Positions 1 to 64,000 of a stretch of 64,000 nt of DNA are shown piece after piece. The notes beneath the pieces were generated by a model. The model searched no databases. It had not been told where the DNA came from and saw only the letters and a program-made list of their open reading frames with translations. Made by a program: the position numbers and the translations under genes. Numbering within the stretch: the stretch's first letter is position 1; each line of letters begins with the position of its first letter. The DNA comes from the human T2T-CHM13v2.0 reference genome, Homo sapiens, in the NCBI RefSeq assembly GCF_009914755.1, contig NC_060933.1; one strand, 5' to 3'.

Positions 1-112
1 GACTCTAGACCAGTGTTCTTCAGAGGGGTTGAGTTTTCTCCCAGAGAGAATGTGGGATGACACATTGGAGTGTGGAAGAAAATGCTGAACTGTTATTTTA
101 AAATGTTTTATT

Positions 113-465
113 AGTTATGGTGGATTGAATTGTGTCCTTCCAAAACATATGCTCAATGCCTAACTACCAGTAGCTATGAATGTTACCTTGTTTGGAAATA
201 GGGTTTTGCACCTGTAACCAAGTTCACATGAGGCCACACTGAATTTGAGTAGATTCCAAATTCCATGACTGTCCTCATAAGAAGAGGAGAGGACACAGAG
301 ATACATGCAGGGAAGACAGCCATGTGAAGACAGAAGCAGAGACTGGAGCCACGCAGCTCCAAGGAATCCCAGGGACTGCAAGGCACCGTAAGAAGCTGAA
401 AAGCAAAGGGCAGCTTCTTCCTTTCAGCTTTCAGAGGAAATGTGGCCCTGCTGACACTTTACAGC
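113..465 (+). mobile_element. MLT1 (MaLR) LTR remnant, MLT1B/C-like
   Basis: gattgaattgtgtcc...gaatgttaccttgtttggaaatagggt...gtcctcataagaagagga...gccctgctgacac. Confidence 0.8.
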
Positions 466-1413
466 ATTTCTGTCAAAAATTCAGTGTTTATTATTATAAG
501 TAATAATACATTATAAAAATATGAATATTCAACAATGGGAAATTATTAAATAGTGCTATATATTCATATAATGCCATTGAAAACTACATTTTCAAGAATT
601 ATGATATAGGATAGACACTTGCTTACGTCAAATAAAAGAAGGAATATATGAAGCAATACTTAAGCATCATTTTGTTAAACATTCACATCTATAAGTACAC
701 AGAGAAAAAAATAGAATATAACAGCTGAAATAATATATTATCATTATGGTTAGATTCAACAAGACTCTAATCACATTTAAAATAATATGGTGCAACATTA
801 GTGAGTAAATACCAGCCATGTGATGGGCACACGGGTCAGAGCTAGAAGAACATGAGTAACATTGTAGAGCAAAAAAAGTCACCTAAAGCTGCACTGGCAC
901 ATTCTATTACTTCACTGTGCTGAGTAATGCACAACAGTTTCTTCCATAATTACTTCTGATGAAGATGAACACATATATAACTATGGAGAGGTTTTATTTT
1001 ATGTGATGTCCACGGTAAAGCAGTTTAACAGTGACCATTAGAAATAGCAATGATTGCAATGATGTTTCCTATGCTTTAATTCTTTGATCAGCATTTCTTC
1101 TAGGTTTATAAACTACAAAGCTCATCAAACTCTCTCCAAACCAAATCCCTTGGCAAATCTGGGTATAGCAGGCCTTCACAGGGATCCAAAAATTTTAAAT
1201 AATGTTTCAAAATATTTTGGTACAAGTGGCTGAGCTAGATCCAACAATCAGCCTATATTTATTTTTCAATGCATCCTTTTGATTTCTATTTTTGTATGTC
1301 TTACAAAATATATAATATATGAGTTTCTATATATGCATATGTTCACATAGATCTGTCTATGCATGTGTGTGTATATATATGTGGATAGGTATATATAGCA
1401 TGTCTGTATATAT

Positions 1414-1416
<3 letters not shown>

Positions 1417-1464
<48 letters not shown>
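1417..1464. repeat. (TG)24 microsatellite
   Basis: Perfect dinucleotide run. Confidence 0.98.
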
Positions 1465-1467
<3 letters not shown>

Positions 1468-4019
1468 CTAGAGAGAAACTACTTAGTTCTGGACTTTCTA
1501 TTATTATTACTGTAGTACATGCACATAATTAAAAGATAAATATTGGTATACTTGGGGAAGACATACGTAAAGTGTTTTTATTCATAGGTGCAGATGATCA
1601 AAAACTTTAAAGACCACTTCTATGAACTTTCAGGATATAAATTTCGTAAAGTTAATGAAAACACTCGGTTCTATTTTATTGCCAGGGCAATAAATTGAAT
1701 GACAGCTCCAGAAAGATGGGAGACTGTCAAAAAATAAAATGTTAACAGTACAATCAAAAATGGGCCTGATGGGGAAGAAAAGGGCAGTTATTGTCACACC
1801 TGTGAGGTTGCATAGGGAGCTCTTCTAGGAGTTCAGAGTTTAAAAGAATATTTGACACTAAGGGAGGGGGAGATTCTATCCAAAGAAGTACAAAGGGACA
1901 GCACCTTACTGAAAAAGAATGAAAACACTGACATTCACGAAGTGCAGAGGCTTTTAGAAAATACCAAGGAAAACAAGGATTTCAAACCCAAAATATCTGA
2001 AGAGATACATTAAGAATAAGGATGAGAATAAGGGAAGAGGAATTGGAATTAAGATACTGTGGGCTTACTGTGTGTTAATCACAAATACTATCTTCTCTCT
2101 TTTAATATTTGTAAAAGTGTGGTGAGATGATGATTACAAATATTACTTTATAGGTGATGGATGAGGTGAGGAAACTGGGATGCTAGATTCATTAACTTGC
2201 CCAAGATCACTCCAGCACCAACCAGTATATAGAAGAGACTGAACAGAACCAGGACATAGCAGACTCCAAACCCTGGTCTCTTCACTACATAAGGGTGCTA
2301 ACCTAATAAGATTAAAAACTTCCTCCCTTCCTTTCTTCCTTTGCAAAACATTACATGGCCATATTTTAGCTGCTTCATTCAATTGTGCTAGACTAAGTTC
2401 TTAATGAGAGGCGGATATCAGCTCATGACACCTTCACTCCGTAATTCCACAATATTTCTGGGTCTCTGAAATACATTAGGTAAAGAGGGATACACCATAG
2501 AGTAAGACTCACTCTCTCTTCTCAGGCAGCTCACATATAGCAAATTACAGCAATAAATGGGTGCTCTAACAGAGGTACTACAGGGCTGTAGGAGCTGTGG
2601 GCAGGTGTGTGAAGTAGATGGTTTTCCTCCTTCTTACCTACTAGGGAAAATGAAGGAAAGAAGGGTAGAAAAAATATTACCCATAAGGATGAAACACAAG
2701 GTGTGTCAGAAAAAAAGTAACAGAAGAATAAGATGATTTAAATTCACTCACAAAATTATATACTAAGAAACTGTAAAAATATAAATATAGGAAAGAAAAA
2801 GAATGTTATCCTGGTTTGCAAAAAGCAGAAAAGGCAAAGTCCAAAATTCCAGGCAGATGATGGCTATTGCTCCTTTGCACTTTTCTTTTTTTTCTTTTTC
2901 TTTTTTTTTTTTTTAGAACTGGTCATTAAACAGATGGTTTATAAGGATTTAGAAAGAAAGTAGTAACTTTCAGGATGAACATGGCATAAGTCAGCATTTT
3001 CCACTTTTCCTTCTGGAAGCTATCCAAAAACAAGGAGAATCGAAATATTCTGCAGATGGCAAACCTCATTTTCTGTAACACTAGGAGAACGAGATAATCT
3101 GCAGCCTTTGACATATGTGTAAGGGTTGTAAAAGCAGTCAAGACTGGTTATTAGTCATGTGGGAAAAGGTACAAAAGAAGTGCAAAGAGGGACAAAAGAG
3201 CCCAGGGGTAGCACATCTTAGCACCTGAAGATGAGAAGCATTTTTCTGAAATGCAAAAGGTGTATTCCTTGTTTGTAACATCTTGTGCAGGAATTGTGGT
3301 GAGCAGAACTTTGGGCAGAAATGCTCCTGGAACTGGAGCATGGTGGAACTACCTCAACAATACAAGAGGGGCCATTCTTGCAGGAAGCAGTGTGATTCTG
3401 TGGCAACCTAGAAGGAGAAAAGGTTTGAGTTGAGAAAAACCGAGAGCATGAAAACTGTCACATCTTCTTCTGCCACAGAAACTTCCTCCTGTAAACAGCT
3501 GCCCAGGAAAGTCCTATAATTTGATGAACGACAAGAACATCAAAACAAGTGAGAGAGAGGTGATCAAGAACAAAAGTAGAAAAAAAGTAGTAAAATTTAC
3601 AAACACATGAAAAACATGTATCAGTAAAATGATGCCGTGGCACATGTAAAAAAGGTGAGCAAATATTTTGTCACAATTTTTAAAACACAATGAAGGCTTC
3701 ACCTCTATGGAGGAAGCAATAACTTCCATGAAGGAAGATCATGATGCAGACGGAAGAGAACCAGAAGGATCTTGATGTGCAGATATGGAAATGTCTTTGA
3801 GATGTATTGTTAAGTGAAAAAGGACATAGAAAACAGATACAGAATGTTACTATTTAGGTATAAAAGCAGTGAGGGGGAAATAAATAAGAAAGTAGATTCT
3901 TGCCTTTACAGTGTTTTGTAATTTTATGTCTAAAATGAAACTCTGAGAGGATATGCAAGAAATAATAACAGAGGCTACATGATGGGGGAAGGGGAGGGGC
4001 ACAAATGAGGTTAAGGAGA

Positions 4020-5050
4020 TAGAAAGTCATGGTAATTAGAGATCTAGCTCAGTTTCACTAAAATAAAAGCTATGTCCAATTAGTTTCATTTCCTTTCTAT
4101 TGGCAGAGTTATTGGACTGGGCTATGAGAGTAAAGTCAGAAATTAAGCTTATTTAGATATCATATTCCAAAAAGGTCATATCATATTTCGTTCTGGCCTA
4201 GATGGAGAAATGTGGGCTGGGAATGAACACAGGGAGTGGATTTTGAGCTACTTCCATGACCAAAGCCAAAAGGTGTGAAGAAAGCTGGATAGCAAACTTT
4301 GAAGGAAGATTCCATCCTTGGCCTTTTTCTACTTAATATTTTTTAAATAAAAATTTGCCTATTAAATCTACAAAAGATAAAATGGTAGGAATCACTAATA
4401 TGCTAAAAAAAATTAAAAGAAATAATGCACTGGCTCTGGTAAAGATCCAAAAACAGTAGATAATTGAATGAGTGGAATAAATACAAAAACCTGTACCGAA
4501 GTTGAAAAAGACCTGCTGCATGCTAGGAAAAGGGAGAAATGTGATTTAAAAGTCAATCATGCAAAAATATACTTCTTGTGTTTAATTGACTATACACTCA
4601 AGTAAAATGGATCCCAAACTTAAAAATATATTACTATGATTCAAAACAGAAATAGTTACTATTGCTCTGATCCCAACATTTATCAGAATACATATGCTGT
4701 TGTCCTGTAATTAGTTCTGAAGAAACATTTTAAAAGGGGACATTGATAACCAGGGTATTTCAGAGGGGAGAACTTAGAATTTCAAACTATTTCAAAATCA
4801 CTTTTATAGGAGGAAGGAGTTGAGGATGTTAGCTTAAAGACAGGTAGCCTAGAAGGACATTTGGTAAAACTCTCCAAATATTTGAACAATTGCCATTTAG
4901 AGGTTAGAGCCAACCTACCTTGTTCTAGTTCAGAAACACAACCAAGATCAATAAGTAGAATTTATAGAAAGTAAGATATAGAATCAACAGCAAGGATAAT
5001 TTTTTAATAATTGGAGATGTTGAAAATGGGAGACATTAATAGCCAAGGAC
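4020..5050 (+). mobile_element. Ancient CR1/L3 LINE fragment
   Basis: Degenerate L3-like blocks (gatggagaaatgtgggctgg; ggacattgataac...cagagg; ctctccaaatatttgaacaattgcc); boundaries approximate. Confidence 0.55.
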
Positions 5051-5149
5051 CATATGAAGAGCGACTTAACCTTACCAAAAATTAAATACAAACCAAACAA
5101 CAAGATTCTACTGTAAAAAAATATTTTTGGGTCTATCAGACTGACACAA

Positions 5150-5760
5150 ATCATAGAGATGGATAACATGAAGTTTAGGAAAAGATGTAGAGAAATGAAC
5201 ATGTTTATTTATTGCTGGCGCAAGGGGAAATTGGTGCAACCATTGAGAAAAGTAGTATCTACCAGAGCGTAACATGCACATACTCTGTGATTCAGCATTT
5301 CCATTTCTAGGCATCTCATTTGAAAACACTCATGTCACCGTGCACACTATGTGTTCCGAGATGTTCACTGCAGAATTTTTTGCAATGCCAAAATAATTGA
5401 AAGCAACCTGAATCAGTCAATCAGAGATTTTTTTAAAAAAAAAACATTATAGTATATTCATGCTCTGGACTATTCTGCGTGTATTAAAAAGAACAAAAAA
5501 GATCTATCTGTGCAGATTCAGGACTTATTACTAAGTAAAAATTAAGTTGCGGACTTGTAGTATAACTTGTACAAACAAGCCCCACCATGATGTTATTTGT
5601 TGGCACATCATGGAAAAATCACCTGAAAGTATACAAATCAAACTGTCACATCAGAGGTGTGGGGTGAGGTGTGAGAGTGGAAAAGGACTCTATACACTTT
5701 TGTAGTTTTGAATTATATGGGAGTATGTTAGGTTTTTGTAATTAAAGAAATAAAGACTTT
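5150..5760 (+). mobile_element. Old L1M (L1ME-like) 3' fragment
   Basis: aattggtgcaaccat...gattcagcatttccatttctaggcat...gatgttcactgcag...aattgaaagcaacc. Confidence 0.6.
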
Positions 5761-6496
5761 AAAAATGAAAGGGTCAATTTGTGAGGTGGTGAGCTCTTTG
5801 TCACAGGAGTATTCAAGCACAGGCCTTTTTCTGCTTAATAGTTTTGAAATAAAAATTTGACTATTACATCTGCAAAAGATAAAATAGAAGGAAGAGTGTG
5901 AGGTAGTGAGGAAAGAAAGCTGAATAAGATGACCTCTGAGTACCCTTGATACCCTGAAGGTCGTAGAACCCCTTCTCTACTCTTCTATCCTCTAATTCAC
6001 ACAGCAGAGTTCCAACAAGGTGAAATAGGATACTGAAAAAATGAGAGATAAATCGAGGTATATCTTGCAGATAACTCATGAAATCCAATACCACAGAGTC
6101 CTTCCTGATACTATATACTGCCTCTGGAATGCTTTTGTCCCCTGTATACAGATCAATTTTATTGTACTAAATTTGGGGGTATGTGGCCAGACCGATGTAA
6201 GTCAGTCCAGGAAGCTGACACAAGGTTTAAACACCTGATCATTCAAGCCTTGGCAAGTGCTCCTGTGAGCTGCTGGATTTCCTTCCTTCCTTCCTCCATG
6301 GTCAGCTGGAGAACACTGCCCTTAAGTTATCTGAAGCTCCTCTTCGTTACCACACACAGTGCTCAGGCAGGCCTCTGGAAAGCCTGCTGTCCATTTGTAG
6401 GTGCTGGAGTCTTAGGGGCCTGCCAGCTTCCTCCTGCTCCCAGACCTCAATGCCCTGGAAACAGAGGTGAAAGCACATCTGTACTTTCCTGCTTAC

Positions 6497-6634
6497 CATT
6501 TATTGGCTACAAACAGCACTTTCCCTGACAGTGTCTTCCCTTCCTTGGCAAAGAGAGGAGTCTGCAGGAGGCACTGCACCTGGTACCAATGAGTCAGAGG
6601 CTCAGCTGGGGCTGTTGACAGCCAAACAGTTACC
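6497..6634 (-). pseudogene. CARM1P1: CARM1-like exon, 138 nt: (L)[47 protein letters not shown] (THW loop)
   Basis: Acceptor ttttcttgccctatag|G and donor ATG|gtaagc; THW motif of type I PRMTs. Confidence 0.96.
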
Positions 6635-6778
6635 CTATAGGGCAAGAAAAGAGATAAAAGCCAATCACATGCCAGACCCACATTAATGGGTTGGATTGGA
6701 AACTAAGGTTGATAGTGGTTTTTGTTCTTTTGACTCATAGAGCCCTTTGATGAGAAGGATAGCTCAATTTATGGAGCA

Positions 6779-7073
6779 GGTTGGGCGCGGTGGCTCACGG
6801 CTGTGTAATCCCAGCACTTTGGGAAGCCAAGGTGGGCGAATCACAAGGTCAGGAGATCGAGACCAGCCTGGCCAATACGGTGAAACCCCATCTCTACTAA
6901 AAATACAAAAATTAGATGGGCATGGTGGCAGGCCCCTGTAGTCCCCGCTACTTGGGAGGCTGAAGCAGGAGAATAGCTTGAACCCAGGAGGCAGAAGTTG
7001 CAGTGACTAAGATTACACCACTGCACTCCAGCCTGGGCGACAGAGCAAGACTCCATCTCAAAAAAATAAAATA
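6779..7073 (+). mobile_element. Full-length AluS
   Basis: Dimeric Alu with A-tail; TSD aatttatggagca (6766-6778) / aaattatggagca (7074-7086). Confidence 0.97.
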
Positions 7074-7761
7074 AAATTATGGAGCAAGTACCACATGTTG
7101 AGTACTGAATTAAGAGTTTATGTATATAATTTTAGTAAATCTATACAATCGTCCTATGAAGTATGCCCAGAGAGGTTAAACAACTTGCCCGACATCACAC
7201 AGGACAACTGGAGAGTCATGCTTCAAACTCATAGACTTGGCCACCATGGCAACCTGTATTTCTGAATCAAAGCTCATTAGAGGCCCAATAAGTAACAAGG
7301 TTAAATCAGAAGCTGATTTGCTTGACTAGTGTAGCAAAGGGAGATGTCTAGAGTCTGGTCTCTTACTGACTCCTGCCAACCTGTTCAGGGGTCTTGAAGG
7401 GGCTTCTGGAAGCAAGAAAAACTACTAGAGCAGATGACCTCTACCATGCTTCCAGCCCAGACATCCTGTGTGTGTCTGCCTGAGTGTTAAATTGAGTTTC
7501 CTCAGTTCATATGAAAAAGTGAGAAAGTCTTGCTGTGCTTCTACACCAAGGTCACGTGTTCAGTGGTTGTGCAGTGGTTGCTGGCTGGAGAGGAGCAAGG
7601 GGCACATTAAGCATGGGGAAAATTCCTAAAGGGTTAATTTTGACTAGAAGATTTGGGGAAAAATTTTATGTAATTTAGCTGCCTAAGAATATAAATGACC
7701 TTTATATCAAAATATACTGAGATATAATATAGAATAAAATGCAAATCTTCCTTCCCCTTCT

Positions 7762-7948
7762 TCTTTTTTTTTGAAACAGGGTAGAAACCCTGTTTTGAAG
7801 CCTGTTTTTCTGTTGCCCAGGGGATCAAGTGATTCTCCCACCTCAGCCTCCCGCGTAGCTGGGACTACAGGCATTCACCACCACACCCAGCTAATTTTTA
7901 AAAAATTTTTTGTGAGATAGGGTCTTGCTACGTTGCCCAAGCTGGCCC
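7762..7948 (-). mobile_element. Partial, rearranged AluJ-like element
   Basis: T-tract, cctcagcctccc..gtagctgggactacagg and gtcttgctacgttgcccaagctgg. Confidence 0.85.
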
Positions 7949-9044
7949 ACAAATTTTCTATATATATATTTTTTAAAAAGATAAAGCATTTAACTTCAAA
8001 GACACTTCCCCCTTGAGGTAGGCCACTTCAAGCTTGTCTCTCTCACCCTTGCAGGACCAAATTCATTTACATGGGTTATTACAGAGAGGAGCAAATGTAT
8101 GTATTCTTTGAACAAATATGTTCATACGGAGTCAAGATGATTTGTGCCTCATTTTATTTTTCTCAGATTGTCAGCTCTGACAAGGTTTCCAGGGGTCCCC
8201 TCTCTTGAGTCTTCCCCCAGACCCCCAAGCTGTATTACAGCCCCATGGGCATTTCTTTCTAAGCAGGTACAATGATAAGCCTGGGCATTCTCACAAGGAA
8301 TGGAGGAGAGTTACACGGTAAACATTTTCCTCCACTTGGGCATGTGACCCAGACCAGATCTCTTTGCTAGTTGGAACATACTAGAAAGCCTGGGAAGAGA
8401 GTAGGGCAGTCAGGAAGAGAACAGAGATTTGGTGGCCATGGAGTGGTGCAGCCCACATGAGGAACACCACACAGTGACAGCCAACGTGTAGGTAGTCTTT
8501 CCCCTCTTTTCCCTGCAACTTTCAAACCTGTGCAGTAGGAAGGTGCACAGATAGCGAATTTTCCTAATGTTGCAACTAGCATTAGTAATACACACCTGCC
8601 TGATCGTCACAGGACTCCAGAGTATAAACCAAAATCAGGAAAAGTATAATTCCAGGCATCACCCAGATACAAGAGATAGTATAACCAGGTGTGTCAGAAA
8701 CAAAAGCAAAGGCTTGGGGTACCACCCCATCGATTCTATTAAAGACCAAGAAGGTTCAAAAAGCACAAACCCTCTCTCACTCCTCCAAAGCTCAATTCAT
8801 TTGGCTTAAGAGGCTTTGCGTAGTTTAGTTAGAGTTGATATGACACACAGAAAAGCATCTCATTTTCACTTTTTCCTAAAATCTAAAATTAACATTAACA
8901 TCTGTGTTTATTTCCTTGAAAATTGGAGAAACAAGAATTAGTGTCATTAAAATCAATTATTAAACACTTTAAAATTGTGATTACAAATAGTAGATAGCAT
9001 GGGGTAGAGCAGACTGAGAAAATGTTGGTGGGGGGTATACATAC

Positions 9045-9132
9045 AGAGATCCAACAAATGCCACATCAAACCAGAACGCCAGGCCATGGATGAGCCCAGA
9101 CTGCCATCTGAAACACAAAGGGAATTTCTACT
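9045..9132 (-). pseudogene. CARM1P1: CARM1-like exon, 88 nt (90 expected), frameshifted: VEIPFVFQM/fs/QSGLIHGLAFWFDVAFVGS(L)
   Basis: Acceptor tttccttacag|A and donor TCT|gtatgt. ATG G CAG at 9107-9101 shows a missing dinucleotide; the shifted frame reaches TGA at 9068-9066. Confidence 0.95.
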
Positions 9133-11590
9133 CTGTAAGGAAATAAAAAAGATGAAAGACTCGAAACTATTGTTGTTGTTGGCAGATGTACTAGATACAT
9201 TTGTGAGGTCAGTAGGAATATTTTCTTTCTCTCTTGGGCACTTTTGCCTTGGCAGCCAAGTTCTCTCAGTGTGTGATTAATGCTTGGGTGATGCTGCACA
9301 TTTGAGAAGCTTACTTCTTGACAAAATCCTTCAAGAACCACGCTACTCTGCTGCAATGACCTGGAACTGCATAGGGTGAATGTAACATCTGGAGCTGGGT
9401 TTGACTAGAGAAGAGGAGCATGACTCAGGACACAGAGGGCAGCCATCCTTCAATAAGCCAAAGCATGGGCAGGGACAGTTCCCCTACAAAGCTGCTCAAA
9501 GGGAAAGGTTGTTCAGGCCTCTAAAAATGGACTGGAGCACAAAGGAAACATCGAGCTCAGAAGGCCATCCTCATAGTTAATTTCTTTTTGCGGGAGGCAA
9601 TTTAACTTCCAGTAGGCTATAACAAGAGTCATGCAGAAGTGGCTATGGTTTATGCCAAATGCAGAATAAGTAGGAATAGAAAGAATATTGGGAAATACAC
9701 AATGCAATCTAGATGCTGGACCTATTTTAGCTGTGGAACCTTGGAAGGCACTTAAATTCCCTGAAACTTGGTATCTGCATTTGTTGAAGGGTGACAAAAT
9801 CTCTCTCCTACTTTCCTCATAAGGTTCTTCTGTATGTTAAATGGAAAAACATGTATATAAGAGTTCTTTGCAAACATGTATATAGAGTTCTTTGCCAACT
9901 TTAGAGTGATTCATAATTAAGAGGTGATATTATTGGCTCATTGCTGGGGCTGTATCATTCCAAGGAGTTGGATTTTCTGAAGTGCTTTAGAAGTTTTCAA
10001 AGAAGGTTGTATGTTATCTGTATTCATGGTGTCCCCAAAGACTTAACTTCCTTCACTCTGCTGAAAATAAAATATTTCTAGAGTTTTCCATTGTACTTGG
10101 CACAGTGAATTTATTGGTCTTGACTGTTATTATTTCTTTTCATGTTTTGCATCTCCCTAGATAAACTATGAGCTCCTGAAGAATAGAGACTTTAAAAATT
10201 ACTTTCCACACATGTGCTAGCACCACCACAGTACCTGGCACATAGTAGGATCTCAATAAACATTTGCTGAATTGATGCACAAATGAATGAACGACATCGG
10301 TGGAAAACCCACATAGACATAATTTTCAAAATATTCCCTAGGATTCAGGAGGTAGTTCAGAGCAATAAATAAAGCTAATCAAAGTCGATTTTGTCTGGAT
10401 CTTTGATAGTTATTAAAGTCGTTTGCAAATGCCATTTCTCTTGCTCTGAGCATATGGAAGGATTGCAGTTTTCCATCCACTTGAGCTCAGGTACTGCCAC
10501 ATGATTTGCTTCAACTGATCAAATGTGAACGAAGTGACTTGTGCCGTTTCCAGGCAGAAGCTTTCATTGTCCTTGCATACTTTGACATACTCATTCTTTC
10601 TCCTCAGTGACCAGCATCATTTCAGATAGAAGCTGCTGCACTGGCCCAATTACTAGTGTGTGTAATGCATGGTAGAGATAAAGCTGGTGCATGATGGATA
10701 CATTGTGTAGAAAACAAGACACCTAAGTTATTAGAAGCCGCTGAGGTTTCTTTTTGTTTCTGCAGCATGTTCTAGCCTATCCTAACATCCAGGATACCCT
10801 TTGTGCATCATGATATCAAGATGGATGATTTTTTCATTAGCCAGATGCACCTTCTGAATTCTCACCCTTGCTTCTTCAGTAGCTCCAGGCAAACAACCAT
10901 CTGGCTAAGTCTTAACTTTCTTGTCCAGAAAACAAATATGACTATTAATCTTCTAAGGGAGAAAAAGACAAAATATGAGTGAAAAATCACCCCAAATGGA
11001 TTCATACCACTATCTAAATAAATGGAGCCAAGTCAAGGTAGGAATCCTCATTTCAGAGTCTTTTAAAATGGAGGGGAAGAGGACACAGATGAACATTTAT
11101 TGAGTGCCCTCTTTAGAAATCAGCTGGTGCCTCTAAAACACTTAGCACAGTACCTAGTAAGTAGAAAGTACTTAACAAGTTGTAGCTCTTTGCTTGTCCT
11201 TCATACATTCACTGGCCTAAGTGCATTCACATATATGCTGTTACTTTAGAGGCACAAAGCAGAGTGGCTAAAAGCACAGACTTTGGAGCCTTCTGAAAGG
11301 TTTAAATCCTAGTTCTAATATACTTTTTAATTCTGTGACTTTAGGCAACATATCATTCCACTTTGCCTCGTATGTGTCATCTATAAAATGGGGATAATAT
11401 CCTAGGAAGGAGACATCATTATCTTTATTTAGCAATAAATGAAGCTAATATTGACACATCATTCCCATATGTGACCAATATCTAAAATCTCTCCCCTGTG
11501 TGAGTAGCAAAAGTCTGCAATGAAGTTTTGTGGGTGGGAGATGTAGAGGGAAGATTTTAAACATCAAGAGCAACACTGATTTGCACAAAC

Positions 11591-11676
11591 CTGTGTAGAT
11601 CTTCCTCTTCTGCATCCATAAAGTTTGCTGTGTATTTGACTGTTCCAGCCATCAAAATCCTAACATCAAATGTGTC
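11591..11676 (-). pseudogene. CARM1P1: CARM1-like exon, 86 nt: [28 protein letters not shown](R)
   Basis: Acceptor tttttccccctaag|GAC and donor CAG|gtttgt; matches CARM1 [29 protein letters not shown]. Confidence 0.95.
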
Positions 11677-11944
11677 CTTAGGGGGAAAAATCAAAGATGT
11701 TACCTTTCTGCCAAGATAAACTGAGCTCAAGGAAATTTGAAGTTTAGCTTTTCTCCTGTAATTTTAAGTCATCAGTAGTTGGGATTTAGAAAGCATGAGC
11801 TTAATGAGAATACTGTTAACAATAAAAACGTTTATGAGTACCTACTATGTTAAGCACTGAGTGCTTTTCGTGCTTTACTAAGTGCTAAGGGCTTTACTAG
11901 GATATATCATTTACTCTATAAAAAATCTCTGGAGCAGGCATTTG

Positions 11945-11946
<2 letters not shown>

Positions 11947-11980
<34 letters not shown>
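11947..11980. repeat. (GT)17 microsatellite
   Basis: Perfect run. Confidence 0.98.
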
Positions 11981-11987
<7 letters not shown>

Positions 11988-11999
11988 CTATCCAGAATT

Positions 12000-12520
12000 T
12001 GTTTAGCAGTGCGGATTCATCTCTTCTCCACATTCTGTCCAAAAAGTTCCATGTGAACTTAGTCTACCCTCAGTAACAGGTGTGGCATATGACCCCAGAT
12101 TGGCAAGTCAGAGCACTACTTTTCCCCTGAAGACAGTGATTGATCCGTAGATGAGCACATAATCCAAGGTACGATAACCTCACTGAACTACCTAAACTAA
12201 ATCTGGAGCTCTTTGCTTAAGTTATTAGGAAAAGGCAGGCTTTCCTGTGGAATTTACAGTCGTAAGAATCAGAGGCTGGAGTTTCTGTAGCCATCTTGCT
12301 ACCATGAAGGGAAAGCCTGTCTAGGAAAAGAGTTAAATCAGAGGAAGTGGAGATAAGTGACAAGGATAGAAAAATCATGTCCTGGTGACATTTTTGGAGC
12401 CCCTGCAACAGGTGCCAGAAGCAAACTCTGTCTCCAGGCTTTGTAATTTTTGAAAGACAGTCATTCAATTTTAGCTTAAGCCAATTTGATTTTTCTCCCA
12501 CTTACAACTGAAAGAATTTC
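12000..12520 (+). mobile_element. Old MLT1-type MaLR LTR remnant
   Basis: gccatcttgctaccatgaagggaaagcctgtct...ttttagcttaagccaatttgatttttct..cacttacaactgaaaga. Confidence 0.6.
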
Positions 12521-12992
12521 AGATGATGCAAACTTAAAGTTTTCCAAGGTTATACAGCAAAATGGGGCCATGGCTGAAATTTAAATCTGATTAACGGCAA
12601 AGCTCCTGTTCTAAGCTGTTATATAATGCTTGCTCTTCTATTATGTTTTGGGCCATGAGAATGAATGGGAGGATGTGAATTACTGAACAAATGTAAGGGC
12701 TGAGTTGTGTATGGGGTGGGTCAGGGCAGTGGGGAACTAGAAGTTACTTACTGAAAGGTAGTTTAAAAATTCCCTTGCTTTCAATAGTATCATTGTCTGA
12801 TGATTTTCTTAATTGATGGAGGAGATTAGAGCTGGAAGACTTGAAAACATAGTGCTCTAGGGAACTCTTTCTCCTATTCTGTGATGGCTTAGCACAGAAG
12901 CTGGCAGCACAGTGCATACCAGTGAATGAGCGAGTGAATGAATGAATCAATATATAAACATGGGAGAAAGCCTGCAAAGAGAGCACACTTAC

Positions 12993-13074
12993 TACTATTG
13001 GCTGCCTGAAGTATTCATCCACTGTAGCACCCTGGAGACTGGACAGATTGACCCCATAGAAACATTGCTGGTAC
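12993..13074 (-). pseudogene. CARM1P1: CARM1-like exon, 82 nt: (W)[27 protein letters not shown] (dimerization arm)
   Basis: Acceptor ctattttag|G and donor GTA|gtaagt; matches CARM1 [27 protein letters not shown]. Confidence 0.96.
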
Positions 13075-13249
13075 CTAAAATAGCACAAAAAATCACCATG
13101 CATCTTGTCTGTCATCTGAGTCCCCAGGCCCCCCATAGCTGTTATGTGCTTCGAGGCTGCCTCATGGGTGCTCTGCGTTAGCCCTAGGGAGAATGTTTGC
13201 ACATGTGAAGGGCAGCTGGTCTATAGGGTGTGGCAGGAAATTCTCTCTA

Positions 13250-13630
<381 letters not shown>

Positions 13631-14126
13631 TTATCAAGAATGATATTTGCTGGCAGGAAGGCCTTTGAGCTCCTACCCTTGATCTCCCCTGACAGATGGC
13701 CCCCCAACTCTGTGCTGTTCTGTGCTGTCCAAGTGCTGAAATGCAGTTTCCTTGGTCCTCCCACTTTCCCAACCAAGAGCACGACTTTAGATCTCCAAAG
13801 CCGCTTGACCCTCCTGCTGTTTGAGAAAATAGATTTTCCTTCTCTGTTCTTCCCTAGCCACTGGCTGGTGCCTTCATGATGGCATTTGTTGTGATACCTG
13901 ACACCAGGCAGCAAGTCACAAGTGAGCAGAGGATGTATCAGGTGGTGATCTGGAGCCAGCTCATAACAGCTTTTCAGAGCGCACTGTGCACATTTCTTCC
14001 CAATTCTATGGTCAGTGACATCTGAACCATAGAAACTGACAAACATTACAAATCATGTCTCCACCCCTCCCCCCACCCGGAGAGCCAGATATAACGTGTT
14101 TACCAGCACACACTGGCTCTGTTTTA

Positions 14127-14206
14127 TTAGGCTGTTGCAAAAGTGATTGTGGTTTTTGCCATTAAAAGTAATAGCAAAAACCGCAATTGCTTTTGCACCA
14201 ACCTAA
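14127..14206. mobile_element. MADE1 MITE (Hsmar1/mariner-derived)
   Basis: 80-bp palindromic element ttaggctgttgcaaaag...cttttgcaccaacctaa, flanked by TA on both sides. Confidence 0.93.
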
Positions 14207-14284
14207 TACCTTTATGTATCCACTGCAATATAGACTGTGCCTGGAGCATAGCAGGTATTTCGTATCAGCTTGGCTAATGGCCTT

Positions 14285-14515
14285 GAAAATTTAGAAAAGC
14301 AATCTAGGCTATGAAATCATTCTAGTTCTGCCACTGACTAGCCGTGTGATTCAGACAAGTCATTTGAACTCTGTGCCCCAGTTTCCTTATCTCTAAAATG
14401 GACATAGTTATAAGCTTGCCTTACAGGGTTCTTATGAGGGTTAAGTGAGTTAATTTTTAAAAAGCAATTTGAATGATTCCTGGCATTTTGTTACTACTAG
14501 ATAAGTGTTAGCTAG
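14285..14515 (+). mobile_element. MIR SINE
   Basis: ctgccactgactagccgtgtga...ctgtgccccagtttccttatctctaaaatgg core. Confidence 0.8.
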
Positions 14516-15146
14516 TATGCCCTGAATGTAACCTTCTCACATCAGCACTGGGCACTAGGGAAGTGCTGTCCAATCTGACTGTGCTAAGGGTTTACTTGGG
14601 GGAAACTGTTAAGAATTCAGATTCCCAGGCCCATACTCCAGAAAGGCTTGGCAACCTTATCACTAGAGGTTGAAAGCCTGTATCCCTCATTAAGATTCCC
14701 TAATAAGGGTGTGTTGTATATGTGCTATATAGTCTGTGAATCAAATGGGAACTCAATTCATCAGTCCTCACCCACCCAAACCCAATACCCACCAGCCTAT
14801 AGGGAAAAAAGAAGAAAAACAAAACACAGAAACATGGAATAAACATAAAAAATTGGGGTGCAGTTAGATTTTGTTGAAAGGATCATTCAAAGTGAGGCTC
14901 TAAATCAAAAGTCAAAGCCTCAAATGCGCACACAGGCAGCAGTGAGGAGAGCAGCCTGGTGTTATCAGTCAGCAGCCAGTCCTCAACATGCAATCCAAAC
15001 TTGAGCCGCATTGAACACTCACACATTCTTACAGGGATTGTACCATTTCTCACCTCTGAGCTTTTGGTTGTTTTCCCCTCTACCCGGAATGCCTCTTTTC
15101 GTTTTTTGCCCTGTTAATTCCTATTTAGTCTTTAAGACTCGGCTCA

Positions 15147-15569
15147 CTCTTTGTCTGTTATTCATGTACAGGAATGCTTGTGATTTTTGCACATTGATTT
15201 TGTTCCTGAGACTTTGCTGAAGTTGCTTATCAGCTTAAGGAGACTTTGGGCTGAAACGATGGGGTTTTCTAAATATACAATCATGTCATCTGCAAAAAGA
15301 GACAATTTGACGTCCTCTTTTCCTAATTGAATACTCTTTATTTCTTTCTCTTGCCTGATTGCCCTGGCCAGAACTTCCAATACTATGTTGAATAGGAGTG
15401 GTGAGAAAGGGCATTCTTGTCTTGTGCCAGTTTTCAAAGGGAATGGCCCATTCGGTATGGCATTGGCTGTGGGTTTGTCATAAATCTCTCTTAATATTTT
15501 GAGATACGTTCCACCAATACAAAGTTTATTAAGAGTTTTTAGCATGAAGGGCTGTTGAATTTTGTCAAA
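15147..15569 (-). mobile_element. Inverted 5' segment of L1PA (ORF2 RT region, LFADDMIVY)
   Basis: ORF 15162..15545 matches L1 ORF2 RT; abuts the left TSD. Confidence 0.95.
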
Positions 15570-17340
15570 CTCCCATTCATAATTGCTACAAAGAGAATAA
15601 AATACCTAGGAATACAACTTATAAGGGATGTGAAGGACCTCTTCAAGGAGAACAACAAACCTCTGCTCAAGGAGATAAGAGAGGACACAAACAAATGGAA
15701 AAACATTCCATGCTCACGGATAGGAAAAGTCAATATCGTGAAAATGGCCATGGTGCCAAAAGTAATTTATAGACTCAGTGCTATCCCCATCAAACTACCA
15801 TTGACTTTCTTCACAGAACTGGAAAAAAACTACTTTAAATTTCATATGGAACCAAAAAGGAGCCCACATAGCCAAGACAATCATAAGCAAAAAGAACAAA
15901 GCTGGGGACATCATGTTACCTGACTTCAAACTATACTACAAGGCTACAGTAACCAAAACAGCATGGTACTGGCACCAAAACAGACATATAGACCAATGGA
16001 ACAGAACAGAGGCCTCAGAAATAACATCACACGTCTACAACTATCTGATCTTTGACAAACCTGACAAAAACAAGCAATGGGGAAAGGATTCCCTATTTAA
16101 TAAATGTTGAGAAAACTGGCTAGCCATATGCATAAAGCTGAAACTGGATCCCTTCCTTACACCTTACGTGAAAATTAACTCAAGATGGATTAAAGACTTA
16201 AACATAAGACCTAAAACCATAACAATCCTAGAAGAAAACCTAGGCAATACCATTCAGGACATAAGCATGGGCAAAGACTTCATGACTAAAACACCAAAAG
16301 CAATTGCAACAAAAGTCAAAATTGACAAATGGGATCTAATTAAACTAAAGAGCTTCTGCACAGCAAATGAAACTATCATCAGAGTGAACAGGCTACCTAC
16401 AGAATGGAAGAAAATTTTTGCAATCTATCCATCTGACAAAGGGCTAATATTCAGAATCTACAAAGAACTTAAATAAATTTACAAGAAAAAAAAAACAACC
16501 CCATCAAAAAGTGGGTGAAGGATCTGAACAGACACTTCTCAAAAGAAGACATTTATGCAGCCAACAAACATATGAAAAAAAGCTCATCATCACTGGTCAC
16601 TAGAGAAATGCAAATCAATAACACAATGAGATACTATCTCATGCCAGTTAGAATGGTGATCATTAAAAAGTCAGGAAACAACAGATGATGGAGAGGATGT
16701 GGAGAAACAGAAATGCTTTTACACTATTGGTGGGAGTGTAAATTGGTTCAAACATTGTGGAAGACAGTATTGTGATTCCTCAAGGATCTAGAACTACAAA
16801 TACCATTTGACCCAGCAATCCCATTACTGGGTATATACCCAAAAGATTATAAACCATTCTACTCTAAAGACACGTGCACATGCATGTTTATTGTGGCACT
16901 GTTCACAACAGCAAAGACTTGGAACTGACCCAAATGCCCATCAATGATAGACTAGATAAAGAAAATGTGACACATATACACCATGGAATACTATGCATCC
17001 ATAAAAAAGGATGAATTCATGTCCTTTGCAGGGACATGGATGAAGCTGGAAACCATCATTCTCAGCAAACTAACACAAGAACAGAAAACAAAACACCGCA
17101 TGTTCTCATAAGTGCGAGCTGGACAATGAGAACACATGGACACAGGGAGGAGAACATCACACACAGGAGCCTGTCAGGGAGTGGGAGGTAGGGGGAGGGA
17201 TAGCATTAGGAGAAATATCTAATGTAGATGATGGGGGTTGATGGGTGCAGCAAATCACCATGGCACATGTATACCTATGTAACAAACCTGCATGTTCTGC
17301 ACATGTACCTCAGAACTTAAAGTATAATAATAATAAAAAA
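15568..17340 (+). mobile_element. L1PA (about L1PA6-8) ORF2 3' part, 3'UTR and A-tail; disrupted
   Basis: [32 protein letters not shown]; 3'UTR ending ...gaacttaaagtataataataataaaaaa; TSD aagactcggctca / aagactgtgctca. Confidence 0.96.
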
Positions 17341-17881
17341 AGACTGTGCTCAAATATGTCCATTTAAGAATGCAAAACCTTGTGTTACGATTAAGTATCT
17401 ATGCTTCATTCACTTAAAAGCAGAAGAATTTTCTTATTCATCAGTGTATACTTAACACTTAGCATGGGGCCAGGAATATTGTTAGGGTGAAAAAGATCTG
17501 TCTACATTTATTTATTTAATGAATAAATTAATCAGTGAGGGAACTGGAGGGCTTGGTACTCTAAAGGGCCCTATATGTGGGTGCAGGCATCAACAACAAC
17601 GAAGAGGAAATGGGAAAAGTCATTTGTCCATGTTTCTTCAGCTTCATCACTCAATTCCTAATCTTCTGCTTCTACCAAGGGCCAGAGCCAAGATATCTCA
17701 CTGGTAAAGCCAAATAGTGCTTCACATCATTTTATTAATACATATATTGAAAACAAGCCTCTATAATCCTAGAAAATGTTTGGAAATAGAACACTGTAGA
17801 TTTAAATGGCTTTTTTTTTTAAACAGTTAGAATGAGAATGGGAGTGTTTTGGGGAAATAATCATGTCACAACAGCCTATTA

Positions 17882-17936
17882 TTAGGTTAATGCAAAAGGA
17901 GTTGCAGTTTTTGCCATTACTTTTGCACCAAACTTA
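17882..17936. mobile_element. Internally deleted MADE1
   Basis: ttaggttaatgcaaaag...ttttgccattacttttgcacc. Confidence 0.75.
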
Positions 17937-19389
17937 CATTTGAAGGAGGGAGGGAGAAAAGGAGAAATGAAGGAAAGAATGAAGGGAGGAGAGGGAGGGG
18001 GAAAAGGAGGGAGAAACCGAAAGAAAATTTTTCACTAGCTGAGAAAACTATGGTTTTTAGAATTTATTGGAAAATTTTTAAAAAGGGCTGATGCCTCTGA
18101 ATTGTGATGCATTTGATCTAGGGATAACCCCAGTGCCTGTTTATTTCCACAGCTAAACAGGTGATTCTAAAGTGCAACCAGGGTTGGGTACTAAGTTAGT
18201 TGTTCTAGATTCTTGGCCAAGTAGATTCTTGGCCCAAAAGATTCTTGGCCATAAAGAAAACCCCAAGGGCAAAGATAGTCCTCCACGTGGCATGACTGAG
18301 TTGAAAACTTCTCTCTATCCACTGAAAACCACCTCAGCTCTCAAAGAGGATGGTGCGTCTGTGCCATTTGCTTTGCATGTTCAGTACCAATTAAAACCCA
18401 GCAGCCACAAACAGTGTGGTGCAGATGGGCACCATTTCTGGGGCAGATGGAAAGCTGTGGGCAAAGAGCCCACCGCCTGGGTTTTTAAAAAATTTCTGGC
18501 TGGACCATATTTCATATTTCTAATTCTTAGAAATTTTAAATATCCTTCTGCAATGCATCATAAAATAATTAAAGCAGATAAAATCTGGCATCTCTCTGGG
18601 TCTCCTGAGATACATTGTGTGTGTCAGGGGGTTGGGGAGATTGATCAGGCAACTAATCTGTTGAATGGGGAGCTAGGGATAGTTTCCATTGTTTTCATCA
18701 GCTGTGGCTTCTATTTTCTAAGTTAATTTAGGGTGTCTTTATGAGCACATAAGAGAAAGAGTCTGGGTGTTTTTTCTCCTGAGCTCATATTCCCGTTTCC
18801 TACCATTCTTCACGTGGGAAATCCTTCACATTTACCAACACTACAAGTATAATGCATGCAACATCTGGAAAGGCCTGAAAATACAGTTCATATAAATCGG
18901 ACACTTTAAGAAGAATCTTTTGTCTTTATCCTATTCTGACAAAAAAAATGCTACTCATCCCCATTAAGAAGTTTTCTTCCTTTGAAAAAAGAGAAGAAGG
19001 AAGGTAGAAAGATAAATGAGAGAGAGAGAGAGAGAAGTGGGATGGTGTTGGGGGTGCGGAATCCAGGTTGTGCTGTTTGACAGTTAAGCAACTTTTGTGT
19101 CTTAATGTGCTGTGCTCTACCAGAATTAACAGCCAAGGGGACACTAACCTGATGGGAGACATATGTAACTCCAGGAACGAGGAAACAAAAGCAAGGATTC
19201 AAAAATGTCGCTATAGCCACAAAGGATGTTGAGAATGTGGCATAACAGTACTGTTGGTAGTTGCTAGCAGGAGAAGGGTGTGTGTCTAGGAATAAATTGA
19301 ATCTTTGATTTCTTATATGTTCCTTATATACAGCAGGACTTGAGGCTTGCTTGTTTTTGACAAATTTCTTTTAAAATTAAATTCTATGT

Positions 19390-20545
19390 GGTTATTTTAT
19401 GTGTTAATTGTAGCAAAAACACTTATAAAATCTACTCTCTTACCAAATCTTTGAGTTAGGGTACATTATTTTTGACTATAGATACAATGTTGTACAGCAG
19501 AGCTCTACTTATTTATCTTGCTTGACTAAAACTTTATGCTCATTGAATAGTAATGCTCCATGTTTCCCCCAGCTGCTGGTAATCACCATTCCACTCTTTG
19601 AGTCTATAAACTTGACTATTTTAAATACCTCATACACATGGGATCAAGCAGTAGTTGTCTTTCTGCGACTGGCTTATTTCATTTAGCATAACGTCCTCAA
19701 GGTTCATCTATATTATCACACATTGCAGACATGTTGTCACGTTCTGCCTTCTGTTTTTAATATTTGACAATGCTTCCTGTATGATTGTATTTTTTAATTT
19801 TCATTTTAGGTTTGGAGGTACATATGAATGTTCGTTACATAGGTAGACTCAAGTCGTGTTTGTTGTCCAGATTATTTGATCACTTGTGAATTAAGTGCAG
19901 TAGCCAATAGTTATCTTTTCTGCTCCTCTCCCCACAGCCCTCCACCCTCAAGTAGACCCCAGTGTCGGTCGTTTCCTTCTTTGTGTTCATCAGTTCTCAT
20001 CATTTAGCTCCCACTTATAAGTGAGAACATGCAGTATTTGGTTTCCTGTTCCTGCATTAGTTTACTAAGGATAATACCCTCTAGCTCCATCCATATTCCC
20101 ACAAAACACATGACCTCATTCTTTTTCACGGCTGCATCTGCCTTCTTTTTAAGGCAAAATATATTCTACTGTATGTATATACCACATTTTTTAAATCCAT
20201 TCATCTGTTGATGGACACTTAGATTGTTTCCATATCTTGGCAATTGTGAATAGCGCTACAATGAATATAGGAGTACTAACATCTATTAAAGATCCTGATT
20301 TCAATTCTTTTAGATAAATACCCCAAAGTGGGATTGCTGAATCATATGGTAGTTTTATTTTTAAATTTTTGAATAACCTACATATACTTTTTCACAGCAG
20401 CTGTATAATTTTTCATTCCTGTTAACAATGTACGAGGGTTCCAATTTCTCCACATACTCACCAACACTTGTCTTATTTTTTTCAATAATAGCCATCCTGA
20501 AAGGTGTGAGCTGATCCCTCACTGTAATTTTGATTTGATACAATT
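19390..20545 (-). mobile_element. L1MA/MB 3' fragment with a nested younger L1PA 3' end (about 19790-20137)
   Basis: Minus-strand L1 3'UTR motifs; the nested piece is bracketed by ctgccttct(g)tttttaa repeats. Confidence 0.85.
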
Positions 20546-22489
20546 TTCCACCCCAGCAGAATGCAGGCATATCAACCACTGTGGAAAGTGGTATCTGTGC
20601 AAAGATGCATGCTCGTTATGTCTCTGATTTTACTGGTTTAAACACCAGCAAAGTAGCGTGGCTTGTATTTTCCTTACGCTATGGTTAGATATTTTTCGTA
20701 TTTGTAATAGTTTTTTTTTTGCTTTTTTAAGTATAAATGAGAGGGGAAACAGGTGCACTTCAGACCATGGTTCTTTGGCAAAAAGTAAGGGAAAGTCTGT
20801 GATTCTGTAAAGAAATCTGTGGAGCATTCCCACGTGTGTCAAGCTAAGACTAGATATTATAGTGGTTGGCCTAAGAATTGGACCTGTGAAAGCCATATCG
20901 GAGGGAAGAGTGAATCAGTCAAGGCGACTATGATGGCTATCTCATGTCTGTTCTACCTGGTGAATGGCTGCCTTTACAGTAACAGCACCAGATTTTCTTC
21001 TGTGAGGCATCTCTTTCTTACTCACAGTTCTTGTGGTTTAGGTGGTCTTGACTATGCTTTCGACATGCGGCTCAGTCTCAGCCAATAACAGCGTCTTATC
21101 ACCCTAGCCTTGGTGACAGACTTAGGGTTAAGCACGTGACCCGGTGAGAGTCAAGCCTATGACTTTTGTTTAAACTGTGGCAAAGGAGAAGTGGGGATGG
21201 AGCTATGAGTCTATAAATCTGGATTCTCTAGAAAACACATTGCTGCCATGAGGGAAAAGCTACCTAAGAATGGAGCCAAGCTGAGTGATAGAAAGAGACC
21301 AGAATCCAATATAAGTGCCTTGAAATCCATTTGTGTCTGAGAAGCTGAATCTGTCCTTAGACTTTTCAGATACATTAGTCAGAAATATTCTTTTTTCTTA
21401 AGCGACTTTTTGTGGGACTTTTGGCCACTTAAAACAAAAACGTCTTAATTGAAAAAAATTAATGGGTCTTTAGGTACTGTACTATATACACATAATTCTG
21501 AGAGAATAGCTTTGCCTGGTTCAGTGAAGTCCTAATTCTACCAGGACTGAACTAAATTTTGTAACACATAATTGGGCCAGGGGATGGGAATACTGCATAT
21601 CCCTGACAACACAAGTCAGGATATGTAGAAGAGGCATGAGCTTGATAGAGGCAGAATATTATAAAAGAGCCATGAGTTTGACAAACGTTATGAAACAAGA
21701 TAAATACAGAAATCAAGGCTTATCCTAAGAGCATAAGCCAGATGAGTTCAAGAGCTGCAGATATAAACAGAGATACAGAGGATATATCAAGAATGAGTAC
21801 TAGGTAATTGAAAGAGGATTAGAGACTAAGAAATCACTGAAATATGAATGGGATAAGGACAGGGGCACATGAAAATACTGACAGGATTTTTTGGTTATGG
21901 TAATATTCCTACATAAGTTCTTTCTCTGTGATGCTTTGCGCTGTTTACTTGGCTTCTGAAAAAAATTTGGTTATCTCGTATGCTAATTTGAAATATTTTT
22001 ATTTGATCTACATAGTATTTCTATGAACTAGTGACCATCAGGGTCAAATATACTTTTGGGAATGACCAGAAGGCCTAAAACTCTAATTATGCAAAAGAAA
22101 CTTTAGTGGGAAATTTAGGTTAGTGCATAATTAGGCTAGGAACAAATCGTTCATTAACTTCACAGTAGAATTCAGCAGCTTGTCCACTCAGTAGAATGGA
22201 TTTCTTTACAAATAATGTTTCTCAGTAGTACCATGGGCAACAAGGTATTTAGTGGACTCAGAGTAGAAAGGAGCAAAAAGGGAGCTCTCATTGCCTATGG
22301 CAATATTCTACCTACATTTATCTTCCCTCATCCTTTGCAAGCACAGACCTCCGATTTCTGTAAAAAACAATTGACTACAGGCCATTCACCGCTGGGATCC
22401 CTGATATCACTCAATTGGCTCTGCTCTGGTCAAGCATGATAGATGCATACTATCCATGCATAATACTCTGACAAGGGAACTGGAAAATA

Positions 22490-22901
22490 TCGTTTGGTGC
22501 CTTAGGTGGTACATCACCTTTTAAGTGCCATCCCAGATCTTTCTTACCTGTCTCTGGAATCCTCAGCCACGTGTTCTGCACCAGCTATGCCAAAGGATGG
22601 GCTCCTCTGACCTCACATGGGCACGGTGCCACAATGTCTCACCCCAGGCCTGCACAGTGTGCCTCTCTCCTCCTGCCCTGGGGCATCCCTGTTAACTTTG
22701 GGTATGAGACGCCATAAGACCCAGAAGGGCTAGTTAATGTTGGCAGGATGGGTATTTGATAAATGAGGAGATAAAAGCCAGTGTATAAATTCGTTTATCT
22801 GCCGTATAAACTGTCCTGGATGTAGTTCATTTGATCTTTTGAAGATGGTCCTGAGAGAGCCAGCAATCCCGTTTAATACTACCTGATGGTCAGCATGGTA
22901 A
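22490..22901 (+). mobile_element. LTR16-like ERVL LTR, 5' part (continues at 25146-25260)
   Basis: Joined across the MER52 it reads cagcatgg(t/a)aatgcacattt...cttaataaa, similar to the LTR16 ataacgcacc...aataaa region. Confidence 0.55.
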
Positions 22902-25145
22902 CGATGGCAGCGGCAGCCTGTGCGAAGCAGCCGCTGCCATGACGCCGGCTGCAGTGGGGTACAGGAGTAGGTCGCGGGTCCTCAGGTACAGACTCTGAGG
23001 TGTGCAGCCCCTGGAGCCTGCACCTAGGAGCGCCCCCGGAACCTGCTGCCCTGAGAACTCACCCCTGGGAGCCCCGGGAATAGGGCTGGGCCCAGCCACC
23101 CCCTGGAGGGAGAGTAGGGAGGTGAGGCACAGAAAATGGGCAGAGAGGGTCCCCAAGACAGAACTGGGCCCAGGGCGGTGCCGCGCTTGCACGCGGAGCA
23201 TGGGGGCCGGGCCCGAGACATGGAACTGGGGCCCCGCTTCAGGGGCCCAGGGCAAGAAGTGGGAGCGGCACCCACTTCGAGGACCTGCCCAGTGGCATGA
23301 CCACTGCGCCCAACCCGCCGATGGCGCCAAGTTCCTGCGCCTCAGGAAGAGGCTCCGTATGGGGCCGCCTGAGGCCGTATCCCCAGGACCTGCCCCACAT
23401 TAAGGTGACCGCTAAGCCAGACAATCCTGATGGTGAGGCCCCGTGCCTGCCATCTGCTCCTGGAGACGCCCCCCAACCCCAGGCATGGCCGTCAGCCGGC
23501 GAGGCGGTACTGAGGCAGGGGGCGCGTCCTGGTCATTGGAGAGTTTCAGCCCAGTGGGTGAACCAGACACACTGTTCAAGGGGGCAGCGGTTAGTAAGCA
23601 GGACGAGGGGGAGCCCCAGGCCGCAGGGAGAACTCGTGACAACGTCACCCCTGCCCCAGTCGTAGGCCCGGGCCCAGTGAGGACATGAAGCCCCCGCCTC
23701 AGGCTGCAAGGAGGCGCCACCAGGGCTGCAAGCTCCACGGAGCTGGTGGGACCTGGAGACAGGCGAGAGCCCCGCCCCTTCCAATTTGGAGCAAGAGCTT
23801 CTAGGGTGCAGCTGCAGCCGCTGCAGGGTGGCTGCAGACCCAGGCATCTCTGCGCTCTTGGGGGCCCAGGAGGATCCGCTTGCCCCCAGCAGGCTGGGAA
23901 GTTCCTGCTGCTGCTGCCTGGCCTCTCCCTGCTGTTGGTGTCCACTTTGATCTTGGAGCTAAGTTGGGGCCGAGTCCAGGCGGTGTTGCAGTCTGGATAG
24001 GTGTGCACACGATTGCGGCAGTGTTAACACACCAGCCCCCTGCCACCTCGACCTCCTCTAGACTTTGGGCTCTGACAAACATGAAAGGGAGGCTTAGGGG
24101 TGGCTGAGGACAGCCCAGCACTGGCCTGCAGGCGCCCCTTGGCATGAAGGCATGGACAGTGGCTGGAGGCAGACAGGCTCCTGGGCAGAAGGGGACGGGT
24201 CCCTGGTGAAGCCTCACCTTCAAGCCAGGGAGGGCCTGAAACCTGAGGGCTGGGCCGCCAGTCACCCTGACCTGAGGGGAACTTGTGGTGCCTTCCCCTG
24301 GGTGGGCCCATAGCCACCTGTGGACCAATCAGCACGCACTTCCTCCCCTTTGAGTCCCGTAAAAACCTGGGATTCAGCCAGACTCAAAGGGAGGACGGAG
24401 AGACAACTGGATGAACAGCTGCAGAGAGGAGCTACCCTCTCTGCTAAGAGCTTAACCCTCTTCCGGACACCCTGGCTACAGAGAGGAGCTACCCACTGTG
24501 GGTCTCCTCTGAGCTGTTCTTTTGCTCAATAAAGCTCCTCTTCGTTTTGCTCACCCTCCACTTGTCTGAATACCTCATTCTTCCTGTATGCAGGACAAGA
24601 ACTCAGGACTCGCCATCCAGGGCTAAAAGAGCCGTGATACAAACATGGCTGAAACACACCCTTTGCTCTCCATTTTGCAGGCAAAAAGAAGAGGAGGGCT
24701 GCAGCCCTTCGGGGATCCCAGACCTGGGAGCTCCTTGAGCCAGGTCTGTGACTCTCTCTTTGGGGCCCTGCAGTTCCTGGAAGGCTCTAAGCTTCTGGGC
24801 ACTACTGTGTTCCCCAGTGCCAGCCGTGGAAGCTGACTGTAGTGCACCTGGTCCAGCTGTGGCCTTGCAGGGAGCCGGTGCCAGTGCTGGCACCTGGAGC
24901 TGCCTGTCCGGCAGCAGCAGTTGGCATGCCTGGCTATGCGCAGAGACCAGACCCCATGCTTGCTCACACACCCCTTGCCACTCCGCACCTGGCTTGCCCT
25001 TGGCATCCTGGGATCCAGGCTGGTAGTGTGAGCCGAATGCAGCCTGCCAGGCTGAGTAGGCAGAACCAAGCTAAACTCAGTCAAAGGTGCCACTGGCCAC
25101 AGAGGTTTCTGGCTGGCGAAGCAACACCCCAAAGATCTCATAATT
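22902..25145 (+). mobile_element. MER52-family ERV1 solo LTR (long, MER52D-like), GC/CpG-rich
   Basis: Starts gatggcagcggc...ccgctgccatgacgccggctgcag; CCAAT at 24325, AATAAA at 24528-24533; ends ccacagaggtttctggctggcgaagcaacacccc; 4-bp TSD gtaa/ataa. Confidence 0.88.
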
Positions 25146-25266
25146 ATAATGCACATTTGCACCAGCACTCCCCTCATTCCCTGCCTCATTCTTCTTTCTC
25201 CCAATTCTTGTTTCACTAGAAATACACTTCTTAATAAAGTTGTAGTATATAAGCTTCACCTATATA

Positions 25267-25522
25267 CACTGTTGCCCAGGCTGGAGTGCAGTGGTGCCAT
25301 CTCGGCTCACTTCAACCTCCGTCTCCCAGGTTCAAGTGATTCTCTCTGCCTCAGCCTCCCAAGTAGCTGGTACTAGAGGTGGCTGCCACCACACCCAGCT
25401 AATTTTTGTCAGTAGAGACAGGGTTTCACCACGTTGGCCAGCCTGGTCTCAAACTCCTGAGAGCCACCCACCTTGGCCTCCCAAAGTGCTGGGATTACAG
25501 GCGTGAGCCATTGCACCGAGCC
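25267..25522 (-). mobile_element. AluS lacking its A-tail
   Basis: Alu body without poly(T) on the left side. Confidence 0.92.
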
Positions 25523-25559
25523 TTTCATCACAATTTCTAATGGTCTTGCTGATGGTTAA

Positions 25560-27570
25560 TTAGGATGCAGTAAAGGTAGAAGGTGAAACATTGGGCTTTA
25601 TGGCAACTGTGTGCTTGAAATTTTGGAGCAATGATAATTCCATGAATTGAGGAGCAGGCAAGCCTCTGTTGACAGCATTGCAAGCTTTGCAAAAAGAAAG
25701 TTTTAATCTCAGAGCAGCCAACTCCCAACTCAAGACACACTGTGAAATCCAGAGGGGCTTTCTAGCAGATATAAAGAAATTCCTATCTCTTTGGTGCTCC
25801 AAGGCCTGCTGTGCTGAAAATCATGTATAGAATTTGACAAGTAGAAGCCACATCTTTGGAACTGAAACTGTCCCATCCCCCTACTCCAAATAAGAGAGTA
25901 AAACGGTAATAGTGGAAGAGCTGCAGAGGAGATTGGATATGCACTCTTGACAGGTCTTATGTATTAAAATTGTGGCCCCGACAGGGAAAGGGTATGGCCC
26001 TGAGACCTGGGGTTGGGATAATAGGGTTGGCAAAGCAGAGAAGCCTGAAATCTTTCCAATTCCCCTGAATCTTTCAAGCCAGCAGAGGCAGAATTCTTTC
26101 CCCCTTTGCCAGAGGAAAACAGCCTTGCTTAAAGACTATGCAACAACTTCTCCAAGAGCCTGTGCCTTGAAAGATGATTTTATTCTCTTCAAGATCTGCC
26201 TCATGATCACTCATTGCCTTCAGGCTAATAGTTCCTCATAGCTGTCAGGCCAATAACTCAAGCACAGCCAGAGCAGTAAACACAATTCCCATTCCAGAAG
26301 GAGATAATTTACATACCTAAAAAACTGCAGAAGCCAGATAATATTTTCTGCTAAGAACTAGGAAATATTGTATTAGATTAGATTTTAAGTCCATAAAGAG
26401 GGCAGGATGTAAGTGAGGAGAGAGTGCAACTCATTGAAATGGCGCACTCATAGTTTCAGTGTTCTAACAAGACACCAGAAGCCAGTCCTAATAATCCACT
26501 GGATGTCACTTTAAAGCTTGGTCATCATGATGGCCTGCAGTCAATGAGGTGGAGATTTCAGAACTTCTGCTGCATTGAGGAAGGAGTCAGAAGGCTCAGG
26601 GACATGGAAATTCTAGATGGATTGACTATGGAATACCTAAGAACATTCAACCTGACTATTTTCTCGGAGCACAGGAAACTTTCCTTTTACAAGGTAATAG
26701 GGAAAAAACTGATTAGGTAACAGTGGCATCTTTGAGAGCCTTAGAGTAGTTGTCCTTGGTAGATGAAAGATGGTGGTAGGTGATGTAGCCATTAAATTGT
26801 GCTCTGAATGAACACATTTTGGAGGACATTTCAGAATGTCAGAGCAGGAAAGCAGTAATTATCTGGCCTAGGCAATAATGGCATAATTACTGTGTAAAAA
26901 GCTAGGGTAGAGTAGCAATCGGACACCTTGACCTATAAGAACCTTTGGTGTTAATAGATCCTAGTGTTACTAGAGAGGTAAAATAGATGGAAAGTCAGCT
27001 AGGATAGTGCTCAATTTGTATAACAAAAAATGGCTAGCTCATGAGCAGAAGAATGATGTCAGCTGTCACAATGGAAATATTAAGTCCCTCACCCAGATTC
27101 CAGATCCAAGTGGTCCAGACTTAAGTAGAGTCCCAGTCCTCTTGAGGAAGGACCCTCACTGCCACCACAAGCACACACAGAAAACATTCCCCACTCCTTC
27201 TCCAGAGAGACCAGGGTTTCTATGACAAAGCAACCGTGGTGAAGGAAGGATACCTCGATTTTTTGAGAAATGTTAGATGAGAAGTTTGAGCTGATATTGA
27301 TACAAAAAAAATCTAGAATGTCTCTGGTTAGTGAAGGCTGTGGAGGATAGGTAATAAGTGGAGTTTTGGACCAAGTCCATCTCACAGTGTATCCACTTGT
27401 TTCATGCAAACCCTATGATTATTTTCCTGGTCCCTGAATATGTAATTGGGAAAGATATATTCAGCATCTGGAAGAACCCTACACCATGGGTAACCTGGCC
27501 CATGAAGAAAGGGCTTTTATGGTAGAAAAGTACAAGCAGAGGACCCATCCCTGAAATTTCATCATCTCCA
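25560..27570 (+). mobile_element. Degenerate ERVL internal region (gag and protease)
   Basis: Broken-frame matches to ERVL gag YTPKELQ / WILR / FNVL (about 26310-26475) and protease LLD..ELTLI, GGQVINGVL, ISPVPE.IIG.DI..W.NP (about 27270-27540). Confidence 0.75.
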
Positions 27571-28479
27571 GGTAGGTAAAATTATCTTCTTCAATTTATG
27601 GATTGAAATTAATCTCAGGGAGATTAAATTAACTTGGCTAAGGCTTTGCAGTTGGTAATTGACAGAACCAAGATTTAAACATAGTTCCATCTGGATCTAG
27701 AGTCTGAATCATCTGGCTTTTAACTACTACCTATTTTGTTTATGCTTTTATGTTCTATAACTGTAATAAATGTAAAAAAACAGTCTAGTTTAGTCTCAAG
27801 CTTCTTGACAATATTTGGCACACCTCTTAATTGATCCTATGTATATATTTTTCTTCATATGAGAATCCATTTAAAATTGTATCTACAGGCTTTGGGGTAA
27901 AACCCCTGAGCCAATTATTTTCAGTAATGCCAGAGGTACCCAACATATTAAGAAGAATTACATTTGGGAATGATGATTCTTTATGATGGGCCTTACTCTC
28001 AGGAGATAATTCTCATCACCTTGATTAATGGGGCCCAAGGAATCATCATATAAAAGATAATTAATATTTTTATAGGTGACTGCTACTAGCATCAGAATGT
28101 AATAATTTGGTCTACTAAGAGAGAGCCTCATAATTGGTTATTTGGAAAGGATAAAGTTATATAGTTATTGCAGACTGTGTACTAAGATGAATTTCAGAGT
28201 TAAATGCAAATTTTAAAAAATGTTACATGGAAAAGTAAAAACTTTAAAAAAGGAAGTTAATACCCAATTCATGGGGAGGGGGACAGGGAGCTAAAAAATT
28301 ACAAAGGAAAATAAAGAAACAAGAAAATACAATTACTGGTAGATCCAGCTACATAAAAAGTTTAAGTTGTTTTGTGGTCAAAACTATCACAAATAAAATC
28401 ACAAAGCAAGCTGGAAATTCTGAAGAAAATACGGCAGTCTTAATGTCCTTAATATAGACAGAATTTTTACAAATCAATG

Positions 28480-29600
28480 CATTTGTCTTCTAATCATCAA
28501 AAATGTCTGCAGCAACTACTGTTAACCAGGTTGGATGATGGGGCTACAGAAGTAAATGGAGCAGCCACACTTAGGGAACTTGTAGTCTCATGGGGGAGAT
28601 AGACAATAAATAAGTAAAAACATATAATATGGTATATGGTGATACGTGGTATAAAGAAAAATGAATTGAGAAGTGTGGTACAGGCTTGCAGGAGGAAAGA
28701 GACTGCAGTTTGTAATTAATAGAAGGTTTCTCTGGGACGGTGGCATGTGAGCAAAGACCTGCAGGAGGTGAGAAAAGTCACCGGATTGTCTGTGTCTTGG
28801 GCAGAGCGAATGTCAGGGAGGCAGGAGCATGCCTGATTTGTTCCAGGGAAAGCAAGGAGGCCAGCCATTGAGGCCAGAGGGGAGACAGAGTGAGAGAGGA
28901 AGTAGTAGGAGACAGAGTCAGAGGGGTAGCAAGGTAGGAACTAGATCATGTGTGGTCTTCCCAACCATTATGAGAACTTTGGCTTTCACTATGCAGAAAC
29001 AGGGAAGCCACTAGAAGACTTTACACAGTGAAATAATATAATCTGAATTATGTTTCATCAAGAGCGTGGTTGTTGTTTAAAAAGAGGATTTAAGTTAGAA
29101 GGCTATTGCCAAGACTGTAGTAGACACAGGGGTGTTTTGTTTTGCAAAGGTGGGCAGTGGGGAGATGGTGAGGATCAGTAGCTTGCATTTAAGCATGTTA
29201 ATTTTGAGATGCCCAATAGACATCCAAGTGGAGTTGTCAACAGCCAGTTGGACATCCAAGTCTGTGGTTCTGGGCAGAGGTCTGGGCTGGAGTTCTAACT
29301 ATGTGAGTTGTAGACAGAAAGATGGTATTTATAGCCAAGAGACAGAATGAGATCAAGTAAGACAGTGAGTGTTGACAGAAAGGGGAAGACATGTAAGAAA
29401 GAAACCTGGAGTCACTCCAATGTTAAAGATTTGGGCCATGAGGAAGAATCAGCAAAGGAGACTGAGAAGTAGGAGCCAGAAAGGTAGGAGAAAAACCAGG
29501 TTCAGGCTTGAGAAGCGGAGCAAAGAGAGTCAACTGTGTCAAGTGCAAATAATAGGAAAATCAGGTGAGGACTGAAAACTGACTGCATCTGATGATCTGG
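28480..29600 (-). mobile_element. L2 LINE fragment
   Basis: ttttgagatgcccaatagacatccaagtggag; gatggtatttatagcc; ggactgaaaactgac. Confidence 0.75.
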
Positions 29601-30579
29601 TTTAGCCAGTTGGTTGCTCCTTAATCTCTCAGCTGAGAGATCTCACCCAGACTTATTTTTCGCACCACTCCTCACCCCGCTCCCAGCGTACATATCCACT
29701 TCTTTGCTTCTTCTGACAGAAATCACGCAAGCATTCACCACCTGTTTCCTGGATCAAAGCAGCAAGATACTCAAATGCCAGTCATCTAATGCAGAAACCT
29801 CACAAAGGGAGAGGAATTAGAAGGAAAGCAAAGGCTGTGAATTTTGATAACTATATATTTTTTAAAATATTTTTCTGTTTGTTGACTAAAAATAATCGTT
29901 CAAATGCACCAGCTATCAAAGAAATACAGATTAAAAATAAACTGGCCACCATTTTTTTTGCAAATCAAATTGGCATTTTAAAAAGCATATCCCGTATGGG
30001 CAAGAGTTAGCAGACATTCCCAAATACCACTGGTGGAAGTGTTAATTGGTAAAACTTTTCTAGAGGGCAATTTGGCAATATATAAGAATAATTTTTTATA
30101 AGTTGCTTCTTCACATTTTTTGGTCCAGTAATTCTGCTTTTAGCAATTTATCATACGGAAATAATCAGAATGTACACCAAAATTTATATGAAAGGAGGTT
30201 CACTTTAGTGTTGTGTCTTATAGAATTTAGGATATAGAATTCTATAGGATTCTATATTCTTACAGAATATTGAAACCTTGCTGTGGTTTGTTATAGAATC
30301 TATAGGACTAAAATAGCAATTCAAATAATTTAATATTCAACATTGAAACTTGAGTTAATAAATTATGAGTAACAAAATACTCTTCAGCCAAAAGTATGTA
30401 AATGATATGAGAACATGTCAACAAAGTATTGTGAAAGTAAAAAAACAAAACAAAACAAAACCAAGCTATAAAATGGTACTTATGATTCTGTTTTTGTAAA
30501 GAAAGGAGAGAAAAACCGGAAATATATCACCTACAATCTTAATAATTATTTTCATGCATGTTTGGGCATACTGAAGTTT

Positions 30580-32010
30580 TTATTCATTCAGAAACATTTA
30601 CTGAGAGCCTACCCTGTGGCAGGCACTGTTCTGGGTGCTTGGGATACATCAGTGGAAACTGACAGCACTGCTGACCTTGCAGTGCTTACATTTTATCAAG
30701 AGGGATACAGACCATAGATAATAATAGGAAGGGGTTATATATCTTTTAGGATGCTGTAAGTGTTCGAGGAAAAACACAGAATTGAAAAAGAAGGGTTGGG
30801 CATGGTATGGGTACAATTTAAAATAGGATGGTCAGGGTAGATCTCATTGAGAAGGTGGCATTTGACAAAGACTTCATGGAGTTAAAAGAATTGACCACGT
30901 GAACATTGAGGAAAAAGTATTCAAAGTAAAAAAAAAAAACAAAAAAAACTGCAAATGCGAAGGCCCTAACTTAGGAGCATGCCTGATGTGTCTGAGGATC
31001 AGCACACAGGCCTGTGCAGCAGGAGCCAAATGAACATGGTAGTAGGAAATGAGACTAGAGAGTACCTAGGAGCCAGACTATGAAGAAGCTCCTGCGAGGC
31101 TTTGGCTCTGTTGAGAAGAGACAGGTAAGAAGCTATTGCAGTAATCTAGATGAGAGACGATGGTGTTGAGAAAACGAGGAAACAGAGAATATAATAAAAA
31201 TTGGTGTGATTCTGGATACGTTTTGAAAATAGAACCAATATAATTACTTGACGGTTTGGATTCAGGAGATAAAGAAAGAGAGGCCTTCAAAATTCTTGGC
31301 TTGAATGATGGAGAGGATAAAGTTGTTATCAACTGAGACAGAAAAACTGTGAGTACAGTAGGTTTTGGGTAGACATTGGGAGATCAGAAGTTGAATTTTG
31401 CACACAGTAAATTTCTGCAAGGGGGGAAACATCCAGGAGGCAATTGGCTAGGAAAATACAAAGTTTGGAGGATACGTCTGCACTGGAGAGGGACACTTGG
31501 GAACCATTAGTCTATGGATGGTATTTGTAGTTATGAGAATGGGTGAGCTCACCAAGTGAGCCTGCACAGAGAAAAGATCCAAACACTGCGTCTTGGGGCA
31601 CTCCAACATCAGGGTCTTATGGAGACAAGTAACAGCGAAGGGATAGCTGGTTGAGAAAGTTCCAGCAAGGGAGGAGAAAAATCAAAAGATCATGGGGCAA
31701 AAAGAGTGTTTCAAATGATGCCGGTAAGTTAAATAAGTTGAGAAGTGACAGTTGATCACTGGAATTAGCAATGTGGAGGTCAGGGCACTGGTGACCTCGA
31801 AAAGAGTGGTTTTGGAGAAATGGCTCCAGTGAGAAACAGAAGGGGGGAATTGGACACTGAGTATAGACAACTCTTTTGAGGAATTTTGCTGAAAGGGGCT
31901 TAGAGAATTGGCCATGGCTGACTGGGAAAGCGACATCTAGAGAAGATTATGTTTTCGTTTTTGTTTCTGTTTTTCATTTTTAGATGCAATAAATAGCAGC
32001 ATGTTGGTAC
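30580..32010 (-). mobile_element. L2 LINE 3' fragment
   Basis: ttcattcagaaacatttactgagagcctaccctgtggcaggcactgttctggg (L2 3' end) followed by L2 body. Confidence 0.8.
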
Positions 32011-33091
32011 GTGGTGGAAATCTGAGCCAAACCACTGTGATCATTAATATCCTCAAGTTAGTAAGATGGCAGCAGATGGTATGGTTGGAAGGTCACACAA
32101 GGACTGCCTGGACAACAAACCTCTAGTTTGTTGGTCTGGTCTATTCTGCTACTTAAAATTCGTAACCCTTTCATCTCTGCATTTCCTCAGGAGGTCATAA
32201 TTCAAATGTAATCATTTAGGGTCAGCATAATCTCACAGAACAATGATTATTGAGGTAAAAGCTCCCCCACCGTCCCCCTGCCCCAACTGACACATATATA
32301 CACCAAGAAGCCATTCACCCCCACGGGAAAGCCTGTGGCTTAGAATCTCAGAATTGTAGATTCAACAAAACCACAAAATGCCCTGAATCTGTGCTAGGAA
32401 AGTCTACTTTGCCAAAAAAAAAATGGAAAGAAAAATCAGCCATTTGACCCCACTCCTCAAAGAGTTTAGTAGCCCAGGAAACCAAAGTACCTCCTATTTG
32501 CTGTCCCTTCTCTAGGATTACAAAGAGAAAAACCCAGAAATCAACTTTGGACCTCTTTGTATTATAAGGCCCTGTATACCTCAGACCAAAGTCAAACCTT
32601 AAATTTGAGGATCCTGACCCCCCTGCAGGCCATGCCTGTGCTCCCACACATGTAACATTCCAACAAGGATGAGATCTGCTCTCTTTCTCCCTCCCATTCT
32701 CGTTCCTTCCTTCTTCTTGTAAAAACCAGTTCTCAGAAAGGAATCCCAGAAACAATGGTGGTTTAAAACCGGCAGGAGCTTTTGTATCAGTTCCCATTCT
32801 ACACATAAAGAAATTCAATCTCAGACGGGTGAGGTGGGTGTAAAAGCCAACCGCCAATTAAAACTCAAAAAGGGTTTGATCAACTCATTTATCAGGTGTA
32901 CTGATTGATATGTTCTCTGACAAGGTCAAGTCCTAACAGAAGCCATTGCCCTGAGTCAAAGAAGTGGATGGTGAAAAATGGGAAGAGAGCAACAGCAGGC
33001 AGGGGAGGATATTGTTTTAGCAGCAGGATAGCTTTCCGGATGTTTGATGTTGCATGAACGGCTCCTTGATTCACCTGTCTCTGATTTATGA

Positions 33092-33327
33092 GTAGTGGTC
33101 TCAACTGGGGGTGATTTTGACCTGCAAGGGGACATTTGGCAATGTCTGGAGAGCGTTTGTGGTTGTCATAACTCTGGGGGGAAGATGATATCTAGTAGGT
33201 AGAGACCAGGGATACTGCTAAACATACTACAGTGTACGGGATAGGTGCCTCACTGCCGCCGCCTCCCCTCTCCCCACCAAACAAGAGGCATATGACCCCA
33301 ATTAGCAATAGTTTTAAAAACTCTGGT
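33092..33327. mobile_element. MER20 (hAT-Charlie MITE)
   Basis: gtggtctcaactgggggtgattttg...ggggacatttggcaatgtctggag. Confidence 0.85.
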
Positions 33328-33368
33328 TTACTTTGAAGGGAAAGGAAGGGAGGAGAAAAGAACATTAC

Positions 33369-33459
33369 CAAAAATTGGCTCTGGAGAAGTGTTCCACGTA
33401 GAGCTGTTCATCAGAAAAAGGGGCCAAGTGGATGTCGCTGAATGTCGGGAACATCATTC
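33369..33459 (-). pseudogene. CARM1P1: CARM1-like exon, 91 nt: (G)[29 protein letters not shown](W)
   Basis: Not in the ORF track; read by hand. Acceptor ttttgctcattag|GA and donor TTTTG|gtaatg; matches CARM1 [31 protein letters not shown]. Confidence 0.96.
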
Positions 33460-34639
33460 CTAATGAGCAAAACACAACAGACCCAGAAGTCAGTTTCTAT
33501 TGCTTTCTGATTGAAGGCTATACTCACCTGCCACCTGAGAGCAATTCCATTCTTTTGCTTCAGTTATGACATGACAGCATAAAATATAATTTTGTCTCAA
33601 TGCAAGTATAAAAAATTAGGCAGAAGAGTAGAGGGGCTATAGAAAAGAATATCAAAGCAAGTCAGAAAGCAATACAATGATAAAAGCTTGTAGAGACTTA
33701 GGCAAGCCGTTTAACCTGGCAGTTGCCTTCTCAGCTACTGGCTTTTTTTTTCCTTTCTGTATGTCCTATGAATTCTGGATATGTTTATTTATTTATTTAA
33801 TCTCTTATTTATTGTAACAATAATTTAGCTTTAAAAATAATCACAATCCCATCCTTCCATCACATTATTATTCTCATTCTCAGACTTTGTCCATGTAGAA
33901 TCAGATCGACCACCTGTCTTCTTAGGTGCTGTTGGGATTTATGTTTTTATGGATGCTCACCAATCTTTATGCTGGGAAATACACATTTGTGCTTATTTCT
34001 TGGCATCCACAATCACCACAGGAAAGGTAGATTCTTCAGTGGGCAAATGAGCACCTAGATTGGCATGCCTGAAGTCGGGCCTTTCTGAGTAGGCAGACCT
34101 GATGATCAGCATTGTTACTCTTGCAATTTTAGGGAAAATCTTTTTATAGCCATTTATTAAATTGCACATGAAAGAAAGAGGAACTATTAACTATATTTCA
34201 GAAATAAGGCTGACTTAAGACACCAGAGATGTTGTCATAAAAACAACAATAATAGCTAAAATTTCTCAGTTATGATAACCCTGTCATGTACTTTTCCAAG
34301 GGCTTCCCATGCATTAATTTATGTAATTCTCATACTAAGATAAAGTGGGTTCTATTATTATGTGCATTTTATAAACAAGAAAACAGAGAAATTTACATTA
34401 TTTGGTCACGATCACAGAGCTAACAAATAGCGGAGCAAAATCCAGGGAGTGGAATCTCATCTGATAGTCAGTGCCCCATCCTGAAACTATGTGGCTTTCC
34501 ATATCTGTTAAAACAGATTATTTTACTTGGGGTATTTTCAGAAGTGGTCAGGGGCAAAGCATGATCATAACCTCATTAATATGTCCCCATCTAAATCTCA
34601 GGCATTGGTATCAAAACAATAATGATTGCTTAGTGGTTT

Positions 34640-36185
34640 TTCAATTTCGAGATGATAGAAGGATATTAAATAACCTCAGAGAAGTAATATGTATCTCTGC
34701 TTGTGTAAACTTGGGAAGATTTAGAGGATGATGTTATGAGCCTCAACCTAATAGGAATTCTAAGAATGTCAGATAAAATGGAGGGGAGAAAATCAAATGT
34801 AAAATATTTTGAAAATTCTGAGAGCAGAAGAAAATCAGACTCCTGATTAAACATGTTCACTGAATTTCCAGCACAAGAACTGAAAAAAGATTCTCATTAG
34901 AACACTAGAAATAAAGAGAAGATACTAAAAGCATCTAGAGGGGAAAACTTTGTTACTCTAAAGGAGCAGGTGTCAGAATGGCATTGGAATTCTCAATAGC
35001 AAGATTTGCAGACAGAAACAAAACACAAAAACCAAAACACCAAGCTTTAAAAATATTGAGTAAAAATTGTTTTTAAGTTATATTCTTGACCAAATAATAA
35101 TACAAGGGCTCGATAAAAAGTAACTTCTCAAGCTCCTTTTCTGCAGAAGCTGGTAGAGAATATCCTTTGCCGAAATGATGTCGTAAACCAACAAAGAGGA
35201 AGACAAAAGGATGATGATAGAAAGTCAATGTATGACAGTCATGAGATGGGGCTGGAGAACACTCAGTTCATGTTGCTAGGGAAGGCCAGAGGACTACTGA
35301 ATAGAGGGGAGCAACAGAGGAACACATATTGATTGGCATCTGTCAGATCTACTGGAGCGTAGAAACATTTAGCCACAAATATATAAAAGCTAAGCTAATG
35401 AAAGAAACCAAGACAATTAACTCCAGGAAAAACAAAAGACTATATGAGAAAACATACATAAGCATAGAGCATCTACTATACCAACTGACTCAGAATTCAA
35501 CAATAGTTACATTACATCATAACACTGGAAACGCTGATTCTTAATTTAACCAAATAATGATCTAGGCCTATATTTCTTTATGCTAAATTCTGAGATCTGA
35601 AAAGCAACAGGTTTTTATAAGTTTGCAGCAGCATCATTTCATGGCAAAACCTGACCTGAACTGACAGGACAGTTTATTTGTAGTCTTTATTTATTCCACT
35701 TTGTATCAATATTCTTATGTTTTGTTGCAGCAATATAATGTCTTTCATTACAGAGTGTTGCCTCAGATCCCACTGGGGAGAATTAAGTAATGCATGGTAG
35801 GTGATATTAACTTTCCAAAGTCCTTCTTCTGAATTCTGAAACATATCTGGCACCAAGGGTTGGGATAAAGGAACTGAGGACCTATCTAAATATATTGAGA
35901 GAATGGGGGTGGGGTAGGTGCATCAGGAAGGAAGGAGCTGCTATTCAGGAAAGCTAAATTCTCAAGCAGAGAGTGACGAGAATAGCAATGTAATCATCTT
36001 AGACAGGAATATGTAGGTAAATAATAGAAGAAACAACAGATAGAGTTGAAAGCAGTTGCCTTTGGGGAGCAGTCTGATGATAGAAGGAGGCGTGGCAGAA
36101 GGCTACTATTTTTCATTATAAGCCTTTTTATTATTAATTGATGTTTTAAACTATGTCTTATTTTGATGGAATATATAAATAATTA
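34640..36185 (+). mobile_element. Old L1M fragments with a nested MER96B-like DNA element (about 35565-35884)
   Basis: ORF1-like ataaagagaagatactaaaagcatctagag; MER96-like aattctgaaacatatctggcaccaagggttgggataaagg. Confidence 0.6.
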
Positions 36186-37099
36186 GAAAAAAATCAATCA
36201 CCCTTCCCTGAGGAATACATAGCCTAGAAAGCCAATAAAATCAGTATTCATTTCTACTTGCCTAAAGATATATAGCCCAGTATAAAATGTCATATTCATT
36301 TCAAATACCCGGGGAGAAAAGATACCTAGATATTATCTAAATACTCAGTTTAAGAGGGGCTCAGGTGATGCACGTGAATTAACTACATTACAAATCTCAT
36401 CATACAGAAGCACCTAACCATCTGAAAATGTCCAGGAAAAAAACATACAAATTCTTCCTGGAGGCATTGAGGAGGAAATCCAAGCCACTTTGTACCTTCA
36501 CTTTCATCTCCCACAGTTCAATTTTATCGCATACACACAAGGCTTCCAAGAGCGTCCTGAGCTGTTTTACAGCAAGATTGCTAATGAAGTTCTTGATGTT
36601 AGGTATACTTTGCCTGAGCTTATTTATTTATTTATACATGAGTTTTCTTTTAGTGCCTATTTCTGAAGTTTGAAGCATGTAGGAAATTATAAACTTCAAA
36701 CTTCACTTATATGCATGTTGGTATGTATGAGTTGCATGGTTGTTCACTATTTCGTTTTCATTGAATATCAAGGTACGGAGCTACAACATTGGTAATTTAA
36801 GTAAATACAACTGGGGAAGGAGCTGAAATTCTCATGAGATGCAACTTAAAATTGGCAAGTTATCTGCCATGCTTTAATTGAAAACACCTGCTGTTGGAAT
36901 GTGCCAACTTTCTCTGGTGAAGAGTGGAAAGCTAGTGTGTGTGCCCAAGTTATGAGTGTAGGCTTCAGTGTCAGATGGATGTAGGCTGAAATTCTTGGCC
37001 TGCCAATTGTTAGATGTTTGTTCTCGCCATGTTACTTTTCCTCATTGAGTCTCAGTTTTCTCTTTATAAAATGGGATGATAACAACGTCCCCCGCTAAC

Positions 37100-37315
37100 C
37101 CAGATCTCAATCGTATACCATTGACATTTTGGGCTAGATAATTCTTTGATGTAAGGGACTGCCTTGTGCATCGAAGGATGCTTCACAGCATCTTTGCCCC
37201 TATTCACTAGATGCTAGGATCCCAGCCCCTGCTGCCATTGTGACAACCAAAATGTCTCCAGACATTGTCAAATGTCCCTGGGGAAGGTTGCAAAATTAGC
37301 TTCAAGGATAACCCC
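37100..37315. mobile_element. MER20
   Basis: attgacattttgggctagataattcttt...ttgtgacaaccaaaatgtctccagacattgtcaaatgtccctgggg. Confidence 0.85.
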
Positions 37316-37908
37316 TCAAATAAATTGAAAACCTTCATCATTCAGACTTTATAAGGATTTTATAAAATAATTTATTCAAATTGCTTAGCACATGCAGTCA
37401 CTTGGAAAGCACAAAAAGCATATTAGATTTAATATTATCTTGACTATGTGTAGTGATCATAGACAGAGAGAGAAATACAGTAGGGAAAAAATATACCAAA
37501 AAGAACAAGCAGACCCCAGACAGTTCCTCAATTACAGAAGGCCAACACTTGAAAGGACATTGGAGATTATGTGTAATAATGTCATTATACAGATGAGGAA
37601 ACCAAGGCCAAAAGGTCAAGTGTTAGCCCAAGTTAATTAAGGAATGAAGGGATTGAACTAGGACAAAAAACACAGAACTCAGACCTGGCTCTCTACACCA
37701 TGTTGAATACTGTGCAGCATACCTGTGTTCTTACGATTGGAGATGAGTTAATTTGTTATGGAAGAATGAGATGAGAAAAACAAATAATTGAGTATAACAG
37801 AAATGCTCTCTCCTTCTTTCTGTACAGAACCAGATGTAGGGGACAGAGAGTGGCAAAATTTTACACAGAAGTTAGACTGTTTTTTAAACCAAGAATGGGC
37901 CAACTTAC

Positions 37909-38086
37909 CATTTGATTTTAGCCATTTTTTGGAATGAAGATAACTCTCTAGCATCCGTTCATTGAACAGCATGTATCCCATTGGTTCGGAAATGATCATA
38001 TCTACAGCCTCAGGAAGTGAGACGTCTTCAGTTTTTCCTGGCAAAACAATGATCTTGTCTGAAAGGTGATTGTTTTTCACTAGCAT
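37909..38086 (-). pseudogene. CARM1P1: CARM1-like exon, 178 nt: [60 protein letters not shown] (double-E loop)
   Basis: Acceptor ttttcag|ATG and donor AATG|gtaagt; open frame; contains the [11 protein letters not shown] motif. Confidence 0.97.
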
Positions 38087-38552
38087 CTGAAAAAGATAAA
38101 ATGGGGTGCCAGAACTGTTGTTATTCAGGATCTTATGAAAAATGAGTTTTATCGATTAAGGGCTGAGAATGTGACAGGAAGGAGAAAGAAGTAACATTTG
38201 TTTCTAGAAACACTTCTAAAGAAAAAGAACTTATTTGTCTTACTACACAAAAATTGCATGTTTAATGTAGATAATTTTGGAAAAGATACAGATATAAAAC
38301 ACCTACAATCCTATTGCATAGAAATAATAACTATTAATATTTTGCTGCATTCTCTTCTAGACTCTTTACACAAACATACACATATATGTGTATGTATGCC
38401 AGTATGTGTGGTCTGTGTGTGAGTGTATACATATAAATATATATTTGGGGGGATTTTTTAAATTCATGGCTTCAGTTTATTTCCCATTGTTCTACTTGCA
38501 ATAGAGATGCCAAACAACTCTGTACAATAATCTTCTACAGATTAATGATCTT

Positions 38553-38719
38553 TTTTATTTTTCTTGGTTTTGAGATAGGGTCTCAGTTTGTAGCCTAGAC
38601 TGGAGTGCAGTGGTGTGATCATGGCTCACTGCAGTCTCAACCTCCTGAGCTCGAGTGATCCTGCCACCTCAGCCTCCCAAAGTGCTGGGATTACAGGTGT
38701 GAGCCACTGCACGCAGGCC
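38553..38719 (-). mobile_element. Alu monomer (FRAM/FAM-like)
   Basis: Single arm; TSD aatgatctt at 38544-38552 and 38720-38728. Confidence 0.85.
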
Positions 38720-40070
38720 AATGATCTTGATCCTTATTAAATTTTTCCTTGGTCTTTTGATGTCAAAAATAAATACCATGATTACTGACCTTTCTTTAGG
38801 AATACATTTTTACAGTCATGTATTAATTTTTTGATGTCCTTGATATTTTATTTAATAAATTTAAACTCTTTTAAAAGAGGCACCCTGAAGAGAAATACAT
38901 TTATTATGTTTCTAATGTATTTCTTCTGAAAGCCAAATATGACAGGGTGATTGAATTATTATATTTATGTCTTTCTACTGCCTGAAAACATATTTTCTAG
39001 TAAACATCTTATATTTGCCAGCATAAATATATAAACAACTCAGAGAGTTGTTCCTCTCTGAGACTTGTAGATCTTTGCTCATTGTATTTACAGCCTGTCA
39101 GAGTCCTTCCATTTTGTATTTTTGTAGCTTAATCCCTTTGCCCATCCTAAGTGCAATGTACTATGCACTTGTTATAATTCAGTGGCACCTTCTTAATTTC
39201 TGATCACTTCTTCAAATGGCTAGGATACCTTTCACATTAATCCTATCTTCTAGGGTGCTGCTCACCAACAAATCCCCTGTGAGCATACAAAATGTCTTTC
39301 TTACTTTGTTTTTTAAAATCAAGTAATCTCGGATCTATGGAGGAATAACGAAGAAAACTATTTGAACATGTCATCCATTGTCAGTATTCATCCATGGCCA
39401 GCGACTCTTGGAATGCTATTCTATCATCATTCCACACATAGAAGTCAAGTCCCTGGGAGTTCTGCAGAGACAAAGACTAAAGGCTCGAGCTTTTGGTGTC
39501 CTGCTTTTCTCTCTACACTCTTCCCAGGAGAATCAGTTCTCCTGCACAGCTCTGACTGTGGCTCCATTGTGAATGACTATCCAGATTGCATCTTTTGTTT
39601 CGTCCTCTCAGCTGAGTTTCAACAATAACTTGGACATTTTCACCAGTGAGTTTTGCACCTCCTAAATAACAAGTAAACAGCAAAACTCAGCCGCTTCTTG
39701 AACATGAATCATTCCCTGAGTTTGCCCTTAAAACCTTTGTAAAATACTGCATTTCCATGATTCTGTTTTGGTCATTAATACCACAATCCCCAGTGTCCTG
39801 GAGGTGTACTTAGTTCCCACAGGTAATTAGTTATTATATTTTCTTATTTCTACCTTTCAGATATATTTTGTTTCTACCTTCTTCTGCCAGCATCAACTTG
39901 TCCAGTTCCTACTAGCTTCAAATATGGACTTAAAAAATGACATTTATGTAATGAAAACAATGATGGCCGTGACTACTTCATAGGTTTGAGGATCAAACCA
40001 AATAAAATATATTAAGAGCTATGTAAGCATTAAAATTATTATTATATTATTCTTATTAAATAATACTTTT

Positions 40071-40363
40071 GGCCAGGTGTGGTGGCTTACACCTGTAATC
40101 CCAGCACTTTGGGAAGCTGAGGTGGGCAGATCACTTGAGGTCAGGAGTTTGAGACTAGCCTGGCTAACATGGTGAAACTCGATTCTACTAAATATACAAA
40201 AAAAGTTAGTCGGACGTGGTGGAGTACGCCTGTAATCAGCTACTCAGGAGGCTGAGGTGGGAGGATCCCTTGAACTCAGGGGAGGGAGGTTGTAGTGAGC
40301 TGAGATCTTGCCACTGCACTCCAGCCTAGGTGACAGAGTGAGACTCTGTCAAGAAAAAAAAAA
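40071..40363 (+). mobile_element. Full-length Alu (S/J)
   Basis: Dimeric Alu with A-tail. Confidence 0.96.
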
Positions 40364-43325
40364 CCTTTTTACTTAAAAAGAGAAATGTAAATTAACAAAT
40401 AAACAAAAACATAAAAATTACTAGTATTCCAGATATAGGCAAGGTATGTTTTCAATCAGACATTGGAGTATATCTCAAAACTCAATGTAATAATACTTTA
40501 TAATTTTTTCCCAGCAATATGTTTTAGATCAGTTTTCTGAACATTTTTACATTATGGCACACATTTTTAAAACCAAATAATTTTACGGTACACTTGGGTG
40601 AAAGAAGAGCCTGCTTGCATTTTGAGACATTTGAGTGGGGGACTCTGGCCACACTAGACCCTGACTACCTGCCATGAGGGCAAAGGACATCAAAATTTCA
40701 ATACCTAGCAAAGTTGTTGGGAAGCTCTGTTCTAGACATCTTTCCATGAGTGGTTCTGTAACATACATTTATTGGCTATATAGTATTTAATAGATGTATA
40801 TTGATTTGTTTGGTATCTCCTATTATTGGATACTCAGGTTATTTCAAATTTCTATTAAAATAGTGCATTGACAAATACTAGTGCAATTAAATCTGAAAAT
40901 ACACTTTCTGCTATTTCCTTCAAAGTTAAAGGGCATGAAGCTGGTAAGGGTTTTTGATATACACTGCCCCACTGCTTACCAGAAAGGTGGTCCCTTTTCT
41001 AAATTTCAAGCCCTCTCTAAATTCTGCTTATGGGGTCTGAGGCTGTCCAGATAACCTCAGGATAAGAAATTGCCTCTTGCCACAGACTTGTCAACTTGGA
41101 ACAGGACGCTGGAAGGGGAGTTGCTCTCTAAGTGTTGCTGGAGGGCACAACATAATAAGATATTCAGGTGAATATCTGTGATGTAGGCCTTATATGCAGA
41201 ATTTAGAGAGGACATCCCTAGACTCTTGAATCTTTAGGGAGAGCAGAGATGTAATAAGGTTTCAGAGAGAGGATTTCATGAGCTGTCAGAAGTGCAATTT
41301 TGGGTCCACAGGAAATAATTTTAGGTCTCATTATTCTCACTGGCAAAGAAGGACACATCACATGCCTGGAAGGGAGCAAATAGGCCTGCCTTCAGGTCAT
41401 TGCATCTTGTGACTTAATCTATTTTTAATCAGTTTCACACAAGATCAGGAATCTGAAGATACAAATTTTAGTTCTACCTTTATCACCAAAGAGCTATGTG
41501 ACCTTGGGGAAGTCACTTAAAGCCTCTAAAATTTAGTTTCCCTTCTTGTAAAATTAGGGTTTAAAACTGGAGTTGTTTTGAGGCATGCTCTAGTTTGAAT
41601 ATTTTATAATTAGAAGAAAGCAAAATTTCTTGAAATATGTTCCAGGAGTCCATGAATACAAGGGCTTCATGATCAAATAACTTAGAATTTCTTTGTAATA
41701 TACATCCCTCTTACAAATTCAGAGTACATCAGCATATTAATAGCTTTGAGAAATTCTACAGAAGAGAAAACTCTTGGCTTGGTTAAATTAAAAACACCCA
41801 AACTTATTTGAATACTTTGCAGGTATTTTTTCCCCACCAGATATATATGCATCTCTTTAGATCAATCTTTAGGAAACAATGAAAATAATTATTTGATTAT
41901 CCTAGGTTTGATTAAATTCCTTGACAAAGATATTTGAAAATAAGACATAAACTCAACCAGCAATTGATCTAATACAGAAGGGCAGCTAAGTCTAGATGCA
42001 TGACTGTTCTTTGAGTCAGTCTTGCTGTCTCCCCTCATCTTTGGTTTACAACATTCTCAGTATAGATTATCTTCGGGTAGCCTGTCATTTCATACGCCAT
42101 TCTTCTAAAACTGTAACTCAAGAGAGAGATCCTTTCCAGGAATAAATGAACTTCACTATGCCCCTCCAAGTGCTAGAAAAGTCCCCTAACACAGGGCAAA
42201 GTTCTACCATCCACCACATTAATTGCTGCACACGTTTACCCTGTGTGACCTGGTTTTTTTCTAAGAGCTCAGGATGGAGGGATATTCCAAATAAAGGCTC
42301 TTCTCAGACATCATCGAGGCCCAAGCAAACCCACATCATATTCTTGTTTTAATCCTGTTTCCTTGTGATTAAATTGGGTTTCTAAAGTCTATGTCAATAG
42401 TACTGTCACTTGTATCAGCTGCTTAAAACACACACATGCACATACACGTATGCATACACATACACGTACACATACACACACACACTTCAGGTGGTAGCAG
42501 CAGAATTCATCCTTTTAGGTACAAGGGTAAGTTCCAAGAGAGATCAGGGCAGTAATTCCATCTGATATGCTGCTGTTCTTGTCTCATTTAGAAGGGTTTT
42601 CAATAACTTACATGTACTATAGATGGTTGTTTACTTATTCCTGTTCAGTTTAGAAGCTGAATTAGTCTTAGAGGCTGTACTACACAATATAGCACGTAAT
42701 TATAGTCTGTCTCAAAGCATGAAAAGAAGCAAGCATTTTGGAGGTGAAGGCCTCGGTTGCTAGTTTAGATCCTCCATTTACTAGCTGTGGCCTGTGGCCA
42801 AGATGCATAATTTCCTGGGAGTCCATTTCTTTACCTATAAAATGGGAATCATAATAGTACCTATTCTTCAGTGTTATTTCAAGGATCAAATCAAATGAGA
42901 AAGTGCAAAGGAATACATAAGTCAAAGAATATAGATGAAATAAAACAAGAATTTCAAGAAAAGATGATAAAGCAATAGAACTCAGATTAAAAGGAAGATT
43001 TGACTCAAGGAAACAAATCAAGAAGCAAAGTGACATAATAAAAGAATAATAGCCATCAACCAGGTAGAGAATATATTACGTTCAAATATATGTAACTATT
43101 TTAGAAAATCACTTGGCATTATTGTCAAGTTAAAGATGTACTTATAATTTGGAAATACCACCCCCCAGAAGCATACATTCTAGAAAAAATTTGAACATGT
43201 GTACTAGATAATATATAATATATATAATACTGATAATAATAAAATGTTGAAACAAACTAGAAGTCATTAATAGGGAAATGAATGCATAAATGATACTGTA
43301 TCCATCCTATGAATATTATTTTTAA

Positions 43326-43458
43326 CTTATTTTTTGAAAATTAGAGATGGGGTCTTGTTATGTTGCTCAGGCTAGTCTTGAACTCCTGGCCTCAAATAAT
43401 CCTCTCACCTCAGCCTCCCAAAGTGTTGGGATTACAGGCATGAACCACACACCCTGTC
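43326..43458 (-). mobile_element. FLAM_C-like Alu left monomer inserted in an old L1M
   Basis: TSD ctatgaatattatt / ctatgaatagtatt. Confidence 0.85.
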
Positions 43459-46305
43459 TATGAATAGTATTTAACAGTGATAAAGAAATAACTAAAGGCA
43501 CATGTATTAATATAAATAAATTTCACAAGCAGAATTTTAAGGAGAAGAAAGACAGGTTGCTGAAGAATATATAGTGTGATTTATTTTATAAAAATGGTCA
43601 AACGTATTCAAAAGTAAACTGTATTAATTAGGGTATAATTTTTTAAAACTCTTATGCTAAAGATAAAACTTAAGATGTTAGTAACTTTGGGGAATAAACA
43701 GAGGAGCATGGAATCTAGGAGAGGTATTCATATATAGGAATTTTAATATATAGTAATATTATTCTAGTTCTTAGGCTGGGTTGTAGAGATATGGGAGTTC
43801 ATTTAGTTATTACTCTTTGTTCCTTATATTTAGACTCACTTCCTCTGTGTATGTATGAATACTTGAAAATTTTAAACTATGCTGTTAGTAGAAAAGTTTG
43901 AGATAATCATAAGGAGTGCAGATTTTAAAAAAGCAAACTGATTTCTGTAACAAGAAATTAACAGACAACATGTAGATTAAAATGAGGTAGCATAAAGTTA
44001 ATGTCTCAGAATGACAGAAAAATAGAATAGAAAAATAACTTGATATATTAAAAGAAAGTTTTATTAAAATAAAAAAGCGATTTGCTGATAGACAAAATAC
44101 ATAAGGGCCATAAGAACATTTCCTACAGTAATGTTCCTATGCATTATGAAAATATATTCTGCTAAAGATTTTGGGTTTAAAGAATAAAGAATTAATTCCT
44201 TGAGCACCCAGGCAGAAAAATAAATCACCTAAAAACTGAAAGAAAATCAGGCTGTCATTAGCCTCTTCTATGAAGGCAATAAAACAACGTTTACAATATT
44301 TAGAAAAAACAAAAGTGTGGCCAAAAGATTAAATCCAGAGAAGGTGTTATTCACCTATAAAGATAATAAATGGACATTGTCAACATGAAAGAACTCAGGA
44401 CATGTAGCACACATGAGACCTCCTTGAAAAAATGCTGAACCAAAGTGGCAACAAAATCTACATAAATAAGAGATGAATCTAAAGAAATTAGTAATAAAGA
44501 AGCTATAATTTAAAAACCAATGGTTATAAATTAACCTATCAAATTATAGAACAAATACTAAACAATTACATGGAGTTTTGTTATATTTGGTCATATTTCA
44601 ATGGGAATTACCTTACACTTTGACAATATAAAAATGATATATAGCTAACAAAAGGGAGAGGAGGAAGGGAAATATATGAGAGTGTTCATGACTTCATCTC
44701 TTTCATAGAAAATAACATTTTTATCATAAAGTAGAAAAAATAATTCAAATTCCCTAATGTTTTCCATAACTTTAGAGGAATCCTTTAGAAAGTGATTTCT
44801 TTTATGGTGAAGAAGCATTTGTTTAAAGTTTAGCAATTTCTCTTCTTTTATCTCAGTTTCTTTTCCTTCTGTTAAATTTCCTACAAGTACTTTTCTCTAT
44901 CTGTTCTTCTCTATATTTGCATTAGAAATGTCTGCAGTGCTGTTCACCAATATTAATAATGATTATTATGGTTGGTTTACATTTTTTGTTCTTTATTAAA
45001 TTTCTGAATTGCTTACTTTCTTTATAATAAGATATTATTTTATGAAAATAGCAAATTTATTTTTCTTTAAAAAATATTAGTAAAAGCAGAGGTCTAAGCA
45101 AATGTATCTACCTCCTCTCTTTTCTTATATTGCCCAGCAATGTAGGAAATGTTATAAATCAGAAGAAAACCTTAATATGCATGTATATTTAAAAAGCTAG
45201 CATAGGAGGAGAAATTTTGAGGGAACTCTAAAAGACAGAAAGCAGACTGAATTGGATTGATGGAAAAAACCAGAACATATTATTCTGAACTCCTAAATAT
45301 CAGAGCTAAGAAAGATTCCCTGTAAAGGAGTTTGGGAGTAAAATGGAAATTTTGAATCATCAAATTCCAGGAGCAGAAGAAACCCCCAGGACTATCATTG
45401 GAGCTGGCATGTTCCAGTTCCCTCACCTTGGGTCTTTGGAGTATGTGAGGCTGATATCACTGGGTTTTGTCCCCTGGCTAAAGCTCTTGGCACTGTTTTT
45501 TTGATGAAATGCCTTAGAAGAGATCTTAGGATACTGAAGCCAGAAACGTTAACAGAGTAGAGCTTGGGGTAACTTTAGAGTCTAGTTTCAGACTCTGAGA
45601 GAAGAAAACTATCAAACAGCACCACCTAAAGTTTCAGTCCTGTGAACAAAACTCTTATTTGGTGAATTGTCAAAGCTTAAGGCTAAGACACTAATAGAGA
45701 AGGTAAATTTGAGAAAATCTGAGAATGTAGCAACCAAAACCGTAAAAGAAACAGTCAAGTTGACATGTACATAATAGATAAATAAATAATATTAAACAAT
45801 TCCCAGAAATCAAGAAAGATACTCGTCTTTAGATGGAAAGGGCCCACTAAATATGAAGCAGAGAGGATAAATTTCCTTAGTCCACATCTAAATACATCAC
45901 GGCAAAACTGGACAACCCTAGAGATAAAGAGAAAAGTCCTTAAATCTTACATGGTTAAAAAAAAGTTACACTAAGCTTTGGGTGAACTAAAATCACACTA
46001 ATCCCAGAAATCTCATCAGCATCTCAGGATATTAGCAGATAATGAAGCAACTTCTGAAGGAAAACGATTTTGAGGCTTGAATTCTATACCCAGTCAAAAA
46101 CTTGTAAATCATAAGGGAATATAAAACATTTTCACACATGAAAAACCTCAAAGATTTTAAAATCATATAAGACAAATGACAACATACAAGGAAAAATATA
46201 AGGAAAAGAGAAATATAAAAGAAACAGTGGCAACCAGACTATGAAGGGAAAGAAGGGACGCAATCTGACAGGGAAAAGTTTTATCTGTTTTTGATATATA
46301 GAACG

Positions 46306-46732
<427 letters not shown>

Positions 46733-47727
46733 TAGGGGCTTAGATTTTCAGAAGCAATCTATAGACAAAGCATCAAAGACAGTGATGTATTCCATATCTT
46801 GACAACCTAGAAATAATATAACCAAACAAAATTGGGAGTCACACCAGAAGAGGGAAGTTTCTCTTTTGGGAGTCAACAATATATCCAAAGTTGGTAATTC
46901 AGAAAACAGAAATACATACATTATGACATAAAGTCATAGTAATCAATGGAAGAACTAAAAAGACATAAGCTCAGAATGGTTAACGCTGGAGAATGTGGAC
47001 AGGCAGGAGTGGGGTAGGTGGGGGACGATTTATTTTTAAATTTTAGACCTTCCTATGTTGTTTGATTCTCTTCCCCATGTACGGGTGTTTACTTTCACTT
47101 AAAAGAAAAAAGTCAGAAGCTCCCCAAACAACAGAATACCTAACCAATCCTTTTATTCTCTCCTTTCAAATCCCACTCCTTAATAGGCAATTCTGAACAT
47201 CTGCTTGAACATTTATAAAAAGCAACATTAACTTTACTGTCAAAAAAACTCAACAGCTTTATTTTAGTTAAACAGAATGCTTAAGCTGAAGCTCTTTCCT
47301 AACTAACTGTTCCGACGTTGTCATTTTATAAATCAGGAAACTGAGTCCTAGAGAGGTCAGTGTTCAAAACAAGGAAATACTATAGGCAGTGGCAGACTTG
47401 AAGGAAAGTGACTATCATCAGTGTTTACATCAGTTGAGCTCATGACTATTAACTGGCAACAGTAACATTATGGCTTGGCTCCTTTCTGAGAAAGGTCGAA
47501 GGAAGAAATAGATGTGGTCGTGGTCGCTGTCTCTCTCTTTCCTTTCTCTCCCTCAGTGTACACCTGCCTCCTGCCTGGAATTCAGGGGAATTGCTCAGCA
47601 CTGCGCAAGATGCCTCTTGGCCCACTGGTTCTTAATTATCAGTGTGCAGAAGGCAGAGCCCTCCGAAATCTGCTGCCAAGAAAGAGTAAATGAATCCCTG
47701 GAGGAAGCAGCCTGAGATCTGACTGTA

Positions 47728-47759
<32 letters not shown>

Positions 47760-48270
47760 AACCTTTGCAAATGAGAATTAGTAGGCAGGGCAATGAGGAC
47801 AACACACAGACAGAGGATGACAGATGAGAGAGTGGAAGGGAGGGGAAGAGAGGCAAAGACAGAAACATCCTTCCCTGTTTGTCTTTGAGCCGATTTAAGG
47901 GCAGAATTTGAGGAGTCCAGAAGGCTTCCCTGTACTGAGCAAGTTGATGCCTCTTTATCACTGCAGAAACTCTAAAGGTGACAGAAGGAAGTCATGTGAA
48001 GCTTTTAAGAGGGAAATGCTGCCAAACCCATAGTTTGGCTGTCAGCAAAAAACCACACTGGCAATTTTAATGCAATAGTGTTTTTCCTCTGATGATGCTA
48101 CAAACTGCTCAACAATTGGGGAAGAACAAGGAGGCAGACAAGCTGTCCAGGCTTGGAAAGGATGTTTTGAACAAGTTATAATGTAAGACCTAAAAAATAC
48201 ATAATGTGCATAGAAGCAATTCACAGGGTTGGGTGGAGTGCACATTTGTAGGTTATATTGGACAGCATAT

Positions 48271-48284
48271 TTGCCCTCTACTGG
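48271..48284 (-). promoter_or_regulatory. Candidate CTCF site
   Basis: Minus strand reads CCAGTAGAGGGCAA, close to the CTCF core CCASYAGRKGGCRS. Confidence 0.45.
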
Positions 48285-49126
48285 AAGGTAAGTTTTCCCC
48301 TGTATACGGTAAGTATCTGACAGCAGGAACCATGCCTACTTTGTCCATCTAGCAGAGTCTCTGGCACATTGAAGGCATCCAACATACATTTGCTAATTAC
48401 TTCACGAAAGATGACATGACAGCCACTGGAATCCAATTTTCCATCTTAGTTTGGAAAGTTATTACCAACACACTAGGACAGTTCAAAGAGAAAAGATCAT
48501 TCTTTGACCTTCCCTCTCTCTCTGCTGGACATCTAGTAGTGAATAAATTGGAGGGTAGGTAGGAAAAAGGAATCTCTGAGATATTCTTTACATCCCCCTA
48601 AACACTGGTATATCAGGCAATGGGGAGAAGATAATCTAGGTTCACTAGAAAAACTTTTAAATTATGAAAAACTTTGAACTAGACAAAAAGTTACTGAGTG
48701 TCCTTTCTAGCACACCTTTCCAGGTTATTTTTTATCTTTTGGTTCCTTCACTCTGTATGTAAAACAGATAATAGAAAGTCATTCTCATCCTTAGAAATGG
48801 AAAGAAATTGTGCCTGGTGGAATGCAATTGATTATTGCCCAATGAATAGACCAGTCTTGTATCTATTTGAAAATTCTTCCCAGCATTCCTCATTGCCTAT
48901 ATATCTGCATTTCATTGAATTCTCTTTTGAACATGTTTGACATCCTATTGGTTCACTCAGTTAATTAAAATATTTGACACATGTTAATTTTATGTTTGTA
49001 TAAGTCATCATTTTACCTTTTAAAAATTAACTTTTAGCATTTTAATATACAATTTTTCATTTTAGTTCAGGGATTTAATTTATTCTGTTACCTCTTTATA
49101 ACTCTTTTTTTCTTCCTTTTCCCTTT

Positions 49127-49148
49127 TGTGTGTGTGTGTGTGTGTGTG
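49127..49148. repeat. (TG)11 microsatellite, followed by a MIR (about 49150-49400)
   Basis: Perfect run; MIR core cctcagttcccatatatgtaaaatagg. Confidence 0.9.
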
Positions 49149-50178
49149 TATAGCACAGTGCAGTGGTAGAGCACTTGCTTCTAAGACGAAAGAACCTGAG
49201 TTCAAGTCTCTACTTTCACACTTCCTAGTAATCTTGGTCAAGTTAATTAACCACAGAGCCTCAGTTCCCATATATGTAAAATAGGAATAGTGCTAGTACC
49301 TACTTTATGGCTTGACCTGAGGCTTTAATGAAATAATGCATGCAAAACGATTACGCATTTTTTGTCAAATAGTAAGCACACAATAGATATGAGCTATTAC
49401 TCCTTCTTTTTTCCTATGGTAGGCGAGCCAGGTTATTAGTGATCGGTTCCCAGCAGAAACGGGAGTGTGGACGTAGACTGTTGGTCAAGCCACTGGCAGC
49501 AATTCTCCTTGACCATAGGTTCTCCTTTGTACACTTTACCCAGAGTCCAAAATAATTTATACCTTGTGTGGCAGCTGCTACTAGTTGCCCATCCAACACC
49601 TATTCTTGCCTTTTATCTTATTAATAAAATGCCTATATTACTGGGGGCAAAAATGCACTAACTAAAATATTACATTCCTAGTCTCCTCTGCAGCTATCTA
49701 TTTAGTCAGTTCTGGCCTTCAAGATAGCATACATTGTTGGGAAGGGCTTCCAGGAAGGTTACTTAAAAGGAGGAAAAAAAGCTAAGGGAAGACATTTTTG
49801 GGTCCTCCCTTTCTTTATCCTATTTTCCAGAACATGAATTCGTTGACTGAAGTTCCAAGAGCCATCTTGAACCTTGAGGTGACTGACCTTCAGATAAGCC
49901 ATATACCGTACACCAGGAAAACATAACAGGAAGCTGGGGCTCTATGAATTTTGTGGGGCTGCCACATTGCCTTAGGCTCCCTCCTACAGATTTCTTTTGC
50001 AAGAGATAAAAAAAAAAGTCCTTGTGCATTTAAGCCAGTGTTAATTTGGGTTTTCTGTTAGATACAGCTGAACCAATGGACAGATGCTGGGTGTCTTATT
50101 TAACCAAAGGAGCCTCTTACCCATGGTAGGTAGTCATAACAGAACCATATGGTCTGAGAACTCAGAACTCAGACCGAC

Positions 50179-50480
50179 TTTTTTTTTTTTTTTTGGAGAC
50201 ACGGACTCACGCTATCACCCAGGCTGGAGTGCAGTGGCACAGTCACAGCTCACTGCAGCCTTGACCTCCTGGGGCTCAAGCCATCTTCCTGCCTCAGCCT
50301 CCCAAGTGGCTGGGATTACAGGCACACACCGCTACACCAGGCTAATTTGTGTATTTTTTGTAGAGATGGGGTCTTGCCATGTTGCCTGGACTGGTCTCAA
50401 ACTCCTGTACTCAAGCAATCTTCCTGCCTTGGCCTCCCAAAGTTTTTGGGATTACAGGTGTGAGCCCCCACGCATGCCCC
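50179..50480 (-). mobile_element. AluJ
   Basis: T-tract; cagctcactgcagccttgacctcctggggctcaag diagnostic of J. Confidence 0.95.
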
Positions 50481-53400
50481 AATTTCTACCCTTTTGCCAT
50501 CTGTAGCTGTGTTACCTTAGGGCTTCAAGAGAACGTGCAGTGCTAGAGAACTTTGTCTTAAAGAGTGGAGAGTCTCTTCTACCTACAGCCCCCTTTGACA
50601 CAAATGTGTAAATTTCCCCACTGGAGATTTTTTTCCACCCAAGAGCAATTTTCAAGGGGTAGAGGACTGTGAGTAACCAGTATAACTATGGAGTTTAGAG
50701 AAATGCTAAATATTAATACATAAAAAAATTTCTGATTTGCCTCCTCTGGGCAGCTAAATCAGTATGTAATTATATAACTAGAGTTATAGTTAGGTTATGT
50801 GATTTTACAGTTATATGATATTTTAGTGGCTTTGCTTTGGATAAAATCAATAATATTAGAGTTTAGTTACATAATTATAGTTGGTAGATTTGCTTTTGGT
50901 TAAAAATCAATGATAATATTAGACTTTTACCTTTCACAAAATGTGTTCCCTTAATTATCTCATGTCTACCCCATGACACTATGGGAGATGCGTTATTATT
51001 ATCTTCATTTTTTAGATAGGAAAACTGAAATTCAAATCAATTCTATTAAGGTTACTCAGTTTCTTTATAGCAATGAGTCACTTTACAAAGCTCTTGACTC
51101 AACTGGGTTTTTTTTATAGCTAATGTGAATATAAAATTTTTACCAAAGGACTAGTTGAAGTTGGAGTTTTGATAATATAAATGACTGCTAAATTTTATGT
51201 TTGACCCTGCTAGTTTCAAACTTTTATACAAATAATAAAGTACTGGTGATAGGACCAAACAAAATGAGGAGCTTTGTTGGAAAAAAAAAAAAAACTGTAT
51301 GTCTATGAAACAATTCTGACAAAGCAATATTTTGACAATTTAAATATGAAGAAATTGGGATTATCTGGATTTTATTTTCCATCAAATGTTATGTAAGTAT
51401 AAAAACTGTCTTTGGTTTTTATCAAACCTCACATGTTTCATCTTCTTAAGTGATTTCTCCTCAAATGTACAATTCAGCTAATTAGCCCATCCCTGGCTTT
51501 AATGGCCACCAGTGACACGAATATCTAGAAGTCCAATCTGCAACCAGTTCTATGAAGCGTTGAGGAGGCCACAGCTAAATAAATGGAATTGCTCCTCCAC
51601 AGTAAGGGCTGATAAAATGCATATACCACAAAAACATAACTAAGGCATTCTGAATTTTCTTTTCTCTAGGCCCTTCTTAAGAAAAAGAGTACCTAGTATA
51701 AGAAAGCTGCTCATGAAAAAATCATTTTTCTGAAAGGTCAAGCAAGTAGTGCTATGAATGGTTGGAAATATTCACGGTAAGAGAAAACCCACCTAAGGAA
51801 GCGTTAACTCACGTGGAACTCCATTATGAAGTAAATACCGTTAGGATTAATAGAATAAACACACTACGGCAGCAAGGCTCTAATAAGAAACTAGGTCTGA
51901 ATGAAAATACACTTACTACAAGTCTCAAAAATCATGGGCTTTTAGAATCTGGATCTTGGTATGTGTCCGTCCTCCTTCTCCACGCCACCCCACTTGTGTT
52001 ACAGGGATTGTTCAGCAAGACTGGAGGTTTCAGAATTTCCTCCACATCCACATCCCCTCTTGCTTCAGAGAAATATTTGGTGATGATTTGGGTAGGGTGA
52101 CCCAGATCACTGCACCCTTACAAAGCATCTTTCTTCCAAGATAATCAAAACACATTGTCTTGGGTAAGTGTGCCAAAGATCATTTCATCCCTAGCCAGTT
52201 AGTCCCTTAACTGACTTGTTACCACCTCAAAGCATTTAAACAAGATCTGTACTTGAAAAGTGAGCAGCTGATGTATTTCTGACAGTCCCTTCTTCTGTTT
52301 CAGTCAGTTATCAGTGACCTTAGCCTTCCGGCTAGGATGCCTTAAGTTAAAGGGAAGGTCCAGGCATGCTTTTCACTTTTTATATTTCCTTCTATCAGTT
52401 TCTGTTTCATGCCAAGACCTCACAAAAAACACACATGCATAATGATGATGAATAGTCCTCTATCTTTCATGTAGAAATGCTTCTTTCCTGAGTCATTAAG
52501 ACAATTTCTCAGAATTAAGAAATAGGGTTGACCCCACCTGTCCTTTGTTTCATTTACTTGTAAAGCAAGATCAGAGTCTCATTCAAACCTAGAGTTCAGT
52601 TTGAGACAATAAAATATAGAAAACACAGGTATTGGTACTGAGCTTCAACAGAGTAATTAAGTGGTGGGCTGTCAGAAACTAGAGTAAAAGTATTTACCCT
52701 GGAGCCAGAAGACCGAGAATCTATAGGTTTGCACAATGTTATAGAGGAAGTAAAAGCAGAGGCAGGACCTCAAAGATTGCAGTCATAGTTCAACAATCGC
52801 ATTGTACAAAAAGGAAAACTGACACCTAGAGAAGTGATACATCTTATTGATTTCAAGAAACCAATGAGCAATCCGATCAAGGCTAGAAGCCAAACCCACT
52901 GTGCCCCGTGCAGCTATTTTCTCATTCCACTACTTGGACCTCCCCTATTTTTGGAACAAGAGGAGTTGCCGAATCAGGAACCAGACTGTGTCTCACATAT
53001 TTGGGGAATGAACAATTGCACATCGTTTCCTTGCTCTTGCTTTAGGTAGCTTGATTCAACCACCTTTTCCATCATTAGGTACTATTCAGACCAGCTGAGG
53101 AATTCTCCTGCTGATTTGTTAGTCTCTACTGGGCTACGTTCCATGTAATTTTCAAGCAAAGGGGAGAAAAGATTTCCATCAGCTAGAAAGCTGTGTGAAG
53201 TGCAGAGGTTAAAACAACATCTCCCCTGAATAATGCATTTAAAAAGTCACCCAAAGCATGTTATTCAATCTGGCACCCAGATTTAAAGATTGCCAGATGG
53301 CCCACCCAGGCCTCTGAGGAAGAAATATCACATTGCTCTTCCCTTCTTTATCCTGCCTTGCACTGATAATATCACAATTGAGAAAGCACCACATAACTGC

Positions 53401-54009
53401 CGCATTCAGTTATGCCAATAACTAAAGGTAAGATGCTCAAGCTGAATTATCTCTCTATACCTGAAGACAAAACAGCATTTGTGTATGCAGTACCAAAATC
53501 CCTACACATTTTTAAGAAAGCAAGGAAACCTCAGGGAGAGACCAAGAAAGAGGAGCAGTTTCAAATTCCTCCTAGGGGAAGGCTTTGAGATCTAACTATA
53601 TAAATGGGATGACAAAGCCTAATATACCGAATATACTGTCTCATACATGCAGACAGACTTTCAGTTCCTGCCCCAGTATCACTCTGAACTATCTCTGCCT
53701 TACATTTAATCAAAGATTGTGTATCAGGCACAAAGTGCTCTGCTATGTGTTGTACTATATGTGATGCAATACCGTTGTACGTAGGACTAAGCATAGTCTC
53801 TACCTGTGATAGGTTAGTGGAATAGACAGACATATACACACCAGAAATAACAGCTAATGCCAAGTAGGGCTTACTTGTGCCTTGTACTGTCTTAAGTGCT
53901 TTATATATATTAATTCACTTAATTGCTCAACAACCTCATAAGGTAGGATATATTATTATTCTATTTTACTAATATGGGAACTGAAACTAGGCAGTGTGTC
54001 AAAGGTCAC

Positions 54010-54464
54010 CGTTACTGGGTTGAATTGTGTTCCCCCAAAATTCATATGTTGAAGTCCTAACCCCCAGGACTGTAGAATGTGACCTTATCTGAATATACGG
54101 TTGTTGTATATGTAATTAGTTAAGTTGTACTGGGGTCTGGTGGGCCCCTAATACAATATACCTCTTGTCTTTACAAAAAGTGGAAATTTGGAGATAGCTG
54201 CACACACAGCGAGTGCATCATGTGAAGACGAAGGCAGGGTCCAGTGTGATACAGCAGAAGCTGAGGAATGCCAAAGATTCCAGCAATCTTCCAGTAGCTG
54301 GGAGGGAGGCCTGGAACGGATTCTCCATCACAGTCCTCAGAGGGAACCAACCTGCTGACCCCTTAGTCTTGGACTTCTCACCTCCTGAACTGTGAGACAA
54401 TAAATGTCTCTTGAAGCCACTCAGTCTGTACTACTTTCTTTTGGCAGCCCTAGCAAACTGAAAC
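54010..54464 (+). mobile_element. MLT1C-like LTR
   Basis: gggttgaattgtgttcccccaaaattcatatgttgaagtcctaacc...gcagccctagcaaact. Confidence 0.88.
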
Positions 54465-55004
54465 GGTCACCAAGCCAAGAAACAGTGAAATCAGTATTCA
54501 AGTTCAAGCAATGAGGCACCAGAATCTGCCTTCGCAATCATTAAACTGCTCACACTGCTGAAGGCATCGACCTATGTATTATAACAAGCACTTCCCTACA
54601 TATAAGGACGGGAGACACAGGAAGGAGCACATAAACTGAGTTCAAAGATTTTAATCTTCCCAATTGAAAACATTCACTGAATAAACATTTGTTGATAATT
54701 TACAAATGTGGGGACTCAAAGTGCAAAGACATGTCTCTATTCTCATGAAAATTTAGTTGGATCTCTGAACTACTAAAATATACGGAGTCAAGAAACCTTT
54801 ACACCAGAAGTGACATGTTAGTAAAATCTGGAAGGATGATGAGCTCACTCAGTAACTATGGGGAGAAAGAAGGTTGAACAGAGAAAGCAAAATGTGTAAC
54901 GTTACAGAATCACAAGCTAGAGACAGCAAGGCAAAGACGGGAATGCCCAGATTTTGAATAAATTGTGTAAAGCTGGGTTAATGCCTATGCTCTCTCAGGT
55001 TCTC

Positions 55005-55230
55005 TTTTTACAAAAACGTTTATTTTAGGTTCAGGGTACATGTGCAGGCTTGTTACATAGGTAAACTGTGTGTGGTGGGAGTTTGGTGTACAGATTATTT
55101 CATCACCCAGGAAGCGAACATAGTATCCAATAGGTAGTTTTTGCTCTTCTCCCTCCTCCCAGCCTTCAACCTCACACAGGCCTTGGTGTCTGCTGTTTCC
55201 TCCTTTGTGTCCATGTGATCTTAGTGTTTT
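55005..55230 (-). mobile_element. L1PA (older) 3'UTR fragment
   Basis: ttttaggttcagggtacatgtgcaggcttgttacataggtaaact...gattatttcatcacccagg. Confidence 0.88.
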
Positions 55231-55597
55231 GCTGCCACAAACATCCAGAAAGCAGCCAGGGACTGGAGCCTGCCAGCTGTGGCGCTGACCGAGACCACCC
55301 TCTTTTGTCATTTGGATTTAACCTTCTCCGTCTTCCTCCCTCTGGCAGCCTCTTTCCAGCTAAGTGTTAGCACCTGAGGACCCTCTCCAGCTTGCCAAGT
55401 TTCTTACCTCCTGCTTTGGAAGGCTTCTTGGCTTTGTCCCTTGGCTTTTTTCAGGGGGACACCTTTCAATTCTTCTCTTGGGTTCCACGGAGCCTGGGTC
55501 AGCCAAACCTGCCCTGCATGAGGCAGTTAAGGCAGGTGAAGGGAACCAGTCCACCAGTACCCAGGCCACCAGTCAGGGTAAGGAGAGAGTGGCAGGT

Positions 55598-55984
55598 CAG
55601 TATGGGTTGAATTGCAGTTCCCCAAATTCATATGCTGAAGTTCTAACCCCTGGTGGCTCAGAATGTGACTGAATTTAGAGACAGGGTCTTTAAAGAGATT
55701 AAGTTAAAATAAAGTCATTAGAGTGGGCCCCAATTCAATATGACTGGTGTCCTTATAAGAAGAGGAGATTAGGACACAGGCAACTACAGAGGACAGCTTA
55801 TGGGAAGACACAGAGAAAAGAAGGCAATCTTCAAGCCAAGGAGAGAGGCCTCTGAAGAAACGAACCCTGCTGATGCCTTAAGCTTGGACTCCCAGCCTCC
55901 AGAACTGAGAGAAAATAAATTTCTGTTGTCTAAGCCACCACCCTGTGGTACTTGGTTATGGCAGGCCCAGCAAACTAACCCACA
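55598..55984 (+). mobile_element. MLT1B-like LTR
   Basis: atgggttgaattg..caaattcatatgctgaag...cagcctccagaactgagagaaaataaatttctgttg. Confidence 0.88.
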
Positions 55985-57918
55985 GTAATAAAGGACAGGA
56001 AAGGAAGCTGTTCATCAGTGCAGCCTCACTACCTCTGAGGCAGCTCCGGTTCCTGGAGTGAAGATCAAGAGACAGTGCCCTTTTGATGCCGGTTTCAGGA
56101 AAAAGCCTCCAGCTAATAAGTCTAAATGTTAGCACCTGAGGACTTCAGCTAAGTAAGGCTGGGGACATTTTCCTGGAACTGGGCATCTAGAAGGAATATA
56201 TCTAAGTGATATGGGCTCACAGAGAGATGGATCCCATATCACTGTACCCCGCTCTTGCTAAAAAGACTGAATCAGTTTCACCTTCAGGACTGCTGTCATG
56301 ATATTGTTAAGTATGATTCCCATCAACCCACCTCTCTCCTTTTCTCAGAGGCTGTCATCTATCACAGTTAGAGTTCAAGGCCTAAAATTGCAACACTGAT
56401 TGCGAAGGTCAAATTCATTAACACAAGAGTAACCCAGTTGATCAATCATCAAGGGAGAGTGACAATTATTTCTTTTTCTCTGTTTTGATTGGAAAAGCAG
56501 GAGGCATTGGGACCTAGAAATGGGAGCAGGGTTCATAACAGTGATGGATACAGTGTGTGTGCATGCACATATGTGTTTATGCATGTCCGTGTGCGTGCAT
56601 GTGTGGCTGTGTACAGAGAAATGACTATAGGAATGGTGCCTGGAGACACAGCAGTCAGATTTATAAAAATTCTGCCTACTATTGGCCTTATTTACCTTTG
56701 GCAGGGTCGTTTTGGAAGTATTTTAGTTGCACTCACACATGCAAGCCGCTGGGCTTCTGAGGATTTATGAAGATTTCTTTTGTGACTTCATTATAAAGGC
56801 GCTTCTTTCCCAAGGGGTCTATTCATCAAGGCATCACGGCAGTGTGCTTCCTGCCTTTGGCCTTGCCGTGAAAGCCCTTTCAAACAAACTGTGCACAGCT
56901 GCAACACAGAGTGTGCTGCCTCGAGCACATGAATTAAATTAAACATCATTCAGTAAGCATGAGAAACAGGCTGTCAAGGCATCAGGAGGAAAAGTGAAAA
57001 ATTCAGTCAATTTGTCCTGATCCTTCCTTGACATAATCTGCATATTCGGAGCTATTGGGATCTGGTTGGAGTTGAACATTGCTCCAAGAGAAGGGCTGTG
57101 TATTACTCTTCTTGAATATCCCCTAGCACCAGCCAGAAACATAATAGCACTCAGAAAATACATACCGCAGAATTTTTCACATTACAGCTGTATAGGTACA
57201 GTCTTGCAGATGTAGTGTCATTCCTAAGTAACAAGCACCACTTCTAGGTTTAATACTAAACAGCTTTTGTCATTGACTTACTCCATTTGCTGGTAACCTC
57301 TTGCCTATTTATTACAGCTTTACTTCCAACTAACTATGTGTATAGAACAATAGTTGGCTGCCACCAACATTAATTTACCCTAGTAAATAATGTGGCTTTT
57401 TATTCAACCTGAAAAGAATAATAACAGCAATTAGCATGTGAACAATGCTTTAAAGCTTAAAAAAAAAAGGCTTTTACATGCTTCATTGTATTTAGAGTAG
57501 GGTAGGTATGGGTTCAATGTTGCAGCTAACTTCACCTGTACAGGATCTGTTCTTCCACTGGTAAATTCTGGTAAATTCTTTCTCCCCTATTCTGATCATA
57601 TGATGCTGGGGAGGCTGCTAATTACAGACAACTTCCCTTACCCTGGCCACAGAAATGGACATGTGATTCAGGTCCAGGCAATCACTGTACTCCCATTCCT
57701 CCCAGAATAATGACTGGGAGGGTAGGCAGCCAGGCTAATCAAAATCCTTCCCCAGATTTTTTTCATTGTAGATGTGGAGGAGAAGATGACTTGTTTTCTG
57801 AGTCATGGATCTGAAAGGATGTTATTCAGAGATTGTCAGTCATCTACTCCACATGTAGATGGACTGTCTATAGTAAAAGAATGAATCCAACAGAGAGAGA
57901 AGGAGACAAAGCTAAGGT

Positions 57919-58244
57919 TGTAACCACAGGACCAGCTCAAACCAATTAACCATTGCTTAAGTTGTTACAGATGATACAGAGCCAAAATTGCCTGGGCACG
58001 TGCCTTCTGATTGCTAACACCATCAGCCTGGCAGATTGGCTACATTGGTATTATCTAGAACTAGTTAGAAATGCCATAAAAGCTTGACCCACCCTTAGAT
58101 TAGGGAGACATATTTGACTGTTGCCTCCTGTTTCCTTGCTAGTCAGCTTGCAACACAACCCCCCAACCTTTCTTTTTCTTGAAAGTCGGTGCTGCAGTAG
58201 TGGCTCCTATGTGTGTTGGGCAGCGAGCCTCTTCCTCAATAACA
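57919..58244 (+). mobile_element. Short ERV1-type solo LTR (MER89/MER90-like) nested in an older MLT1
   Basis: TG...CA termini (tgtaacc...caataaca) with perfect 4-bp TSD aggt. Confidence 0.7.
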
Positions 58245-59202
58245 AGGTCGGGAGAGAGATGCAGGGCTGGGGAGAAAAACTCATTTGAGTTGCTAACCAC
58301 TCCCTCTCTAGACTGCCTGGTTACATGACCCAGTACATTTTCTTTTTTCTACGCCAATATACCTTTCTGTGACTTGCAACCAAATATCTAGCCAATGGAT
58401 TTTAGAAAATCAGACAGATTTTTGAAGATGAAAAAACCAGAGGGTTTTCCCATCATCTAAAAATATTCTCTTCCCTTCCCCCAGGTAAAATCATACGTTC
58501 TTGCCCCATTCACATCAGCCTGAGCCACATGACTTGCTTTAGTCAGTAAAATAAGCCATAGGCATGGACATGTATGTGAGCAAAAAATGGGCTTTAGGCC
58601 TAAGAAGTTGAAGACCTTTGATATGTAGCAGACCTTGCCTATCCTGACTGATAACACCTATACTAAGTGCTACCCCAACATCGACCTAGCTTATTGGATT
58701 TCAAATTCTCCAGTTCTTATTTACACCATACCAAGCTGCTACTGGCAAACCTACTCTCCAAGTCTTCCAGTGCATCTCTGAAAAATAAGAATCCTATCAA
58801 AACACAAAGCAAAATAAAACAAAAAACCCTGGTCTCATGGCAAATCCTGGGTAAAGCTAGGATGACTGATGTAAATTAAAGTGATAACACTGTTAATAAC
58901 AACTAATATTAACATCCAGTAAGAGGCAACCTTTATGTGAACAGGGGCCTAGGATGTTTTGCTTAATGTTTTGTCCTAAGAAGTTAGTGCAGTGTCTGGC
59001 ACATCATAAAACTCAATAAATATTTGTTCAGTGTTAAAAGAAATAGTTACTATTTGCCAGATTTTGTACTAAATTCTTTACCATATTCTCATCTGATTCA
59101 GCTACTTAACAGAAATGTATTGTGGACCTCCTATGTGCCAGGTTGTAAATACCTGGGACAACATAGACCAGGTTCCTGCTCTCATGCTGCTGAACCCTAC
59201 AG

Positions 59203-59405
59203 CTGGCCTTCTCAATATTGATATTTTAGACCAGATAATTTTTTTTTTTTTTTTTTTTGCTGTAGGGAACTTCTCTGAGCATTTTAGGGTGCTTAACCGC
59301 ATGTCTGGCCTCTACTCCTTCCCTCAGTGTGACAGACAAAAATGTTTCCAGACATTACCAAATGTCTTCCAGGAGGCAAAGTCACCCAAAATTGAGAACC
59401 AGTGG
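59203..59405. mobile_element. MER20 inserted in L2 (L2 spans about 59095-60090)
   Basis: attgatattttagaccagataatt...gtgacagacaaaaatgtttccagacattaccaaatgtc...ttgagaaccagtg. Confidence 0.8.
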
Positions 59406-60449
59406 GCTAGTGGTAGGAGACAGATAAGCAGAGTATTGATTTGAAATGTGTTTGATATAAAAGTGCCATTAATAAAAATAAAGCAGGATAAAGGAAAAGA
59501 GAATGATCCAAAGGGAGATTCTTCTTTACATAGAGTGATTAGAGAAGACCTTCTAAGTGAACATTTGAAGGGAACTGAATAGAGTAAATGCTAGCCTTGT
59601 GGCTACATGGGGGAAGAATTTTTCTAGAAAAGGGAAGAGTTAGAGCAAGGTCCATGTGGTAGAAGTGTCCTTGCTGTGTTTGAGAAGAGCAATAAGGCCA
59701 GAAATGCTGGAGCAGAGTGAGTGAGGGAAGCATGAGAGTAAACAGAAGGAATGGATGGTCAACCATGAATGGCTTTGCAGGCTACAGCAAGGACTCTGGA
59801 TTTTATCCAGATTAGAATGGGAAACCACCAGAAAGTTCCAGAACAAAAGTGTCAGGTCCTAACTTACATTTTAAAGAATTTATCTGGCTGTTTTGTGGAA
59901 AGCAGAATAAGAGGAGCCAGGAATGAAGCAAGTAGACTAGTTAGGAGGCTCCTGTAGTATTTTAGGTAGGAGATGACTTAGCCTGAAGGGGAATGGTAGA
60001 GGGCTTGAGAAGTGGCTGAATTCTGGGTATGTTTTAAAGGTGGAGTTTGTTAGATTTGATGTGTTGAATATGGAGAAAGAGGAAAAGGAGTTGATGATAA
60101 GGCTGCACTATGATTGTCCTCATTTTACAGATGAGGAAACCAAAGAGCAAGAGTTTAAGCAGTTTTGTAGGACCACAGAGCTAGTAAATGATACCCAGAC
60201 ACTTATTTCAAGCTTATACTCTTCATGTCTATATTATATTGCCAATAAAAAGCTGGCAGCCTAGGTGGGGGAACAAAGCAAATTGAGGTGCTCTAGGCAC
60301 CTATTTTCCTCCTATATAGCACTTTATTCACCCACTTTCTGGCTCAAAGACATCTAAGACATTATCTATATAGTCATAATACAAAAGTAAGCAACAATAA
60401 AAAAATGGCAGAGTTGACCCTTTTCATTATTGGCTCTTAGGCCCATTTT

Positions 60450-61290
60450 GATCCAAAGGTCATGGATATCTGTCACAAGAATACAGTTGAAAATATTCGA
60501 TATTATAAAAAAACTTATTTGAAATATATATTTACACTAAATATCATTAACAACAAATCTTAGCTTAAGGGTACATATTGTGCCATTAAAAATCATCAGA
60601 ATTTGCAAGACATTTAAACAACTTATCATCTGAGATATGAAGACAAACTTAAGATTTTAAAGCAATGTTGAAAGTTTTGTATTACTCAGTTCAATTCTTC
60701 ATAAAATTTCCCCAAACTTTATAAGCCAGTTTTGATATTCCTTACATAAGAAAAAAAGACAACAAGCCAAATATCAATGAGAAATACTTGTTCTCCTTGT
60801 AGTAAAAATGGCTAAAATAATACATGGAATCAATGTGGCAAAAAACAGAAATAAATTCATTTGTCAGCAAATATTATTGATGATGCAGAGAAAGCATTAC
60901 TGATGATTTTAGAAAAATTCAGATATATGTTATGTGGGAGGTTTGATATATATATATTTGTATTTAGTATAGATCTTCTTAAGAAAAATGTGTTTCAATA
61001 ACAAATATAAGAACAACTGCTTTTTTGTGACTCAACTAAATGAAGGAGTTCTGGAAGAAGATCTCATGAGCTTTAATAAACTCAGTGTTTCATGGGAAAA
61101 CTGTATAACCATAACTACTGATAGAGCAATGACTTGGATGGAAATTTTGAAAAACTCACACAAAGAGAAAGTTGTAGAGATAGCTCTACATGTGATATTT
61201 ATTCACAGCATCATGTTATTAGAGATAAGAATTTAAGGTTACAAGTCCATAGGGGACTATGTGATGTGGTTAGTTTTATATTCAAGAGAA
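60450..61290 (+). mobile_element. Degenerate hAT/Charlie transposase remnant
   Basis: Broken-frame matches YLKY.F, RHL..H, VKMA.II.G, LSAN, SWENCITITTD(G)A and IALHVIFIH, typical of Charlie/Buster transposases. Confidence 0.75.
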
Positions 61291-62593
61291 TTTTTGAAAG
61301 ATGAAGAAGTAGGAAGCACCATGAATCCAACGTCCCCACCTAGAAAATAATTGCATAGGCAAAATCTGCTTTATGTAACTATATTAAAATTCTGGTGTAA
61401 ATTGAAGGCTTGCAATTTCCAGGAGAAGGCTTAGATGGTAAATTGTGGTTAATTTTGGTCAGTTGGAACTTTTAGCTCAGCAACAGCTATCCATTCCCTA
61501 CCTCCAGCCTAGTAGCAGGCAGCTGTGCAAGTGTTGCTGAAGAAGCTTTTATGCAGCCTGTGGGAGCAAGGGTGAGCAATAGAAACTCTGTCCTCCAAAT
61601 ATCAGGGTTCTATGTTCTGATAATTGATTTTTGCTTCTGATTATGGAGGTGCAGACACAGAGGCAGGCAGTCACTGTGGCCCCTTCCTTCCAATTTTCAT
61701 AAGCTTCTCTCTCCAAAACTTCCAGGAGATTTCAAAGGTTGACACCCTGATTTCCATCATTTTTCTATTTTCCCCTTTTGGGAGTCAGACATTAAAGGCT
61801 AGGGCATTCAAAAGCATCTGCATACATAGGGGAAATTAGTAAGTTACTGCATATGCCCAGTGAAAGTTTACACTTCAGGCTGATTCTTGGTATGGAGACA
61901 GATTAAAATAATAAAAAACACAAATTTTAAAAACAGCAAACCCTGGGGAAAGAGCGTAATCTGATTTCCTACTACCACACTATTAAATTCAAATGTTCAG
62001 TTTCTTGGGGACAGAAATTGTCCCCAAGAAAAGCTAGAAACAGACATAGAAGACAAAGACTTTACAGCAAGTGTCTTAAAGATGCTCAAAAAACTAAAGA
62101 AGAAATTGAGAAAGTAAAAAAAATGTATGAACAAAACTGAGATATCAGTAAAATGATGGGGGAACCAAGAAGAAACCAAAAAAATTTTTAGAACTCAACA
62201 GCACAACAATTGAAATAAAAAATTTGTTAGAGGGATTCAAAGCAGATTGAAGCAAGCCAAAGAAAGAATCGGCAAACTTGAAGATAGGACAACTGAAATT
62301 ATCAAGTTTAAAGAACAAAATGGAAAAAGATTGAACAAAACTAAAGCCTAAGGGACCTATACAGCACCCTCAAGCAGACCAACGTGGGCACTGATGGAGT
62401 TCAGAAAGAGAAACAGAAATGGATGGAGAGATTATCTGAAAAAAAAAAGTCATAGAAAACTTTCCAAATTTGATGAAAGATATGAATATAAATATCCAAG
62501 AAGCTCAACAAACTCCAAATAAGATGAACTCAAAGAGACCCACACTGAGACACATTATAATCAAACTGTGGAAAATCAAAGACAAAGAGAGAA

Positions 62594-62845
62594 TTTTTTT
62601 AAGACAGGGTATCACTCTGTCACCCAGGCTGGAGGGCAATGGCACGATCACAGCTAACTGCAGCCTTGAACTCCCAGGCTCAGTCAATCCTCCCACCTCA
62701 GACTTTCAAGTAGCTGGGACTACAGGCATGTGCCACCACATATGCCTAATTATTGTATTTTTTGTAGAGACCAGGTCTCAGGTGATCCATTCACCTCAGC
62801 TTCCCAAAGTGCTGGTATTACAGATGTAAGCCACTGCATCCAGTC
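62594..62845 (-). mobile_element. AluJ with internal deletion
   Basis: Alu consensus; TSD-like caaagagagaa / caaagagaaag. Confidence 0.92.
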
Positions 62846-62848
62846 TCA

Positions 62849-63241
<393 letters not shown>

Positions 63242-63643
63242 TCATCAATAAGATTACAAGTAGATTTCTCATCAGAAACTTTGCAGGCCAGAAGGCATTG
63301 GTGGATATATTTAATGTGCTAAAATTAAAAATAAAAAAAAATTGTTAACCAAGAATTTTATACCCAAAAAATCTGTCCTTCAAATATTAGGGAGAAATTA
63401 AGACATTCTCAGATAAACAAAAGCTGAAGGAATTTGTTACCACTAGACATGTCCTACCAGAAATCCAAAGGGGGTCTTGCAGGTTAAAATGAAAAGATAT
63501 TAGACAGGGGCACAAAGTCGTATGAAGAAAAACATATCAATGTAGGTAAATACACGGAGATTTATAAAATCCAGCATTGTTTTAACAATAGTTGTAACTC
63601 TACTTTTCATTTTCTACATGATTTAAGAGGATAATTAACTTAA

Positions 63644-63998
<355 letters not shown>

Positions 63999-64000
63999 GT

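What the first reader, a model, noticed from the sequence alone, without database searches (positions are those of the whole stretch)
6497..38086. A nearly intact second CARM1: ancient intron-containing paralog with one visible lesion across 222 codons
Seen: six exons, all with GT-AG sites, splice in phase to about 222 aa. The only disruption is one 2-nt deletion, with no in-frame stops otherwise. Known: CARM1 has the same exon sizes and phases, and my hand alignment to the recalled sequence gives about 73% identity, mostly conservative changes. Inference: that much protein divergence with preserved splice sites and frame means long purifying selection as a separate gene, not a decayed recent copy. 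This looks like a unitary loss of a distinct PRMT4 paralog (CARM1L, possibly from vertebrate genome duplication) that may still be coding in other mammals or primates.
Basis: partly seen in the sequence, partly recalled or inferred. Interest (0 to 1): 0.85.

Follow-up and report, generated by a model that had tools for sequence, protein, structure and literature searches.

The report
Dead human copy of CARM1L gene
This stretch holds six exons of the broken human copy of CARM1L, an ancient sister gene of the arginine methyltransferase CARM1 that is still intact in many other vertebrates, including a lemur.

Summary
On the minus strand the window carries six exons (38086-37909, 33459-33369, 13074-12993, 11676-11591, 9132-9045, 6634-6497). 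All have AG/GT splice sites. Their sizes are 178/91/82/86/88/138 nt, against 178/91/82/86/90/138 in CARM1 exons 6-11. There is one 2-nt deletion and no internal stop. Protein identity to human CARM1 is 162/221 (73.3%).

These exons are 85-97% identical to a separate, roughly 460-aa 'CARM1-like' protein. That protein is intact in sharks, ray-finned fishes, amphibians, reptiles, birds, a monotreme, a marsupial and 17 sampled placentals, including the primate Microcebus. A maximum-likelihood tree splits CARM1 from CARM1L at 100/100 and puts the human sequence inside placental CARM1L, next to the lemur. An AU test rejects a recent CARM1 duplicate (p 6.65e-56). Gene order matches the spotted gar (vldlr, kcnv2a, pum3, carm1l), and chr9p24 and chr19p13.2 share many paralogue pairs.

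The full relic has 12 recognisable exons over 274 kb and three disabling lesions, two of them outside the window. RefSeq's CARM1P1 span covers only exons 2-7. The date of the loss is unresolved but probably recent. This is a well-supported unitary pseudogene, which is a known kind of thing. I found no paper describing it as such.

The parts
37909..38086 (-). Exon 6 of the CARM1L relic (178 nt, phase 0). It encodes the end of the AdoMet-binding fold and the double-E loop (...[19 protein letters not shown]...).
   Evidence: AG/GT sites and the same length as CARM1 exon 6. It is 73% identical to CARM1 and 86% identical to lemur CARM1L. The best PDB matches are CARM1 chains at E 8e-27.
33369..33459 (-). 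Exon 7 (91 nt). This is the last exon inside RefSeq's CARM1P1 span, which ends at window position 33366.
   Evidence: AG/GT sites and the same length as CARM1 exon 7. It is 97% identical to lemur CARM1L over 33 aa.
12993..13074 (-). Exon 8 (82 nt), outside the RefSeq pseudogene span.
   Evidence: AG/GT sites and the same length as CARM1 exon 8. It is 90% identical to lemur CARM1L.
11591..11676 (-). Exon 9 (86 nt), outside the RefSeq span.
   Evidence: AG/GT sites and the same length as CARM1 exon 9. It is 84% identical to lemur CARM1L.
9045..9132 (-). Exon 10 (88 nt, against 90 in CARM1). It carries the 2-nt deletion.
   Evidence: The stretch RVEIPFVFQM(A) matches lemur CARM1L at 11 of 11 positions up to the break. 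After a shift of one base, QSGLIHGLAFWFDVAFVGS follows. The donor is GT once the alignment is read without gaps.
9104..9105 (-). Site of the 2-nt deletion (frameshift). One leftover base of the broken codon is at 9104.
   Evidence: nucleotide alignment to CARM1 exon 10; two tblastn pieces in different frames, ending at 9102 and starting at 9127.
6497..6634 (-). Exon 11 (138 nt). It encodes the beta-barrel and the THW loop (...LTHWYQV...).
   Evidence: AG/GT sites and the same length as CARM1 exon 11. Pfam PRMT_C scores 27.5 bits against a cut-off of 27. Identity to lemur CARM1L is 82% over an HSP that includes intron flank.
6497..6498 (-). First two bases (TG) of a split codon. With the first base of exon 12 (A, chr9:2910964, 3,036 bases beyond the window's start) it reads TGA, a stop.
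   Evidence: CARM1 has AG|A (Arg) here, and the seven CARM1L proteins printed have R or Q at this position.

Best explanation
The window holds exons 6-11 of a unitary pseudogene. It is the dead human ortholog of CARM1L, a second PRMT4-type arginine methyltransferase gene that arose together with CARM1 before the last common ancestor of jawed vertebrates. The most likely origin is one of the early vertebrate genome duplications.

In species that keep it, CARM1L encodes a protein of about 460 aa. It has the CARM1-type N-terminal PH-like domain, a complete type I PRMT core (motif I, double-E loop, THW loop) and the beta-barrel/dimerisation domain. It ends one or two residues after ...LDLKNPFFR, so it lacks CARM1's C-terminal ~130-aa domain.

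In the human lineage the gene kept its 12-exon architecture, its splice sites and a CpG-rich first exon. The reading frame was broken by a 5-nt tandem duplication in exon 5, a 2-nt deletion in exon 10 and a TGA at the exon 11/12 junction.

Shown here: exon structure, lesions, orthology, and paralogy to CARM1. Inferred: that intact CARM1L is an active methyltransferase, that the duplication was a whole-genome event, and that the human loss is fairly recent (roughly in the last few tens of millions of years).
For: Structure. The relic has 12 exons from chr9:3185271 to chr9:2910875, and every intron has AG/GT sites. Exon lengths are 126, 107, 105, 116, 178, 91, 82, 86, 88, 138 and 90 nt for exons 2-12. 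CARM1's are 126, 107, 105, 111, 178, 91, 82, 86, 90, 138 and 90. Exon 1 begins with an ATG, is 80% identical to lemur residues 1-61, and lies in sequence with GC 0.65 and CpG observed/expected 0.80.

Orthology. Human exons are 85-97% identical to Microcebus CARM1L, against about 73% to CARM1. Whole-length identity to the lemur protein is 403/458.

Tree. The CARM1 | CARM1L split has 100/100 support, and both sides follow the order chondrichthyans, then actinopterygians, then sarcopterygians. The human sequence sits inside placental CARM1L (100/100). The AU test rejects a clade with mammalian CARM1 (p 6.65e-56).

Age. pS is 0.79 (saturated) against pN 0.17 between CARM1 and the relic.

Synteny. 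Human VLDLR-KCNV2-PUM3-CARM1P1-RFX3 compares with gar vldlr, kcnv2a, pum3, carm1l (paper passage). Paralogue pairs by gene name between chr9p24 and chr19p13.2 are DOCK8/DOCK6, KANK1/KANK2, SMARCA2/SMARCA4, VLDLR/LDLR, RFX3/RFX1-RFX2, CDC37L1/CDC37, JAK2/TYK2 and RLN1-2/RLN3.

Domains. PF11531 and PF22528 are above cut-off in lemur, gar and shark CARM1L. PF11531 is above cut-off on human exon 2.

Copy number. A six-frame search of the human genome with lemur CARM1L found only the chr9 relic, CARM1 itself, and weaker matches at six other places (chr1, chr5, chr11, chr12, chr19:52.68 Mb, chr21).
Against: The tree has no invertebrate or jawless-vertebrate outgroup. 'Before the gnathostome ancestor' therefore rests on each clade mirroring the species tree, not on a rooted tree.

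The paralogue pairs were read from gene names, not tested by sequence. Synteny outside human comes from one sentence in one paper.

The human line shows no significant excess of amino-acid change over the intact lemur gene: 23-28 private changes against 17-20, p 0.18-0.65. At columns invariant in all other placentals the human excess is only modest: 9/214, against 0-10 per 183-216 columns in the others. So the evidence for relaxed constraint is the three lesions, not the substitution pattern.

I could not check whether the lesions are fixed in people or shared with apes and monkeys. I also could not measure dN/dS on any CARM1L branch. No enzyme activity has been shown for any CARM1L in the papers I found.
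Confidence: 0.93

Rival explanations
1. It is an unprocessed (duplicated) pseudogene: a comparatively recent genomic copy of CARM1 that decayed, as the name 'CARM1 pseudogene 1' suggests.
For: It keeps CARM1's introns, exon sizes and phases, and RefSeq files it as a pseudogene named after CARM1 (annotation given with the finding).
Against: The AU test rejects a clade with mammalian CARM1 (delta lnL 344, p 6.65e-56). Synonymous sites are saturated (pS 0.79). The exons are 85-97% identical to lemur CARM1L but about 73% to CARM1. Intact orthologs exist from sharks to placentals. The position matches gar carm1l.
Confidence: 0.01
2. The gene is still protein-coding in people. Either the lesions are private to this assembly or polymorphic, or splicing bypasses them.
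For: All splice sites, the start codon and a CpG-rich first exon are kept. The locus is transcribed strongly enough to name a cortical neuron type (passages read in PMC8494638). The human line shows no significant rate acceleration.
Against: There are three independent disabling lesions in three different exons or junctions. Skipping exon 5 would remove motif I and post-I, and skipping exon 10 (88 nt) would itself shift the frame. RefSeq annotates no coding transcript here. Exons 5 and 10 encode core catalytic-fold segments.
Confidence: 0.03
3. The relic has been re-used. Either its transcript works as a cell-type-specific non-coding RNA, or the still-open first 204 codons (N-terminal domain plus the start of the methyltransferase fold) give a short protein. 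This does not exclude the unitary-pseudogene reading.
For: The ATG, the CpG-rich exon 1 (145 bp from the start of LINC01231 on the other strand) and all splice sites are preserved. Papers use CARM1P1 as a marker for deep layer-3 glutamatergic neurons. The frame is open from the ATG to the stop in exon 5.
Against: No test of function was found in the papers searched. A stop in exon 5 of 12 or more exons would normally trigger nonsense-mediated decay (established knowledge). Preserved splice sites may simply reflect a young loss.
Confidence: 0.1

Closest known systems
CARM1 / PRMT4 (human chr19p13.2)
   Same: Same exon sizes and phases for exons 2-12, apart from the two indels. Same N-terminal PF11531 domain, methyltransferase core and PRMT_C barrel. 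Motif I, the double-E loop and the THW loop can be read in the relic's translation. The best solved-structure matches are CARM1 chains.
   Different: Only 73% protein identity, with saturated synonymous sites. It forms a separate clade at 100/100. CARM1L proteins stop just after ...LDLKNPFFR and lack CARM1's C-terminal ~130 residues. The CARM1L clade has path lengths about four times longer than CARM1 since the crown of jawed vertebrates (branch lengths). The human copy is broken.
Vertebrate CARM1L ('histone-arginine methyltransferase CARM1-like' in NCBI models; carm1l in fishes)
   Same: The human relic is its positional and phylogenetic ortholog. It is 88% identical to the Microcebus protein (403/458) and sits inside the placental clade. 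It has the same neighbours as gar carm1l.
   Different: The human copy has a 5-nt duplication, a 2-nt deletion and a junction stop. The orthologs listed are stop-free models, two of them flagged LOW QUALITY PROTEIN by NCBI (Suncus, Podargus).
Other human unitary pseudogenes (for example METTL21EP, named in the passages read from PMC13137591; GULOP, recalled)
   Same: A single-copy gene that is intact in other mammals and disabled in place in the human lineage, with no functional human counterpart of the same orthology group.
   Different: Here a slowly evolving ohnolog (CARM1) remains and may cover part of the function. The relic keeps every splice site and is a widely used neuronal marker transcript.

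Membership tests
PRMT4/CARM1-type arginine methyltransferase genes | CARM1-specific N-terminal PH-like domain (Pfam PF11531) | tested here: met
   chr9:3057095-3057238 (-) scores 47.1 bits against a cut-off of 22; 108.9-118.5 bits in lemur, gar and shark CARM1L.
PRMT4/CARM1-type arginine methyltransferase genes | Class I methyltransferase core with PRMT motif I, double-E loop and THW loop, plus the PRMT_C barrel | tested here: met
   [29 protein letters not shown] and THWYQ can be read in the relic's translation. Which residues are catalytic is recalled, not tested. PF22528 scores 27.5 bits on exon 11 and 70.6-79.1 bits in orthologs.
PRMT4/CARM1-type arginine methyltransferase genes | Open reading frame able to give the enzyme | tested here: not met
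   There are three disabling lesions, so the human locus is a relic of the family, not a working member.
Unitary pseudogene | Intact orthologs in other species, to which the sequence is closer than to any gene of its own genome | tested here: met
   In one search, 59 of the 119 new proteins are closer to the relic than to human CARM1.
Unitary pseudogene | Disabled in place, at the ancestral position | tested here: met
   Human neighbours are VLDLR, KCNV2, PUM3 and RFX3. The gar order is vldlr, kcnv2a, pum3, carm1l (passage in PMC8042750). Synteny in other mammals was not tested.
Unitary pseudogene | No intact copy of the same gene elsewhere in the genome | tested here: met
   the six-frame search with lemur CARM1L finds the chr9 exons, CARM1, and weaker matches at six other places (E 9.5e-53 to 8.8e-4, 31-59% identity). 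Closed regions of the reference are not shown, so absence is not absolute.
Duplicated (unprocessed) pseudogene of CARM1 | Branches from within or beside the parent gene of the same lineage | tested here: not met
   100/100 split; p-AU 6.65e-56.
Processed pseudogene | No introns; poly-A tail | tested here: not met
   Eleven introns are retained at CARM1's positions across 274 kb.
Ohnolog pair from early vertebrate genome duplication | Duplication older than jawed vertebrates and younger than the invertebrate chordates | tested here: inconclusive
   Both clades hold chondrichthyans and bony vertebrates in species-tree order, which sets the lower bound. No invertebrate or lamprey row was available, so the upper bound is untested.
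Ohnolog pair from early vertebrate genome duplication | Both copies lie in paralogous chromosome blocks | tested here: met
   at least eight same-family gene pairs between chr9:0.2-5.3 Mb and chr19:6-14.2 Mb. These were read from gene names, and homology of the pairs was not recomputed.

The most novel reading that the evidence does not exclude
Many placental mammals (carnivores, a cetacean, bats, shrews, a pangolin, xenarthrans, a rabbit, mole-rats, a colugo, a lemur) carry a working tenth PRMT, CARM1L, which the standard nine-member list omits because it is broken in humans. The human lineage lost it only recently. The relic is not inert: its conserved CpG promoter still drives neuron-type-specific transcription in deep layer 3 of the cortex, and the RNA, or the still-open 204-codon N-terminal reading frame, has a role there.
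Probability: 0.1. Interest if true: 0.75.

Novelty: new member of a known kind. Interest (0 to 1): 0.5.

Why it matters
The protein arginine methyltransferase family is usually described as nine canonical enzymes. A 2026 family review states this in the passages I read and does not mention CARM1L in those passages.

The data here show a further CARM1-type gene, old enough to be shared by sharks and mammals, that is intact in many mammals but broken in humans. This matters in several ways. Experiments in species that keep CARM1L (rabbit, dog-like carnivores, bats, zebrafish-like fishes) may have a second CARM1-like activity that human cells lack. It gives a dated, testable case of gene loss on the primate line. 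It corrects the meaning and extent of a locus, CARM1P1, whose transcript is a standard marker of a human cortical neuron type. RefSeq's span covers exons 2-7 only, whereas the relic runs 274 kb from a CpG-rich exon 1 beside LINC01231 to exon 12.

It is not a new kind of element.

Tried and rejected
Alu noise. The first tblastn of all stop-to-stop pieces of the CARM1 locus against the window was swamped by Alu-derived matches. I filtered by multiplicity and strand.

Pfam on single exons. Results were mostly empty: 4 of 6 pieces had no family, one had a PRMT5 match below its cut-off, and one had PRMT_C at the cut-off. Exons of 20-63 aa are too short.

Protein searches. The first search (CARM1 exon-1 open frame) served only to obtain CARM1 protein ids. 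The second (profile A1) listed 120 proteins, all true CARM1, so CARM1L stayed hidden below the list limit. The third used a shorter carrier so that the length filter (170-542 aa) excluded most full-length CARM1. That search revealed CARM1L. Alignments A2, A3 and A4 were discarded because MAFFT misplaced short pieces, and A5 was used.

Not found. Homologs of CARM1 exons 13-16 were not found on chr9:2884001-2910874. This is explained by CARM1L proteins ending just after exon 12. The tiny last coding exon of CARM1L was not located.

Timing. Three lesions in 1,385 nt give a Poisson 95% range of 0.62-8.77 expected events. With recalled primate rates of substitution and indels this points to very roughly 3-50 million years, centred near 15-20. 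This is inference only. No anthropoid CARM1L protein is among the 120 rows, but such proteins could be hidden inside 90% clusters (P0163 has 124 members, P0176 has 11), so I draw nothing from that.

Rows used and dropped. The tree used 59 rows: 57 picked by hand for taxonomic spread out of the 250 proteins fetched (41 CARM1L-type and 16 CARM1), plus the chr19 model and the relic. The other 193 proteins were left out, mostly near-duplicates, isoforms and fragments. The identity classing is crude. It puts shark and most fish CARM1L with CARM1, and it puts one core-less Xenopus fragment (P0017) with the relic. The tree is the better guide.

Literature. Searches were 'CARM1P1' (30 papers, all using it as a marker or in gene lists as far as the listing shows), 'CARM1L' (10 papers, 2 about the fish gene), CARM1P1+unitary (2 papers, both about synaptic 'unitary' events), 'CARM1-like'+paralog (0), CARM1+'unitary pseudogene' (3 held, 2 listed; I read passages of one, the 2026 family review, and none concerned this locus; I did not open the other listed paper, a coronary-disease GWAS preprint), and PRMT+CARM1+ohnolog (0). 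I read passages only, never whole papers. From memory, not from any call, GENCODE may already label the locus as a transcribed unitary pseudogene.

Other scans. Rfam found 0 matches in the window. Tandem Repeats Finder returned 0 rows at score 200 or more.

Full report
WHAT IS THERE. The window is chr9:2914001-2978000. RefSeq places the pseudogene CARM1P1 at chr9:2947366-3057229 on the minus strand and annotates no transcripts or other features in the window.

I fetched the CARM1 locus on chr19 and 184 kb around the window. I translated every stop-to-stop piece of the CARM1 locus and searched chr9 with the pieces. After removing Alu noise, a colinear series of minus-strand matches appeared for CARM1 exons 2 to 12. 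I then rebuilt the human CARM1 coding exons from chr19, using pig and bat CARM1 proteins as guides, and aligned each exon with flanks to chr9.

Within the window there are six exons: 38086-37909, 33459-33369, 13074-12993, 11676-11591, 9132-9045 and 6634-6497. All have AG acceptors and GT donors. Their lengths are 178, 91, 82, 86, 88 and 138 nt, against 178, 91, 82, 86, 90 and 138 for CARM1 exons 6-11, with identical phases. The single frame break is a 2-nt deletion in exon 10 at 9104/9105. Read through it, the 221 codons contain no stop and are 162/221 (73.3%) identical to human CARM1. Nucleotide identity is 466/663 (70.3%).

THE WHOLE GENE. A six-frame search of the human genome with the lemur ortholog (see below) found exon 1 at chr9:3185089-3185271. 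It starts with ATG at 3185271 and has a GT donor. It lies in sequence with GC 0.65 and CpG observed/expected 0.80, 145 bp from the start of LINC01231 on the other strand.

The full model has 12 exons from chr9:3185271 to chr9:2910875, a span of 274 kb, and every intron has AG/GT sites. There are three disabling lesions:
- a 5-nt tandem duplication in exon 5 that runs into a stop;
- the 2-nt deletion in exon 10;
- a TGA formed across the exon 11/12 junction, where CARM1 and CARM1L have Arg (Gln in the rabbit protein).

The first and third lesions lie wholly or partly outside the window. RefSeq's span corresponds to exons 2-7 only.

WHAT IT IS RELATED TO. Solved structures closest to exon 6 are CARM1 chains (E about 1e-26), well ahead of PRMT6, PRMT8 and PRMT1. 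The CARM1 N-terminal domain model hits chr9 exon 2 above its cut-off.

The second protein search returned only true CARM1 orthologs. The third used a profile built from the CARM1 core plus the chr9 exon translations, with a length window of 170-542 aa. It returned 120 proteins. About half of these are a distinct class, named 'CARM1-like' by NCBI in many rows, with a median length of 460 aa. In one search, 59 of the 119 new proteins are closer to the relic than to human CARM1.

Members of this class come from:
- chimaera, sharks and rays;
- gar, bowfin and teleosts;
- coelacanth and lungfish;
- frogs and caecilians;
- squamates, turtles and birds;
- echidna and a dunnart;
- placentals: sloth, armadillo, anteater, pangolin, seal, stoat, orca, bats, shrews, rabbit, pika, two mole-rats, a colugo and the mouse lemur.

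The human exons match the lemur protein at 85-97% per exon and 403/458 overall. These proteins carry PF11531, the methyltransferase fold and PRMT_C. They end one or two residues after ...LDLKNPFFR. This explains why no homologs of CARM1 exons 13-16 were found on chr9.

PHYLOGENY. I built a careful maximum-likelihood tree of 59 rows (41 CARM1L, 16 CARM1 proteins, my chr19 model of human CARM1, and the relic with X at its three breaks). It used 512 columns and the LG+C20+F+G4 PMSF model. CARM1 and CARM1L are separated by a branch with 100/100 support. With the root placed on that branch, both halves follow the species tree: chondrichthyans first, then ray-finned fishes, then lobe-finned fishes and tetrapods.

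Nine genera appear on both sides: Mustela, Sorex, Heterodontus, Lepisosteus, Amia, Chanos, Scleropages, Astyanax and Pseudophryne. The two groups are therefore paralogs, not alleles or misassemblies.

The human relic sits inside placental CARM1L (100/100), sister to Microcebus (91/75) and then the colugo (84/73). Holding it together with mammalian CARM1 costs 344 log-likelihood units (p-AU 6.65e-56). The tree has no outgroup, so the duplication is shown to be older than crown jawed vertebrates but not bounded from above.

SYNTENY AND ORIGIN. Human gene order is SMARCA2, VLDLR, KCNV2, PUM3, CARM1P1, RFX3, GLIS3. A paddlefish genome paper lists the spotted-gar order as vldlr, kcnv2a, pum3, carm1l (passage read).

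CARM1 on chr19 is flanked within about 3.5 Mb by TYK2, CDC37, SMARCA4, LDLR, KANK2 and DOCK6, with RFX1, RLN3 and RFX2 a little further away. The first 5.3 Mb of chr9 hold DOCK8, KANK1, SMARCA2, VLDLR, RFX3, CDC37L1, JAK2 and RLN1/2. These pairs are same-family genes by name. I did not recompute their homology. Together with the tree, this fits an ohnolog pair from an early vertebrate genome duplication.

SELECTION AND TIMING. Between CARM1 and the relic, 79% of synonymous sites differ (saturated; GC3 is 0.77 against 0.49), while pN is 0.17 (398 codons). Most of the divergence therefore accrued under purifying selection.

On the human line the picture is mild. At columns invariant in all other placental rows the relic has 9 private changes in 214. 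Good-quality orthologs show 0-6, and three partial or long-branched rows show 10 each. A three-taxon relative-rate count gives 23-28 human-only changes against 17-20 lemur-only changes, p 0.18-0.65 across six outgroups. End branches are 0.12 for human and 0.085 for lemur.

The relic therefore looks like a gene that was constrained for most of primate history. With three lesions (Poisson 95% range 0.62-8.77) and recalled primate mutation rates, I infer a loss within roughly the last few tens of millions of years. This cannot be pinned down without other primate genomes.

HOW IT WORKS. Shown: the human locus cannot encode the full enzyme. Inferred from established PRMT knowledge: intact CARM1L should be an active type I arginine methyltransferase. 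Motif I, the post-I acidic residue, the double-E loop and the THW loop are all present, and they can still be read in the human relic. It should dimerise through its PRMT_C barrel and recognise partners through the CARM1-type N-terminal domain. It would lack whatever CARM1's C-terminal domain contributes.

CARM1L evolves about four times faster than CARM1 (path lengths). No functional study of CARM1L turned up. Two papers mention fish carm1l in passing.

The human locus is still transcribed. Single-nucleus studies named a deep layer-3 glutamatergic neuron type after CARM1P1 (passages read). That fits the preserved CpG-rich first exon, but it says nothing about function.

NOVELTY. The locus is annotated, and its orthologs are annotated as CARM1-like or carm1l. 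What I did not find in print is the link between them: that CARM1P1 is the unitary pseudogene of an ancient, widely retained second CARM1-type gene. A 2026 review of human and mouse methyltransferase genes cites another unitary pseudogene, and its passages on PRMTs list nine canonical enzymes without CARM1L (passages only). Supplementary tables were closed and may hold it. Database biotypes may already say 'unitary' (recalled, unverified). I rate this as a new member of a known kind, of moderate interest.

LIMITS. No non-human DNA was available, so there are no codon models and no lesion sharing among primates. There is no outgroup. NCBI gene models may hide corrected frameshifts (two rows are flagged low quality). 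Closed regions of the reference could hide matches. All papers were read as passages only.

Noticed in passing
window 22900-24500: A GC-rich stretch (GC 0.57-0.68 per 500 bases, CpG observed/expected 0.22-0.44) lies inside intron 7 of the relic. It is a dispersed repeat: 76 matches at more than 40 places in the genome, at 71-77% identity over several hundred bases. It is not in the list of masked repeats. ORFs on both strands have no Pfam match.
   Followed up: partly
window 28000-32000: The + strand is markedly purine-rich (GC skew 0.16-0.36, AT skew 0.11-0.19 per kb), with no tandem repeat at score 200 or more. The cause was not identified.
   Followed up: no
chr9:3185094-3185271 (271 kb beyond the window's start, minus strand; locus L023): Exon 1 of the relic has an intact ATG and a GT donor, in CpG-rich sequence (GC 0.65, CpG observed/expected 0.80). 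It is 145 bp from the annotated start of LINC01231 on the opposite strand. This looks like a shared bidirectional promoter that outlived the coding frame.
   Followed up: partly
chr9:2947366-3057229 versus chr9:2910875-3185271: RefSeq's CARM1P1 span covers only exons 2-7 of the relic. Exon 1 and exons 8-12 are unannotated.
   Followed up: yes
exon 5 (chr9:2996245-2996360) and exon 10 (window 9045-9132): The +5 and -2 indels sum to +3. A straight translation of the spliced exons falls back into the original frame after exon 10. Between the two indels it hits many stops.
   Followed up: yes
window 6776-7084, 13324-13624, 40026-40423, 46302-46605, 62429-63973 and others: Alu-like repeats in both orientations dominate naive protein-level comparisons between this window and the CARM1 locus. 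One lies about 140 bases from exon 11.
   Followed up: no
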